From NCBI GenBank assembly GCA_963674705.1, contig OY771506.1, forward strand, positions 2,016,001-2,080,000: a stretch of 64,000 nt of DNA. Direction: 5' to 3'. Under the pieces are notes generated by a model. It worked only from the letters and a program-made list of their open reading frames with translations, made no database searches and had not been told where the DNA came from. Source of the stretch: Phycisphaeraceae bacterium (GTDB taxonomy: Bacteria > Planctomycetota > Phycisphaerae > Phycisphaerales > Phycisphaeraceae). The translations under genes were made by a program, and so were the position numbers. Shown in pieces: positions 1-64,000 of the stretch. Numbering within the stretch: the first letter of the stretch is position 1; each line of letters begins with the position of its first letter.

Positions 1-34
1 TGTACAAGTTCGATTCATTGAAAGGAAAATGATT

Positions 35-187
35 ATGTTATGGACAATTACAATTATTGCAGTCGTATTATGGCTGCTTGGACTTCTAACCTCTTACACG
101 CTCGGCGGTGTAATTCACATTCTGCTTGTGATAGCGCTCGTTGCGGTAGTCATTCAATTGATCCAGAATCGCAGGCTCTCGACGTAG
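35..187 (+). CDS. Small membrane protein, lmo0937-like (50 aa)
   Basis: Not in the ORF track (below 60 aa). Translated by hand: MLWTITIIAVVLWLLGLLTSYTLGGVIHILLVIALVAVVIQLIQNRRLST. AAAGGA RBS at 21-26. WLLG...GG.IHILLV is the pattern I recognise for this family. Confidence 0.85.
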   Translation: MLWTITIIAVVLWLLGLLTSYTLGGVIHILLVIALVAVVIQLIQNRRLST

Positions 188-218
188 GAGGCACGCTCAA
201 ATTCAAAAGGCACGTGGA

Positions 219-428
219 ATGGTAACAATCAAACATTATTCAGAGAGATCTCGACTATCAACATCTCGCTCGGAGGACAACTCGCGGCAAGTCGGGGAAC
301 ACCCGCCCTCTCACGACGACATCAGCTATCGAGCATATGAGATCTATGTCAGAAATGGCTTCATCCAGGGTCAGTGTAAGCTTGACTGGCATCAAGCGGA
401 GTGTGAACTGCTAAACAAAAATACATGA
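219..428 (+). CDS. DUF2934 domain protein
   Basis: I.YRAYEIY...G......DW.QAE.EL motif. Confidence 0.8.
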   Translation: MVTIKHYSERSRLSTSRSEDNSRQVGEHPPSHDDISYRAYEIYVRNGFIQGQCKLDWHQAECELLNKNT

Positions 429-789
429 CAAAAGCAATACACGGCGATAGGGCAATCATGGCAACCGTTTAACATACGGGTATTACTGCTAGGCAGAGAC
501 GGTTGCCGGCCTTACGGAGGGTAAAGGCCGGCACCGGCTGCCCGGTGGGGAATTGGAGTTTATTGACAGATAATAATTACGGTGGCAGCGGAGCAATGAT
601 GTAAGCAGCAACGTGATCAATCTACAAACGTTTGGTAAGGGGGAACTGCATGCGAATGTGGATGCTTGCCAGATATGATGTGTAGTGACATCGATTGGAT
701 CGCAGGACGAGGTCGACGGGTATATCACTGCAGCGATGATGTTTGTTAGGCATATATTGATTATTCCCTTGTATGTTACGACAAGAAGT

Positions 790-817
790 TTGATTTAAAT
801 GCCCTGTTGACTATAAT
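790..817 (+). promoter_or_regulatory. Putative sigma70 promoter upstream of the DUF2294 leader
   Basis: TTGATT (790-795), 16 bp, TATAAT (812-817). Confidence 0.4.
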
Positions 818-917
818 AGATACGAAAATGGAGCCGGAATGAAGTAGATGAAGGTCTCCAGCTTCGGATGACTAGCTAAGGGGCAAGTCGTACACCGCGA
901 CAGGCCCGTTGAAGAGT

Positions 918-970
918 AAGCCGATGTGGTTCAGCACCCCAGGTGCCGTTCCACGTCGGCTTTTTTGTTT
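918..970 (+). terminator. Intrinsic terminator/attenuator in the 5' leader of the DUF2294 gene
   Basis: AAGCCGATGTGG (918-929) pairs with CCACGTCGGCTT (951-962, one G-U). Inner GCACC/GGTGC stem. Followed by TTTTTTGTTT. Confidence 0.75.
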
Positions 971-1006
971 TACCGATTTAGGCCAGCAATGACTGGATTT
1001 ACAACA

Positions 1007-1414
1007 ATGACAAAAGGCATGGCAATCCCAACGATGACACAACAGGTGGAACAACTGGTTATCGCCCAACTCAAACAACAGACCGGCAAGGCGCCGGCCT
1101 CAGTGACGATCGTGTTCTACGGAAGTAGTCTAGCGATCAAGCTGCATGAAGCTCTGTCACCTACCGAGTTAGCAATGCTTAGATGCCCAGAGGGTGCTGA
1201 ACGAGTACAGGAAGTTCAACGCCGATTCTTCTCCAATACATTATCTGTGTTACGGGAGGAGATCAAACGGATCATGGGTCTACACATAGAGGAAGGCAGT
1301 ACCGAGATACAAGCAACGACGGGGACCGTAATCCATACGCTTGGAACAACCAACATTAAGCACAAAATCATGTCCGCTCAGATGGTTTCATGGGACAGTT
1401 GGAGTGGTAGTTGA
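1007..1414 (+). CDS. DUF2294 / MpsC-like protein
   Basis: QQTGKAPASVTIV...LHEALSPTE...VQEVQRRFF...LREEIKRIMG pattern. Start placed after the terminator; ATGs at 989, 1007, 1019 and 1034 are all possible. Confidence 0.75.
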   Translation: MTKGMAIPTMTQQVEQLVIAQLKQQTGKAPASVTIVFYGSSLAIKLHEALSPTELAMLRCPEGAERVQEVQRRFFSNTLSVLREEIKRIMGLHIEEGSTEIQATTGTVIHTLGTTNIKHKIMSAQMVSWDSWSGS

Positions 1415-1568
1415 CTACCGATCAGAAAGCCCCATCTGCTGACAGACCAGATGGCGAATGGTTTACACGAGAATGAAATTTACAGCTTTATATACAGGAG
1501 AGGTGAGTGTGATGCCTGAATCAATCGGAATAACCTCCCAATCAAACTATTGACCTCATCAGAATTGG

Positions 1569-2477
1569 ATGATGCTCGTGATTTCAACCAGCTTCGATTA
1601 TAAGAAAATCTCGCCCAGAATAGATCCTTCACAACGCCGTCTTGATTGGCCGGTCATCATTGCCATAGGCAGCCTGCACCTGAGCTGCTTGGCGGCGCCT
1701 TGGACTTTTTCATGGACAGGACTGATGCTGGTGCCTTTACTCTACTGGGTGAGTATCGGTCTGGGCATCGGTTTAGGCTATCACCGCCTGCTAACACACC
1801 GGTCCTATCACACGCCCAAGATGGTTGAGTATCTGCTGACAATATTCGCTACACTCAGTTGGCAGGGCGGCCCGGTCCGTTGGGTTGGCACCCACCGCCT
1901 GCATCACCGCGATTCGGACAGGCCGGCAGACCCGCATTCGCCGCGACACGGATTCACATGGGCTCACATTCTTTGGTGCATGTACCAGGATGGCCAAGGT
2001 TTTAAACCGAATGCGGCCGCATTGGATCTTGCTCGCGACCCTGTTCATGCATGGCTCGACCGCTACTTTTATATCCCACAGTTCGTTCTCGCCGCAGTAC
2101 TGTGCGTGGGTGGCTGGGCTCTAGGCGGCCACGAACTGGCTCTGTCATGGCTGGTATGGGGTATCGGCGTGCGTACTGTTCTGGGCTATCACGGCACATG
2201 GTTCGTCAACTCGGCATCACACACTTGGGGTTACCGTAACTTCAATACGAATGACAACTCGCGTAATAACTGGTGGGTGGCACTTCTCTCATTCGGCGAG
2301 GGCTGGCATAACAATCATCACGCACAGCAACGATCTGCGGCACACGGAATGCGCTGGTACGAGTTTGACCTGACGTACTGGACGATCCGCCTTATGGAGA
2401 CTGTTGGTTTGGCCAAACAAATAGTACGGCCCCGTCGCCCCTCTATGACTGTGCCTCTTCTGCGTTCATCAAGTTGA
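1569..2477 (+). CDS. Delta-9 acyl-lipid/acyl-CoA fatty acid desaturase
   Basis: His boxes HRLLTH, HRLHH, GEGWHNNHH; DPHSP; membrane segments. Confidence 0.95.
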   Translation: MMLVISTSFDYKKISPRIDPSQRRLDWPVIIAIGSLHLSCLAAPWTFSWTGLMLVPLLYWVSIGLGIGLGYHRLLTHRSYHTPKMVEYLLTIFATLSWQGGPVRWVGTHRLHHRDSDRPADPHSPRHGFTWAHILWCMYQDGQGFKPNAAALDLARDPVHAWLDRYFYIPQFVLAAVLCVGGWALGGHELALSWLVWGIGVRTVLGYHGTWFVNSASHTWGYRNFNTNDNSRNNWWVALLSFGEGWHNNHHAQQRSAAHGMRWYEFDLTYWTIRLMETVGLAKQIVRPRRPSMTVPLLRSSS

Positions 2478-2522
2478 TCGCAAACGTAACATTCCATCAG
2501 TCACAATCTGGATATAGCACAC

Positions 2523-2960
2523 ATGGCTACCGTTAAAGATATTCTTGTTAATAATGATCGCCCGGTCCCCAGCATCGGTCCGCAAGTTACAGTGCTGCAG
2601 GCAGCAAAGCAAATGAACGGTTACAAGGTTGGGGCCTTGGTTGTATGTGCGAATGGAGAATGCCTGGGCATCTTTACTGAACGGGATCTGTTACGGTGTT
2701 TTGCGTCAACACCAGACGTATTGCAGCAGACATTAGTTGACGCAGTCATGACCCGTGACCTGCTGGTTTGCTCGCCAAACACAACAATAAAAGATGCTCG
2801 GCTTCTGATGGTGGCTCGGAAAATTCGCAATCTGCCGGTTATCGACACCACAGGGGCCGTGATAGGCTTGATCTCGCTCGGGGACCTGGATGCCCACGAA
2901 CTAGGTGATCATGAGTTAGAGAATCACTACCTGAAAAAGTATCTATACACTCGCAATTAA
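2523..2960 (+). CDS. CBS-domain pair protein
   Basis: GIFTERDLL, VMTRD, IRNLPVID, GLISLGDL motifs. Confidence 0.9.
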   Translation: MATVKDILVNNDRPVPSIGPQVTVLQAAKQMNGYKVGALVVCANGECLGIFTERDLLRCFASTPDVLQQTLVDAVMTRDLLVCSPNTTIKDARLLMVARKIRNLPVIDTTGAVIGLISLGDLDAHELGDHELENHYLKKYLYTRN

Positions 2961-3010
2961 GTTTATACACAATCGGTCGAGACAACGCCGTTCAGGGCAT
3001 GGTTCAATAA

Positions 3011-4591
3011 ATGGTAGAGACTTGCATACAGTATGGTCAGGATGCGCGTGATGCATTACGCCGCGGTGTCACCAAGCTTGCGCGTACTGTCAAAGTTACC
3101 CTCGGCCCATCCGGTAAAGCTGTAGCGATACAAAATAGCTGTGATTCGCCATCATTCAGTAGAGACGGAGCCACGGTTGCATCGCAGATCATTTTGAATA
3201 ACCCCATCGAAAACATGGGTGCACAGATGATTAAGGAAGTAGCGGCCAGGTGCTCGATTGATGCCGGCGACGGTACAACAACCGCCATTGTTTACGCGGA
3301 AGCCATCTTTCTACAAGGTCTTAGGAACGTGGCTGCCGGCGCAAACCCGATCGAGGTCCAAAGCGGTATCGCCAAAGCCGTAATGGTAATTGTAACCGAG
3401 CTTAAGCGGATCTCCAGGACGGTTACAACCCCAAGCGATATCGCTCGGGTGGGCTTCTGTGCCGCGCATCAGGACGAGGATATCCTCCTAATCCTTACAA
3501 AAGCAATAGATCTCGTTGGCGGCACCGGTGTAATCACCGTCGAGGAAGGCCAGTCAAGAGAAACCGTGGTTGAATACCTCCAAGGGATGCAATTCAACAA
3601 AGGGTATGCCTCGTCTTACTTCGTCACAGATCAGCCCAAGATGAACTGCACGCTCGAAGACGCCTTTGTGCTTATTCATGAAAACAAATTGAATTCGGCG
3701 GTGAAACTGCTTCCTCTTCTAAGTAAGGTCGCCGAGGCTGGCAAACCCCTTTTGATCATCGCCGAGGACTTCAGCCGTGATGTCCTTGCAACGCTCATAA
3801 TCAATATAAGCCGAGCAGCCCTGAAAGTATGTGCGGTCAGAGCCCCCAGCTTTGGAAGCAGCCGCAAGGACCTGCTTGACGACATCGCCATGTTAACCAA
3901 GGGGCGAGCCATCACGGATGTGCTGGGTCTGGACATCGCGAAGCTTGATCTCGAAGATCTAGGCCGCGCCAAGAAGATCGTGATCGACAGCGACACAGCC
4001 ACGATCATCGTCGATTCGAACCATTCGGCCGTGATGAATGCGAGGCTAGCGGCACTGAAGAAGGAAATCGACTCACATCCGGACAAATACGAGCAGCGGT
4101 TGCTAAGGGAGCGTGTAGCTCGGTTATCCGGCGGTATCGCCCAGATCATCGTGGGGGGCTCAACAGAATCAGAGATCAAAGCCAGGAAAGCCCGATTCGA
4201 CGACGCCGTTCATGCATGTAGAGCCGCCGTCGAAGAAGGGATTCTGCCCGGCGGCGGCAGCGCAGTCCTACGCACCCGCAAGCTATTGTTAGCCTTGAAG
4301 CGGTCATGTGTCGGTGACGAGCAAGTCGGTGTAGATATTATTTGGAAGGCGGTTGCGGCCCCAATTATTCAGATCGCTAGGAACGCCGGCCACAACGGCT
4401 CCGTAGTCGCCGACGTGGTGGAGCAATCAACCGAGTTGAATTATGGATTTGATGCCATCACAGGGGAGTACGGCAATCTTATTGAGATGGGTGTTCTGGT
4501 ATCCACTAAGGTCGAACGCATCGCCTTCGAGAAGGCCGCATCGATTGCGGGACTGCTTTTGAATACTGCTGCCGTGATTTCCAGGATTTAG
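3011..4591 (+). CDS. groEL: Divergent chaperonin GroEL (Cpn60) paralogue
   Basis: VKVTLGPSG, AGDGTTTA, GMQFNKGY, KPLLIIAED, AAVEEGILPGGG. No GGM tail and no adjacent groES. Confidence 0.92.
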   Translation: MVETCIQYGQDARDALRRGVTKLARTVKVTLGPSGKAVAIQNSCDSPSFSRDGATVASQIILNNPIENMGAQMIKEVAARCSIDAGDGTTTAIVYAEAIFLQGLRNVAAGANPIEVQSGIAKAVMVIVTELKRISRTVTTPSDIARVGFCAAHQDEDILLILTKAIDLVGGTGVITVEEGQSRETVVEYLQGMQFNKGYASSYFVTDQPKMNCTLEDAFVLIHENKLNSAVKLLPLLSKVAEAGKPLLIIAEDFSRDVLATLIINISRAALKVCAVRAPSFGSSRKDLLDDIAMLTKGRAITDVLGLDIAKLDLEDLGRAKKIVIDSDTATIIVDSNHSAVMNARLAALKKEIDSHPDKYEQRLLRERVARLSGGIAQIIVGGSTESEIKARKARFDDAVHACRAAVEEGILPGGGSAVLRTRKLLLALKRSCVGDEQVGVDIIWKAVAAPIIQIARNAGHNGSVVADVVEQSTELNYGFDAITGEYGNLIEMGVLVSTKVERIAFEKAASIAGLLLNTAAVISRI

Positions 4592-4738
4592 TCGGTGGTG
4601 AGAATAGTGATGCTGGCTGATGTGTATGTCGCACGTCATGCGACAGGTATCAGGGCCGCTTTGAATAATTGCTGGTACTGAGGATAACCACAGACGCCAA
4701 GAATTCGACGTCGACCATATCATCGAAAAACGCACCTG

Positions 4739-5149
4739 ATGAGTGAGGAAAGCAAAATGTCTTCCATATCACCGACAAGTACGATAGCCGTCGTGGATAT
4801 TCCGGATAAGTACGGTATCACACGACTCAACAGAGCCACCTGGAGCAGGAATCCACGTGCAGTAGAGTTTTTGCTTGCTAAAGGGGCCAATATCAATGGT
4901 CTGGGCTACCACGGGCACACCTTGCTCCAGAGCGCCGCTATCTGCAATGACATGCCTTGGACCAGGCTGCTTCTGGATTACGGCGCAGATCCAAACGCTT
5001 TGGATCCAGGCAACGGACTGTCGGCTTTGAATTATGCAGTGCAAGCCGGACACAAGGAGATTGTTGAACTACTGCTTGCCCATGGCGCTAAACGAGGACG
5101 ATCAGTGCCGCACGATCAACCATTGCCGGCAGATGAATCCGAGACATAA
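4739..5149 (+). CDS. Ankyrin-repeat protein
   Basis: VEFLLAKGANIN, LLLDYGADPN, SALNYAVQAGHKEIVELLLAHGA. Confidence 0.9.
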   Translation: MSEESKMSSISPTSTIAVVDIPDKYGITRLNRATWSRNPRAVEFLLAKGANINGLGYHGHTLLQSAAICNDMPWTRLLLDYGADPNALDPGNGLSALNYAVQAGHKEIVELLLAHGAKRGRSVPHDQPLPADESET

Positions 5150-5160
5150 AGATTATTTGA

Positions 5161-5421
5161 ATGAGCAACCACAAACATGACTTCCCAACCCGAGCGAGAG
5201 AGATGCCTTCGATGGTCCACTATCTTGCTGAACATCAACAGAGCATTACCGGGCCCAGGACCTTGGCCCAGACATTTACCGATTATCGGCGACTTTTACT
5301 ATCCGGAGCGGTCAAACTGGTCAGATATGAACATGAGCAAATCCTAAGTATGAACCCAGACAAAGTGAACTGGATCGACGCCTATGAATGGTGGAAGAGT
5401 AGTTCTGAAACAATGTCTTGA
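5161..5421 (+). CDS. Hypothetical protein
   Basis: ATG ORF 11 bp after the ankyrin gene on the same strand; no motif recognised. Confidence 0.5.
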   Translation: MSNHKHDFPTRAREMPSMVHYLAEHQQSITGPRTLAQTFTDYRRLLLSGAVKLVRYEHEQILSMNPDKVNWIDAYEWWKSSSETMS

Positions 5422-5496
5422 CGACATACGAGATAGGCCCGCCTCAGTATTTGGGGTGATGCCGTTTGAATCACAGAGAGGTGGTGAGCATAAGCC

Positions 5497-6925
5497 ATGC
5501 GCTTATTCCTAATCAATCCGTCCAACCCGTTGGTGAGCTTGGCTCAACGCAGTCGTTGGCGGAAGTACCGTGTATGGAAGCCGCTGGGGCTTATGGTGAT
5601 CGCAGCTCTGACGCCTGAAGCGGAATGGGATGTGACAATCATAGACGAGAATCTCGGTATGCCGGACTATGCAAATCTACCCCGGCCCCGACCTTGTTGG
5701 CATCACCGCCTTTACCTCGCAAGCACCTCGGGCTTATCAGATCGCGGCTATATTCCGTAGCATGGGTGTGCCTGTCATCATGGGTGGCATCCACGCATCG
5801 ATGTGTACCGATGAGGCGCTGGAGTATGTTGATACTGTTGTACAGGGTGAGGCCGAATCTATCTGGCCGTCGGTGCTCCTTGATGCCCAACACGGCATGC
5901 TGAAACGGCATTATATTGGTGAGTCAGCCGATCTGGCATCCGTACCACCGGCTCGCCATGACCTGTTGACGCATGGCTACGCATTCGGCTCCATCCAAAC
6001 CACACGCGGCTGTCCTTTGAATTGTCACTTCTGCAGTGTGTCCGCTTTCAATGGACATCGTTATCGCCATCGTCCAATAGGTGATGTGGTTGATGAGCTT
6101 GCGATGATACCAGAACGTATGGTTCTGGTAGTGGATGATAACTTGATCGGTACACGCGATGAGCACATCGTGCGTGCCAAGAAGCTATTCCGTGCCATCA
6201 TCGACGCTGGCATCAACAAGAAGTGGATATGCCAAGCAACCATTAATCTTGCAGATGACGAGGAATTGCTTCAATTGGCGAGGCGCGCTGGCTGTGTCGG
6301 TGTGTTTATCGGCTTCGAAACAACCTCAGACGAGGGGCTGGTTGAATTGGGTAAACGCTACAACATCCTCAAGGGTGGCGATCTGCGAGCCAGTGTCAAG
6401 CGCATCCACCGTTACGGCATTTCGATCGTGGGGTCCTTCATCATGGGGCTGGATAGCGATAAAGTAGGTGTGGGCAAACATATTGCCGAGACCGCAAGCT
6501 ATTATGGCGTGGACCTACTGAACCCCGTATTCATGACACCGTTACCTGGAACACGGCTGTGGGAAAATATGAACAAGCAGCATCGTATAGCTGCGAATCG
6601 TTATCCTGAAGAATGGAAGTACTATACCCTCAGCTATCCTGTGGCCCGGCACTGCAATCTATCCTGGCGTCAGCTAATTAATGAAATGAATCATTGTTGT
6701 CGAAATTTCTATTCGCCGCTCACGATGCTTAAACGCATTGTCGGTAGCATCAGGCACTGGCGAAGCCCACTGACTATGCTCGTGGCCAATCTGTCTTACC
6801 GCCGTAATTGGCTATCAGATCACCGGGCGATGCACAACATGGACACTAGCCGTGGAACTGAGTGGGACGGAAAGGATGGTCGATCTAATACAAAGTCTTT
6901 ACCTGGCGAATGCGGTCCGCAATAA
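5497..6925 (+). pseudogene. B12-binding radical SAM protein, split by a +1 frameshift near 5686-5689
   Basis: N-part MRLFLINP...KPLGLMVIAALTP...IIDEN (5497 frame) continues as PDLVGITAFT...GGIHAS...RGCPLNCHFC in the 5669 frame. There is one extra C in CTACCCCGGCCCCGAC. Confidence 0.85.
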
Positions 6926-7354
6926 GCAACGATATACTCGAGCGTGAGTTCAAGATCGTACGTCTTCTGTGTCGAAAACCTTGTTGCTGATTATGCATGA
7001 AAAGTAACTTATGCCACAGGCTAGATGGGTATCTCGTTGACGAGCAGAGGAATCATAAGGCGAGTCGGGTACACTGATTTTAGCCTGAAGTCAGCAAATC
7101 GTCAGCACTGATGTATCAGTTTTCAGAATGACGGTAAACCCACAAGTGTTCGATGTGCCGCCGGTTGCTCCGGATTGTCCCAATTGGCCTGACACATTGA
7201 TTTGCATCTGGCCAATGTGCATCTGGTTATGAGACCCCTGACAGCAGCAACTCTGAAGCGGTCATTTATACTATGTCCAGAGTGGTTGCGTAGTGTCGTG
7301 TGCGACACGCGACAACTCGGTTCGCAGACAGTAGCCAAACGAACGTCTGTCGAC

Positions 7355-7651
7355 TTACTCATCTTGACGTCGGCTTTCATCCACCATCGCGGCGCGGACA
7401 GCGGCACGGGGGGAATCGACGTGGCCGGTGGCGAGGATCGCGACAAAACGCGGTTCATGGGTAGTGCCTGAGTATTGCCATGCATAACATATGCGAGCCC
7501 GTTGATGGCCATGAAGAGTGAAGATGTGAACATCCCCCTCCCAGATGATCTGGCCCGCCCGATCTTCGCGTATACGAACAGAATCCTTGAGCGTGGCATC
7601 GCACCCATGCTGCTCATGGATCACTTTTTTCAGTTGTTCGATTAGTGACAT
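7355..7651 (-). CDS. Hypothetical protein
   Basis: ATG ORF with protein-like composition (HGCDA...WEGDVHIF...CYAW...SPRAAVRAAM). Confidence 0.7.
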   Translation of the reverse strand: MSLIEQLKKVIHEQHGCDATLKDSVRIREDRAGQIIWEGDVHIFTLHGHQRARICYAWQYSGTTHEPRFVAILATGHVDSPRAAVRAAMVDESRRQDE

Positions 7652-7672
7652 GACGTATTATCCGTGAGGGCG

Positions 7673-7708
7673 CAAGAAAATGCCCGTCACTACAACGAGT
7701 GACGGGCA
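7673..7708 (-). terminator. Intrinsic terminator downstream of the RRM gene
   Basis: TGCCCGTCACT-acaacg-AGTGACGGGCA perfect stem (7681-7708), followed on the minus strand by TTTTCTTG. Confidence 0.7.
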
Positions 7709-7738
7709 ACCGTTTACGTGATTGATTATGCGTGCGAC

Positions 7739-8017
7739 TTAGTAACGCCCGCCACGGTTTCCGCCGCCTGGGCGGGACTCGCGGGGCTTGGCTTCGTTGA
7801 CGTTGAGGCTGCGACCTTCAAACTCGTTGCCGTTAAGCTCGGTGATTGCCTTGCCAGCACCTTGATCATCCATGGTGACAAATGCGAAACCGCGTGGCCG
7901 GCCGGTCTCGCGATCTGTGACGAGTGCCACCTCACTGACCGTGCCGTAGTTGCTGAACAGGTCTTCGAGGTTCTCCTGCGTGGTTTTAAAACTGAGATTG
8001 CCGACGTAGATCTTCAC
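7739..8017 (-). CDS. RNA-binding protein (single RRM, Gly/Arg tail)
   Basis: RNP2 IYVGNL, RNP1 [28 protein letters not shown] start at 8017 with AGGAG upstream. Confidence 0.95.
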
Positions 8018-8605
8018 AATAAAGCTCCTGGGGAGAGGCGTACGTGTGGGCTGCCAAACAATGGAGCTTTGCGAGCGACTCAAGATTGGGTCCGGTTAGA
8101 GCCGGACTCTTTATATTATATGGCCATTCGTCTCAATTACAATATGACGTTATTTTGTCCTTGGCCAGTATATCCATTGACCGCGTCTTAACCGCAATCG
8201 TAGGGATCGCCTCTCCCTATGTCGGGCTATACTTATAGTTCATACACATGTTCCAGAATAAACTATCGCTTTTTATATAAACCAACGCTTTGCCAGCTAA
8301 TCCGATCTACAATGAAGATAATAAAATGGTCTGAAGATATGGAATGCCAATATCTTGTCGGTTCCCATTGTTCGAGTATTAACGGCGGCATCTGGATGCC
8401 GCCCTTGCAAGACCAAAGACTATCATGAACATACTGCTAAGGCGCATAATTCATGGGCAAAAGCGGACAGTGCCCGACATTATGAGCCACCTCCGGCCGT
8501 GGGCCACTTCACTGCATCTCAAGTGGTCGCGTTGAATCACACTTCTGAGTGTTTAAACGCGGTATTAGATGTGCAATACGGAGCCAAATGATAGGTGATT
8601 AGAGC

Positions 8606-9028
8606 TTAAACCTTTGATGCCGGTTCCGTTGAGCATGCGTTGTTCACGCATTTGCGTGAGAAGCATTGAAGGCGGGGTCGGACTTTCGCGAAACCTGCGT
8701 ATAGAACGTCAAAGATCGATCGAAGGATCGGCCAACCCGTCCAACGCCAGAGCCAACCCATCCCAAGGGCATCGTAGATTCGGCGGAAAGCTTCCATGCC
8801 CGTGACAACGGAGCCGTCTGGTAAGATCGCGTGTATGCGTGCGTGGACGGCGGTCAGTGTCAGTCCGAATTGGCCGGCATCGAATCCTGGTGCAGTAATA
8901 TCGACTGGCTCGATCACACCCTGTTTATCATGTCGGGCGATCACACGCACCTCGCGCTTGCACAACGGGCACAGTCCGTCGTAGAGCATCTTGATTGGCG
9001 CTACCGGAATCTGATTTGTATCTTTCAA
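8606..9028 (-). CDS. DCC1-like thiol-disulfide oxidoreductase (DUF393)
   Basis: LYDGLCPLC motif; G.EAF..IY. Confidence 0.9.
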   Translation of the reverse strand: MKDTNQIPVAPIKMLYDGLCPLCKREVRVIARHDKQGVIEPVDITAPGFDAGQFGLTLTAVHARIHAILPDGSVVTGMEAFRRIYDALGMGWLWRWTGWPILRSIFDVLYAGFAKVRPRLQCFSRKCVNNACSTEPASKV

Positions 9029-9044
9029 GTTGCAGTCCTTTGCT

Positions 9045-9398
9045 TTATGCTGAGCGTCGGGCTTTGATAAAAGAAAGAATATAAGCAGTCAGCAACGTGA
9101 CACAGATAGTCAACGTGATCAATTGTGCCGATCGAGCGGCGTTGCTCAAATCCACCCACTTAATAAATACACGCGACGAACCGACAGCGGCCAGCAACAC
9201 GAGAACCGCAGCCACATGGATTGCTACCTTCAACGCCTTGGGGTTCATTGCCACCAACCCGCACATCAGCAGTGGGCCTCCGATGAACGCGGGAATCAAA
9301 GCGGTGATGCTGCTGGTGCCGGTCCCCAAGTAGAAGGCCACACCGGTCAAAATCAGACATAGGCCGCCGATGATCGTCAGCAGGACAGTTATTCGCAT
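9045..9398 (-). CDS. Small 4-TM membrane protein
   Basis: Four hydrophobic segments; SITALIPAF.G and SFIKARR motifs; GAGG RBS. Confidence 0.8.
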   Translation of the reverse strand: MRITVLLTIIGGLCLILTGVAFYLGTGTSSITALIPAFIGGPLLMCGLVAMNPKALKVAIHVAAVLVLLAAVGSSRVFIKWVDLSNAARSAQLITLTICVTLLTAYILSFIKARRSA

Positions 9399-9531
9399 GG
9401 TTTACCTCGAAAGGACAATAGGCTCATGAAGCCTGCCAGGCAACTGCGCCAGTTCAATTAAGTATCGGGATTCCTCTGTTGCGATTTAAGTCCACCTAAA
9501 AGGCTTACATGGGACTAGCTGACTTATATGT

Positions 9532-10041
9532 ATGCCCGCAGTATTATTAAACACGATGCGACGTAGCGTTGTACATAACTGGCTAGGGTTGCTGGCGTGG
9601 ATTGCTGTCGCATTTGTGCCAGCGACAACGGCTGCGTTCATTGAGACCGGCTCTTGGTATGACTCGCTCAACAGTCCCGCATGGACGCCACCATCTTGGG
9701 TGTTTGGGCCTGTATGGACATTGCTTTATCTACTCATGGGTATCGCGGCATGGCGGGTTTGGATAAAACATGGATTCGCTGATCCCCAAACGCGGTTTGC
9801 GCTGGTGGTCTTTCTGCTTCACCTGATCTTTAACGCTGCATGGACGTGGCTTTTCTTCGGTCAGCACATGCCCACCGCTGCGGCTATTGATATCGTAATT
9901 CTCTGGGCGATGATTCTTGTACTGGGGGTGCTGTTCTGGAAGCGTGACCGAGTTGCGGGCGCTCTCCTTTTGCCATATTTACTTTGGGTGACATATGCGG
10001 TAACGTTGAGTATTGGATTTGCGATTATGAACTCGATGTAG
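9532..10041 (+). CDS. tspO: TspO/MBR family tryptophan-rich sensory protein
   Basis: WYDSLNSPAWTPPSWVFGPVWTLLY, NAAWTWLFFG, LLPYLLWV. The true start may be the ATG near 9556. Confidence 0.93.
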   Translation: MPAVLLNTMRRSVVHNWLGLLAWIAVAFVPATTAAFIETGSWYDSLNSPAWTPPSWVFGPVWTLLYLLMGIAAWRVWIKHGFADPQTRFALVVFLLHLIFNAAWTWLFFGQHMPTAAAIDIVILWAMILVLGVLFWKRDRVAGALLLPYLLWVTYAVTLSIGFAIMNSM

Positions 10042-10244
10042 AGTAGCGCCGTAAGATACCGACCATATCAGATTGGGTCATATGTAGATTCATGCAAGTA
10101 AATGGACCAATATGCGCAAGCAATCGTGGGTATGTTCCTGCGCGTACCTTGTCTTCTTCATGAATCGACCTCCTAAATTAGGGCTGATTCTTGTCGATTT
10201 ACTCACACTCCGCTTGGATCAGTGTTCCCGTGAAGGTGCATTGA

Positions 10245-10541
10245 TTACCCTGTATTCCTAAGGTCAGCAGCTATCGCTTGAACGGTGCCGCGGATGGCGT
10301 GTTCGATCTTCGGGGTTGTTGTGACATCTTCCCCGGCATTTTTACGGCGCCACAACTCTATCTGAATAAGGTTGAGCATATCGACGTATGGTGTGCGGAC
10401 ACGGATGGTTCTTTCAAGCCAAGGTGCTTCTTTAAGCAAGCGCGGTTGTCGCTTGATATGCAATACAGCGTGGCGAGCCTTCTTAAACTCGTCTGCGAGT
10501 GCTTGCCAAATTGGTTCAAAGGTTTGGGGTTTGGCTGCTAG
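10245..10541 (-). pseudogene. ppc: C-terminal remnant of phosphoenolpyruvate carboxylase
   Basis: LL...PWLERTIRVRTPYVDMLNLIQIEL...IAADLRNTG*. RNTG is the hallmark PEPC C-terminus. The frame is open back to 10541, where an IS end begins. Confidence 0.85.
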
Positions 10542-10542
10542 T

Positions 10543-11408
10543 TAGAGTGGTCCAAACCGTATTCGGGAAGCTCGCACCAAAAGATAGAGACTAATCCCAC
10601 TGGATCGAGGATTTTTTGTCCCGGATATGTGACACTTCGCGGTGGTATCAGGCGGCGCGAGAAGGTGGGGGAGAGGTCCGGTGCGGATCGGCCTTACTTG
10701 GCGTTGCTCCGGGGGTGGTCCATAATATTGGGCAGTTGTTATTACTGCACTTAGGGGAGTGGAAAAGATGCTGCCGCGTTGGGTGATTGTGTTGTTTGCA
10801 TTGCTTACCGAGGCTTGGTCGGTCCGCCGAGATAACCAGATCCGGTTCCTGAAACTTCAACTCGAACTGTACAAGGGGAAGGTGCCAGGCAACCGTGTGA
10901 TCCTGTCTCCGGAAGAGCGTCGTCGCATGCTTCGGTTGGGCAAAAAGCTGGAGCATCAAGGTAGATGATCTCGTCGGGATCGTGAGTGTCAAGACGTACA
11001 GGCGGTGGTTGCGTGAACAAAAAGAGGGCCGAGAGCCGGGTCGAGTTGGTCGCCGCCGCGTAGTTCCTCCTTCGTTCCGCGCGTTGATCCTTCGCCTGTC
11101 CCGTGAGAACACCGGCTGGGGCGTTCGGCGGATCGTGGGAGAGTTGAAAAACTGGCGCTAAGCGGACGCGGACCAAGGATGCCGGACCTCAATGGTCGGG
11201 CTGGGGCCAACGACCTCGTGGCGGTGAATGAGGCCGGCTTTCGCAAACTACTCACTGGCGGGTCCTATGGGACGATGCCGAATAGATGCTTGGAGCCCCC
11301 GCGTTCGGTCAGCGACCACTTGACAGAGGCTTGCTCATAGATGCCCGACAAATTGAACCGGCCCCAGCAGGCGGTGGTTTTCGCCAAAACTGCAAATGGA
11401 CCACTTCA
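10543..11408 (+). mobile_element. Internally deleted IS remnant (integrase-core transposase type)
   Basis: Left end TAGAGTGGTCCAAACC (also at 16941 and 17048). Right end TGGACCACTTCA (also at 34681-34692). Frameshifted transposase N-terminus from 10759 (QIRFLKLQL...KTYRRWL...LSRENTGWGVRRIVGEL). Confidence 0.75.
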
Positions 11409-11809
11409 AGATCATTTCTTCCATGCTCTGCTGAGCAGCGGTCTTTTTTGACGCGCCGATCGAGCCATATTTGTTCGTTAAGTGAAATTATTAAAAATGC
11501 ATATTATCTCATAAATGATCTTGTAATTTGAATATCAATCAATTAGCCTCTCTTTAATATTTACATAGAATGAAATATTCTATGGTTGTTACGTGCTGTT
11601 ATTCGCTTACAGGATCAACACTTGTGGTAGTACAGCGACAATATCAGGGTCGCTTTTCAAGTCTGGATCAACTCGGAGGATCAGGGTGCTCGGTTACATG
11701 GGGAAGCTAAGAACAGGGGAATCATTAACTACCAGAACATTTCAGATGCTTGCAGGGCGGTGTTGTGTACGAACGTCAATTCACTCACTTGTATAGGGGA
11801 CACCTTTCG

Positions 11810-14800
11810 ATGGTCACAACACGAATGGATCGGATCAGGGGCTTGTTGTCGGTAGCAGCGTTCGCGGTTGCGGGGGCGTGCCTGCCGGGCAACTTGCAGG
11901 CTCAATCGGGGCCGGTGCTTTACTGGCCGATGGATGAGGGCACGGGAACGACGATTGCGGATGAATCGGGCAACAGTAGTGACGCTACGATGCAGGGGGC
12001 TGCGGTCTGGGCTGAGGGTCGGGTTGATATGGGGATCGATCTGACGGATTCGAGCACGGGTGATTACATCATCAAGACTTCGCCGGCGTCATTCCCGACG
12101 ACCGCGATCTCCACCAGTTTCTGGGTGCGCACCACAGACAGCGGTGATGCGCTGACATCCTATGCGACGGGTACTTATCACGACGGCAATATGTGGTTGA
12201 TCATCGACAGTTCCAATGTCAGCCTCTATCGCGGGGAGCACTCGATACCATCAGGCAAAGCGATCAATGACGGCGAGTGGCATCATGTTGTCGTGACCTG
12301 GCGGAATACCGATGGTATGTGCCAGTTGTATGTTGATGGCCGCAGGATCTGGCAATATGCGATGCCGAATTCGATCGGCACGTCGATCGCATCAGGTGGA
12401 ACGCTTATCGTCGGTCAGGAGCAGGACTCGGTCGGAGGCGGATTCGAGGCGTCTCAGAGCTTCGAAGGCGACATGGATGAGTATCGGATATACGACCGTG
12501 TGCTGAGCGCGTCAGAGGTGCAGGATCTTTATGCGGCGGACCTGGGCACGCATCTAATGGTGCATTACCCGGCGGATGAAGGAAGTGGTACGTCGGTCGG
12601 CGATAGCTCGGGCAATGATAACGATGCTGTACTCCAGGGCAGTGTCGCCTGGTCGACCGGGAAGTTTGCTACGGCGTTGGACTTTACCGCGACAGGTATA
12701 GCAGATTACGCGATCAAGAATCCTGTTGAGGTATTCCCCGCGACGGCCATCACGACAACCTTCTGGATCAAGACGACCGACAGCGGCAACGGCATTCTTT
12801 CGTACGCGACGGGGACCTATCACAGCGGGAACGAATGGCTCATCATGAACAGCGACAATCTCCGCATTTACCGCGGGGAGTATTCCATGGCCGCCGGAGA
12901 ATCTGTCAATGATGGCAGTTGGCACCATGTCGGTATTACCTGGCAAAGCAGTGACGGCAATACACAGATTTATATTGACGGTGACTTGGAAGCTGAAGGC
13001 ACTTTGGCGCAAGGGACGATGATCCCCAGCCATGGTTCGTTGGTGCTGGGGCAGGAGCAGGACAGCGTTGGGGGCGACTTTGAATTGTCACAAGCGTTTG
13101 AAGGCGAACTCGAAGATGTCCGCATCTACAGCTATGTGCTGAGTCGTGAACAGATTCAAGACACCATGGCAATCGGAGGAAGCGGACCTGCGAATTATGT
13201 CTACGGGATGTGGAACTGGGATCAGACAATCCTCGGCGACAACGAACGCATCGAGGAGCTTGTGCAGTTCTGCCTGGATCTGGGCATTACCGAGATCGGC
13301 TTCACGTTGAACTGGAACGAGCCGTTTGTTGAAAATCCGAACAATATCCCGGCGCTTGAAGACATGCTGACACGGCTTCATGCCAACAACATCAAGGTCG
13401 AGATGCTGGCCGGCAACTCCAACTGGATTTATCACTACGACCAAGGCCCGTTGCAGGGCAAGCCGGTGGGCGGTGAAGGTTACGACTTCGGCCGAAAACT
13501 ACTGGAGCGTTTCGTCGAGTATCAGAACGAGCGATATCTGACTCATCCCGAGCAGTGCTTCGATGGTGTGCGTCTTGATGTCGAACCACACGGTTTAAGG
13601 CCACCGGTCACCAATGGAGAACTCGCTACGGATGACCCGCGTCGTGTGGCCGGTGGAGACGACGCGGTCGCCGTGTCTGGATTCGACACCGAGCCTTATC
13701 TGTACATTACCTGGGATCCGGACTTTGTGAACGGTGATGGATTACCGGATGGTGCCTATACAGAGACTTCGGTTGCTGAACGTAACGAGATCATGCTCCG
13801 TTTCTGGGACGCGCTGAAGCGTTACAAAGCGATATTACAAGATGACCAGGGGACCGGGCATATCACCAACAATCCGCAAGCGGTTGCTCAGTTCCTTCAG
13901 ATGTCCACCGACCAAGTCCCTTGGTACTGGACGATCGGTGTTCAAGATGAAGAGGGCATAGCACTGATCGATGCCAACGGTGATCCGTTACCGGGTAATC
14001 CGGGCCACGCCATGGTCGACCATGACGGCGATGCCGGCACGCCGGATATTGAAGTATTCAAGGCGGCGCTGAGTGTGCCAGACAAGGTCGCACTCATGGG
14101 TTACCGCGATCATTATGAAGACTTCGATCCGGATACCGGGGATTTGCGCTGGTGGCGAGGCGTTAAGCAATGGAACGAAGGAGACACTGGTGAAGCGCCT
14201 GTTGGTGGGCCGCGCGGAGCTTTGCCGTTCCTTCAGAGTATCAATAAACCGACCAGCGTTGGCTTGGAGTTCATCTCCGAGTGGGCATTGGGTTTCAACA
14301 GTGATTACGTAACCTATTACAACGATCCCTACGTGCAACTTAAGAACACAATCGCCCAGGTCGGCGACGAGTTGGAAACCTTATATCCAACCATTCGTGG
14401 TATTCGATACCACGAGTATTACGAACCTTTGCCGGGTAAACCAGCGGAAGCGGGGCAGATATTCGAGACCTTCTCTACATGGGTTAATGACGAACTGTAC
14501 ACCGCAGGCAACCTTGCCGATTGGCAGGCTTTCCATAACGTGACGCCCAATCAGACGCCCACGCTCCCCGCTTTGGAGAATGTCCCGGTCGTTACAGATC
14601 CTGATGCGTTAACGCTGACATTGGAAGGCGGCAGCAACGACTTCAGCCCGGGCCCGGGTAAGAGTGGGTATATCAAAGCGACCATCAATGGTCTGCCGAC
14701 GGGAACAAGTGCTGACGACTTCTACATCGTCGCCCATGTGAAAGTGCTTGGCGACACCAATTACTTCCAAGGCGGCCACGGCATCACCGAAGATATCGGC

Positions 14801-16684
14801 AGCTTGCTGAAAGAAGACAACGGTGCCGTCGATGCCAGCGGTTTCTTCCATGTCGCACCGATCCGCATCGGGGATATCTCCGTCGCCAAGATCGTGTGGT
14901 GGCTCGATCTTTACAACGCCAACGGCCACTTCATCCGCCGCTTCGTGCTTGATCCTAACGATCCGGACGATCCGACGCTGAAGACCGATCGTTTCTACGA
15001 TCCGCAGGACCCGTTGAACATTGACGTTCAAGGCTTGCTCCCGACGCCGATTGACCTGACGTTCAGCAGTATCACTGTGAATAATGTGCAGAAGGTTGGT
15101 GGAACGATCAGCGGTACGGTGACGGGCTTCCCGCAGGGGACGGATATCGCCAATGAATATCATGTGCGAACGTGGGTCCAATTACTACAGGATGGGATCG
15201 ATGCCGGCCTTCCGGCTGAAAACTTCCCGAACGATACGAATCCTAACTGGCGGGCTGAGCAGAACGGGTGGTCTGTACTGGACTACGATGTCGAACTGGA
15301 CAGCAATGGTAACTTTACAGCTGTTAACGAACGGCCGATCAATCCGACCGGTGATTCAGCCAGCTATGGAGAAACCAACGGCACCTACAAGATACAGATC
15401 AGTGTCCATACCAACGGTGATGATGGTATGGCACGGCTCGGTTTCCCGACAGCAGAGTCGCCGAATGATGGGATGAAGCCGACCATCTCTCGCTACCTGG
15501 ACATGGACTTCTCCATCGTTGATTCGATGGATGGAGACGAAGCAGTTTCCGCGGGTGTAGATCACTTCGATGCGGGTTACGAGGTTGGCGCACACTTTAT
15601 CGGTGTGGATTCACTCAACGGCAAGATATCGGGCAATGTGAAAGGGCTCTCGCCGACAGGTACGTATACCGTGCGTGCTTGGATCGAGTTCCAGGAGTAT
15701 GACCGCAACATCTGGCACATCCGTTGCCCTGTCGTAGCGATCGCTGACAACGACACCGGCTACTTCGAGTTGCCCGTGGATGTCACACAATTGATTCCCA
15801 GTGTGCCGGCCGGTGATGGTATTACTGTTGCAAGCCCGCGTAATGTCTGGATCTCTGTGCATGATGACACGATGGACCTGAACCAGTTCCCCGAGATATC
15901 AGCAACGGACGGTAATCCAGAAGGCAGTAACCCACCTGATGTGACCGTCGATAATGACGATTGGATGGGCAGGTTCTTCCATATGGATGATTCATTCGTC
16001 TACTACGAGGGTTTCCGGCCGGATACCGATACGAGTGTTCCCACATCGGCGCCTGCTCAAGCCACTTCGCCTGCTGCAAGTGCGATTGATTCGTCTTCGA
16101 TCGAGCTGAGCTGGAGTCATTCCTCCAGCAGTTCAAACGAGGAAGTCGGATTCAAGATCGAAAGACAGAGCGGGACAGATCCTTTTGTTGAGATCGCAAA
16201 GATTCATGGTGGCGAACTGACAACGTTCAGTTATGAGGACACCGGCCTATCGGCATCGACAACTTATGTCTATCGGGTCACGGCGTTCAATGACACGGGC
16301 AACTCACCGATATCAGCAACCGCAACAGAGACAACGCTCCCCGCAGGACCGCCATCGCTTCCAGGTGTGACGTGTGTGACCGGTGGGATGAGCGGCCGAG
16401 TTGAAGGGCGCATCCTCAATATGCCTGGCGGCAATTACAACGTCAGGACATGGGTGAAGTCTGACATCTATTACAAGCAAGGTGTAGACACCGCTCCGGA
16501 AGCCGATGGCAACTTCAATGCGCCACACCTGTGGGCATCAAGCGGCAGTCAGGTCTATGTGACGCTGCATCCTGATGCGGATGATCCGTGGGGCTCGAGT
16601 GATGCGGCAAATATCAGTACCGGTAATTGGCCGACAAGCCTGGGCAGTAATGTAGTGGTTTTTGGTCCGTTCACTGTGCCATAA
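11810..16684 (+). CDS. Giant secreted protein: 2x pentraxin/LamG, putative TIM-barrel glycoside-hydrolase-like domain, repeated beta domains, FN3
   Basis: Signal peptide (...AGACLPGNLQA). Two WHHV..TW...GQEQDSVGG.FE.SQ.FEG domains. FDGVRLDVEPH and VALMGYRD. FN3 (IELSW...GFKIER...YEDTGLSASTTYVYRVTAFN). Confidence 0.85.
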   Translation: MVTTRMDRIRGLLSVAAFAVAGACLPGNLQAQSGPVLYWPMDEGTGTTIADESGNSSDATMQGAAVWAEGRVDMGIDLTDSSTGDYIIKTSPASFPTTAISTSFWVRTTDSGDALTSYATGTYHDGNMWLIIDSSNVSLYRGEHSIPSGKAINDGEWHHVVVTWRNTDGMCQLYVDGRRIWQYAMPNSIGTSIASGGTLIVGQEQDSVGGGFEASQSFEGDMDEYRIYDRVLSASEVQDLYAADLGTHLMVHYPADEGSGTSVGDSSGNDNDAVLQGSVAWSTGKFATALDFTATGIADYAIKNPVEVFPATAITTTFWIKTTDSGNGILSYATGTYHSGNEWLIMNSDNLRIYRGEYSMAAGESVNDGSWHHVGITWQSSDGNTQIYIDGDLEAEGTLAQGTMIPSHGSLVLGQEQDSVGGDFELSQAFEGELEDVRIYSYVLSREQIQDTMAIGGSGPANYVYGMWNWDQTILGDNERIEELVQFCLDLGITEIGFTLNWNEPFVENPNNIPALEDMLTRLHANNIKVEMLAGNSNWIYHYDQGPLQGKPVGGEGYDFGRKLLERFVEYQNERYLTHPEQCFDGVRLDVEPHGLRPPVTNGELATDDPRRVAGGDDAVAVSGFDTEPYLYITWDPDFVNGDGLPDGAYTETSVAERNEIMLRFWDALKRYKAILQDDQGTGHITNNPQAVAQFLQMSTDQVPWYWTIGVQDEEGIALIDANGDPLPGNPGHAMVDHDGDAGTPDIEVFKAALSVPDKVALMGYRDHYEDFDPDTGDLRWWRGVKQWNEGDTGEAPVGGPRGALPFLQSINKPTSVGLEFISEWALGFNSDYVTYYNDPYVQLKNTIAQVGDELETLYPTIRGIRYHEYYEPLPGKPAEAGQIFETFSTWVNDELYTAGNLADWQAFHNVTPNQTPTLPALENVPVVTDPDALTLTLEGGSNDFSPGPGKSGYIKATINGLPTGTSADDFYIVAHVKVLGDTNYFQGGHGITEDIGSLLKEDNGAVDASGFFHVAPIRIGDISVAKIVWWLDLYNANGHFIRRFVLDPNDPDDPTLKTDRFYDPQDPLNIDVQGLLPTPIDLTFSSITVNNVQKVGGTISGTVTGFPQGTDIANEYHVRTWVQLLQDGIDAGLPAENFPNDTNPNWRAEQNGWSVLDYDVELDSNGNFTAVNERPINPTGDSASYGETNGTYKIQISVHTNGDDGMARLGFPTAESPNDGMKPTISRYLDMDFSIVDSMDGDEAVSAGVDHFDAGYEVGAHFIGVDSLNGKISGNVKGLSPTGTYTVRAWIEFQEYDRNIWHIRCPVVAIADNDTGYFELPVDVTQLIPSVPAGDGITVASPRNVWISVHDDTMDLNQFPEISATDGNPEGSNPPDVTVDNDDWMGRFFHMDDSFVYYEGFRPDTDTSVPTSAPAQATSPAASAIDSSSIELSWSHSSSSSNEEVGFKIERQSGTDPFVEIAKIHGGELTTFSYEDTGLSASTTYVYRVTAFNDTGNSPISATATETTLPAGPPSLPGVTCVTGGMSGRVEGRILNMPGGNYNVRTWVKSDIYYKQGVDTAPEADGNFNAPHLWASSGSQVYVTLHPDADDPWGSSDAANISTGNWPTSLGSNVVVFGPFTVP

Positions 16685-16718
16685 CTGGTTTATGTTTGAC
16701 CTCCATATTTCCCTTTCA

Positions 16719-16746
16719 GCGGGGGCCCTGCGGGGCTCCCGCCTTT
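16719..16746 (+). terminator. GC-rich hairpin after the giant gene, possible terminator
   Basis: GCGGGGGCCC-tgcg-GGGCTCCCGC followed by CTTT; the U tract is short. Confidence 0.45.
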
Positions 16747-16835
16747 CGCGTTTCACGGCAAGCGATAAAAGATATGAAAAGCAAGCCAACCTTCTTTGCG
16801 TTCTGCCTTTTGATCCTGTTGCCGGCTACGGCATG

Positions 16836-16943
16836 GGTGACCAGGCCGGCGCCACCGCCGCCACCCTCTACAGCCTGATCGCCAGCGCCGAACGCCAGAA
16901 CTTCGACCCCCAACGCTACCTCACCAGCGTCCTGGCCAACTAG
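16836..16943 (+). pseudogene. IS66-family transposase C-terminal fragment
   Basis: GDQAGATAATLYSLIASAERQNFDPQRYLTSVLAN matches the IS66 C-terminal pattern (A..YSLI.S......DP..YL..VL). Cut by the IS end at 16941. Confidence 0.75.
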
Positions 16944-17140
16944 AGTGGTCCAAACCCTCTTCGGGAAGCCGGGTATGATTTTTTTGTGGTGCTGGCCCGG
17001 TGAATTTCAGATTTCTTTAAGACAAATCGGGGGTGTTTGGGGTGTGGTAGAGTGGTCCAAACCCTCTTCGGGAAGTCGGGTATGATTTTTTTGTGGTGCT
17101 GGCCCGCTGGATTTCAGATTTATTCAAAAAGATTTGGGGG
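16941..17140 (+). repeat. Tandem, diverged duplication of an IS left end
   Basis: TAGAGTGGTCCAAACCCTCTTCGGGAAG(C/T)CGGGTATGATTTTTTTGTGGTGCTGGCCCG at both 16941 and 17048 (107-bp offset). Confidence 0.9.
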
Positions 17141-17560
17141 TGCTTCAGCGGGAACCAGTGGGGCGAAGGGGGCCAGGCAAATCGGCATCGACTGGCAATC
17201 CGCCGGGGGTGGTCCATAATGTTGGGCACTTGCCAATACTGGACTTAGGGGAGTGGAGAAGATGTTGCCGCGTTGGGTGTTTGTGCTGTTTGTATTGCTC
17301 AGCGAGGCCTGGTCGGTCCGTCGAGATAACCAGATCCGGTTTCTGAAACTCCAACTCGAACTGTTTAAGGGGAAGGTGCCGGGCAACCGTGTAATCCCGT
17401 CGCCGGAAGAGCGGCAGCGGCTGATTCGGTTGGGCAAAAAGCTGGAGCATAAAGTAGATGATCTCGTCGGGATCGTGACTGTCAAGACCTACAAGCGCTG
17501 GCTTTGAGAAGAGAAGGCGGGTCGGGCTCCGGGTTGCGTAGGCCGACCGCGCCGGATGGC
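17048..17560 (+). mobile_element. Left part of an IS with a truncated transposase (same type as 10543)
   Basis: ORF 17253-17507 MEKMLPRWVFVLF...KTYKRWL* is near-identical to the 10759 ORF. Premature stop; similarity fades near 17560. Confidence 0.8.
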
Positions 17561-17672
17561 GGGCAACACATATATAATCCGGTTGCAGCATTCTTTGATC
17601 GGCGGCGCTCAAACACACCCACAATTCAGATGATGATCTATCTGTACAGCGAGGGTATCAGGGTGGGAAGGT

Positions 17673-17698
17673 AACCCATCTGACATGTCAGATGGGTT
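17673..17698. promoter_or_regulatory. Perfect 26-bp palindrome, candidate GntR operator
   Basis: AACCCATCTGACA|TGTCAGATGGGTT. A related site ACTGACATGTTAGA (17796-17809) overlaps the gntR start codon. Confidence 0.6.
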
Positions 17699-17766
17699 CA
17701 GACAGAGTATTGTGCTGGCTTTCGTCGTCATTTTCCTTTTAAAAGAGCTAATATTACTGAAATACA

Positions 17767-17795
17767 TTGACATTTATATATTGGTACTGTATTTT
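17767..17795 (+). promoter_or_regulatory. sigma70-type promoter of gntR
   Basis: TTGACA (17767-17772), 17 bp, TATTTT (17790-17795). The ATG follows after 6 nt. Confidence 0.55.
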
Positions 17796-17801
17796 ACTGA
17801 C

Positions 17802-18602
17802 ATGTTAGATGTAATCGATAAACGAACTGGGGATAAGTTGAGCGACAGGGCCTATCGCTATATCTGCCAGCAGATGCTGCAGGGGCGGGTGGTTGCAGGG
17901 TCGCGGCTGAGTGTCGGAATGCTGGCGAATGAGATCGGGATTAGCCGAACCCCGGTTTCCGAGGCTCTGAAACGCCTAGAGTTGGAGCACGTGGTGGAGC
18001 GCGTGCCGAGGGTTGGCACGATCGTTCGCCGACCCTCTGTTGATGAGATTGGCGATTTATACGACCTGCGTGAGATGCTGGAGTCGTACGCCGCGGCGTG
18101 TTCGGCCAGGCGGTCGAACGCGGAGCAGGTCCGGCAGTTGGGCGAATTACTGGCGCAGCTCCGGCAGTTATGCGTGGACCTGCGTAACTCTGAAGAATCT
18201 TATCTCACCACGAAGCAGACCCAGCGTTTTCTTGCGCTGGATATGGCGTTTCACGCGATTATCCTTCAGGCGGTCCGCACGCCGCATGTGCGTCGGATTA
18301 TTGAGGATACGCGTGTCTTCACGACCATCTTCTGCACCCGCCGCGAGGATTACTACGACTTGTCGGTGATTGCCGGGGTTTATCTATGGCACGGCCGTAT
18401 CTATCGCGCTATACGGCGTGGTGATGACATTGTCGCACGCAAAGCTATGGCGGAGCACTTGCGTGTGGGGCGTGAGGGTGCCCTGAAGTATCTCAGGCGT
18501 CACCAGGGCCAGGAAGATTCGGTGGATGTGGATTTAAAAGCATACCTTCCCGACGGTATGCGCAGTCTGGTTGATGACGAGGATGAAGATAGTTCTCGGT
18601 GA
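17802..18602 (+). CDS. GntR family transcriptional regulator (FCD domain)
   Basis: LANEIGISRTPVSEALKRLE HTH; LYDLREMLE; DMAFH..I; H..I..AI..GD...A...M..H. Confidence 0.93.
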   Translation: MLDVIDKRTGDKLSDRAYRYICQQMLQGRVVAGSRLSVGMLANEIGISRTPVSEALKRLELEHVVERVPRVGTIVRRPSVDEIGDLYDLREMLESYAAACSARRSNAEQVRQLGELLAQLRQLCVDLRNSEESYLTTKQTQRFLALDMAFHAIILQAVRTPHVRRIIEDTRVFTTIFCTRREDYYDLSVIAGVYLWHGRIYRAIRRGDDIVARKAMAEHLRVGREGALKYLRRHQGQEDSVDVDLKAYLPDGMRSLVDDEDEDSSR

Positions 18603-18688
18603 TCCGGTGGTTGATATTGCGGATTGTCTGAGTGTTGTTGATGTGTGTCGGATTGATTGCTGGGGGCAGTAACTTGGAGGTGTGTTGT

Positions 18689-19537
18689 ATGTCTTCGTTG
18701 AGGCTTAAGAATGTGTGCCGGGGTCGCGGGTTTACATTAATCGAGTTGTTGGTGGTGATCAGCATTATTGCGTTGCTAGTGGGGATCTTGTTGCCGGCCC
18801 TGGGGGCCGCGCGTGCATCTGCGATCAACGCGAAGTGCCTGTCCAATGTGCGTCAGGTGGCGACCGCGATGATCACCTATGAAGTAGATCATCGTCGGCT
18901 CCCGGCTCATGTCAACGAGTATCTAAGCCCCATGCCTTGGGGGCATCAGTTGAGCTTGCCGGGGTATGGTCCTGATAACCCTCGAGATACCCGTGTCCTG
19001 CTTAAGCCTTATCTTGGGACGGCGAACTTTCTTTCTTGTCCTTTTCTAGATGAGTTTGATCGCTCTTTGTCTACGTACGAGTCCGGATACTCTCGCGTGT
19101 ATGGTGACTATATCCTGGTGCCGGGCTACTACCAAGACCATGAACCCGGTGAGAACTGGGATTACTACAAAAAGGAAACGTTCTGGATTCGTAGTGATGT
19201 CCGCTGGATCTATGAGGATTATGAGGTTAATGCCTTGGTGGGTGATATGTTCTTTCGTGTGAGTAGCAACGGGGAGGTACGAGTTAATCATACGCGGGGT
19301 GTCGACGGATTCAGGCTGGAATATCACGTCCCGACCAGCTCAAGCGATTACGCGGATACATATTACATCGGCACCTTCAGCAACGAAGATGTTCGCGACA
19401 AGCTTTCCGCCAACTTTGCCATGAAGGATGGCTCAGCCTCGACACAGCAAGGTAGTGATGAGGTGATGTGTGACCTTGAGGTTCCGCGTATGGATCTGGC
19501 ATCGACGTGGAGCAACCGCATGCCTGTTCAGAAGTAG
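18689..19537 (+). CDS. Prepilin-type N-terminal cleavage/methylation protein (DUF1559-like)
   Basis: [29 protein letters not shown]...CLSNVRQ; C-terminal H...[10 protein letters not shown]. Confidence 0.9.
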
Positions 19538-19664
19538 ATGTTAAAGCGGATGTGTCCGCTTGTGTGTTGATCTTTCCGGGAGTGATATATGTACCGGCCG
19601 ACAGAACGAGCTGGTGTCGTTGCGAGAACTCTTAATCAATCTTATATCGCAGAATTGGAGGAAT

Positions 19665-20690
19665 ATGATGAGACATTTGGGAACAACCTTTGCAGTGTGT
19701 GCCTCGGCTTTGTGTTCTGTCGTGGTGGCAAGCTCCGCCTTGGCCGCACCGAATTATAGTGATGTCGTGCTTGCGGATAATCCCGTTGCATACTTCCGGC
19801 TGAATGAAGACTCCGGCTCGTTGGCTCTGTCCAAAGTCAATACCGCGACCCATGTCGGTTCGTTGGTCGGCACGGGCGGGGACCTGACTTTTGATGGCCT
19901 GCAGTCGGCAACGCATTTGGGGTTTGATGACGGCAATACGGGGCTGCTGCTGGATGGCGTGAACGGAAGCGGTATCGACTTGGGCGCCAGCGTCTCTACC
20001 GCGATGGTGGGTGCGTCCGGTATCACAACGGAATTATGGCTGCACGAAAGCAATATCAGCACCGTCTTTGAAGACCGAACCGCTTCGATGCTGTACGCCG
20101 GCGCCGCCGCGGGCATTAATATCATCGTACGCGGTAACAATGTTCGTGTCGGCGGTCGCTCACATCATTCTGATTTTTACAACAGTGGGTCCTATGTGGT
20201 CCTACCTGATGATTCACTAGGTGGGTGGATTCATGTTGTCGGTGTTGTGGATTATGCGAACAGTCAGATACGCACGTACATCAATGGCGTGCTGCAGGAT
20301 ACCTCGACGGCGATGTTCCAGAACTCGACTTTTATGGAAGGCGCATATTCCACATGGACCGACCGCATCGGTAATTCGGCAGATAATTCCAGTGGTGCGC
20401 CGATTAGTGTGTTGCAGGGTGGTATCGATGAGGTTGCCTACTACAACCGCGCACTTTCTGATCAAGAAGTGCTGACTCACTTCATGTCTGCTTTTGAAGA
20501 AGGCAGCTCGGGTCTTCCCGGTGATATCAATGGCGACGGCTTCGTAGGCCTGGATGACCTGGATATCGTTCTGAACAACTGGAATGCCGGCACCCCGCCG
20601 AACGCGGGCTCGCCGAATATCCCTGAACCCGCTTCCTTGGGAATGATGATCGTTGGCGGCATGTTCGTGCTGCGGCGTCGCTGCTGCTGA
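19665..20690 (+). CDS. LamG-domain PEP-CTERM protein with dockerin-like segment
   Basis: GGAGGA RBS; signal peptide; DNPVAYFRLNE...WIHVVGV...GGIDEVAYYNRALS; GDINGDGFVGLDDL; IPEPASL + TM + RRR. Confidence 0.88.
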   Translation: MMRHLGTTFAVCASALCSVVVASSALAAPNYSDVVLADNPVAYFRLNEDSGSLALSKVNTATHVGSLVGTGGDLTFDGLQSATHLGFDDGNTGLLLDGVNGSGIDLGASVSTAMVGASGITTELWLHESNISTVFEDRTASMLYAGAAAGINIIVRGNNVRVGGRSHHSDFYNSGSYVVLPDDSLGGWIHVVGVVDYANSQIRTYINGVLQDTSTAMFQNSTFMEGAYSTWTDRIGNSADNSSGAPISVLQGGIDEVAYYNRALSDQEVLTHFMSAFEEGSSGLPGDINGDGFVGLDDLDIVLNNWNAGTPPNAGSPNIPEPASLGMMIVGGMFVLRRRCC

Positions 20691-20705
20691 TACTGTGTTG
20701 CTGGT

Positions 20706-20748
20706 CAAGTGCCATACGGTTGCTACGTTCCCAGCCGTATGGCGCTTG
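20706..20748. other. Intergenic 17-bp stem-loop
   Basis: CAAGTGCCATACGGTTG / CAGCCGTATGGCGCTTG (two G-U pairs), 9-nt loop, no U tract. Confidence 0.55.
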
Positions 20749-20959
20749 CCGGCATTAATCCGTCACGGTCATTGACGTCCTAATGGCTAATTGAATCTGA
20801 TGGCGTGTGTATTTCTACCGGGTTTCTCGGTCGTGTTGCAAGCTCGATGTGTATTGGTCTGAGAGTTTGTCGGGGATCAGATTTGTATGCTTCTTTGCCT
20901 TTGGATCACAAGGTAAATGCATGCAGTGTCCCGCCGGGGTGTGAAGGTGTAGTTCCATC

Positions 20960-22360
20960 ATGACGAGTTATATCAACCGATTTTGGCTTTCCGTGCTGCG
21001 TTCAAGCATACTTTGCCTCGTGATGGTGTTTTTCTTCGGTGGCGTGAAGGCGTATGGCCAAACCACGCTTTTTAACGGTGAGCAAGTCCCTGGGGTCGTC
21101 ATTCAACATTCACCCGCATCGACCGGCGTGTTCCTGGGATCGCCTTCTCTGGTGATTCTGCCGGGCGGTGAATACATCGCATCATTTGAGTACTTCGGGG
21201 CCAGCGGCAGCCGTACCGACGTTTACAGATCGACCGATGAGGGTCAATCGTGGTCGATGGTCAGTGCGATGTTCAATCAGATATGGAGCAACTTGTTTGT
21301 TCATGACAACGACCTCTACAGCATCGGGACACGTGTTGCGCACGGCGATTTGATCATCCGCAAATCAACCGATGGGGGGGTAAGCTGGACATATCCGAGT
21401 GATGCGAGCACAGGGCTGTTAAAGGAGAGCACCTCGGTCGGGTATCACACCGCACCCGTTCCGGTGGTCGTCGCCAACGGCAGGATCTGGCGTGCGTATG
21501 AAGATATCGGCGGCGGGGGTAGTTGGCCCAACTACTTTCGTGCGGGGGTGATGAGTGCGCCGTTGGATTCCGATCTTCTGGATGCGGATAGCTGGGAATA
21601 CACCAATCTTTTGGCAAGGGACCCGCAGTGGCTCGGAGCGGTCGGCACATTTAATGGCTGGCTCGAAGGCAATGCCGTGGTCGACCGTAACGGGCAAGTC
21701 GTTAATGTGCTGCGTGTAGATGTTGGCGCCGGTCAGCCTGAGTTCACCGCTATCGCACGTGTTGAAGATAACACAACGCTGACTTTCAATCCCGATAGCG
21801 ATCTGGTGCCTATGTCTGGAGGCGCAAAAAAATTCACCATCCGGTACAACGAGTTGACCGACTCGTACTGGACACTGGCGAATATTGTCAATCAGGATAA
21901 CTATGATCCAGATGTGCTCCCGGGAGCGATTCGTAACACAATCGCGGTGATGGTGTCCACGGATCTGACCGACTGGTCAGTCAAAGAGATTGTACTGCAG
22001 GATTTAACCGATCCAGAGAATATTGCTTTTCAATATCTGGATTGGCAGTTTGATGGTACGGATATTGTCGCCGTCTCACGTACGTCGTATCCCGATGGTC
22101 TTGGTGGGGCCGATGATTATCACAACTCCAACTTTATAACCTTTCACCGTTTCGAAGATGTCTTGCCGGAGCCTTCTATCCCAGGTGATGTCAACGGGGA
22201 TGGGTTTGTTGGGCTGGATGACCTGGACATCATTCTGAACAACTGGAATACAGGGATTGCGCCGGGTTCCGGATCGCCGAGCATCCCTGAGCCGTCAGGA
22301 TTTGTTCTTGCGGTATTGAGTTCGGGGGCCCTAGTCGGGCGTCACAGTAATAGGAGGTAG
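20960..22360 (+). CDS. Sialidase-like BNR/Asp-box protein, PEP-CTERM anchored
   Basis: Asp-boxes STDEGQSW and STDGGVSW; GWLEGNAV; FQYLDW; SRTS...H.SNFITFHR; GDVNGDG; IPEPSG + TM. Confidence 0.85.
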   Translation: MTSYINRFWLSVLRSSILCLVMVFFFGGVKAYGQTTLFNGEQVPGVVIQHSPASTGVFLGSPSLVILPGGEYIASFEYFGASGSRTDVYRSTDEGQSWSMVSAMFNQIWSNLFVHDNDLYSIGTRVAHGDLIIRKSTDGGVSWTYPSDASTGLLKESTSVGYHTAPVPVVVANGRIWRAYEDIGGGGSWPNYFRAGVMSAPLDSDLLDADSWEYTNLLARDPQWLGAVGTFNGWLEGNAVVDRNGQVVNVLRVDVGAGQPEFTAIARVEDNTTLTFNPDSDLVPMSGGAKKFTIRYNELTDSYWTLANIVNQDNYDPDVLPGAIRNTIAVMVSTDLTDWSVKEIVLQDLTDPENIAFQYLDWQFDGTDIVAVSRTSYPDGLGGADDYHNSNFITFHRFEDVLPEPSIPGDVNGDGFVGLDDLDIILNNWNTGIAPGSGSPSIPEPSGFVLAVLSSGALVGRHSNRR

Positions 22361-22473
22361 GGGGATTGTTCGCTTCGTGTGATTTTTAGATTGTATTCAT
22401 CTCGTAGAAGGTAGGTATTTAGTTAATGTTGGTTTCATTTTTTAACTTTTACGTAACTCTTGGAGGAAGAAAG

Positions 22474-23379
22474 ATGTTGAATCGTGTACTTACTAAGGTC
22501 GTTGGCGCATCGATTATAACGGCGGTGTTGGGGGTGCATGTTTCCTCGGCGGTCGCGGGTTACAGCGATGCGGTGCTGGCGGATAACCCACTGGCTTACT
22601 TCCGCTTGAATGAAACAGCCGGCTCGCTGGTCAATTCAGAGGTTGGCGGTTATGGCGGCTCGGTGATCGGCACGGTGGGCCTGGCCGATGCGGGCCCGCA
22701 GGTAGCAGTATTCGATGGCTTTGATGCGGCCAATACCGGCGCAACGTTTGTTGGCGCCGACGGGAACGGTATCGATCTTGGCGCGGGCATTTCTACCGCC
22801 ATGGTGGGTGCATCTGCGATCACAACTGAGATGTGGATATCCAAGGCTGCGTTGTCGACAGGTATCTACCAGGACAACGCAGCTTCTGTGCTTTACACAG
22901 ACGCCGCAGCCGGCGCTAACATCGTTATCCGCGGGAACAACCTGAAGGTCGGTGGACGCTCCACCAGCTCGGACGGATTCAAGTCCATTGCATACGGCGT
23001 GAATACCTCCGTTTCCGTCCCGGGTGACTGGTACCACATCGTCGGTATCCTAGATTTCGCAAACAATGACATCCTGTTGTATGTCAATGGCGTACTCGTG
23101 CAAAGCAATACATCCGCGGGGTTCTCTCAGTCGACTTACGCCAGCGGTTCGTACTCAACCTGGACCGACCGTATCGGTAACGTGGCGGGCTCGGGCGGGC
23201 TTCCGGATAACGTGATTACCGGTGCTATTGATGAGGTCGCCTACTACAACCGCGCATTGACCGCCGAGGAAGTGTCGGCCCACTATGACGCCGCATTCGT
23301 GCCGGAGCCGGTCTCATCGATGCTGCTGGGGATCGGCTCGCTGTGCTTCCTCGCTACCCGACGACGTAGCGCACACTGA
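22474..23379 (+). CDS. LamG-domain PEP-CTERM protein (paralogue of 19665)
   Basis: GGAGGA RBS; signal peptide; YSDAVLADNPLAYFRLNE, YSTWTDRIGN, IDEVAYYNRAL; VPEPVS + TM + RRR. Confidence 0.88.
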   Translation: MLNRVLTKVVGASIITAVLGVHVSSAVAGYSDAVLADNPLAYFRLNETAGSLVNSEVGGYGGSVIGTVGLADAGPQVAVFDGFDAANTGATFVGADGNGIDLGAGISTAMVGASAITTEMWISKAALSTGIYQDNAASVLYTDAAAGANIVIRGNNLKVGGRSTSSDGFKSIAYGVNTSVSVPGDWYHIVGILDFANNDILLYVNGVLVQSNTSAGFSQSTYASGSYSTWTDRIGNVAGSGGLPDNVITGAIDEVAYYNRALTAEEVSAHYDAAFVPEPVSSMLLGIGSLCFLATRRRSAH

Positions 23380-23498
23380 TAGAAATTAACTTACCCGCAT
23401 CGGCCTTTACCGGTCGGTGTGGACTTTTCGTGCAATGTGAAGTGATTGCCCGGTGATCGAAAATAGTGTTGCAAGGATGTAGTGAGGTAAGTTGATTC

Positions 23499-25142
23499 AT
23501 GATATCTATTAGAAGATTCAGTGCATGTGCCGCCGCTTTTTTCGTGTGTATGCTTGTTTACCCGGCTCCGCGCACACATGCCGAAGATTTTCGCCTTGCA
23601 CTGCATTCGGTGGTCGAGTCTGTTAATACGATGACGATGTCTACGGCCATCGAGCTCCCGGGGCAAGCGGGGTAGTCTCAAACCGTATTCCTTCAGCATG
23701 ATGGTGGGACGGTCACGCTTGCGGCTGAGTCGAAAGCTGATAACCAGGTCTGGCAACTTGAGCGTCTGCCTGGATTAACCTGGCGCATTCGGGCGTACAA
23801 CGGAGATGGGTATCTATCAGTTGTTGTTGATAACAAGGCACTGTATGGCGGAAGCCATGTAGCTGTTTTGCCATGGACCGACTCGGAGAATCAACGCTGG
23901 TGTGTCACTTGCGATAAAGATCTGTCGGTGGCGATACGACTCAAGACAAAGCCCTATCAACTTCCGGTGAATACGCTAGCGAAAGGCAAGTTGCAGGTTG
24001 ATGTGTCAGAGTTGGAAGGCAGCAACGGCAATCTGTGGAACTTCAAGGCGGTGGAGAAGCTTGATTCACCGTCCATCGTCAAAGCGCCGAATGGCGATCT
24101 TGTTGTATATATGAAGAAAGACGGTGATCTATCCAAAAGCCGTGGTAAGTCCGGGATGCTGTTTCGGTCTAAGGATGGCGGAGATAGTTGGGTGAGGCTC
24201 GCGGATATCTCTGCAACGTATGGCCCGACACTGTTCACGCTCAAAGACAAGCTCTGCATGTTGGCTGGTGTGGATACTAAACTCGTTCTGCGGGTAAGCG
24301 AGGACAACGGTGATTCCTGGACCGAACACGTTATCAAGAATATCGGGCACGGGCTTGAGTCCGGCGGAGGGGCACCGGTCCTGTTTGCCGATGGTGTTTT
24401 GTATTACAGCTTCATGGATTACGGCGGGCCGAGAGGCTGGCCGAACAGTTTCCGACTATACGTCGCATCGTGTCCGGTTGAATCAGATATCACAGATCCT
24501 GCAAACTGGATTATCACTGCTCCTAGGCCATTCCCGAAAGAGCCAGCCGTATCCGGCACACGGAATGGCTGGCTAGAACCCAACGTCCTTAAGGCGCCAG
24601 ATGGTGATATCTGGCTGATTGCGCGGGTTGATCACATCGCAAAAGGCAACACCGGCGCTTACCTCAGGCTTTCATCTGATAGAAAGCAGATTGAGTTTGA
24701 TAATGTTTATCCCGCACCCGAGAATAGAACCGGGTTTATAACCGCGCCATGGGCTGCTCCTGCTAAGTTTCATATCGTTTACGACGAGAAGTCGGGCAAG
24801 TACTGGATGTTGGCGAATCCGTATTGTGGACCGCCGGCAAAAAACCGTTGGCACCCGTATGTGCGTAATGTCCTTGCGTTGTATTCCAGCACTGACATGT
24901 GGAACTTTGTCCTGGTCGATAGGCTTCTGGAAGACGACCAATTCTCCGATTGGGGGCAATCAAACTTACGCACGGGTTTTCAGCAGCCCTCATTCATTAT
25001 CAGTGGTAATGACCTCTTGTATGTTTCCAGGACCGCATACGGCACTTTCAACAACTACCACGACGCGAACATGATTACCTTTCACAAGGTGGCAGATTAC
25101 CAACGGATGCCATATCTCAAGCCTGACAACATAATGCGATAA
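23499..25142 (+). pseudogene. Secreted sialidase-like BNR protein with ricin-like N-domain, interrupted by an in-frame TAG at 23673-23675
   Basis: Hand translation from ATG 23499 gives a signal peptide and AEDFRLALHSVVESVNT, homologous to AEDFEDALYSVVDSVDT of the next gene. It continues in frame past TAG into the 23868 ORF (SKDGGDSW, NGWLEPN, HDANMITFH). Confidence 0.8.
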
Positions 25143-25213
25143 TCACACGACCCAAAGGTAATAATGCCTAGACATGGACCGCATCAAGCAAGATATCAAA
25201 ATCGACCGGGAAC

Positions 25214-26914
25214 ATGCCGGTTGAATTCTTATCACATCAAAATGAGGGTTTAATCGTGGAATCAAATCTACCTGCCAGCATACAATCGCAGACCAACGGA
25301 CAACGTCACCACCCATCGCGCAGAATCATTTTATCGACGCTTCTATTTGTATATGTGGGCTTTTCAAGTATTCAAGTATTAGCCGAAGACTTTGAGGATG
25401 CATTGTATTCGGTTGTGGATTCTGTTGACACGATCCGGGTGAGATTGTCTTCAATCGGTGATTTATACATGCAGCGTGATTTACCGGGCACCAATGTCAA
25501 TCTTGCTTTCGATTCCATAACCTCTCCACAACAAATTTGGCACATGGAGAAACTCGATGGAATGGTGTGGCGGTTTATACCATCCACAATGGGTGGCTAT
25601 CTGCGGGCGACTTCAGAGAATGGCTGGTTAAACTGCAATAATGTTGTATTGGCGTCATGGAATAACTGGGACAGTCAGAAGTGGGGGATAGCATGGTGTG
25701 GTGGCGGGTTGGTGAATTTTAATCTCACGGGTGTGGATTATCAGCTCTGTGCGAACTCCGGTTCTGACGGTTGGGGGGCAGGGGATAATGTTGAGATATA
25801 TGAACCCATGGACTGGGGGAGTGAAAAATGGGATATCTCAACTGTTGAAAACCTGGATTCGCCATCAATTATTAAGGCACCGAGCGGGAATCTTGTTGTA
25901 TACCTGAAGTACAACAACAACTCAGATTCAAGCTCAGTTGGAAAGCTGTATACATCGGATGATGGGGGTGCAACATGGGATAGTTTGCCTGATTTACCTG
26001 AGTCATACGGGACATATGCTCCGACGCTTTTCACACATGATGGCGATCTGTATATGCTTTCATGCGAAGGGTACAATCTTATTCTTCGCAAAAGCATCAA
26101 TAGCGGGAGCAGTTGGACAAAAACTGTGCTAAATACCTTTGGCCAATTGCTGGAATCAGGAGGAGGCGCACCGGTATTAGTCCATGACGGGTATGTTTAC
26201 TATGGTTTTATGGACAAGGACTACTGGCCAGTATATCCAATACAATGGCCAAGGTATTACCGATTGCGTGTGGCTTCATGCTCAACAAGTGTTGATATTA
26301 CTAATCCATCAAACTGGACTATTACTACACCTGAAGCGTTTCCCTCTTACCCCGCGGTGTCAGGGACTGAAAACGGCTGGTTGGAGCCAAATCTAGTTCC
26401 AGGGCCCGATGGGAAGATCTGGTTGATCGCAAGAGTCGACCACCAGGCCAATGGAAATGTTGCGGCCTGCCTGAAGCTCAATAGTGCCAGAACGGATATT
26501 GAGTTCAATAATATTTATCCGGCGACCGGATTGAATACAGGATTCTTCACGGCCGGATGGGCGGGTTCGGCGAAGTTTCACATCATCTACGATGATGTTT
26601 CGTCAAAATACTGGGTAATGTCGAATCCCTACAGGGGTGCCCCGTCTACGAATACTCGCCATCCATATGTCCGCAATGTACTTGCTCTGTATTCCAGCAC
26701 CGATCTCAAGAATTACATTCTGGAAGACGACCTTATCGAAGATGATATATCGGCTAGTTGGGCCGAGTCGGCATGGTGTACTGGATTTCAGCAGCCCGCG
26801 TTCATTATCGATGGTTCGCATCTCCTATATGTATCAAGAACCGCATACGGCACGTTTGATGATTATCACGACGCTAACATGATCACCTTTCATAAGAAGT
26901 TGAACTTCAGGTGA
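25214..26914 (+). CDS. Secreted sialidase-like BNR protein with ricin-B-like N-domain
   Basis: Signal-like segment ending SIQVLA; QIW/QKW/EKW repeats; SDDGGATW, SINSGSSW; NGWLEPN; HDANMITFH. Start uncertain. Confidence 0.85.
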   Translation: MPVEFLSHQNEGLIVESNLPASIQSQTNGQRHHPSRRIILSTLLFVYVGFSSIQVLAEDFEDALYSVVDSVDTIRVRLSSIGDLYMQRDLPGTNVNLAFDSITSPQQIWHMEKLDGMVWRFIPSTMGGYLRATSENGWLNCNNVVLASWNNWDSQKWGIAWCGGGLVNFNLTGVDYQLCANSGSDGWGAGDNVEIYEPMDWGSEKWDISTVENLDSPSIIKAPSGNLVVYLKYNNNSDSSSVGKLYTSDDGGATWDSLPDLPESYGTYAPTLFTHDGDLYMLSCEGYNLILRKSINSGSSWTKTVLNTFGQLLESGGGAPVLVHDGYVYYGFMDKDYWPVYPIQWPRYYRLRVASCSTSVDITNPSNWTITTPEAFPSYPAVSGTENGWLEPNLVPGPDGKIWLIARVDHQANGNVAACLKLNSARTDIEFNNIYPATGLNTGFFTAGWAGSAKFHIIYDDVSSKYWVMSNPYRGAPSTNTRHPYVRNVLALYSSTDLKNYILEDDLIEDDISASWAESAWCTGFQQPAFIIDGSHLLYVSRTAYGTFDDYHDANMITFHKKLNFR

Positions 26915-26990
26915 TGACAAGCGCTGTGCGTCTCAGTCCTGAGTATGCGATTGTGTGTGATGTAATTCTGCATTTAATCTGTGAAGTCTA

Positions 26991-29609
26991 ATGTCAATTA
27001 AACCAATTATTTTAGCTGACAACTGGTCGTTATCTCTCAAGCATGCTCCCGAGGGGGCGGAAGTCCCCAAGACTATTCGCGGTGTAAAGATACCCGCCAA
27101 GGCGCCCGGTAGTGTGTATACCGACCTGCTGGTGGCGGGCTTGATCGAGGACCCTTATGTTGGGCTAAACGAGTTAGAGACACATTGGATCGGCAAATGC
27201 GACTGGGTCTACGAGACGGAGTTTCACGTCGAGGCGAGTGTTCTGGGGGAAGCGCGCGTCGAAGCCGTATTCGATGGGCTTGATACCATCGCTGATGTCT
27301 CGATCAACGGGCAGAAGATCGGCTTGGCAGAGAATATGCATCTTCGATATCGATTCGATGCAAAGCCTTACCTGCGCGAGGGCGCGAATCAGCTTACCGT
27401 TCACTTCTATTCTTGCATGGTGCACGCGTATCAGGTTGAGCAGGAGGTGGGGGAGCGTCCTATTGGCGGCATAGGCACGAATGAGCCCCTGCCTTACAAC
27501 ATGATCCGCAAGATGGCGTGTAACTTCGGCTGGGATTGGGGGCCACGATTGTTGACGTGTGGTATCTGGCGGCCCGCGCGGATCGAGGCGTGGTCCACCG
27601 CACGGGTACAAGATGTCAGGCCGTTGGTGACGAAGGCGGATGAGAATGACGCAGTCGTTAAGGTCCATGTGGATTGCGATCGTGCGGAATCGCATGATAA
27701 GCAAGCTTATCACGTACAGGTGGTATGCACGCTGTATGATCCTGATAACAGAGAAGTGGCGAGACGCGACGCGGCTCTTCATGCTGATACCGAAATGATG
27801 GAGCTTCATGTCGACAAACCGCGATTGTGGTGGCCGATCGGTTATGGGGATCAGCCTTTGTATCGGCTGCATGTTGAGGTTAAAGACCCCGCCGGGCAGG
27901 CAATTGATTGCGTGGATAAGCGGATCGGCTTGCGCACGGTCGAATTAAACATTGAGCCTGATGCACAGCCATATGACAAGATGGGGGGCTTGATCCAAGG
28001 CGAAGCATTCGAGATTAAAGTCAATGGCCAGCGCGTCTATTGCAAGGGCGCGAATTGGATCCCCGATGACTGCTTCCCGCACCGGGTTACAACAGACCGC
28101 TATCGTCGGCGTTTAGACCAAGCGATCGAAGCGAATATGAACATGGTCCGCGTCTGGGGCGGCGGCACATATGAAGACGACATCTTCTATGATTACTGCG
28201 ATGAGAAGGGCCTGCTTGTGTGGCAGGACTTCTGCATGGCGTGCGCATGTTACCCAGAGGAGCAGCCTCTCTGGTCCTTGATCGAAGCGGAAGCGTATGA
28301 CAATGTTGCACGGCTGTGTTCACACCCCTCGCTCGTTATCTGGGTGGGATCAAACGAATGTATCTGGGGCACGTTCGCCTGGTCCGCGTTTGGCGATATC
28401 CGTACTGAAGGGAAACTCACCTGGGGCGAAAAGTATTACCTGGAGCTGTTCCCGAAGGTCTTGAAGGATCTTGATCCGAGTCGCCCCTATTGGGCAAGCA
28501 GCCCTTACTCGGGGTCGATGGATCGACATCCCAACGATAATGAGTACGGGAATCGACACATCTGGGACGTTTGGGGTTCTGAAGGTTGTAGTTATTACAA
28601 CTACCTCAGCCACTACCCACGTTTCCTTTCGGAGTTTGGTTTCCAGGGGCCCCCGACCTGGCCCACGCTCAGCCGCGCCATCCCCGAGCAAGAGCGCCAA
28701 TGGTTCTCTGAAACGTCGCTGCATCACAACAAACACAAGTCCGGCCAAGAGCGGGGCCTTAACCTGTTGCGAGATTCATTCGTCGTGCCTGAATCATTTG
28801 ACGATCAGGTATTCCTGGCATCGATCAACCAGGCCAGGGCTATCACGCTTGGTTCTGAGTGGTACAGGGCGTTATCGCCATGGTGCAGTGGCGTACTGTT
28901 CTGGCAGCTCAATGACTGCTGGCCCGTAAGCAGCTGGTCGGCGATCGACGGTGATGGAAGGCCCAAGCTGCTGTGGTACGGCGTTCAAAAATCCTTCCGC
29001 CCTCGGCTGATGACTATCAAACCCGCGGCGGTCACGCCCAGTGGCGAGGATGTCGGGCAACTGGCGGTCTACCTGCACAACGATCATCACGAGCCGTGGG
29101 TCGACACGTTGACGATCTGCAAGATGAATCTGCAAGGGCAAACACTCGATACGCTGTCCCGGCCAATCGAGGTTGAGCCGCGTGATAATCAACGCATCTG
29201 CCTGCCAGAAGACTGGACGGCCGGCCCGGGCCAGTTCATCCTGGCGGAACTGGATCAGGCTGTCGATGACGATAAGGCCTGGTGGTTTCACAAGCATGAC
29301 TACGAGATCAACTATCCCGAAACCGACTTGAAGTACGTCCTGCGTGATGAAAAAGATGGGGGGCAAACACTCATCGTGACAAGTAATGTTGTCGTGCGCG
29401 ATTTGTGCCTGTTGGCGGATCGGATTTGTGAATCCGCAGAGGTTGATCAGCAAATGGTCAATCTCCTGCCGGGCGACCTGGCGATATTCCGCATCTACTG
29501 CAATAAGCATCTTACGCTTGACGAGTTGACACGAGAAGATGTCTTGCGTTGCATCAACACGGTTGTGAGGTCGCAATCCGATAAGAGCAGCGCCCTTCAA
29601 CATGCATAA
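26991..29609 (+). CDS. Glycoside hydrolase family 2, beta-mannosidase-like
   Basis: FDGLDTIA, FGWDWGP, KGANWIP, NMVRVWGGG, WVGSNE (acid/base), RFLSEFGFQG (nucleophile), WQLNDCWP. No signal peptide. Confidence 0.93.
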   Translation: MSIKPIILADNWSLSLKHAPEGAEVPKTIRGVKIPAKAPGSVYTDLLVAGLIEDPYVGLNELETHWIGKCDWVYETEFHVEASVLGEARVEAVFDGLDTIADVSINGQKIGLAENMHLRYRFDAKPYLREGANQLTVHFYSCMVHAYQVEQEVGERPIGGIGTNEPLPYNMIRKMACNFGWDWGPRLLTCGIWRPARIEAWSTARVQDVRPLVTKADENDAVVKVHVDCDRAESHDKQAYHVQVVCTLYDPDNREVARRDAALHADTEMMELHVDKPRLWWPIGYGDQPLYRLHVEVKDPAGQAIDCVDKRIGLRTVELNIEPDAQPYDKMGGLIQGEAFEIKVNGQRVYCKGANWIPDDCFPHRVTTDRYRRRLDQAIEANMNMVRVWGGGTYEDDIFYDYCDEKGLLVWQDFCMACACYPEEQPLWSLIEAEAYDNVARLCSHPSLVIWVGSNECIWGTFAWSAFGDIRTEGKLTWGEKYYLELFPKVLKDLDPSRPYWASSPYSGSMDRHPNDNEYGNRHIWDVWGSEGCSYYNYLSHYPRFLSEFGFQGPPTWPTLSRAIPEQERQWFSETSLHHNKHKSGQERGLNLLRDSFVVPESFDDQVFLASINQARAITLGSEWYRALSPWCSGVLFWQLNDCWPVSSWSAIDGDGRPKLLWYGVQKSFRPRLMTIKPAAVTPSGEDVGQLAVYLHNDHHEPWVDTLTICKMNLQGQTLDTLSRPIEVEPRDNQRICLPEDWTAGPGQFILAELDQAVDDDKAWWFHKHDYEINYPETDLKYVLRDEKDGGQTLIVTSNVVVRDLCLLADRICESAEVDQQMVNLLPGDLAIFRIYCNKHLTLDELTREDVLRCINTVVRSQSDKSSALQHA

Positions 29610-29673
29610 GAAATGGGGCATACACACAAACGCCACGCACACGAGTTGATGGAAGAGTCAATCTTAGTCGACT

Positions 29674-30627
29674 GTGCAATTGATAAGGAGCACTGGATTG
29701 AATGTTGATTCCCGGTTGAGTTTGCACGGCATTTTTCCCCCGATGGTTACACCATTGAATGGGCCTGACAGCCTTGATATGGCGGGCACCGAGCGTTTGA
29801 TAGAGCATATGCTCGCCGGTGGCGTACATGGATTGTTTATCCTTGGCACGACCGGCGAAGGGCCCGGCTTGAGTTACAGGGTCAGGCGTGAATTGATTCA
29901 GCATGTCTGCACGCAGGTTAATGAGCGTGTGTCGGTGCTCGTCGGTGTGACGGACACATCGCATGCCGATCTCAAGCAGATGATTCAAACTGCTGCGGAA
30001 CACGGGGCGGTCGCAGCGGTGGTCGCGCCGCCCTATTATTCCATCCCATCGCAAGAGGAGTTGGTGAGTTACTATCGGCGTGTCGCTGATGAGTCACCTC
30101 TACCGATCGTGCCTTACAACATGCCTTCTTGCACGAAGGTGCATATCGAGTTAGACACGCTCCGCAAGATGATAGGCCACCCGAATATCCTTGCCTACAA
30201 AGACAGCTCGGGACGCATGCTGTACTTCCAGCAGGTCTTGCATCTACTCAAGGAATTCCCGGGCAAGACCGCATTGATGGGGCCGGATGAGTTACTCACT
30301 CAGGCCCTCTTGCTTGGGGGGCACGGCGGGATCTCCGGCGGTGCAAACCTATTTCCCCGGCTGTACGTCGATCTATACGACGCGGCAATGTCAGGCGATT
30401 TGCTTACCCTGCGACGACTGCAGGCCATCGTGATTCAGGTGTCAAGCATGTTGACGGGCGACGGTAGCTATGGATCAATCATCATCAAAAACCTTAAATC
30501 CGGCTTGTCTTGTTTGAATATCTGCGACAACCACCTGACCGAACCTTTCGGGCGTATCGACGACGAAGCATTCGACGCGATGCGTCGTTGTGTGTCTGAA
30601 GTTGAATGCCAGTTGGCCAGTGTCTGA
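29674..30627 (+). CDS. DapA/NanA-family class I aldolase
   Basis: PPMVTP, GTTGEG, YNMPSCT, Schiff-base KDSSG, GGISGGANL. Start uncertain. Confidence 0.9.
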   Translation: MQLIRSTGLNVDSRLSLHGIFPPMVTPLNGPDSLDMAGTERLIEHMLAGGVHGLFILGTTGEGPGLSYRVRRELIQHVCTQVNERVSVLVGVTDTSHADLKQMIQTAAEHGAVAAVVAPPYYSIPSQEELVSYYRRVADESPLPIVPYNMPSCTKVHIELDTLRKMIGHPNILAYKDSSGRMLYFQQVLHLLKEFPGKTALMGPDELLTQALLLGGHGGISGGANLFPRLYVDLYDAAMSGDLLTLRRLQAIVIQVSSMLTGDGSYGSIIIKNLKSGLSCLNICDNHLTEPFGRIDDEAFDAMRRCVSEVECQLASV

Positions 30628-30668
30628 CGCGGCCCGTTACATCTAACGAGTTTAAACTTGGGAATGCA

Positions 30669-32258
30669 ATGCCTGAAGCATACGAAATGAACCTGTCATT
30701 TGTCGACATCGTGACGCTGTTTGCTTATCTCGGAGCTATGGCGTTGATGGGTTTGTGGTTTTCACGGAAGAACACGAACACCGAAGAGTACTTTGTGGGC
30801 GGCCGATCTTTCCCCGGCTGGGCGATCGGTCTGAGTATGGTCGGGACGTCGATCAGTTCCGTAACTTTTCTTGCGTTCCCCGGTGATGCATACAAAACAG
30901 CATGGTTGCGATTCCTGCCCAACCTGATGCTGCCTGTCGCGGTGCTGATCGCCGCCTTCGTATTTCTGCCGTTTTTCAGGCGAGGAGGGCTGACCACCGC
31001 ATACGAGTATCTCGAAGAACGGTTCGGGCCCTCGATACGGGTCTATGCATCGTTCGCATTCATCGTCGCGCAACTTTGCCGTGTCAGCATCATCCTCTAC
31101 TTGATCTCACTGGTGGTTCACGAGATGACTGGCCTGGACCCGACGCTCTGCGTCATCATCGGGGGCCTGTTCGTCGGCTTCTATACTATCATTGGCGGTA
31201 TCGATGCTGTTGTGTGGACAGATGTGGTGCAGACGATCGTGCTGGTATCCGGGGGGCTTATCTGCATGGGATACATTGTCAGCCACCTGCCCGGCGGCCT
31301 GGGTCAGATATTCGAAGTCGCTTCCGCGCACAATAAGTTCGCATTGTCGGAGGTGACCGACGGAGTAACTGCCGCTCAGACATGGAACCTGTCGCTATCT
31401 GAGAAGACGTCGACCATGATGCTGGTACTGGGTCTGATGTGGTATATCACGGAGTTCTGCTCGAGCCAGAACGTGGTGCAACGTTACGTGGCGGCGAAGA
31501 GTTCTAAAGAGGCTCGACGGGCCATGTACATCTGCGCCGCCTCCTGCGTCCCGATTTGGGCGTTCTTCATGTTTCTTGGGACCAGCCTGTTCGTTTACTA
31601 CCAGGTGTTCCCTGATGAGCGTGCTACTGAGATGCTTGTCGGTATCCGTAGGGCCGAACAAGTGCTGCCGTATTTTATCATGACGACACTGCCCACCGGG
31701 TTGGCCGGGCTTGTTATCGCAGCGGCGATCGCAGCCGCGATGAGTTCACTCGACTCATCGATCAACGCGATCTCGACGGTTGGGGTGGTGGATATCTACC
31801 GTCGGCATCTAGTCAAGGGGCGGGGAGACAAACACTATCTTAAAGTGGCGTGGGCAATCGCGACCGCAGCGGCACTCTTTATGATCGGCGGCGCGATTTG
31901 GCTTGCAAGCATCGAAACCAAGACACTGCAGGATACCGCAACCGTCATTACCTCTCTTGTCTCCGGCGGGATGCTCGGCATCTTCATGATTGGCTTTTTC
32001 ACACGCCGGGGCACGACCGCCAGCGTCTGGCTTGGGATCGCATGTTCGTTTGTGTTCACATTCTGGACGGTGATTGCACAGTACTTCCCGCAGATCTTGC
32101 CTAAGTTCCTGACGGTCCCATTTGATCTGTACTACACGGGACTGATCGGGCATGTCGTGATGTTCGTAGTGGCATATCTCAGCGGTGCCTTGATACCGAG
32201 CAAACCGCGAGACCTAGCAACGCTGACCGTGTGGGATCAATGCAAAGCGGCAGAGTAG
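30669..32258 (+). CDS. Sodium:solute symporter (SSS)
   Basis: EYFVGGRSFPGWAIGLS, TAYEYLEERFG, AVVWTDVVQ, QNVVQRY, AAAMSSLDSSIN; many TM segments. Confidence 0.93.
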   Translation: MPEAYEMNLSFVDIVTLFAYLGAMALMGLWFSRKNTNTEEYFVGGRSFPGWAIGLSMVGTSISSVTFLAFPGDAYKTAWLRFLPNLMLPVAVLIAAFVFLPFFRRGGLTTAYEYLEERFGPSIRVYASFAFIVAQLCRVSIILYLISLVVHEMTGLDPTLCVIIGGLFVGFYTIIGGIDAVVWTDVVQTIVLVSGGLICMGYIVSHLPGGLGQIFEVASAHNKFALSEVTDGVTAAQTWNLSLSEKTSTMMLVLGLMWYITEFCSSQNVVQRYVAAKSSKEARRAMYICAASCVPIWAFFMFLGTSLFVYYQVFPDERATEMLVGIRRAEQVLPYFIMTTLPTGLAGLVIAAAIAAAMSSLDSSINAISTVGVVDIYRRHLVKGRGDKHYLKVAWAIATAAALFMIGGAIWLASIETKTLQDTATVITSLVSGGMLGIFMIGFFTRRGTTASVWLGIACSFVFTFWTVIAQYFPQILPKFLTVPFDLYYTGLIGHVVMFVVAYLSGALIPSKPRDLATLTVWDQCKAAE

Positions 32259-32502
32259 CACGACCTCTGACATATTTATCACAAAAATATCTGGAGTATG
32301 ACGTATGTGCCGGCCCAGCGGCTTGTGACCTGCTCTGTAGAAAACCTCGGATGTTAGGCGCTTGTTCTAGTGAGTGCGCAACCGCGTAAGGGTTCAAAAC
32401 ACAGCCGACGTAGAAGTGCATTGGCATCAATGGATTAACGGATGCATCTATCTTTGTTATCGGGATGAACCTGCAAAGCTTCGGTTGGGGAGAATAGCCG
32501 GG

Positions 32503-33569
32503 ATGAGTTACTGCCCGTGGCTGTTCGTGTTGGTTGCGTTGTCGGGCTGGGTCAATCGGCACCAGCAGTCTGTGATTGACTACCTTAAAGAAGAGAACCG
32601 GGTACTGCGTGAGCAGCTTGGTGAGAAGCGTCTGCGCTTCACCGATGACCAGCGGCGGAGGCTTGCAGCCAAAGCTAAGAGGTTGGGGCGCAAAGTATTG
32701 CGAGAACTGGACACGCTCGTTACACCAGATACACTGCTGCGTTGGCACCGACGGTTGATCGCCATGAAGTACGATGGCAGCAAGAACCACGGACCCGGGC
32801 GCCCGGGCGGATCCGGGCCTTGGTGGTGCGCATGGCGACGGAGAACAAGGACTGGGGCTACGACCGCATCGAAGGCGCACTATCAAACCTGGGCCATCGG
32901 GTCAGTGACACTACGATCGGTCGGATTCTCAAGGCGCAGGGTATTGAGCCGGCGCCCAAGCGAAGCAAACGCGGAAGCTGGGAGACTTTCCTCAAGGCGC
33001 ACTGGGAACACCTCGCGGCAGCCGACTTCTTCACGGTGGAAGTTTGGACACTCGGTGGCCTGGTTCGTTATCACGTGCTGATCGTGATGGACCTGGCCAC
33101 ACGGCACGTTGAGGTGGCAGGTATCTGCCCGCAACCCGACGGCCCATGGATGATACAAGTCGCACGCAACCTCACGGATGGGATCGACGGATTCCTCCGG
33201 CATAAGCGATTTCTGATCCATGATCGGGACCCGGTCTTCACCCACGAGTTTCGCGAGACATTAGAGGGGTCGGGTGTGAACCCTGTCCGGCTCCCGCCAA
33301 GGAGCCCCAATCTGAACGCTTATTGCGAGCGCTTCATACGCTCCATCAAGGAAGAGTGCCTGGATCAGATGATCCCAATTGGCGAAGCCCATCTACGCCA
33401 TGCTGTTGATGAATACGTCGCCCACTATCACCGCGAACGCAATCACCAAGGGATGGGCAACCAGCTGCTCGATTCCGATCAGGTCAACCCATCATCCGGC
33501 CCGATCGAATGTCATGAACGCTTAGGCGGTATGTTGAAGTACTATCACCAAAGGAGCACAGCGGCATGA
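32503..33569 (+). pseudogene. Integrase-core (rve-type) transposase, frameshifted near 32800-32815
   Basis: [15 protein letters not shown]...[11 protein letters not shown]...GPGRPG, then a different frame [23 protein letters not shown]...ADFFTVE...IHDRD...[17 protein letters not shown]...[10 protein letters not shown]. Confidence 0.88.
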
Positions 33570-33904
33570 CCATGGAGTTCTTGAATCGTGCGGCATTGGT
33601 GGTCAGGCCGAAGCAGCCCTACATCGATTGGGCGAATGCCTTTGATGATGGTGGGCCGCAGTACGATCCGGATCATCATCCAGCGAAGATCTTCCTGATC
33701 GATGAAGTGGCGGATACGCATGACATCAAGAAAGTCGTGCGCCGTCTATGGCCAGCGATCTTTGAAGAAGAACTCAACAGCTGGATGCGCGCCCCGGATG
33801 TCTGGCCGCCGCGGCGGACGTTGCAGGTCTTCCTCGAGTGGTTTGAGGTTGAAGTCTGCGACCTCGTCCTTGATCTGGGCAAGAAGGCAATCGATTACGA
33901 CTGA
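33566..33904 (+). CDS. Hypothetical passenger protein inside the IS
   Basis: ATGA overlap with the transposase stop; [17 protein letters not shown]...IFEEELNSW...WP..R....F.EWF. Confidence 0.75.
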
Positions 33905-33955
33905 ATCAGCCAGTAGAAAAGGATGTCTATCTGTCGGCTGAGTTTTGAACCCTTA

Positions 33956-34465
33956 CGCGACACCCGCGTGCCCCACAACGCCTCGGTAATGTCCTCCACA
34001 CGACGCACACTCACTCCCGCCAGGTACATCTCGATCAACGCCTTCTCTACCGAGGACTCCCGACGCTTGTACCGCTCGATGATCTGTGTCTCGAACGGCA
34101 AACTCCGAAGCCGCGGCACCTTCAGCGTCACCTCGCCCGCCTTGGTCTGCAGCTTCCGGGGGTAGCTGCCCGCCCGTGTGTCTTTCCGAGCGTCCGTCCG
34201 CTCATACCGCCCGGCCCCGCACAACGCCTTGGCCTCTTCCTCCAGCAGCCCGTTGAGCGTCTGCTCGACACTCTCACGCACCACCCGGTCCACGTGTCCC
34301 CGCACCCGGGCCTCATTGATCTTGAACGCGTCTTTCATCCCGAGGCCCGTCGCTGTAATATCATCCGTCATGGCAGTTCTCCTGTGAATGGGGTTGTCTA
34401 ACACACCAACACCATCCGCTCGGAGGACTGCCTTTTCAAATTTGCGCATAATTCAGGACGTTATC
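33956..34465 (-). mobile_element. 5' fragment of an IS256-family element
   Basis: ATG 34371: ...RAGSYPRKLQTKAGEVTLKVPRLR...IEMYLAGVSVRRVEDITEALWG, cut by the preceding IS. Terminus GATAACGTCCTGAATTATGCGCAAA resembles IS256 ends. Confidence 0.88.
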
Positions 34466-34692
34466 ACCGACCATTGAGCACGAGCCACGATCCGATCCCC
34501 ATCCGCGCGACCGAATCCCCGCCGCCGATCGGGGAGGTCGGGCCTGTCCATCGGCACGAGTTGTTGGCGGGCTGTTGAGTCATTACGAGCGAAAAGCAGC
34601 ATGAAATAAGGGAAAAACTGGCGGTGCCCAACATTTTGAACCGGCCCCGAGTGGTTGCAGCTTTTCGCCGAATCCGCAAATGGACCACTTCA
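34466..34692 (+). mobile_element. Right part of the TAGAGTGGTCCA-type IS (transposase C-terminus plus right end)
   Basis: ...GPVHRHEL / GGLLSHYERKAA* (frameshifted), then TTGAACCGGCCCC...TTTTCGCC...GCAAATGGACCACTTCA, similar to 11350-11408. Confidence 0.75.
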
Positions 34693-34697
34693 CCACT

Positions 34698-35099
34698 TCA
34701 CTTAAGTCCCAATAGACTGCTGATGTCCCGCCAGAAAATCCAATCAGGAAAGGAAGCGTTTGCGTGAAAAGCCAAGAACACTTCGATTGCTTGGTCAATG
34801 GTAAACCATTCATTGCTCTTCAAAGCTACTTCGCTACCTGCAAACCGCAACTTTGTGTCATCGGGAAATGCTCTATTTTGTTTTTCTTGATAAGCCCGAA
34901 AATGGTAAAGTGGTTCAACCGTTCGTTTTTCAATCATGCAAGTTGCGCCTCCACCGGCGACTTGCACATAATTGCCGTGGTTATCTTCCAGTGCAGCAAA
35001 CTCATGCCGACCGGTCAACTTGAGTCTTCTTAGCGTTCGCTCAACTTCTTTAGCCGTTGGATTTGTAACCGCAGGTGCGGATTCCATTGTAAGGATCAT
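34698..35099 (-). CDS. Putative immunity protein of the RHS toxin
   Basis: Small cytoplasmic ORF directly after the toxin stop. GAGG RBS before ATG 35099; alternative start 35126 overlaps the toxin end. Ends F..F......P....WRDI. Confidence 0.7.
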   Translation of the reverse strand: MILTMESAPAVTNPTAKEVERTLRRLKLTGRHEFAALEDNHGNYVQVAGGGATCMIEKRTVEPLYHFRAYQEKQNRAFPDDTKLRFAGSEVALKSNEWFTIDQAIEVFLAFHANASFPDWIFWRDISSLLGLK

Positions 35100-35115
35100 G
35101 TAAGCCTCGATATGC

Positions 35116-38100
35116 CTATTTGACATAAATTGTCTGGACTCCGAATATTTTTTGACCGGCTAAGGGCCCATCACCCAAGATAACCGCATCACGCGTGTGT
35201 TGCACGTGTATGTCATTGAGTCGTTGCAGTGGTGTTTTCGACGCAGTTCCGCTTTTGACTTCAATCCCCCACAAACGTCCTTTCGAATCAAGAACGACAG
35301 CGTCATAGCGACGCGTGCTTACCAATCCGCGCACAGTTACCTGCTCACCTACAACATTGACACCTTGGTCTCGTAGTCCTTGGACGACAAGCTTCTCTCC
35401 GGGAGTTCCTGGAGGAGCCGCACCGCGAACACTAGCGAACTTTCCGTCTGGGGTTCGGATGCTTCCGTCGGGATACACGCGAGTGGTTTTCGCGGGTCTG
35501 ACACCTATTGACCCAGAGGTGTCAAGCGCATTGTCAACTTTAGTCCACTGGCCGTCAATTCTAGTGACGACATTGTCTACAGTCATCATATCATCTGTAA
35601 GCCTCAGGCCGTCATCAACCAAGCCGCTACCACGGAAGACCCATGCACCTATAGCCTCACCGCCCATTGTTTCGGTTGCCAATTGGAAGGCATCAACCTG
35701 TAAGCTTGCACTGAAGTATTTGTCTGTGATGCCATAATCCCCAGCCCAGTAACGGTTTTCAACAGTAGGCAATCCATAGCCCATCATTGCATTCATTTGT
35801 GCTTGAGATGAGCTATTGTTGGCGATTGTAGCCAGAAGGTTCCACGCACCTCTGCCGGTATTCTCGATGGCATTTCCTGCGCCCGCATAATAACTAATGC
35901 CGAGATCAAAATATGTATCAGAAAGCACAGGTATCGAAGATAAAGGATCCTGGAAGAACTCGTTATGTATATCGTAAAGATTTGATGGTAGTTCTCCTAC
36001 CAGCACTATGGAGTCAGCTATACGAGGAGATGCTACATAAACATTACTCATATAGGATTTGCTGGTGTATATATCTAGTGTCTGGTATCCAAATTCGTGG
36101 GCATATGGCTCTTGTGCAAGACTTGGAGAGGTCTGCATCAGGAAACCCGCTACTACTCCTCTAAGAACGGTTTCTCGTGTTACAGTGTAATCCTTGTAAT
36201 CCTTAGAATCCCAATCGTGACCAAAGTTTTTGAATAATGCTTCACTCGGCCTTGCATATTCGTCTTGTTTTTTCCAGTATTCCGGGGACTCACGTGCAGG
36301 ATCATTCAGTATGGCGTTGGCTAATCCGGCCCCTATCAATTTGCCACCAAAACCCGACGGATCCACATACATCAGTGGGTTATTCATGACGTACGCATAG
36401 AGGTTATACCCGTCCACATATCCCGCCGGATCGCGTTGCAGGAAGCGGCCGAGGGTGGAGGAGTACATGCGGTTACGGTAGTGCCACAGGCCTTCGGAGA
36501 CGACGGCGGTGTTGCCGGTGGGGTCGGTCTCAGGGTCGTAGCGTCTGCCGGTGAAGCCGTAGGGGTTGCCGACTATTGATATATTGGGTTGTGAGAGGCT
36601 GGTGCGTGTGGTCCAGCTTCCACCGTAGTTGATAAAGGCGGTCATCCCGCCGAAAGGCTGGTAGCGGGAGCGTTCGGTGACGTCGCCGGTCCAGCTTGCC
36701 AGGGCGACAACGGAGTACCGTCTGTCCTGGAAGTAGTAGAGCTTCTCATCGTAGACATGCTCTTCATTGATCAGGAATGCCGGCGAATCGACGTAGCTGT
36801 TGTATGCGTAGCTCTTGGCGTGGATGATCAAGGTTGGTAGACCAGTGCCGTCGGGGTCGTAGAGGTCCATCACAACACGGCTGCCGTCGTATACGTAGAA
36901 GTGCAGCGATCCGCTGGAGCCCTTACGCATCGCAACCCGTCGGTTCAACGCGTCGTAAGCGTATTCGGCCTGAAGCCTCCAAGTGCCGGCGCCCGCAGCG
37001 TCGTACTGCTCTGCCTTGACCAAGCGGTTGGCCCAGTCGTAGGTATACAACAGGTCATCGTTGGCGGGAGAAGACTGATTGGCACCGATATAGATCAGGT
37101 TACCACGGTCGTCGTAGTGGCGATTGGTACTGGGCGCACCGGCACCGATGGCGGTGTATTCGTTGTTGCCGCTGACCACGTAGTTTTCTACCGAGCCGTT
37201 CTGGTCAGTGTTAGACCAGTTGCCGACCTTGTCGTGGTCCCACTCTGTATCGTTCGAGGCGTTGGGTGTACCCGACGGGCCTTTACGGGTTAGCCGGTGT
37301 AGCTCGTCGTAGTCATAGTAGTCGGTGATGGGAGTGGAGCCGCCGATGTAGTCGGTGATGGCTTCGGTTTTGATGTTGCCGATGGCGTCGTAGGTGGTTA
37401 CCTGCCGGAAGGAATTGGTGGTTGGGTTGGCATTGCGATCGTATCGGCGCTCGGATTCACGGCCACGGGAATCGTAGGTGAGTTGGAGAGTGTGGCCGAG
37501 TGTATCCGAGCCAAGGACCTGTGACGTAAGTCGACCGGAGTTGTTATAGGTGTACCGGGTGTCGGTTACACCCATGGATTCGACCTTACTCAACAGTCCG
37601 CGCATGTTTTCCTTGTAGGTGATGGTGCGGCTGATCGTGGGGGTCTGTGGGGTATAGTCGGCGTAGAGGTCCTTGGTGATGATTCGGGAGTCGGGGCTTG
37701 TCCCGGCGGAGTATGTGGTCTTGACGGCGTGGGCCCGGGTGGTGCCGACGTAGCTGACTTCTTCGAATGTCCGGCCAGCGAAGTCGTAATCTAAGTCGAC
37801 GTTGTATGTAACAGGGGTGCTCAGACCGGCATTCGTGTCGCTGGCAGTAGTAATCCTGGACAGCTTGTCGTATTCGAACTCCTGAAGCGGGACCGCGATA
37901 CCGGTTGTATCCTCGACTGCTTCGACACGGTTAAGATTGTCGTAGGTCCGGGTGATTTCTGTGCCGTCACGAAGTGTTGTGATTTCGGCGTTACCGTTCA
38001 GGTCGTACCTGACGGTTTGCACTTCACGATTGCTCAAGTCGGAGGGGCCGTAGTCATAGGTATAGGTGACACGGTTGAGTTCGTCGTAGGTATAGCGGAC

Positions 38101-41100
38101 GGCTTCTTCATCGTCCTCGTCCGTGTCAATCGCTACACGGTATTCTCCGGCTTCGCTGATGTGGTTGCCATCGATGACGGCAAGCAGGTTGCCGTTGGGG
38201 TCGTAACGGAACTTGGTGATGGATTCTTCGGTTTCCCCCAGGGCTTCGATGGTCCGGACGACCCGGCCGTTGGCGTCGTAATCCTTCTGGGTGATATTGC
38301 CGTTGGCGTCCGTGACACGGGTCTGTCGGCCGTTGGCGTCGTACTCGAAGCGTGTGATCGCCTCGATCACCGAGCCGGGGGCCTCGATCAGACGAGTGAG
38401 TTGACCGCGTGCGTCATATTCGAAGACGGTGGGGGCGTCGTTGGGAGTATCTGACTTGATAATCAGGCCTCGACGATCGTATTTCCAAGAGGCGGTTTCG
38501 ATACCGCCCAACTCAGTCTTAATGCGTTGACCGGCGGCGTCGGCGTATGTGGTAGCGGTCACGCCGTATGGGTCTTCACTTGTGACGGTGTTGGTGTCAT
38601 CGTCGTAAGCGGTTGTACTTGTCAGGTTGGTTCCAGAAGGATCGCCGACGATGGTTTTGATGAGCCGATTTAATTCATCGTACTCGTAGGTGGTGGTAAA
38701 TTCATCGGACGTGTTAAGCGCGCGGACTTCCTGAATGACGTTCCCTACGGGGTCGTATTCATACTGCGTGGTGACTTCTTCGGATGTAGATTCGGCCTGG
38801 GTAACCGTCAGAGTCCGTCCGAGCACATCGTAGGTCATCCGGGTGATGATGCCTTTGGGGTCTTTGATGGACAGGGCGCGGCCAAGGCCGTCGTAGGCGG
38901 TGATAATCTCGGGTTCGGATTGGTTCTGGTCATCAAGCAACTTGACGTATTGCGTGACTTTGTAAGGCTCGCCGAAGTCATTATAAGTAGTATAGTTCTG
39001 CTCATTACTACGTGCGTCGACGGTTTGCGTCAGCCGACCATACCCGTCGTACTGTAACTCAACCGGGACAGTGAGGAGCCCTTCGTTATGAAGGGGGGTG
39101 TATTGTTCTACGACCTGGTTGTTCTCGTTGTATTCAAGTGTTGTTCGTTCGCCTAGCGGTGAGACAGAAGCGATTTGGTTACCGAATCCGTCGTACTCAT
39201 AAGTCGTTGTGTAGCCCAAGGCATCCCGTGTCGAGACTTGACGGCTCAATGCATCGTAGGAAGCGTAGGTGGTGAAGCCTTCCTCATCGGTAGCACTGAT
39301 TTGGTTGCCATTGCCGTCGTAGGTGAATGTGCGGGTGTGTCCTAAGGCATTGGTTGAGGCGATCAGTTCATTCCGCTTGTTGTATGCGAATTCGGTTTTC
39401 CTGGTGTAAGAATTCTCGAAGCCGTCGATCAGATACCGGGTCCTTACCAGGTTGCCCGCGGCATCATAATCCTTCACCGTTTTATGCACGGCCGATGATA
39501 CACCGTCCACATGATTGACAGTGATCGAAGAAGTCTTGATACGTCCTAAGGCGTCGTATGTGACCTCCGTGGTGCGGAAGTCGGATGCGGCGCTGGTCGG
39601 ATCCGTAGCATAACTCGCGAGTTTCGTATCTTTCAGGGTTGTCTTAATACGAAGGTTGCGGTCGTCATAGTCATAGTGGACGTGGCTCTCGGGCACGGTT
39701 TCCCATGCGGCAGGACCTGCGTCCGGGTCCCATGCGAACATCATCTCATCGGTGAGATTGCCGGCCTCATCGTAGGTGTAGGTAGTCCGGCTCAGGTAGT
39801 CTGAGGCAGATGGAGTACCTGTCGTTTGGTTGACAACGGTCGCACCCTTGATGCGTTCTTCCCGCAACCTACCGAGGGAGTCGTGCTCATACTCGATGGT
39901 GCGTATATTGTGTGAATTCGGGTCGTCGCTGTTACTGATAGTCTTGATCTTGCGGTTTAGCCGATTGTAGACATACTCGGTCGAGAGAGATTCCACAAAT
40001 ACAGGGGACTCGCTGGTGTTATTCTCGCCGTAGTATCCGATGGTTTCAAGAGTCAGGTTACCACGCTCGTCATATTCGAACTCGGTAGCACGCTGATCGC
40101 CCCATGTTTCCCACCGGCGGATAAGACCGTTAGCTTTGTCATAGGTGAAACGCGTGGTACGTTCTTCACCGTCAGCAATAGCGGTGGTTTCGGTGAGGTT
40201 GCCGGCGCCGTCGTATCGGTTGCGAACTTTGTCTCCCAATGCGTTGGTTGTCTGAATCAGACGATTCAGTTCATCGTACTTAAATGTTGTGGTGTTGCCA
40301 TTCGCATCGGTAGTTGCGATGCGGTCTCCCACGGCGTCATATTCATAACTTGTCACATGCCCGAGTGGGTCGGTCTGGGTTGCGATACGCTCGAAGTTCC
40401 GGCCGTAGAACGGCGTGGTATAGGTGATAGATGAGACCGCTTCAAGTGGATTCTTTGTTTTAACGAGTCTGCGATTCTCATCGTATTCGTTAATGGTCAC
40501 CCCGCCCGCGGCATCGACCAGCCGTGTTGGCTGACCGTAGGCATTCAGTTCGACCTGAGTGGTGTTGCCGTCCGGATCGGTTGTGGCGATTACACGTCCG
40601 AAGTCGTCGTATGTATAGTTTGTGAATCGTCCGAGTGGGTCTTTTGTGCGGACGTTATTCAGGCCGTGTATGTCGTAGAAGTATTCTGTAACGGCGTTAT
40701 CCAAGTCGCTGCCGGAACCGTCATACTGACGGATTTTCTCCGTAAGCATGATCAGATTCCCGTACTTGTCGTAGTCATATTCGGTAGTGTGCTTTTCGGA
40801 ATCTAGTGATGCACTAAAGTTGCCTGTAAATTGGAGTTCGCCATTGCCATTGAGTACCGGAACGCCGTCCGCATCGACGATTAATTCCTTGACGTATATA
40901 CCGATATGGCGTTTGTCAACCAGGATATCGATACCGGGGTCGCTGCTGTTGTACTCGAGATAGGTCTCCAAAACATCGATGTGGTAATCATCTCCCCCAT
41001 CATGCTCGATCTCGTCTACCTGGGTGTATTGATATTCCGGACGGTTCTCGTCGTTATAGATGGTTGCCTGGGTATCACCTTCAGGCGTGGTGAATGAAAT

Positions 41101-44100
41101 CAGATTGCGTTTATCATCGTATTGAAAGACAGTCCGGTTGCCGTTGCCGTCGGTCTGAGCAATCAGATTGTGCTGTTCATCATACTCACGGTACTCGATG
41201 GCTCCATCGCGCGTATTAGCGCGGATCATATCGCCGTTCTTATTCCAGAAGATCTTGCGGTAGAAACCGGCTTCGTTCCACGTTTCTGCATAACGGTTCA
41301 ACCAGCTGTATTGGAAGTAGAATGCATCGTTGTTGCTGTTGATGTGGTGAGATACCGTATCGTCCTTAAAGTAATAGATCTCCAAGTAATCCCCTGTCGG
41401 AAGGATCTGCTTGGACATGTTGTGGTTATTCAGGACATTGTCTTGATTCTTCAGGTACTCGTAGCGGTAGACATTGCCTTCGAGGTCCTTGAACCAGATC
41501 AGATCGTCGCCGTCGTAGCCGTATTGTGTTGACCGCCCGTTGTAATCAGTAACACGAATGACATGATCGTCGTCGTTGTATGTTAAGGTCAGGCTCCGGC
41601 CCAGTGGGTCGGTGATCCTTGTTATATTCAGATCTGTGTCGTATGTGAAGGTCAGGGTGTGATCTAGTGCGTCGGACTTCTCTTTCAGTTGTCCGTCGGC
41701 ATTGAACCGATAAACCCTGCCGTCGTTATGGTGAATGGCGTAGCCATTCGTGTATGTCGTATCGGGCTTGAGTTCGAAAGTCGAGCCTGGGGGGGCCTCA
41801 TATACACCACTGCCCTGATCTTCGAAACGATAGACCTTGCGACTCGCGTCCGAGTAGATAACGTGAGTGAGTTGGTTGTTTTCCGAATCCGTCAGGAAGG
41901 TCAATGTGTCTGCGTGGGACCATCCCCAGCCGAAGCCAAACGGGCCGTTATATAATATGGTACTGCCATACCGTCTGGTGACTTCCAGGGGCATGCCTCG
42001 GGATCGAATCATTAAATCGGCGGGTTCCTCAAGGTAAAATTCGCCGTTGAAAAGGTCGACGGGATCACCACCCGAGACGATTATCACATCGCGATTGGTG
42101 GTGTTGGATGTTTCGCTGGAGATATTCTGGATGTGAGTTGTGGTAGTACCGCTGGCGTTATCCTCTGTGACTGTCGACGCAGTGTAGTTTTTCTTCTGAA
42201 AGTCTGAAGATAAGTCAGGCGTCCCAAGGTTCGTATTGAGGGTAGTCGAGGAGGAGGTATTCAGGCGTGTAACGGTGTCATAGTCATACCAGGACCTACC
42301 GCCGTTGAACTGCCCGAAGAGCCAATTTGTTGATCCTTGTTCGGATTGGGTGATGCGAAGGTCGGATTCGACATACGGATTGCCTTCAGGGTCTTTATAC
42401 ACCACGAGGTCGGTGGGGGTCGTGGTGTTCACCCCGTCATAGCCGTGGAAAGTAAGGGAAATGGTGTCGACCCCAGTGGTGATTACGAAATCTCCAGAAG
42501 TACTTGCGTCGAGTAAGAGATTCCCATCGGCGTAACCCGCTTGGATTCCATCGATGGTGTCGTAGTAATCCTTTAACTCTTGAATGCGGTCCAGACTGAA
42601 GTCGACCTTGGCAACGAGCACGTCGCTGGTGATCGGATCGAATGCAACAAGTGCTGTATCGTTGTCGTACTTCCATTGCCCGGAGTCGAATACAACAGCA
42701 ATAAAGTGGTCGTTGTTGTTAGCGTTAGGCGGAGAGCTGTTAAAGCGTTCATGCACAGATTCGGCACTGTACATGATGTACCCCACCCCGGTAGCGGTGT
42801 CGCGTGCGGCGATAACGTTACTATGACTTAGTTTGTCCACACTGGTCGCAGTGGCAGTAACGTCGTTATAAATCTTTGCTTCAATTGCGAGCGCAGAATC
42901 AGTTTCGCCAGGGATAATACTCTGGATGTCAGCGAGTGATGTACCGCTGCCGATGGTTACTATATCGATGCCATCGCTAATAGCGGCAAACAGCCCTTCG
43001 ATCGTCCCAAGCGCAGGCGTCCCCTGCCAGTCTTCGAAGATAGCCGATTCATTGTACGATGCGGCGGTCCCCACAACAGTGCTTTGGAATAGAGCCAGTT
43101 CGTCACTGCCCTTGAAGATCTCCGGCGATGCGGCGTTACTCTTATAGACGTAACTGGACGCGAACAGTGCGTCGATCCGCCAGGCGGGGCTGACATGTCC
43201 AAAGCTCGCACTGTTGTACTGGCCGGTTGGAACACTATCTTCTTCATCCGGGTAGGTCCAGATCAATACCGCCATGCGATGTTCATTGAAGCCGGCATCA
43301 GGGAAAGTGTTGTTGACCGTCAGTTGGTAAGGCGAGTGATGAACGCGGTTAGTCCAAAGCAAGCTATCGAGCCGTCGTGCGTTGCGTTCGAATCGCTCGT
43401 TATAAGCCTCGGTCAGCAGGTCACTCACACGACCGAGGTATAGTTCGTATGTGTCTGGGCTGTTGTTGAAGGATAGTCGTGTTGCCAGCTCATCAAGCTC
43501 TTCTGCGACTTCATAGATTCGCTCGCGAGACGCGGCCAATGGATCGAGTGCGATGTTGACCAGGGCGTTAGGTCGTATGGATGGACGTTCTGTATAAGGG
43601 ACGGTGCCAAACCTGTAGCCGACGGTAAAGCTGTCGGAGAAAGTAACCGTCTCATCATAAGTTTTCTCTGCTGCTTCCAGGAAAGCGCCGGTACCAGAGT
43701 TCAGGATCTGGCCATCCAGTTTCAATCGTGGTGAGGCGGTGTTGTGTTCGGTGCTTTCAAGATCGGTATAGGTACCTGTATTGAAGTCAACAACTAAGCG
43801 TCGACCGGCGACCTGAGGGAGCATAACTCTGGTCTTAATCAGGTTGGCTTCTGCCAGGGTTGTATCTTTTGCATCCTTTACTTGAACGCCGTTTAAGGCT
43901 TTGTTGTAGACTCTAACATCATCGATTAGGCCCGAAAACCAGTTACCGCTACCGGTGGTTGTCGCGAAGGCGGTGCCGTTGAGTCGACCACCAAGGCCGC
44001 TCATAGTATCCGTGGTCCCATCAACACCTATCACATCTATCGGAAGAGTATTATGTGTATGGTGCACGCTTGCAACGGAATCTCCATCGAGTCTGATTCT

Positions 44101-46713
44101 AAGTAGGTCGCTATCATTGCCGCTTCCGTCGGGGTCACCGAACACAACTGCGACATGTACCCAATTAGTTGATGTATAGGCTGCCGAAACAGTTGTGCGC
44201 TTTGTCCAGATACCGCTGATGTCTAGAATCTGAGTTGCGACGACGGCTTCAATATTGCCATTGTTAATTCGGATTGCTAGGCCAGCATCCGTCCCACCTT
44301 CGTCATAGAGTACCTGGTTGCCGTAAGTGGAATCGGCCTTGACCCACATCATGACGGTTCGGGTATTAAATCCATCGTTGATGAAGTTTGAATTATCAAG
44401 CTTGACATGATCTCCGGAGTTATTAAGTCGTAGTGCCCCCCCGACGACACCTTCGTCGGGGGCCCATTCGGGGCTGTTGGGTACATCTTCGGTGTTGTCG
44501 ATTACACCGTTCCACCGGCCATTGGTTGGGTCTTTGATTCCGGAGCCATTCACGTAGTCTCCGAACTCTTCATCCATGCGCCAACGGCCTTCAAGGCCCA
44601 GATCATATTCAGCTTGGAGATAGGTGCCGGAACTTTTTCGTAGATTCAGATCGGATATAGCCCGCATCTCGTCGCCGAGAACGAGTGGGTCTGATGCTTC
44701 GGTGACATCGTTGATGTACAGGTCGGGGTCGCTGTCGGATACCGAGCTGCGATCGACCAGGCTGCTCAAGAATGTTGTGGGGGTATGTCCATTGGGGACA
44801 TTCTCGACAGTGACTTCACGCGGGACATCTTTGATCGAGGTGTTCGTCGGATGGCAGCTGGCAAGATAATCTGATATTTTCGCTTCCAGAAATTCGATTG
44901 CGCTTAGCTGAGTGTGTGCATCGAAAGGATCGGCATCCGAATCATCGTATACGGGCTGCAAGTAGTTGCGTGTGTCATCAAGGTCTTCATTCAATCCGAG
45001 GCGATTGATGTCGGCCTCGGTCAAAGCACTGTCGTAGACGCGGACGTCGTCAATATAGCCTATGAAGTTGGAAGCGGCTCCAGAAGAGGCAGATTGTGCT
45101 GCACTATTACCGCTCACATCGCCTGACACCCTCACAAATGAGCTTGCCCCACCGATGACGGTTCTCGGGGAGAGATATTGATTTTCTATGTTGCCATTTG
45201 TCATGTTGCGGTCGGGGTGGATGACCGAACACGCTTTTGAACCCAAGAGGGTTCCGTCCAGGTAAGCCCGCATGTTTGTGTTCGAAGATACATAAGGTGA
45301 CTCTGCATCGATCACCAGAACAACGTGGTGCCACAATCCGTCACAATTTTCTAAGCCAGCATAATTTTCCTTTACGATCCATTTCCCATACTGCGCCACC
45401 GTACTCCCATCAGCCGATCCATCCTGATCGAGATCGGTGTTATATGTGCCGATGTATAGATCACTATTCTTGAGATAGATTGATATACCCGAGGTGACAA
45501 TGCCTTGGGTGAACAGCATTTCTTCCTTGCCAGTATTGTCGTAGGCTTCGTCCTTGAACCATAACGATATGGTTCGTTTAGTAAATGAAGAATCGTTAAG
45601 CCGAGAGTGATTGCGGATAAGGAACCTTGTACTGCTTACGGATGGAAGATGTAATACGTTAAGTCCATTTGGATTATTTGTTGGGTCTGAAGGAGCGGCC
45701 GGCCTGGTAGTATCTTCGGCATATCCGGCGTTAACCGCGGTCCCGTTGTTGATACCTTGCGTGTCATTACTGTTGTTGTTGAAGTCCCATCGTGCGATAA
45801 GGTTATTGTTAGTGATCTTCAACTCGCTTGGGATGAGTACGTCATCGCCTTCGCCGAGCGGCGCGATGTCGATCCCACCGGTGATGTGAAGGTCCTTGTG
45901 CCAGGGGGCGAGTGTGATCCATGCCCGGTTAGGTGAATCGAGTTCGGTGTCGCTCTGCTGTGGGTACGGCGAGGCCGGCAGCCAAGCCTGGACTAATACC
46001 AGTTCTTTTTTGGTGTCGGCAATACCCTCGACACTCTCGTAGGTCCGGCCCACGGCGTAACGAGCGGGTATACCGGACATCCGGTAAAGCGTGATAAGCA
46101 GACTGCATTGGTCCCACTCGTTGCCTCGACGTGTCCGGTAGGTTGCAAGCGATCCCTTCCTGGACAAGGCGTAGTCTTCGAATTCGACGTTGGTGTAGAC
46201 CCACTCGTAGATCTTGGATGGGTCATAGTCCAGAGTTTTCGCGAGTTCAGCGAGCTCTTCATGGAATTGTGTTTCCAGTGTAGGCGATAAGCCTTCGAGG
46301 GGTAGGTAGCTGGGCAGGGAGGTCTCGCCAGTGACATCAGTCAGGCGTTCGATAAGGTCCACCGTAGAGCTGTCGCCGTAGCCGTTCTGAGTGGTCCAGT
46401 CGGTGGCTAACGCGAGGGCAAGATTGAAATCCTGCATGCGCGTTTGGCCGTCATCGGAGGAATCACGATCAGCACCCGTAAGAAACTCTTGCAGGTCGGT
46501 GACACCATCTCCGTCTTCATCGGCTCCGGGATTGGCAAGCATTTCTGTGAAGGTATCGTACAGGCCCGACTGATAAGTATTAATGTCTGTGCTGTACCCC
46601 AATGCAGGCCCGTCCAAATCAGTGCTGGGCAATACCGGGGCGATGAACTGGCCAAGCGCATTGGTTGCCAGGAAAATTGTTACTAAGGCGGCGATAAATG
46701 GGGTTTTAGTCAT
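35116..46713 (-). CDS. Giant Sec-exported RHS/YD-repeat polymorphic toxin: transglutaminase-like, 2x LamG, RHS cage, C-terminal PD-(D/E)XK nuclease
   Basis: Signal MTKTPFIAALVTIFLATNALG; GIPARY; LamG motifs; GDPVDLFNGEF; many YDxxGR repeats; core PYGFTGRRYD...RMYSSTLGRFLQRDP...NNPLMYVDPSG; tip E...RRYD...IEVKSG...Q. Confidence 0.93.
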   Translation of the reverse strand: MTKTPFIAALVTIFLATNALGQFIAPVLPSTDLDGPALGYSTDINTYQSGLYDTFTEMLANPGADEDGDGVTDLQEFLTGADRDSSDDGQTRMQDFNLALALATDWTTQNGYGDSSTVDLIERLTDVTGETSLPSYLPLEGLSPTLETQFHEELAELAKTLDYDPSKIYEWVYTNVEFEDYALSRKGSLATYRTRRGNEWDQCSLLITLYRMSGIPARYAVGRTYESVEGIADTKKELVLVQAWLPASPYPQQSDTELDSPNRAWITLAPWHKDLHITGGIDIAPLGEGDDVLIPSELKITNNNLIARWDFNNNSNDTQGINNGTAVNAGYAEDTTRPAAPSDPTNNPNGLNVLHLPSVSSTRFLIRNHSRLNDSSFTKRTISLWFKDEAYDNTGKEEMLFTQGIVTSGISIYLKNSDLYIGTYNTDLDQDGSADGSTVAQYGKWIVKENYAGLENCDGLWHHVVLVIDAESPYVSSNTNMRAYLDGTLLGSKACSVIHPDRNMTNGNIENQYLSPRTVIGGASSFVRVSGDVSGNSAAQSASSGAASNFIGYIDDVRVYDSALTEADINRLGLNEDLDDTRNYLQPVYDDSDADPFDAHTQLSAIEFLEAKISDYLASCHPTNTSIKDVPREVTVENVPNGHTPTTFLSSLVDRSSVSDSDPDLYINDVTEASDPLVLGDEMRAISDLNLRKSSGTYLQAEYDLGLEGRWRMDEEFGDYVNGSGIKDPTNGRWNGVIDNTEDVPNSPEWAPDEGVVGGALRLNNSGDHVKLDNSNFINDGFNTRTVMMWVKADSTYGNQVLYDEGGTDAGLAIRINNGNIEAVVATQILDISGIWTKRTTVSAAYTSTNWVHVAVVFGDPDGSGNDSDLLRIRLDGDSVASVHHTHNTLPIDVIGVDGTTDTMSGLGGRLNGTAFATTTGSGNWFSGLIDDVRVYNKALNGVQVKDAKDTTLAEANLIKTRVMLPQVAGRRLVVDFNTGTYTDLESTEHNTASPRLKLDGQILNSGTGAFLEAAEKTYDETVTFSDSFTVGYRFGTVPYTERPSIRPNALVNIALDPLAASRERIYEVAEELDELATRLSFNNSPDTYELYLGRVSDLLTEAYNERFERNARRLDSLLWTNRVHHSPYQLTVNNTFPDAGFNEHRMAVLIWTYPDEEDSVPTGQYNSASFGHVSPAWRIDALFASSYVYKSNAASPEIFKGSDELALFQSTVVGTAASYNESAIFEDWQGTPALGTIEGLFAAISDGIDIVTIGSGTSLADIQSIIPGETDSALAIEAKIYNDVTATATSVDKLSHSNVIAARDTATGVGYIMYSAESVHERFNSSPPNANNNDHFIAVVFDSGQWKYDNDTALVAFDPITSDVLVAKVDFSLDRIQELKDYYDTIDGIQAGYADGNLLLDASTSGDFVITTGVDTISLTFHGYDGVNTTTPTDLVVYKDPEGNPYVESDLRITQSEQGSTNWLFGQFNGGRSWYDYDTVTRLNTSSSTTLNTNLGTPDLSSDFQKKNYTASTVTEDNASGTTTTHIQNISSETSNTTNRDVIIVSGGDPVDLFNGEFYLEEPADLMIRSRGMPLEVTRRYGSTILYNGPFGFGWGWSHADTLTFLTDSENNQLTHVIYSDASRKVYRFEDQGSGVYEAPPGSTFELKPDTTYTNGYAIHHNDGRVYRFNADGQLKEKSDALDHTLTFTYDTDLNITRITDPLGRSLTLTYNDDDHVIRVTDYNGRSTQYGYDGDDLIWFKDLEGNVYRYEYLKNQDNVLNNHNMSKQILPTGDYLEIYYFKDDTVSHHINSNNDAFYFQYSWLNRYAETWNEAGFYRKIFWNKNGDMIRANTRDGAIEYREYDEQHNLIAQTDGNGNRTVFQYDDKRNLISFTTPEGDTQATIYNDENRPEYQYTQVDEIEHDGGDDYHIDVLETYLEYNSSDPGIDILVDKRHIGIYVKELIVDADGVPVLNGNGELQFTGNFSASLDSEKHTTEYDYDKYGNLIMLTEKIRQYDGSGSDLDNAVTEYFYDIHGLNNVRTKDPLGRFTNYTYDDFGRVIATTDPDGNTTQVELNAYGQPTRLVDAAGGVTINEYDENRRLVKTKNPLEAVSSITYTTPFYGRNFERIATQTDPLGHVTSYEYDAVGDRIATTDANGNTTTFKYDELNRLIQTTNALGDKVRNRYDGAGNLTETTAIADGEERTTRFTYDKANGLIRRWETWGDQRATEFEYDERGNLTLETIGYYGENNTSESPVFVESLSTEYVYNRLNRKIKTISNSDDPNSHNIRTIEYEHDSLGRLREERIKGATVVNQTTGTPSASDYLSRTTYTYDEAGNLTDEMMFAWDPDAGPAAWETVPESHVHYDYDDRNLRIKTTLKDTKLASYATDPTSAASDFRTTEVTYDALGRIKTSSITVNHVDGVSSAVHKTVKDYDAAGNLVRTRYLIDGFENSYTRKTEFAYNKRNELIASTNALGHTRTFTYDGNGNQISATDEEGFTTYASYDALSRQVSTRDALGYTTTYEYDGFGNQIASVSPLGERTTLEYNENNQVVEQYTPLHNEGLLTVPVELQYDGYGRLTQTVDARSNEQNYTTYNDFGEPYKVTQYVKLLDDQNQSEPEIITAYDGLGRALSIKDPKGIITRMTYDVLGRTLTVTQAESTSEEVTTQYEYDPVGNVIQEVRALNTSDEFTTTYEYDELNRLIKTIVGDPSGTNLTSTTAYDDDTNTVTSEDPYGVTATTYADAAGQRIKTELGGIETASWKYDRRGLIIKSDTPNDAPTVFEYDARGQLTRLIEAPGSVIEAITRFEYDANGRQTRVTDANGNITQKDYDANGRVVRTIEALGETEESITKFRYDPNGNLLAVIDGNHISEAGEYRVAIDTDEDDEEAVRYTYDELNRVTYTYDYGPSDLSNREVQTVRYDLNGNAEITTLRDGTEITRTYDNLNRVEAVEDTTGIAVPLQEFEYDKLSRITTASDTNAGLSTPVTYNVDLDYDFAGRTFEEVSYVGTTRAHAVKTTYSAGTSPDSRIITKDLYADYTPQTPTISRTITYKENMRGLLSKVESMGVTDTRYTYNNSGRLTSQVLGSDTLGHTLQLTYDSRGRESERRYDRNANPTTNSFRQVTTYDAIGNIKTEAITDYIGGSTPITDYYDYDELHRLTRKGPSGTPNASNDTEWDHDKVGNWSNTDQNGSVENYVVSGNNEYTAIGAGAPSTNRHYDDRGNLIYIGANQSSPANDDLLYTYDWANRLVKAEQYDAAGAGTWRLQAEYAYDALNRRVAMRKGSSGSLHFYVYDGSRVVMDLYDPDGTGLPTLIIHAKSYAYNSYVDSPAFLINEEHVYDEKLYYFQDRRYSVVALASWTGDVTERSRYQPFGGMTAFINYGGSWTTRTSLSQPNISIVGNPYGFTGRRYDPETDPTGNTAVVSEGLWHYRNRMYSSTLGRFLQRDPAGYVDGYNLYAYVMNNPLMYVDPSGFGGKLIGAGLANAILNDPARESPEYWKKQDEYARPSEALFKNFGHDWDSKDYKDYTVTRETVLRGVVAGFLMQTSPSLAQEPYAHEFGYQTLDIYTSKSYMSNVYVASPRIADSIVLVGELPSNLYDIHNEFFQDPLSSIPVLSDTYFDLGISYYAGAGNAIENTGRGAWNLLATIANNSSSQAQMNAMMGYGLPTVENRYWAGDYGITDKYFSASLQVDAFQLATETMGGEAIGAWVFRGSGLVDDGLRLTDDMMTVDNVVTRIDGQWTKVDNALDTSGSIGVRPAKTTRVYPDGSIRTPDGKFASVRGAAPPGTPGEKLVVQGLRDQGVNVVGEQVTVRGLVSTRRYDAVVLDSKGRLWGIEVKSGTASKTPLQRLNDIHVQHTRDAVILGDGPLAGQKIFGVQTIYVK

Positions 46714-46786
46714 TGTTCACACATCCTGCGGATGGGGCGTTGTTGTATCGAGATTCGCAGTGATCAAATCGTTGTGTTTAGGTGTA

Positions 46787-49700
46787 TCAAGGCCTTACGA
46801 CAGGCGTTGTGATCCACTCGATGGCGGCGTCAAGCAGCGCCTTGCCTTCATCGGTAAGGGCATCGGCGTTGCTGTTAACGAAGCAACCCAGGCGTCTGGC
46901 GGGTGCGGTAAGACCACCGACCATGGGGTCTCCAGTTTCATATATGAAGATCGTGGCAACGGTGTTGTCGCTCTCGAGCGTTGCGATATAGCTGCGGTTG
47001 TTGACCGGCTTTGCCCAGGTTATGGAATATGTGCTATCAAAAACCTCGCCTAAATTGCTGATACCCGCGGCAAGCGGATGATCTGTTGCGAGAATACTGA
47101 TTGTGTCTTGGCTTGAGGCGATTCCGGCGTCGGCGTCGGTTCCAGTTTCGGTGGTTTCCGGGCCCGCCATAGCCATGTCATGGTAGAGATAGGCCGAGCA
47201 AACGATCACCGGGATAGGAACATCTCTGATCTGGGTACCGAGTGTGGCGTGATCGATATCACCAGTAACCAGGATCAGTTGATAGTCATATACTTGGGAG
47301 GGATTAAATGTGGAAGCGGTCTTTTCGGTCACGGTGTAACCACGTCTTTCCATTAATGCTCCAAGTGCGCTCACGTTGTTGCCATTTGCGCCATGCAAGA
47401 GCAAGGCCTGTCTGTCGGCCATGGCTTCAAGACACAGCGCGGTCAGGAAAGGATCATCTTCCCAACTGCCGTTGGGCTGTTGCTGGTCGCGTAAGTAATA
47501 TTTTGCGGCATCTCGTGCCGTATCTGTTATTGGCAGAGCAAGCATAACACCGGCGGTGTCCAGGATATTTCCGCCATATGAGCCATCGACTTCCGGTGTA
47601 ATCCAGCTATACACCGGTGAGGTGATGGGGTGGTGCTGATTGGTGGCTTTGTAAACCAAGGCCGACACGTAGATACTGTCGCTGTTCCGTGGGATCCAAC
47701 CGTATCGGTTCGTACCGACGATAGATTGAATCGTTGTATCTGCAGTCGTATCCGCCAGAAAGTCTGTGATGTCTTCCAGCCCCAGGGTATCGTAGCTTGC
47801 TGTATGTCGGGCGATTGCGCCAAGCGCGGTATGTAGCGGGTCTGGGTAATAATTGCGTTGGATTCCCCATCCCTGCAGGTCATCGCCTGACTTGTTTGCG
47901 CGGAACTCGAGCTTGGTATGGATGGCATGCGTATGCCAGCGATAACGTTGTAGCGTCTCGGCTGAACGTGCGATGGCATCGTTATTGTCTTCGAAGTGAC
48001 CGGCGATATAAGCCAAGCCTCGATTAATGATGTCTGGATGATTCTCAGTTACACCGTTTACACGCCCAAGCGCGTTGAGAGCTTGTGATGTGGCTACGAT
48101 ACGGCTGGTGTTGTCCCCATCCCAGCAACCTGATTCATCCTGGTTAGCGATCAGCCATCGGGTAGCACGTTTCACGACTATGTCATAGTCGATTGTGGGC
48201 TCATTGGCAGGGGGTAGGGCGGTGGTGACCTCGGAAAGATTTGAGATCACACTTTCGTTTCCGTCAGCTGTGGTGATGGTCACGCCGTACCAAGCTGTTG
48301 TGCCCGGGGTGGTGTCATTATCGGTGTACTCGGTGGTTTCGTGCGAAACCCCGTCTGTGCTTCCGGTAAGCCTCAGATAATGAGGCGGCGGATAATCATT
48401 TTCCAAGCTGTCTTTCAGACGCTTGATATCAACGGGATTGATGGCACGGTAGATGTGGTACCCGATGATGGGTGTTGTGTAACCGGCGCTTGGTACCCAG
48501 TTGTCCCAGGTGCAATCAATATATCTGGTGCTTTGGTTATAACTGGCTAGGAATCCAGAAATTGGATGTAGCTCATCCCCGAATTGGTAGTATACCTGCC
48601 CGACAGGACCGACATTACCGGCATTATCAGTGGCTTTAAATGCTAGCACGGTAGATTTATTGATGTCGATGGCGCCAGTGTAGTTGATCCAGGTTCCACT
48701 ACCGTCTAACTCGTACACGATATTCGTCGGCTGGACATCGTCGTTCGATGTGAGTGTGACGCTGATTGAATCCTCAGATACGCGTCCGCCTGGACGTGAG
48801 GCCGTAACAACCGGGGGCGAGGCATCAACGGTGAAGAAGATTTCGTACACGGTCGCGGGTATGCTATCAGTGGTATCATTATCGAGCGATACGGTGTAGA
48901 CATGTGTAATACCTGACAAGTATTGACTCTCATCGACTGCAGCAGGATCGTTACCGTCCATCGGGTCGATAGCTATTTCGATACCGTTCGTGCTGATGTA
49001 GGCACGATCTGTGATTTCTTTGCCGAACCGATCGGTGATGATGATCTCATGGTTACTACCGCTTGTATTCAGGCCCTGTGTGTTGATGGTCAGTCGTAAT
49101 CCGTAGTTATCATCCTGAACCGAATCATATGAAACAGGTGCTGGAACAGTTGATGCCTGCAATGGGTACATGGGGCTTACAATCTGCGGTAGTCCGTCAG
49201 CAACAGTGGGATCAGTACCGTCAAATAATTCTTGATAATCGCTGATCAGGTCGCCGTCGGTATCAAGACTAGATGAATCAGAGCCTATGGTGTCGAGATT
49301 GCCGTAGTACAAGAGCTCTTTCCAGTCCTCGATCTGAGTTTCCACTTCACCTGGAAGGGTAAATGTGTCATTGTCTGTATTCGCGGGGGTTGAGCCGAGT
49401 ACTTCGTCTGGGGTGTTGTCGACGTTGTAGATATCGATCGTAATGGGATCGGTGTCGTAGGTATTGCTGTCATCATCGGTCACCCGGATCGCCAGTGTGT
49501 GCTTACCGGGAGCGAGGTCTGTGGATAAGATCACGTAGTATGCCGGTGTATTGCTGTATTCACCGAGGTTCGTTTCGTATTCGTCTCCGTCGACCAGCAG
49601 CTTGACCGCACCGATGTTGGCTACGCCTTGCGGATCAAAGGGTAGGGCAAAGACGGTAATATCTTGTCCGTAGGCAAATGAGTCTTGGTCCCGCGGGCTG

Positions 49701-52700
49701 GTCATGACCGCCGTGGGGGTATCGATCGTGAAGAATGTGACGTAGCCCTCTTCTGTAGTCGTGACACTGGGGGCCCCGACCAGGATCGTCCCATTGTAGA
49801 TCGCAACAGACTGCCCCATCCGGTCGTCGTTATGCGAACTAGTGGTGCCTGAGAGAGTCGTTGATAGGGAGGCACCCGATGAAGCGAGGTTAAAGATATA
49901 CGCGTTTCCGGGAGTATTTAGTACGCCGGTGACTTTCGGTTCACCGATGACAAGGGTCTGGTTCTGTAAGGCTACGGCCGTGCCGTAAGCTTGGTAAGCC
50001 ACTGGTGTTGTCAAGTTAACAGCATCACGATCATCCGTGTTGGACAGGTTAAGCCACGTGTCTTCTTTACGTTCGAAAAGGTGTGCATTTCCGGCGCTGG
50101 GTATGGTACTACGAGTGCGATTCTTCTCACCGACGAGAAGGTACCTGCCTTCTAATGCAACCGATGAGCCGAAGTGAGCATTCGCGGAGGGGTAGCCCAT
50201 TACCAACCGGAGGGTCATATCCCACTGGTCGTGCTCTTCTTCAAATACAAAGACTTCGCCAGCATCGGTGACGCCACTGACTTCACGGAACGGTGAACCA
50301 ACGGCAATGGCGTTGCCCGATACGGCAACGGCGTACCCAAATTGGGCTCCGTCTTCATTCGAGGCACTCCCACCGACAGATCCACGGGGGAAGAGCCCTA
50401 AAGATGTGACCAGTTCATACTCGTCACTATCTGATATCTTGTAGACGTAGGCGCGACCTCTTTTATCTTGTACAGGATTGGTGTCGAGTCTTTCCCATCC
50501 GGGTGCGCCGACAACTAACGTGTCTTTATCAAGGTCGACTGCGAATCCATATTCATGCTCTTCATAATTGTAGTCGTCGCCGTGGTAGGGGTCTTCGAGC
50601 GGGGTGGTATCCATCGTCCAGTCACCATCCACACGCTTGAAGTGAAAAACAGCACCGGAATCTGTATCCGTCCCGTCATAATACGGAGCCCCGACAACGG
50701 CGCGGTTACCGCTGATCGCGACCGAGAAACCGAACTGATCATTATTTGTTGCATTTGTGCCAAGGTCGAAAGACCCATCGCTGATCCAGTCGGTGACGTC
50801 ACCGTCGGTGTTTTCGTCATCCACATCACGTTTGTAAAAATACACCTTACCCGCGTTGGTCGCCGTTCCAGTGATGTTATTTTTGGGAGCACCGATGATG
50901 GCGAAGTTCCCCGAGATATCTACTGCATAACCAAATTCGTCTTCCGTTGCCGTGCTAGAAATGATCTGGACGGTCGCCCCATCGATACCCGACAATGGGT
51001 TGGAATCGACATTGACAACGCTGTAACTCTCGGTGGTGATCCCACTCTTGTTTGAGGCGGATACCTTCAGCATGTACAGGCCGTCGGCGCCGGGCCGCCA
51101 GTCGGCAACATATTCATCCTCAGCGTCTTCGGGATAAGTAGCACTTAGGCGGATGGGTGTTGCATCTGGGCTGTGGTAGATCTCAAAGGTGACGGAGTCG
51201 GGATCAACGTCCCCGGTATCCGTGATCAAGGCACGTATCAGGTGCGAGGTTTCTCCTGTATGTCCCAGGTATTGCCCATCCGCAGGATTCAGCATCACAA
51301 TCGTCGGTGCGGCCGGGGCGGTGGACGGAGAAACGTTGAACATCACAGTGTCGAAGTCGGAGTTGCCACCCGAGTCGGTGGTGGTGACCCTGAGCACGTA
51401 ACTGCCTTCGGTATTGAAGGTGACGTAAGGCTCTTCGCTGGTCGCGTTATGAGATGAGTCTGTGCTAAACGTGACAGTAGAGTTATCAGGTTGAGAGACG
51501 ACGGTCCAGGTTACCGTAAGTGAGGAATCTTCGGTGTCGGAGAGTGTGGCAATGTCCAGCTCTTGATATTCGTCTCCCGCGATAGCAGTGACTTCGTCGT
51601 TGCCATCGATGACCACTACAGGCGGTGCGTTGTTCGCAGTAACATCGATCAAGACCGGGATGGGGCTGGATATCCAACCGTCTTGAGCAATGATTTTTAC
51701 CGAAAATGCGTCGATATCGGGATCTGAGACGTCAGCATCGGGATACCAAACGAGTTCGTCACCATTTTGGATGACGACAGAATCATCGAGTTCAACCTCG
51801 ATGTCATCTTTAAAAAGACGACCCGATTCCAACGAAGTGACTACCAGAATTACTGGTTCACCGGCGTATTCGGGATCACCACTGGTGTCGTTAGGGAATC
51901 CTGCGTCGTCTGTCAGATTGTCGTACGAGATCGTGAGGGGGGTGTCTTCGGTGGTCCCTGTTGACAGGGGGATCGACTCGGGTATGACATTGATTACAAC
52001 TGTATCTGAGTCAGATTTCTTATCTGGTAAATTGTTAACATACGCGCCATTGTGGCCTTCATCATTCACATATATATACAAATCGACTCGACCGATAAAA
52101 TCAGGATGTGGTGAAAAACGCAAATCATCAAGTGCATTATGTAAGACCAGAGTATATGAACTATCCATGTACTCGCCATAAAAAGTCATAGATTGTTCAT
52201 TCTGCCCCGTCCAGCTCGGATCGGTCGGGTGTCTTAGTCCGTCAACTGTACTTAGAGAAATGGAGCCAACATTATTACTGCTAATTATTGCAGTATCTGA
52301 TCCATGAACGCGCAGTTCAAGCGTTACTAGCAATTCTTCAGGCATGGAGTCAGCGTCAACAATCCAAAACCGATTAATTGCAAGTGGGCTGACGTTATCA
52401 TCTTCAAATATCAGATCGTTATCCTGGATTATTTCTTGAACATAAGGTGAATTTGACCACTCGCCGTAATTTGAAAAGCGTATCTCAGGCGCCTGATTTT
52501 CTAGGGTACCGAAACCATAAACATGTGGGCAGAAATGTAAGCTTACAAGCGTGAAAAGGATCACGTTGATTAGCGATAACCCGTATCTTGATGGTGCACA
52601 ATTAGTCTTGCGTGATGCAGGAATACAAAGAGAAGTACATGTTCTAATAATAGTATAAATATAATCAAGTACTTGCATGGTAATGCTTCGATTCAGCATC

Positions 52701-52702
52701 AT
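46787..52702 (-). CDS. Large secreted multidomain protein: cadherin/PKD/Ig-like, FG-GAP propeller, alpha/alpha toroid (prenyltransferase-like repeats), C-terminal alpha/beta domain
   Basis: Hydrophobic N-terminal segment; FGYAVDISG...GAP repeats (about 7); DTDGDLISDYQE; TVLAFKATDNAGN; NQDESGCW and QQPNGSW repeats; APARRLGCF...LLDAAIEW. Confidence 0.85.
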   Translation of the reverse strand: MMLNRSITMQVLDYIYTIIRTCTSLCIPASRKTNCAPSRYGLSLINVILFTLVSLHFCPHVYGFGTLENQAPEIRFSNYGEWSNSPYVQEIIQDNDLIFEDDNVSPLAINRFWIVDADSMPEELLVTLELRVHGSDTAIISSNNVGSISLSTVDGLRHPTDPSWTGQNEQSMTFYGEYMDSSYTLVLHNALDDLRFSPHPDFIGRVDLYIYVNDEGHNGAYVNNLPDKKSDSDTVVINVIPESIPLSTGTTEDTPLTISYDNLTDDAGFPNDTSGDPEYAGEPVILVVTSLESGRLFKDDIEVELDDSVVIQNGDELVWYPDADVSDPDIDAFSVKIIAQDGWISSPIPVLIDVTANNAPPVVVIDGNDEVTAIAGDEYQELDIATLSDTEDSSLTVTWTVVSQPDNSTVTFSTDSSHNATSEEPYVTFNTEGSYVLRVTTTDSGGNSDFDTVMFNVSPSTAPAAPTIVMLNPADGQYLGHTGETSHLIRALITDTGDVDPDSVTFEIYHSPDATPIRLSATYPEDAEDEYVADWRPGADGLYMLKVSASNKSGITTESYSVVNVDSNPLSGIDGATVQIISSTATEDEFGYAVDISGNFAIIGAPKNNITGTATNAGKVYFYKRDVDDENTDGDVTDWISDGSFDLGTNATNNDQFGFSVAISGNRAVVGAPYYDGTDTDSGAVFHFKRVDGDWTMDTTPLEDPYHGDDYNYEEHEYGFAVDLDKDTLVVGAPGWERLDTNPVQDKRGRAYVYKISDSDEYELVTSLGLFPRGSVGGSASNEDGAQFGYAVAVSGNAIAVGSPFREVSGVTDAGEVFVFEEEHDQWDMTLRLVMGYPSANAHFGSSVALEGRYLLVGEKNRTRSTIPSAGNAHLFERKEDTWLNLSNTDDRDAVNLTTPVAYQAYGTAVALQNQTLVIGEPKVTGVLNTPGNAYIFNLASSGASLSTTLSGTTSSHNDDRMGQSVAIYNGTILVGAPSVTTTEEGYVTFFTIDTPTAVMTSPRDQDSFAYGQDITVFALPFDPQGVANIGAVKLLVDGDEYETNLGEYSNTPAYYVILSTDLAPGKHTLAIRVTDDDSNTYDTDPITIDIYNVDNTPDEVLGSTPANTDNDTFTLPGEVETQIEDWKELLYYGNLDTIGSDSSSLDTDGDLISDYQELFDGTDPTVADGLPQIVSPMYPLQASTVPAPVSYDSVQDDNYGLRLTINTQGLNTSGSNHEIIITDRFGKEITDRAYISTNGIEIAIDPMDGNDPAAVDESQYLSGITHVYTVSLDNDTTDSIPATVYEIFFTVDASPPVVTASRPGGRVSEDSISVTLTSNDDVQPTNIVYELDGSGTWINYTGAIDINKSTVLAFKATDNAGNVGPVGQVYYQFGDELHPISGFLASYNQSTRYIDCTWDNWVPSAGYTTPIIGYHIYRAINPVDIKRLKDSLENDYPPPHYLRLTGSTDGVSHETTEYTDNDTTPGTTAWYGVTITTADGNESVISNLSEVTTALPPANEPTIDYDIVVKRATRWLIANQDESGCWDGDNTSRIVATSQALNALGRVNGVTENHPDIINRGLAYIAGHFEDNNDAIARSAETLQRYRWHTHAIHTKLEFRANKSGDDLQGWGIQRNYYPDPLHTALGAIARHTASYDTLGLEDITDFLADTTADTTIQSIVGTNRYGWIPRNSDSIYVSALVYKATNQHHPITSPVYSWITPEVDGSYGGNILDTAGVMLALPITDTARDAAKYYLRDQQQPNGSWEDDPFLTALCLEAMADRQALLLHGANGNNVSALGALMERRGYTVTEKTASTFNPSQVYDYQLILVTGDIDHATLGTQIRDVPIPVIVCSAYLYHDMAMAGPETTETGTDADAGIASSQDTISILATDHPLAAGISNLGEVFDSTYSITWAKPVNNRSYIATLESDNTVATIFIYETGDPMVGGLTAPARRLGCFVNSNADALTDEGKALLDAAIEWITTPVVRP

Positions 52703-52788
52703 GATCTACGTTCCTTAAATCTCTACCATGTGTAATGGCACAATGGTCAAGTCGAATCTATTACAAACCCCTGTTACGTTGCTGTGAG

Positions 52789-54084
52789 CTATTGCATGTT
52801 CTCGATAGCTTCAATCTGATTCACGATATGCTCTACCATGGAGATAGTATTTGTGATCTCATCAATTGCAGATGGGCTTGCCTGATCTAGCAGTGAAGAG
52901 AATCTTGAGACATCATGCCTGGCTTGTTCGAAGTTGAAATAGGCAAGATTGTTCAGCACCATCTGTTGTAGACAGGCCAATCTGGTGGAGTCTGTGGTGG
53001 CTAACGACATGGCACTATTAAGTAATTGTTGACCCGAAAGGGGTGATGGCTTATGAGTATCGTCGGTGAGGCCAACACTGTATGCCTTGGCAATCATCCA
53101 TTGTGCACGCAGGTCGTCTAAAAGTGAGGTGTCTTTGATTAAGGTATCGAGTTGGGTATGCCATGCAGGTGCATCAGATGTTTGGCTGAAGGATGATGAA
53201 AGAACACGCAAAATGTCCTGTCTCAGATCTCCCTCTGTAGCCGCAACAAGCAACATGTCGCGCTGTGCCTGACTACGAATTGGTTGAGCCAGTAGTTCCA
53301 CATATTCGTAGCGGAAACGCCAGTACAGTTCCGTGTTCGTCATCTTCTCTAAATAAGCCGGCAGATGTTCCACGTACTGGCTGCTCGTGGATTGGTAGTC
53401 ATCTAGGAGATCGAAGATTTCCTGCCAAATCCTCAGAGACGATGCTTCACGGGCATCCGTCAGGTTGAAAGGTGCTTTGGATTCGATCTCGGTAGCCCAA
53501 CGTTTACCGAGGTCCTGGGCCAATGCAATTTTCTCGTCTGCCGTCAGGTGCGGAGCAAGTGCTCGTACCGCGGCTCCAAGATCTCTGGCTGGGACTTGAT
53601 GGCTGTCTTCTGTACTTAACGCCTTGAGGATACTCGTCTTGAACTGTGGTGCTGATGCAAGTTGCTCCGGAGTCTCGAGTTGTGCCAGGAGCCAAACGTT
53701 CTGATTAAACGATAATGTGGTGGTGCTCTTGGCTCCATCCAGCCATGCCAAGACGATCGCACCACGGTCATCGCTACCAGAGCGTAAATAGCGGTACAGC
53801 GTCTGGATGTCTTGCAGTTCCTGATATGTCAGCTTCGGGGCAAGGCCATCGGCTGATGCGTACGCCTCTTCTATAGCCATTGCGATCGCCTGCTTATCTA
53901 GAGCGCTGGCCGATTTGGCTATCCGAGGCGCCTGCCCCAGAAGGTCTGAGATGGAGGTGCTTCTGATGGCAGACTCACTCGCGAGTGGATGCTTCGATTC
54001 GACTTGTGCTAATAGCGGAGAAGAAAGCAATGCCATTGAGGTGCAGATTGCTCCCATCGCCATTAGATTGCGTAGCGCGTACAT
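52789..54084 (-). CDS. Secreted alpha-helical hypothetical protein
   Basis: Signal peptide MYALRNLMAMGAICTSMALLSSPLLA; C-terminal half similar to the 54172 protein. Start moved from 54135 to ATG 54084. Confidence 0.75.
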   Translation of the reverse strand: MYALRNLMAMGAICTSMALLSSPLLAQVESKHPLASESAIRSTSISDLLGQAPRIAKSASALDKQAIAMAIEEAYASADGLAPKLTYQELQDIQTLYRYLRSGSDDRGAIVLAWLDGAKSTTTLSFNQNVWLLAQLETPEQLASAPQFKTSILKALSTEDSHQVPARDLGAAVRALAPHLTADEKIALAQDLGKRWATEIESKAPFNLTDAREASSLRIWQEIFDLLDDYQSTSSQYVEHLPAYLEKMTNTELYWRFRYEYVELLAQPIRSQAQRDMLLVAATEGDLRQDILRVLSSSFSQTSDAPAWHTQLDTLIKDTSLLDDLRAQWMIAKAYSVGLTDDTHKPSPLSGQQLLNSAMSLATTDSTRLACLQQMVLNNLAYFNFEQARHDVSRFSSLLDQASPSAIDEITNTISMVEHIVNQIEAIENMQ

Positions 54085-54171
54085 CTTGGTTCGTCGTTTG
54101 TGCTTTTGCGTGTGCACCGTATGTCTCCTGGACACTGTGGTGAGGTATTTATCTTTAAAGATCGTGGGTAA

Positions 54172-55836
54172 TCACTTGTCTGCGCTGTTGTTCGAGACCT
54201 GAAGCTGCATATCGTTGACTTCACTGAGGGTTGGCGAATCACTCAGCTTGGAGGCTTCTGCTGCCAAGATGGCCTCTGCTTTGTCTGAACGGTTAAATCG
54301 CATGTCGTCTGCCACGATCCACTTAAGAACCGCCAGACGGTCTTGTTCATCTGACGCTGCCGATAGTGCATCTACAGCCCACTCGCGTGGTGTTTTTGTA
54401 TCGGTAGGGTCGTTAACGGTGAGTCCGACTGGTGATGCTGCATCGGCTCTCATGAGCATCCACCGGGAACGCTGGTTCATGGGAAGCGATTCGTTTGCGG
54501 CTTTGTCTTCCAGTTCGCTGCGCCAAAGTGCAGCTTGTGCTGTTCCGCGGTAGCGCCAGGTCAGGAGCTTGCCGATTTTAACCCGGGGATTACCCTGATC
54601 ATCTACAAGCCGGGTACGGAGGTCCTCTCGTAGTTGTTCAGTATCAAACAAGCTGGCCATGTTCTCATAATGCCAGTGGAACCCATCGATCGAATCTGTT
54701 TCTTCAAAGCGATCAGCCACATAATGGGCAAGTGTTTCTAATTGATCTTCATCAAGACGTGGTGCTAGCGAGCGGAGTACGCGTGCCAAGCCCATCCCTT
54801 GCGAATCAGCCACGGCCAGCAGGCTTGGGTCGATCGCCAATCGGTCTCGGAGGTGTTCAATGAGCCTGCGCTCGGCTTCTCGTGCTTGTGGGTGTGTGCG
54901 TGCCAGGAATATCCAGTCGTATAGGGCATTGAATTCGCGGTATGTTGCGTTCTGCATCCACACGTTGCTGTTGAGCAGCCATGTGAGGGTCCATTCGGTA
55001 ACCAGCGATTCATCTATCCCGGCCTTACGAGATTCCTTGCGTAGGTAATCGATGTTCCAGACGGTAAATCCCAGGAATGCGTCTTGATTCGATCCTACAA
55101 GATCCATGATCTGCGAGGCGATGTCTTGATCTTTTTCGGCGTGATCAGTACTTGAATTGGATGTGATTAATCGGAGCTTTGCGTAGAGTGCAGTCGCACT
55201 ATTCCCATCCGATTCTGCCATGAGGTTATCGATATGGTTGATCAGGGTCTGACGTGTGTTTGACATGTCCTCATCAAGCGTCTGCTCGACATCATTTACC
55301 CAACCAATCAGCAAGCCCAGTTCGGTATTCCCGGCCCGATCAAGCATGCTGGTGTTGGTTAACAGATAGGTCTTCGTCCACTCACTTGTCGTGTCTGATG
55401 TTATATCCAATTCTTTTGCTAGACGACGCAAACGCCATACATCCCAAACACCTAGGCTGGAAAGCTCGCCACGATTGCTTTGAATCCGGTCGGTTAATGC
55501 GGTCGCCAGAATGTCGTGACGACTGCTATCAATCCGGTCTTGGAATCGCTCGGCCAACTTGGTGAATTCAGATAAACCAAGTGAAGCCTCCTCGCCACCA
55601 TCATCTAGATATAAGGTCCAAACATGATTCGTGAGTAACTCACGATCTGTTGCGGCTAAAGATGCCCAGGTTTCAGCGCTTAATGAAGAGAGTACTTCAT
55701 TGGGCGTCCATTCCTGCCAGTCTTTTGGCAGGTCGGCCGATACCCTTCCTCCAATACAAACGATTATGACACACGCCAGAGTACGAATGAACCTTTTTAA
55801 TAGGTTCTGATGATTCAATTTCATGATTATGAACAC
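54172..55836 (-). CDS. Secreted alpha-helical hypothetical protein with an internal repeat
   Basis: Signal-like IRTLACVIIVCIGGRVSA; duplicated segment VW....LR...........EWT...LL; paralogous C-terminus. Confidence 0.75.
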   Translation of the reverse strand: MFIIMKLNHQNLLKRFIRTLACVIIVCIGGRVSADLPKDWQEWTPNEVLSSLSAETWASLAATDRELLTNHVWTLYLDDGGEEASLGLSEFTKLAERFQDRIDSSRHDILATALTDRIQSNRGELSSLGVWDVWRLRRLAKELDITSDTTSEWTKTYLLTNTSMLDRAGNTELGLLIGWVNDVEQTLDEDMSNTRQTLINHIDNLMAESDGNSATALYAKLRLITSNSSTDHAEKDQDIASQIMDLVGSNQDAFLGFTVWNIDYLRKESRKAGIDESLVTEWTLTWLLNSNVWMQNATYREFNALYDWIFLARTHPQAREAERRLIEHLRDRLAIDPSLLAVADSQGMGLARVLRSLAPRLDEDQLETLAHYVADRFEETDSIDGFHWHYENMASLFDTEQLREDLRTRLVDDQGNPRVKIGKLLTWRYRGTAQAALWRSELEDKAANESLPMNQRSRWMLMRADAASPVGLTVNDPTDTKTPREWAVDALSAASDEQDRLAVLKWIVADDMRFNRSDKAEAILAAEASKLSDSPTLSEVNDMQLQVSNNSADK

Positions 55837-55881
55837 CTTTTGTTGATGTAGACTCGTTCTGAACGTGTCCTCTTATTGCGT

Positions 55882-56028
55882 GCGTAATTACCGCGCATCA
55901 TTGATCGGAAGCCAGATGCTTGTGACCAATGAATGCAACATGCATGGCAGATTGATGAGTGTTGACTATCAACCTGATTGACGCACCGGCAAAACACTTG
56001 CCGCAAATAAGCGCGTAACTACCGCGCA
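55882..56028. repeat. Pair of 16-bp near-palindromic direct repeats in the divergent intergenic region
   Basis: GCGTAATTACCGCGCA (55882-55897) and GCGTAACTACCGCGCA (56013-56028). Confidence 0.7.
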
Positions 56029-56547
56029 CGTGCACTTACAGCTTTAGTTGTATTTAGGATCCTCCCTGATCCCCCATCCAGATAAGATAGCACAACGTAC
56101 CCACACGATCAGATTCAGGCTGGTAATGCCGGAAACAGTGGGCTAATGAACCCCCAAGATAATGGTATAACACGGCGAGAAGAAGGCAAACATTAAAGCC
56201 CGGCTCTCTTATGATGACCTATGTATCAGCAGCCGATATCAAAGTCAAGGATATTTTTATTCCATCTGAAAATTCAAAGGCATTATCGTGATTACTTCAT
56301 GTCGTCAGGTATAGACGTCTAAGACAATCTTCTAATACTATGTAGATTGTCGGATGTCGAAGATCGGCAAGTGTACATGCGCTTATACGAGACCAGGAGA
56401 ATCTGGAATGTGGTCCAGATGCTTCTTTAGAAGATGAATCTACCAAGGATTATATTCTCAGAACAGCAAGTATATGGCATGTATTACCAGAACCTTCTTG
56501 CTAAACTATATTGGGCGACTTAGGGATGCCCTTCGGGAGTTATATAC

Positions 56548-58800
56548 ATGCCCAGGCTCACAGTTACTCTGATTGCTTTCTTATGCTTGGCAACTTCAGC
56601 CGTAGCACCTCTTCGAGAAGCCATCGCGCAGGTTCCGAACAACGACGATCCGATGATCGAATTGACTTTCAGTGAGAATGTCGAGCTGAAGGTGGTGATC
56701 GATTATGTCGCCAAGCGGCTGGATATGAATGTGTTGTATGACGAGCAGGTGGGGAACAAGCTGGTAACGATCAAATCGCCGGGGCCTGTGCCGCGCAGTT
56801 CGCTGTTGGGATTGTTGCAGAGCGTGCTGCGGATGAAGGGGCTGGTGCTGGTGGATGCGGACGAGCCGGGCTGGAAGCGTGTGGTGATCGTCGGGGAGAT
56901 GGGGGCCTATGCGAAGGCGGATAAAGACCCGCAGTCCGGGGCTCGGGCGGTGACGCAAGTATTTCGTTTGAGTAATCTGGATGGCAAACAAGCCGAGCAG
57001 ATGGTGGTGCCTTTACTGACCCGTCCCGGCGGCAACGCGATCGGTATTCCTAGGCAGCCGATCGTGATCGTTACGGACTTCGCATCAAATATGCCACGCA
57101 TTGAACAGGTGTTGAGCCTGATTGACGAACCACGCAGCGGTGTGGTGTTGCGGTCGTACACGGTTCAGCATGCGGCGTTGACTGAGTTGTCGCGGCTGGT
57201 CCAGGAGCTGATCAGTGCCCGTCAAAAAGCTGAATGGGGATCTTCGCAAGACAGTGGTTTGCAGGTCACGCTTACACCTGTGCCGCACGCGAACCGGATC
57301 GTGGCGGTGGGTGTCCAGCAGCAGGTCGAAGAAGCGTTACGGTTGCTGCAGGATTTGGATGTGCCCGACCGGCTGATCACGCGTGCGTATCAGTTTCAGT
57401 ATACGACGCCGACGCAAATCAATGATCTCGTGCAGGGCCTGCTCGATCCGGCGATGCCGCAGACGAAGTACCGCCAGGTGATCGATGAAGACCTGGGCCT
57501 GTTGGTTGTCGTCACGACCGAAGCGATCCACAGTCAGATTGAAGCGTTAGCGAACGATCTGGATGTGGCGCCATTAGAGGACGAGAATCCGGTTCGCATC
57601 TACCGGTTGTTGAACACCGAAGCGGCGGATGTGCTGGCAACGATCCGGACGCTGGAAAGCGGCGTGGGGTTTGATAATTTTCTTTTAGCGGAAACCGGGG
57701 AAGGCGGCACCGGCGTAGCCGATAGCAAGCAACCGGGCTCAAGTCTTACCACCACTGCTGTTGATAGAAAGAGTAATTCAACATCGCCACCCAAACGTTC
57801 TTCAACGGACCGGATACTCAGCAATCTCGATGCGAGCGGGGGGGCACTTCTGCCTTCGGGCAATGTGGATGTACGGGTTGCGGTTGATGAGCATACGAAT
57901 AGCATTCTGGTCATCGCGCCGCCTGCTGAGCAAAAGGTTTATGAACGCCTGATCGAGTTGTTGGATCAGCGCCGGCCACAAGTGATGATCGAAGCGGTTA
58001 TTGTCACGCTGGATACAAGCAATGGTTACACGTTTGGTGTGGAGATCGCTGGTTCGGGGTCTGCAGGGAGCCTCGGGGGGGACTATCTGGTATTCAGCTC
58101 TTTCGGGCTCAGCGAGCCAGACACGTCGACCGGGTCACTGGCATTGATCCCTGGATTGGGATTCAACGGCACGCTATTGAATTCGGATGTGGCGGATGTG
58201 GTGATCAGGGCGCTGCGCACGAACGGCCGAGCAACGGTGATGTCCGCGCCGCGGATTCTGGTGAACGATAACACTGCGGGCACGTTGAGCAGCGTCGCGG
58301 CGGAGCCTTACGCGGCGATTGTGGATTCATCCAACAACACCTCCACCACAACACTCGGCGGCAATTCCGAGGCCGGTACGACGATTACCGTTACGCCGCG
58401 AATCAGCATGGATGATTACCTTCAGCTTGAATATAACATCGAGCTGAGTAACTTTACCGGCGATCGATCTGCAAACCTACCGCCGCCAAGTCAGCGCAAC
58501 ACGATCCAGAGCGATGTCACCATCCCCGACGGTTACACGATCGTGGTCGGTGGGATCAACCGTATCGATAATTCGAACACGGAATCCGGCATCCCCGTGC
58601 TCAGTGAGATTCCCGTCCTCAAACATTTATTCAGCAGCCAGGATGTCAGCCACCGTGAGCAGACGTTGTTTGTGTTTATCCGCCCGGTGATCTTGCGGGA
58701 CGATCGTTTCGCTGACCTGAAGTATTTGTCCGGCAGGGATCGTGACCTGGCGGGGCTGGATAGTGAGTATCCGAGCAGTGAATCGTTGTCCGTTTATTGA
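56548..58800 (+). CDS. gspD: Type II secretion secretin
   Basis: Signal peptide; repeated N domains; LDQRRPQVMIEAVIV, MSAPRILVNDN, GIPVLSEIPVLKHLF, LFVFIRPVIL. Confidence 0.93.
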   Translation: MPRLTVTLIAFLCLATSAVAPLREAIAQVPNNDDPMIELTFSENVELKVVIDYVAKRLDMNVLYDEQVGNKLVTIKSPGPVPRSSLLGLLQSVLRMKGLVLVDADEPGWKRVVIVGEMGAYAKADKDPQSGARAVTQVFRLSNLDGKQAEQMVVPLLTRPGGNAIGIPRQPIVIVTDFASNMPRIEQVLSLIDEPRSGVVLRSYTVQHAALTELSRLVQELISARQKAEWGSSQDSGLQVTLTPVPHANRIVAVGVQQQVEEALRLLQDLDVPDRLITRAYQFQYTTPTQINDLVQGLLDPAMPQTKYRQVIDEDLGLLVVVTTEAIHSQIEALANDLDVAPLEDENPVRIYRLLNTEAADVLATIRTLESGVGFDNFLLAETGEGGTGVADSKQPGSSLTTTAVDRKSNSTSPPKRSSTDRILSNLDASGGALLPSGNVDVRVAVDEHTNSILVIAPPAEQKVYERLIELLDQRRPQVMIEAVIVTLDTSNGYTFGVEIAGSGSAGSLGGDYLVFSSFGLSEPDTSTGSLALIPGLGFNGTLLNSDVADVVIRALRTNGRATVMSAPRILVNDNTAGTLSSVAAEPYAAIVDSSNNTSTTTLGGNSEAGTTITVTPRISMDDYLQLEYNIELSNFTGDRSANLPPPSQRNTIQSDVTIPDGYTIVVGGINRIDNSNTESGIPVLSEIPVLKHLFSSQDVSHREQTLFVFIRPVILRDDRFADLKYLSGRDRDLAGLDSEYPSSESLSVY

Positions 58801-58826
58801 TCCGTTCGCGTGCAAGGTAGATAGCT

Positions 58827-60566
58827 GTGGCAAATAGCATCCTGTTAGAACTGGCCGAGGGGGTTCAACGGCAAGCCGAGGTTGAAGGCTCATCGCTTTC
58901 CGATGATTGGCTGGATGCTGACAGCGTGAGTCGGGCGCGTGATCCGCTTGCCTTACTGATTAAGAGTGCGAATGAAAAGGGCGTGAGTGAGGCGGCGGTG
59001 TGTCGCGCTGTGGCAGACGTATTAGGCGTGCCTTATATAGATAGCCTGGCGGGTTGTGCGGTATCGGCTGACTTCATGGATGCGATCCCGATCCACTTCG
59101 CCCGCAGGCATCAGGTCGTGGGGCTCGCTGGTGGGGCGAATGATGAACTCGAACCGATCACAGTGGCGACGGCATCACTGAGCACGGTTGATCGTGTATA
59201 TGAACTGAGCCGGTTCCTCGGACGCAAGGTGCGGCCGGTGATTGCGACTTCCAAGCAGATCCAGGCATCGATCAACGTGGCATATCAGAAACAGGAGGGG
59301 CAGGCGAAAACCTTTATCGATCAGATCGATCGCAGCGATGTACTGGATGAAGTCTCGCGTTTATCAGAGCATGAAGACCTGCTCGATGTTGATAGCCGGG
59401 CCCCGGTGATTAAGCTGGTGAATCTGATTTTGTTTGAAGCAGTCAAGGCGCGCGCTTCGGATGTGCATATTCAGCCGTATGAAGAAACGCTAGTCGTGCG
59501 TTTGCGGATTGATGGCGTGTTGTACGACACGTTCGATGTGCCCAAGCACCTTCAGGATGAAGTCATCAGCCGGATGAAGGTGATGGGGAAGATGAACATC
59601 GCCGAGAAGCGTCTTGCACAGGATGGTCGTGCCGCGGTGCAGATCGGCGACCGGATTATTGATCTTCGCATCGCTTCGCTACCGACCAGTTTCGGGGAAC
59701 GGGTTGTGATCCGTCTATTAGATAAAAGCTCGGAGTTATTCACACTCACAGAGTTGGGCATGCCGGGCAAGACGCTTGAGCAGTTCCAGTCTCTTATCGG
59801 TTACGAGCATGGGCTGATCCTGGTGACGGGTCCGACGGGCAGCGGGAAGACGACGACGTTGTACGCTGCATTGCAGCAGGTAAACGCGACGGAGCGGAAC
59901 ATCCTGACACTTGAGGACCCGATCGAGTATCAGTTGCCGGGCATCAGCCAGACACAGGTGAGTGAAAAGAAGGGGCTGACGTTTGCACATGGATTGCGAA
60001 GCGTATTGCGTCAGGACCCGGATATCATCATGGTCGGCGAGATCCGCGATCACGAAACAGCGGTGATGGCGATCCAGTCCGCGTTGACCGGTCACCTGGT
60101 ATTTTCGACGTTGCATACCAATGATGCGCCCAGTGCGGTGACGCGTTTGCTTGATCTTGGTGTGGAGCCTTACCTGGTTGCAAGTTCGTTGGTGGGTGTG
60201 TTGGCGCAGCGGCTTGTCAGACGTGTATGCCGATCGTGCGTGACAGCATATGAGCCGACAGAGAGAGACTTGGTAAAACTGGGATTAAGTCCGGAGGATA
60301 CCGACACGGCTGGAATGCGCAGCGGCGGAGGGTGTGAGGTATGCCGACAAACGGGATACGTCGGGCGAGAAGGCATATTTGAACTGTTAACGGTAAACGA
60401 TGCGGTGCGTCATTTGATCCAGACGCGCGCCAGTGCATCGCAGATAGGCCGGGCCGCCGTAGAGTCGGGTATGGAAACATTGCGCGACGCCGGGCTGGAG
60501 AAAGTGAAGCGAGGCGTGACGACAATCGATGAAGTGGTGCGTGTGACGACGAGGATGCAAGCCTGA
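58827..60566 (+). CDS. gspE: Type II secretion ATPase
   Basis: ASDVHIQP, Walker A GPTGSGKTT, TLEDPIEY, LRQDPDIIMVGEIRD, STLHTNDA, CxxC...CxxC. Confidence 0.95.
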   Translation: MANSILLELAEGVQRQAEVEGSSLSDDWLDADSVSRARDPLALLIKSANEKGVSEAAVCRAVADVLGVPYIDSLAGCAVSADFMDAIPIHFARRHQVVGLAGGANDELEPITVATASLSTVDRVYELSRFLGRKVRPVIATSKQIQASINVAYQKQEGQAKTFIDQIDRSDVLDEVSRLSEHEDLLDVDSRAPVIKLVNLILFEAVKARASDVHIQPYEETLVVRLRIDGVLYDTFDVPKHLQDEVISRMKVMGKMNIAEKRLAQDGRAAVQIGDRIIDLRIASLPTSFGERVVIRLLDKSSELFTLTELGMPGKTLEQFQSLIGYEHGLILVTGPTGSGKTTTLYAALQQVNATERNILTLEDPIEYQLPGISQTQVSEKKGLTFAHGLRSVLRQDPDIIMVGEIRDHETAVMAIQSALTGHLVFSTLHTNDAPSAVTRLLDLGVEPYLVASSLVGVLAQRLVRRVCRSCVTAYEPTERDLVKLGLSPEDTDTAGMRSGGGCEVCRQTGYVGREGIFELLTVNDAVRHLIQTRASASQIGRAAVESGMETLRDAGLEKVKRGVTTIDEVVRVTTRMQA

Positions 60567-61783
60567 TGCCTGTTTTTGCGTACAAGGCGTTATTGAGTGG
60601 CGAACACGGACCGCAGGCCGTGACGGGCACACTCACAGCCGATTCACCCCGACAAGCACGGGACACGCTTCGATCGCGCGGCTACACCATCCAGCATGTC
60701 AGCGAGCACCGTGAAGCGATTGGTTACAGCCAATGGCTAAGAAAGCTGCCGGGGCGTAACTACCAGACACAAACCACGATATTTGTCGGCGAACTGTCAA
60801 CACTGCTGGGTGCGGGCATCCCGTTGATCGATGCGATCGACACGATCCTGAAACAGCTCAGCGGGGCGTTCCATAACGCTATCCTGCAACTGCGGGACCG
60901 TATCGCAGCAGGGACAGGTTTGGCCGAAGCGATGCGTGAGCAGCCGCGTGTGTTTGATGAGTTGACTGTGACGATTACGGAAGTCGGGGAAAACGCAGGC
61001 ACACTGGATACGGTGCTCGATCAATTAGCGCGGTTCAAGGAAAGATCTCTGCAATTCAAAGGGCGTATCGCCAATGCCTTGATCTACCCCTGCATCGTAC
61101 TGCTACTTGGGGTAGGCGTGAGTCTGTTTTTAATGACGTATGTGTTGCCTAACATGCTTAATGCATTGGTTGAGGCGGACCGTGAATTGCCTTGGATAAC
61201 GAAACTGGTCAAGGGCTTGAGTGATTTTCTGCTCTACCGTTGGTGGGCCGTGTTGCTGGTTGTTATGGCCGGTGTGCTGGTGTTTGGGATGGCATCGCGT
61301 TCGATGCGGTTAAAGATGCTTTGGCACAGGGCACAATTGCGATTGCCTGTACTTGGTGTACTGATCCGCAAACAGGCGATCGCGCGGATAGCGATGGTGA
61401 TGGCGACACTGCTGAAGTCGGGCGTGGAGTTTGTTCGTGCGATTCAGATCGCGCAGCGGACCACGCAGAATCTTGCCTTACGGCAGGCGATTGCGCAGTG
61501 TGAGGCCGCGGTGCAGGCCGGTCAGGACATCGCGGACGGGCTTGAAGATACCGGGGCGTTTCCCCCGACGGTGTTGCAGATCTTTTCTGTGGGTCAGCAA
61601 TCCGGCAAGCTTGAAGCGATGCTAGACAGGCTGGCCGGCGATTACGATCAGCAAGTGGCACTGGCATCACAACGTGTCGGGGCGATGCTGGAACCGATGC
61701 TTATTCTTGTCATGGTGATGATGGTGGGAGCGATCCTCTTCGCGACGATCCTTCCGATCCTGGAGACTGCCAATGTGTTGTAG
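60566..61783 (+). CDS. gspF: Type II secretion inner-membrane platform protein
   Basis: LSTLLGAGIPL, GENAGTLD, ALIYP, GQQSGKLEAML, LEPMLIL; follows gspE with an overlapping start. Confidence 0.95.
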   Translation: MPVFAYKALLSGEHGPQAVTGTLTADSPRQARDTLRSRGYTIQHVSEHREAIGYSQWLRKLPGRNYQTQTTIFVGELSTLLGAGIPLIDAIDTILKQLSGAFHNAILQLRDRIAAGTGLAEAMREQPRVFDELTVTITEVGENAGTLDTVLDQLARFKERSLQFKGRIANALIYPCIVLLLGVGVSLFLMTYVLPNMLNALVEADRELPWITKLVKGLSDFLLYRWWAVLLVVMAGVLVFGMASRSMRLKMLWHRAQLRLPVLGVLIRKQAIARIAMVMATLLKSGVEFVRAIQIAQRTTQNLALRQAIAQCEAAVQAGQDIADGLEDTGAFPPTVLQIFSVGQQSGKLEAMLDRLAGDYDQQVALASQRVGAMLEPMLILVMVMMVGAILFATILPILETANVL

Positions 61784-62225
61784 CGGTAAGCAAAATCAAA
61801 TACGAACGAGTCATAGACGACAAGCCTTTTCGTTGATCGAGATCCTTGCGGTGCTCGTGCTGATCGGGTTGGCGGCAGGGCTGATCGCTGTGAACGTCAG
61901 GCCGCTGATGTCCAAGGGCAAGCAGAACGCTGCCAAGTCGGATGTCAGCACGATCGTCAGTGCGCTCGAGGCGTATTACATGGCGGTTGGCGAATACCCG
62001 AGTAATGATGAAGGGCTCGAAGTCCTGAAGCAGAAGAACGAACACTTTGATGAACCGCTTCTGACTAAGGGATTGATCGATCCCTGGGGAAGGCCGTACC
62101 AGTACAACCAACCGGGTAGCGGTGATGAACCTTACGAAGTGTTCAGCTTTGGCGCGGATGGCCGAAGCGGTGGCGATGGACCGGATAAAGATATTCGCAG
62201 TGATGATGAACCGGAACAGGAATAA
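61773..62225 (+). CDS. gspG: Major pseudopilin
   Basis: AFSLIEILAVL; YPSNDEGLEVL; DPWGRPYQY; SFGADGRSGGDG...DI. Confidence 0.93.
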   Translation: MCCSGKQNQIRTSHRRQAFSLIEILAVLVLIGLAAGLIAVNVRPLMSKGKQNAAKSDVSTIVSALEAYYMAVGEYPSNDEGLEVLKQKNEHFDEPLLTKGLIDPWGRPYQYNQPGSGDEPYEVFSFGADGRSGGDGPDKDIRSDDEPEQE

Positions 62226-62744
62226 ATGCTACATTCCACCCAACGAGCATTTACACTTATTGAGGTGACAGCCGTACTGGTGCTGGTTGCTTTGCTATCG
62301 ACTGCGGCTGCTTTGTCGCTCAAGAGTGCTTATCGTGGTTCACAGATGAGCGACGTTGTCGCCCGCGTCAGTGCGATGGACCGGACGGCCCGGCGTCTAT
62401 CTATATCCCAAGGGACGGCTGGAAGCATCATTATCGATCAAGCGGAGGGAAGCCTGCGGTATAAGCAAGCGGGTAAGACGAAGGATGAATTGCTCCCCGT
62501 CGTGTTGCCCGCTGACTTTCAGATGACGTCGGTCTACATTATGGGTGCGGCTAAGCATGAACACACAGTCATACCGTGTTCGCGGGAAGGCAGGACGCCG
62601 AGTTATTCATTAACGCTTACAGGGCCCGGAGGATCATCGCATGTGCTGATGGTTGCCGGTTTAACCGGGCAGGTATTGGAATTGGAGCCGGATGCGAGCT
62701 TCGAAGTTGACAACTTGTTGTCCGCGCGGCCTGACACTGATTGA
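62226..62744 (+). CDS. gspH: Minor pseudopilin (GspH-like)
   Basis: AFTLIEVTAVLVLV; position directly after gspG. Confidence 0.7.
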   Translation: MLHSTQRAFTLIEVTAVLVLVALLSTAAALSLKSAYRGSQMSDVVARVSAMDRTARRLSISQGTAGSIIIDQAEGSLRYKQAGKTKDELLPVVLPADFQMTSVYIMGAAKHEHTVIPCSREGRTPSYSLTLTGPGGSSHVLMVAGLTGQVLELEPDASFEVDNLLSARPDTD

Positions 62745-63252
62745 AGTGGTGGCGGGTCTTGCGCTGATGGGCACGCTGTTGGCCGGGATGCTGACCGCCA
62801 AGAGCCGTTTTACGCGCCAACAGGTTCAATCACAGCGTGTGTTGGTTGCTGTTGAAGCACTGGATGCTTTACTCATCGAGCGTTGGGACGAGTTCCATGT
62901 AATACAGCGCGGTTCGCATGGCGACTTTGATGGTTTGGAAGACATGACCTGGCGAGCGTCAATTGTTACGAGCGGGGCGGCAAGCGACTGGCACTGTCGG
63001 GTTATCCGTATCGAGGTATTAGACCAGGTGGAGCGTTCGAGAGGTGAATCGCTTGCCAGTGTTGAACTCTTGGTGCCCGACCCCGTCTATCTGAAAGAGT
63101 TGGCGAATAAGGAGGATGCAGAAGCAGATAAAGAGCAGGACAATCCAGAAACACGGGAATCGCCGGGTGAGAAGCAGGAGCAAGAGAATGCGCCTGCTTT
63201 GCCGGATAATGAAGCAGAACCCGGGCCGGTTGTGCTGGGGGTATCCTTATGA
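62692..63252 (+). CDS. gspI: Minor pseudopilin (GspI-like)
   Basis: GLTLIEVVAGLAL; gene order. Confidence 0.65.
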   Translation: MRASKLTTCCPRGLTLIEVVAGLALMGTLLAGMLTAKSRFTRQQVQSQRVLVAVEALDALLIERWDEFHVIQRGSHGDFDGLEDMTWRASIVTSGAASDWHCRVIRIEVLDQVERSRGESLASVELLVPDPVYLKELANKEDAEADKEQDNPETRESPGEKQEQENAPALPDNEAEPGPVVLGVSL

Positions 63253-63818
63253 ATAGGTGTGGTGGCTTTACATTAATTGAAGCACTCGCCGCGACCGCGC
63301 TGGCGGCAATCATGATGACAGCCGTCATGACGGTTGTATCCGCACTTGCTCATGATGATTCACGGCAAGCCAATGAGTCTGAACGTGAATCGTGGCAACA
63401 GCGCATGATCGAGTTGGTTGAGCAAGACCTCCGCTACAGCGATTCGGTCACGGATCAGGGCGATGGTGTCCTGATGACAGGACATCTTTCGCTCGATCAA
63501 GATACGCTTACGCCGACACATCGGCCGGTGCAGGTTTCGTATCACATTCGTAAGTTTGCGGATAAATCCTGGTTGATCCGTTCGCAGACAGACCTAGAAA
63601 GCCGGGCATTGGACAATAGCTGGTCTGAGGTGGTGTGCTCGGGAGTCCGTGCTATTAAGGTGATGAATGCCCAGCAATCCACATCATCCGCCGCTAATGA
63701 TAAGGACCAAACAGATTCGTTGATAGATCAAGCAGTGGCAATGGATACCGCTGTCGTGACAATTGTCTGGGATACGCCGGATGAAGATGCAACGACGTTT
63801 AATCTTGTTTTACGTTGA
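63249..63818 (+). CDS. gspJ: Minor pseudopilin (GspJ-like)
   Basis: GFTLIEALAATAL; ...EQDLRY; gene order. Confidence 0.7.
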   Translation: MNRCGGFTLIEALAATALAAIMMTAVMTVVSALAHDDSRQANESERESWQQRMIELVEQDLRYSDSVTDQGDGVLMTGHLSLDQDTLTPTHRPVQVSYHIRKFADKSWLIRSQTDLESRALDNSWSEVVCSGVRAIKVMNAQQSTSSAANDKDQTDSLIDQAVAMDTAVVTIVWDTPDEDATTFNLVLR

Positions 63819-63821
63819 AGT

Positions 63822-64000
63822 ATGATGCAATGCAGCAGTAAAACATCCCGACGTGGCTTCATCCTGGTGCTGACCTTGATGCTTTTGTCCATCGCGGCGG
63901 TAGCGATGGCGGCGACGGCAAGGTCGAGCACCGATCAGGCGGTGGCTGCGGTTCAGGCGCGGCGTGATTTACAGCGGGCATGGGCCAATCGCAGCATCCG
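63822..64000 (+). CDS. gspK: GspK-like pseudopilin, runs off the window
   Basis: Hand translation MMQCSSKTSRRGFILVLTLMLLSIAAVAMA...; lacks Glu5, as is typical of GspK. Confidence 0.7.
   Translation, partial: MMQCSSKTSRRGFILVLTLMLLSIAAVAMAATARSSTDQAVAAVQARRDLQRAWANRSI

Follow-up and report, generated by a model that had tools for sequence, protein, structure and literature searches.

A polymorphic RHS toxin locus of the Phycisphaerae and its likely export through an adjoining type II secretion system

By which route could a giant RHS toxin leave a cell with two membranes? In double-membrane bacteria, many polymorphic toxins have a signal peptide as their only export signal, and their passage across the outer membrane is mostly assumed. 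The question is raised by a locus in the window, i.e. the 64,000-nucleotide stretch of Phycisphaeraceae DNA analysed here, for which an earlier note had proposed export by an adjacent, dedicated type II secretion system (T2SS). Analysis of the open reading frames confirmed the place and size of five minus-strand genes, and the 711 bp between them and gspD. An immunity-like gene (34698–35126; 142 aa, or 133 aa from a later start in the protein database) overlaps the stop of the RHS toxin gene (35116–46713; 3865 aa). Upstream of the latter lie the genes of an adhesin-like partner (46787–52702; 1971 aa, with Ig/PKD domains, an FG-GAP propeller and a C-terminal alpha/alpha-barrel-like domain), of helical secreted protein 2 (52789–54135; 448 aa) and of helical secreted protein 1 (54172–55836; 554 aa). 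The divergent intergenic region (55837–56547; GC content 43.7%) contains an 18-bp motif (56057–56074) that is kept in both orthologous loci; it has a single copy in the same genome, allowing up to two mismatches, and among the neighbourhoods scanned it occurs elsewhere in G401A and G403 only. As the earlier note had described, the four upstream proteins have signal-like N-termini, called here by a hydropathy heuristic and not by SignalP: the best 11 residues score 2.88, 1.83, 2.42 and 2.83 for the 554-, 448-, 1971- and 3865-aa proteins, respectively. By the same heuristic none of these four has an internal transmembrane stretch, and the immunity-like protein (best score 1.21) has no signal peptide. 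On balance we favour, on sequence grounds, the reading that the locus is a polymorphic-toxin platform whose RHS toxin and three partners are likely exported by Sec and then by the adjoining, extra T2SS.

The domain order of the 3865-aa protein, obtained with Pfam and NCBIfam profiles, comprises the signal-like N-terminus, a transglutaminase-like domain, two LamG domains, DUF6531, the YD shell (PF05593, E 1.5e-104), the Rhs-associated core (TIGR03696, E 1e-17), a DPSG motif and a C-terminal extension of 411 residues. The transglutaminase-like domain (residues 156–245, 45979–46248 on the minus strand; PF01841, E 5e-11), which follows the signal-like N-terminus, reads GNEWD where active relatives have G-x-C-x-[DE]; with Glu at the Cys position it is predicted to be inactive. 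The DPSG motif (residue 3451, 36352–36363, minus strand) ends the Rhs core and is predicted, by analogy with other RHS proteins, to be the site of self-cleavage. The best PDB matches of the protein are Tse5, Rhs and Tre23, and a homologue search with its N-terminal half returned one relative besides itself. Three orthologues with unrelated tips share 51–52% identity in the shell, and the shell is 35–52% identical in all five homologues compared, none of which matches the tip. The protein thus combines YD repeats and an Rhs core with DPxG, a constant body, and an exchangeable tip with its immunity gene, as polymorphic RHS toxins do.

Downstream of the intergenic region, on the plus strand, the gsp operon runs D-E-F-G-H-I-J-K-C-L-M and ends with a TPR lipoprotein gene; the order D to K given in the earlier note was recovered, D to J lying inside the window, K beginning at 63822 and further genes following beyond the window end. 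GspD (56548–58800; N0, Secretin_N and Secretin domains) matches PF00263, PF03958 and PF21305 above cut-off and TIGR02517 below it (302 bits, cut-off 351). The ATPase GspE (58827–60566) passes TIGR02533 narrowly (630.5 bits, cut-off 630.25) and scores above PilB (630 vs. 554 bits). The platform protein GspF (60566–61783) matches PF00482, and the major pseudopilin GspG (61773–62225) matches TIGR01710 above cut-off. The minor pseudopilins H (62226–62744), I (62692–63252) and J (63249–63818), spanning 62226–63818, have N-methylation motifs and weak gspH, gspI and gspJ matches below cut-off, and gspK (63822–64826, cut by the window end at 64000) is assigned by position and N-terminal pattern only. 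In window-equivalent coordinates there follow a C-like gene (64792–65382; PF11356, E 4e-5) and gspL (65382–66746; PF12693, E 3e-5), both below the curated cut-offs, gspM (66743–67276; by position and N-terminal pattern only, with no family match) and the lipoprotein gene (67286–67915). Secretin, ATPase, platform, major pseudopilin and four minor pseudopilins, K by position and pattern, are thus present. This gene order is kept in most of 51 neighbourhoods. The cassette contains no prepilin peptidase, and two PF01478 matches are found elsewhere in the genome.

Other exits for the toxin were looked for in the locus and in the genome. PAAR, VgrG, WXG, SpvB/TcdB and T9SS-tail domains gave no Pfam or NCBIfam match on the five proteins, in agreement with the earlier note, and no TpsB/ShlB transporter adjoins the locus. 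The T6SS markers TssC (PF05943) and VgrG-type (PF05954) had no match in any of the five genomes searched, including the present one (completeness 96.6%), while the controls matched. The separate T2SS whose existence the note had proposed to check was found away from the locus, in canonical gene order; it could itself perform the export, which counts against a route through the adjoining system. On a GspE tree the cassette forms one clade, apart from the other five GspE/PilB ATPases of the genome, and no full-length RHS gene lies beside the canonical-order clusters read in this genome and in G405.

Recurrent linkage of the RHS and partner genes to gsp clusters, on which the earlier proposal depended, was borne out by a survey of related genomes. 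This cassette type has RHS neighbours at 21 loci, distributed over 19 genomes of the class Phycisphaerae and at least six families. A hydrophobic stretch near the N-terminus was seen in 19 of 20 RHS reading frames from linked loci, whereas internal windows contained one in 12 of 400 cases. When 41 neighbourhoods were chosen by gspD similarity alone, an RHS gene lay within about 9 kb of the cassette in 10 of the 35 informative ones, counted on the fetched neighbourhoods; the chance level is a few percent, a rough estimate drawn from class-wide RHS coordinates with 150 of the 1484 matches listed. Of the 29 informative loci with variable position, 15 have an RHS gene beside the cassette, as compared with none of 12 in a fixed-position subclade (Fisher p 0.0014, an overstated value because related loci are not independent). 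The five-gene layout is identical in G401 and G403, with different tips, and a genome of another family (G542) has the order HEL (the helical family described below), adhesin, transglutaminase-RHS, divergent from gspD. The labels "RHS" returned by BLAST for a 1034-aa protein of the same genome and for 608- and 1592-aa proteins of G403 were dropped, the RHS core being absent. For two transglutaminase-RHS giants, G136:C54 and G222:C47, the 36 and 27 kb of DNA that were read contain no gsp or HEL gene. Among metagenome loci with this transglutaminase domain, HEL was found in 0 of 80, and none of the 32 that extend 5 kb or more in the upstream direction has gsp genes there; many of these loci are non-RHS, and their 10-kb flank is shorter than the layout of the window itself needs.

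The same survey bears on what we consider an unlikely explanation, though the best placed of the alternatives, namely that mobile islands carry the cassette as an accessory T2SS of general use, which exports any large secreted proteins travelling with it, that the toxin can use either it or the second T2SS, and that the linkage reflects co-transfer and not specificity. Insertion-sequence genes indeed flank the locus on both sides (integrase-core and Mutator-family transposase remains at 32374–34449, and another element after the operon at window-equivalent 68236–69333), two T2SS coexist in the genome, and the sister cassettes L027 and L030 (GspD 70% and 63% identical) have FN3 proteins of about 1900 residues alongside instead of RHS. 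At 14 of the 29 informative variable-position loci, moreover, the cassette flanks FN3, DUF1800, PKD, CBM96, SdrD or other genes; the word "dedicated" in the earlier note must be narrowed accordingly, although the recurrent linkage, the separate T2SS and the missing T6SS markers speak for the proposal of the note as a whole. Co-transfer fits less well with the tree, which forces at least four separate RHS occurrences and places two unrelated RHS lineages beside one cassette clade, with the canonical-order clusters, which lack such neighbours, or with G401, which retains two further cassette copies (GspD 42–43% identical), each directly behind a different RHS lineage (about 25% identity), so that all three copies have an RHS gene of their own.

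Both helical proteins end in the same alpha-solenoid domain of about 160 residues, here called HEL, located with a HEL profile at 54175–54651 in protein 1 and at 52792–53295 in protein 2. This shared domain, the insertion-sequence genes and the last four genes of the gsp operon are additions to what the earlier note had described. The domain is unclassified and was retrieved in 604 clusters; Pfam and NCBIfam hold no family for either protein, and Atlas feature searches with both gave generic TPR-like leads only. Its structure model is all-alpha (pLDDT 89.6), with generic alpha-solenoid matches in Foldseek, none with E ≤ 0.001. HEL was initially seen in 15 proteins from 12 loci, every one with RHS and cassette, and was absent elsewhere among the fetched neighbourhoods and in 14,410 open reading frames of the genome. 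We regard it, from these patterns of occurrence, as a previously unclassified family of putative helper proteins that accompanies RHS toxins and the gsp cassette. In 25 fresh regions fetched with the profile (weak matches in G707 and G245 are doubtful; three more weak ones, namely the second of G739 and those of G331 and G212, were left out) the next gene was RHS in 18, a non-RHS secreted protein in five, and gsp genes adjoined in eight. Since HEL is tied more closely to RHS than to gsp, it might define a T2SS-independent path to the surface, by vesicles, lysis or an unknown translocator, the gsp operon serving other cargo. HEL-RHS pairs without an adjoining cassette do occur, in G412, G136:C3 and G767:C50, for which 13–28 kb of upstream DNA were read. 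Outside the class they were seen in G200 and on two G143 contigs, where the stretches read are short (4–9 kb). Substrate size also strains the secretin route: to our knowledge T2SS substrates reach about 150–170 kDa, which a folded RHS protein of about 420 kDa exceeds. Yet of the 17 regions in which gsp genes are missing, 13 lie on contigs that break off no more than 7 kb upstream of HEL, the RHS-cassette loci of G001, G636 and G500 have no HEL in the DNA read, and a soluble all-alpha fold without barrel or membrane segment hardly suggests a translocator, so that we hold such a path to be improbable. Because the pairing of RHS and gsp genes recurs in 19 related genomes, together with the HEL family, these planctomycetes likely export such toxins by a T2SS of their own. 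The wider generalisation, that one T2SS lineage, gspD-first and TPR-lipoprotein-ended, is the Phycisphaerae delivery machine for RHS toxins of up to 420 kDa with HEL as toxin-specific adaptor, is put forward tentatively, as a possibility to which we give rather less than even weight.

The C-terminal part of the adhesin-like partner also travels with these toxins, preceding transglutaminase-RHS genes at four other loci (L148, L169, L171 and L173) and being fused ahead of transglutaminase-RHS in a 5648-aa protein (L170). At the opposite end of the toxin, the tip (35119–35481, minus strand) shows an invariant RYD..G.EVKSG motif in a five-row alignment and is 43–50% identical to the C-termini of unrelated RHS, haemagglutinin-repeat and TcdB-domain proteins. 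No Pfam Tox-REase family matches it. The low-confidence structure model (pLDDT 64) retrieves mostly PD-(D/E)XK nucleases at the top of the Foldseek results, all with E > 0.07 and hence none with E ≤ 0.001. From motif and model the tip is predicted to be a nuclease of this restriction-endonuclease fold. The 142-aa protein is its likely antidote: it has 25 homologues besides itself, many from Burkholderiales, and on two Ralstonia megaplasmids homologues are encoded 9 bp behind homologues of the tip. In orthologous loci its gene is replaced by unrelated ones, tip and downstream gene being exchanged as a pair (AHH-type motif, other REase-like tips, Tle1-like lipase). A PDB sequence search with this protein gave no match, nor did Pfam for it or its G403 counterpart; tentatively, it looks similar to Imm1 and the counterpart to DUF1629/Imm11. 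A nuclease-like tip with a co-travelling immunity gene agrees with the nuclease toxin and immunity-like neighbour of the earlier note. A chiefly adhesive or kin-recognising role of the giant protein, as a surface adhesin or filament with a non-working tip, is very improbable, since, for all that LamG, FG-GAP and Ig domains dominate both large proteins and the nuclease fold matches are weak, the tip keeps its D-EVK motif, is exchanged together with its neighbour and adjoins immunity homologues in Ralstonia.

The earlier note knew of no characterised example of an RHS toxin using a T2SS, a statement that needs to be qualified: the route has precedent, because both the toxin architecture and a T2SS-dependent RHS bacteriocin are published. 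RHS toxins with signal peptide and inactive transglutaminase were described in 2012 and filed under "T2SS (general secretory pathway)" (Zhang et al., PMC3482391, section 19); they share with the window the N-terminal signal, dead transglutaminase, RHS repeats, variable tip, toxin-immunity order and REase tip. In its section on gene neighbourhoods (41), that paper lists transport genes linked to toxins for T5SS, T6SS, T7SS, PVC and MuF but no gsp genes; relative to these two sections, the window adds a linked gsp operon and a partner family. Bcn-A of Xanthomonas perforans, an RHS bacteriocin with accessory genes and an immunity gene, loses activity in a mutant of the secretin gene xpsD (PMC7259588). 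It has 1398 residues, is described without signal sequence and was tested in a heterologous Xanthomonas, whose xps system is an ordinary T2SS; its five-gene locus has no gsp genes. T6SS Rhs effectors (PAAR-Rhs, VgrG, Eag) likewise have a YD shell, Rhs core, cleaved polymorphic tip, immunity gene and upstream helper gene, whereas the window has a signal-like N-terminus, no PAAR or VgrG, no T6SS marker in the genome searched, and a secreted alpha-solenoid as helper; from Tc complexes it differs in that SpvB/TcdB domains were not found by Pfam on the five proteins. CpaB and LipB of Acinetobacter are substrate-specific T2SS chaperones encoded beside their substrates, which are enzymes, and are anchored in the membrane by their N-termini (PMC4713064). 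HEL, a proposed chaperone, belongs to no known family. Omnitrophota, like the window, have PVC-group giant proteins beside gspD/E/F-like genes, in loci with rcpC; these are membrane-anchored and are not RHS toxins with immunity genes (bioRxiv 10.1101/2023.11.21.568195). Bacterial teneurin-like toxins are also Sec-signal YD-shell proteins, reported without obvious delivery machinery, their delivery being unexplained (PMC13018210). The literature searched gave no example of an extra T2SS that is linked to toxins and has a helper family of its own.

Under the favoured reading, export by Sec and the adjoining T2SS, Sec would carry the toxin and its three partners with signal-like N-termini across the inner membrane, and they would fold in the periplasm, where the HEL proteins may be substrate-specific chaperones or adaptors of the product of the next downstream gene. 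The cassette secretin would then export toxin and adhesin-like partner, which may act as one unit, LamG and FG-GAP domains binding glycans of the target or of the cell's own surface. The shell would cleave itself at DPSG, the tip would cut DNA in the rival cell, and the small cytoplasmic immunity protein would shield kin.

Throughout a bacterial class, toxins of this kind are thus accompanied by one particular T2SS lineage and by a new family of partner proteins, and the HEL domain can serve as a marker for finding more such systems. If the proposed route is correct, interbacterial killing would join the tasks of the T2SS, the size limit of the secretin would be put to the test, and an RHS toxin of up to 420 kDa would be the largest T2SS cargo that we know of. 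RHS toxins would then have a new route in place of the T6SS, with HEL as the counterpart of the T6SS Eag chaperones. For planctomycetes, in which none of the five genomes tested had a T6SS marker, the RHS-T2SS locus is a candidate weapon.

The five minus-strand genes of the toxin arm, encoding two helical proteins (554 and 448 aa), an adhesin-like protein (1971 aa), a giant RHS protein (3865 aa) and an immunity-like protein (142 aa), and the plus-strand gsp genes lie where an earlier note had placed them, separated by a gap of 711 bp as it had stated. The gsp operon does not end at the window edge: after K come a short C-like gene, L, M and a gene for a TPR lipoprotein, and an IS lies behind them; IS remains are also found left of the immunity gene. 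The GC content is 51.4% in the toxin arm, 54.9% in the gsp arm and 56.6% in the whole genome, a single contig of 5.54 Mb that is 96.6% complete, and the nearest relatives of the gspD gene are from Phycisphaeraceae or Phycisphaerales. Whether this genome holds a separate T2SS had been raised in the earlier note; such a system is present, in the order E-F-G-H-I-J-K-L-M-C-D at genome positions 1,653,244–1,664,685 (minor genes assigned by position), and prepilin peptidases are encoded elsewhere, outside the cassette. The genome has no RHS gene besides that of the window, and TssC- and VgrG-type profiles gave no match in any of five genomes including this one, the controls being detected. An 18-bp motif at window positions 56057–56074, unique in the genome and preserved in the divergent region of three orthologous loci, is possibly a regulator or sigma-factor site. 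Positions 17685–32258 of the window hold a sugar-use cluster (GntR, DUF1559, LamG/PEP-CTERM proteins, GH2, three sialidase-like BNR proteins, a DHDPS-family lyase and a sodium:solute symporter), with the same neighbours in G401, a genome with a window-like layout (G-numbers denote genomes, L-numbers fetched loci and :C contigs).

Pfam/NCBIfam searches of the RHS protein reveal a transglutaminase-like domain (residues 156–245), two LamG domains, DUF6531 (residues 1549–1628), RHS repeats and the Rhs core (residues 3371–3454), with DPSG at residue 3451 followed by 411 residues. Because GNEWD replaces the GDC.[DE] motif of apparently active relatives, the transglutaminase domain is predicted to be inactive. 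The shell is 35–52% identical in five homologous giants, none of which shares the C-terminal tip: those of G401A and G402 end in other REase-like domains, judged from motifs, that of G403 in an AHH-type motif and that of P0002 in a Tle1-like lipase, and the genes downstream differ as well. The window tip retains the motif RYD..EVK and shows 43–50% identity with C-termini from seven otherwise unrelated RHS, haemagglutinin-repeat and TcdB-domain proteins; its structural model is weak (pLDDT 64), the best fold matches being mostly PD-(D/E)XK nucleases with E values above 0.07. Among the matches listed, homologues of the tip and of the small gene adjoin on two Ralstonia megaplasmids. Judged by sequence, the tip and the small gene appear to be a standard toxin-immunity cassette carried on a giant protein. 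In G001 (L083:10329–18753) and G636 (L062:1–9021) two ORFs together encode the RHS shell, the break falling at one shared motif, ..WYDDA.R.TH..DYG..SP, and the second ORF starting with its own hydrophobic, signal-like stretch; a natural two-chain shell, each half exported separately, is predicted.

The C-terminal, alpha/alpha-barrel-like region of the adhesin-like protein matches 31 of 88 searched loci that contain the transglutaminase domain of the RHS protein or border on it. It directly precedes the transglutaminase-RHS gene in L148, L169, L171 and L173, and in L170:3–16949 it is fused in front of the transglutaminase domain and the RHS shell in one protein of 5648 aa; the adhesin-like and RHS proteins are therefore likely two parts of a single unit. 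This pairing also occurs without gsp genes. The G401 adhesin orthologue (L040:7455–13555) consists of two overlapping ORFs of 381 and 1653 aa.

Over the DNA read, the same cassette is present at all of eight close gspD loci, accompanied by the window layout in two, by a co-oriented FN3 protein in three (~1900 aa in two, cut by the contig to 840 aa in one) and by neither in three. At the sister cassettes nearest to the window (L027:3787–9570, L030:4179–9722, L028:3–2525) an FN3-containing secreted protein replaces the toxin arm. In G401 the cassette occurs twice more, in each case immediately behind an RHS gene from another lineage; these copies (L034–L037) are near-duplicates with different RHS proteins, and a HINT domain precedes one tip. 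A search with the C-terminal half of GspD matched 99 of 401 genomes of the class Phycisphaerae at E ≤ 1e-45, and neighbourhoods were assembled for 41 of the 61 matches that reached E < 1e-83 in other genomes than that of the window, those left out being mostly on short contigs; L077 (16 kb) and L089 (3 kb), read upstream only and RHS-free there, are outside this count. Six of the 41, RHS-free, had less than 8 kb upstream, leaving 35 informative loci. RHS genes stand beside the cassette in 10 of these 35, which were picked by gspD similarity (G495, G471, G500, G629, G447, G636, G459a, G477, G739 and G001, from five bacterial families), with YD or core confirmed by Pfam or NCBIfam in nine and by BLAST and a purpose-built core profile in G447. 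At least 1484 core matches in 401 genomes, with no more than 13 counted per genome, amount to about one per megabase and give an estimated chance level of a few percent per 30 kb.

In a quick GspE tree, the 48 cassette ATPases form a single clade (SH-aLRT 100), separate from five paralogues encoded in the genome of the window. A 13-member subclade has RHS at none of 12 informative loci; most of its loci have a gene of ~1015 aa about 6 kb away, a TonB receptor in the single one scanned. The remaining 35 ATPases have RHS at 15 of 29 informative loci, and the RHS label changes 7 times on the tree versus 13.2 for shuffles, at least four changes being forced by starred branches. The gene order D-E-F-G-H-I-J-K-C-L-M-TPR is kept in most cassette loci, the exceptions being four in which gspD faces away from the other genes and two lone secretins. 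With 21 RHS-gsp loci in 19 genomes overall (the unpublished G665 counted in class-wide tallies only), the association proposed in the earlier note is recurrent, but it is not exclusive, since 14 of the 29 variable-position loci lack RHS and have FN3, DUF1800, PKD, CBM96, SdrD-type or unrelated genes as neighbours. G405 holds two near-identical canonical-order T2SS clusters (L047–L050), each with a TPR lipoprotein and followed by other secreted proteins and a 1538-aa gene whose product has an N-terminus that we take to be NRPS-like.

Both helical proteins close with a domain of ~160 aa, here called HEL, modelled as eight helices (pLDDT 89.6) with likeness to generic alpha-solenoids only. Its profile picks out 15 proteins from 12 loci, every one with RHS and the cassette; leave-one-group-out E values range from 1e-7 to 2e-34, with nothing else below E 4. 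At 50% identity 604 clusters were matched. In 149 of 150 matches listed no more than 100 residues separate HEL from the C-terminus, the N-terminus is hydrophobic in 88 of 100 members (≥400 aa, Met start), and 51 of 53 proteins scanned have no Pfam match, the two matches found falling outside HEL. On the class, the profile recovered 27 of 401 genomes, with 29 new matches in 26 regions, 25 of them fetched. In this forward test RHS was next in 18 and a non-RHS secreted protein in five, one region being cut and one doubtful. Genes of the gsp type adjoin HEL in eight of the 25 (G483:C11, second modules of G477 and G629, G617, G542, G612, G628 and G652); in 13 regions the contig ends no more than 7 kb upstream, and the cassette is absent over 13–28 kb upstream of HEL in G412, G136:C3 and G767:C50. 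The window's arrangement, with gspD facing HEL, an adhesin and a giant of the transglutaminase-RHS type, is repeated in G542, a genome from a different family. A phylum sample gave HEL in 8 of 351 genomes; three strong regions outside the class have HEL followed by RHS, with gsp absent in the 4–9 kb upstream.

The five HEL-preceded non-RHS secreted proteins (492–1006 aa; L134:3416–5737, L135:7099–9462, L153:549–2024, L145:1188–4205, L150:6860–8671) have a similar N-terminus, differing C-termini and no Pfam match; they are possibly another polymorphic family, which would hint at the recognition target of HEL. In these five and several linked RHS proteins a Cys directly follows the predicted AxA cleavage site. 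B_295, a conserved gene of ~280 aa with no Pfam match, precedes HEL or RHS genes at the two G401 copies and in G447, G739, G001, G136:C3, G628 and G652, and sits between the two shell halves in G636. Orphan RHS-core cassette strings (290–610 aa) lie behind full toxins (L142, L159 and L059 of G629; L055; L057), and in G629 and G477 the cassette is flanked by a HEL-RHS module on both sides.

In the DNA read, gsp and HEL are both absent around the transglutaminase-RHS giants of G136:C54 and G222:C47 and around a 5596-aa RHS protein of G401. HEL occurs at none of the 80 metagenome loci carrying the transglutaminase domain, and upstream gsp genes occur at none of the 32 that extend 5 kb or more in that direction, a flank too short for a window-like layout; one such locus has a weak ATPase match downstream, and ordinary genes follow past the adhesin in L171 and L173. 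Taken with the RHS-free cassettes, this means that neither toxin family nor cassette needs the other everywhere. RHS is more closely tied to HEL than to the cassette.

Layout, domains, polymorphism and linkage constitute the established portion of the model. All four proteins of the window have a hydrophobic N-terminus, as do 19 of 20 related RHS ORFs, one of which lacks demonstrated linkage, versus 12 of 400 internal windows, suggesting that toxin and partners are exported by Sec. They would fold in the periplasm aided by HEL and leave via the adjacent secretin; LamG and FG-GAP domains would bind a surface, the shell would cleave itself, DNA would be cut inside the target, and the small protein would protect kin. 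Export of the toxin through the adjacent T2SS is, on this reading of the sequences, moderately likely, the chief physical worry being the size of the cargo relative to the limits of T2SS substrates.

Precedent exists for the toxin type and for T2SS-dependent RHS. Zhang et al. 2012 (PMC3482391), where 'T2SS' denotes the general secretory pathway, already described REase tips and the combination of a signal peptide, an inactive transglutaminase and RHS; the RHS bacteriocin Bcn-A is inactive in an xpsD mutant (PMC7259588); giant genes lie behind T2SS-like loci in Omnitrophota (bioRxiv 10.1101/2023.11.21.568195); no delivery machinery is obvious for the bacterial teneurin-like toxins, which carry Sec signals (PMC13018210); and T2SS chaperones of Acinetobacter are substrate-specific (PMC4713064). 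In the literature searched, mostly outside subscription journals, neither a gsp cassette linked to RHS nor HEL was found described. The module of HEL, RHS and immunity genes next to this separate T2SS lineage is not confined to one locus and recurs in Phycisphaerae.
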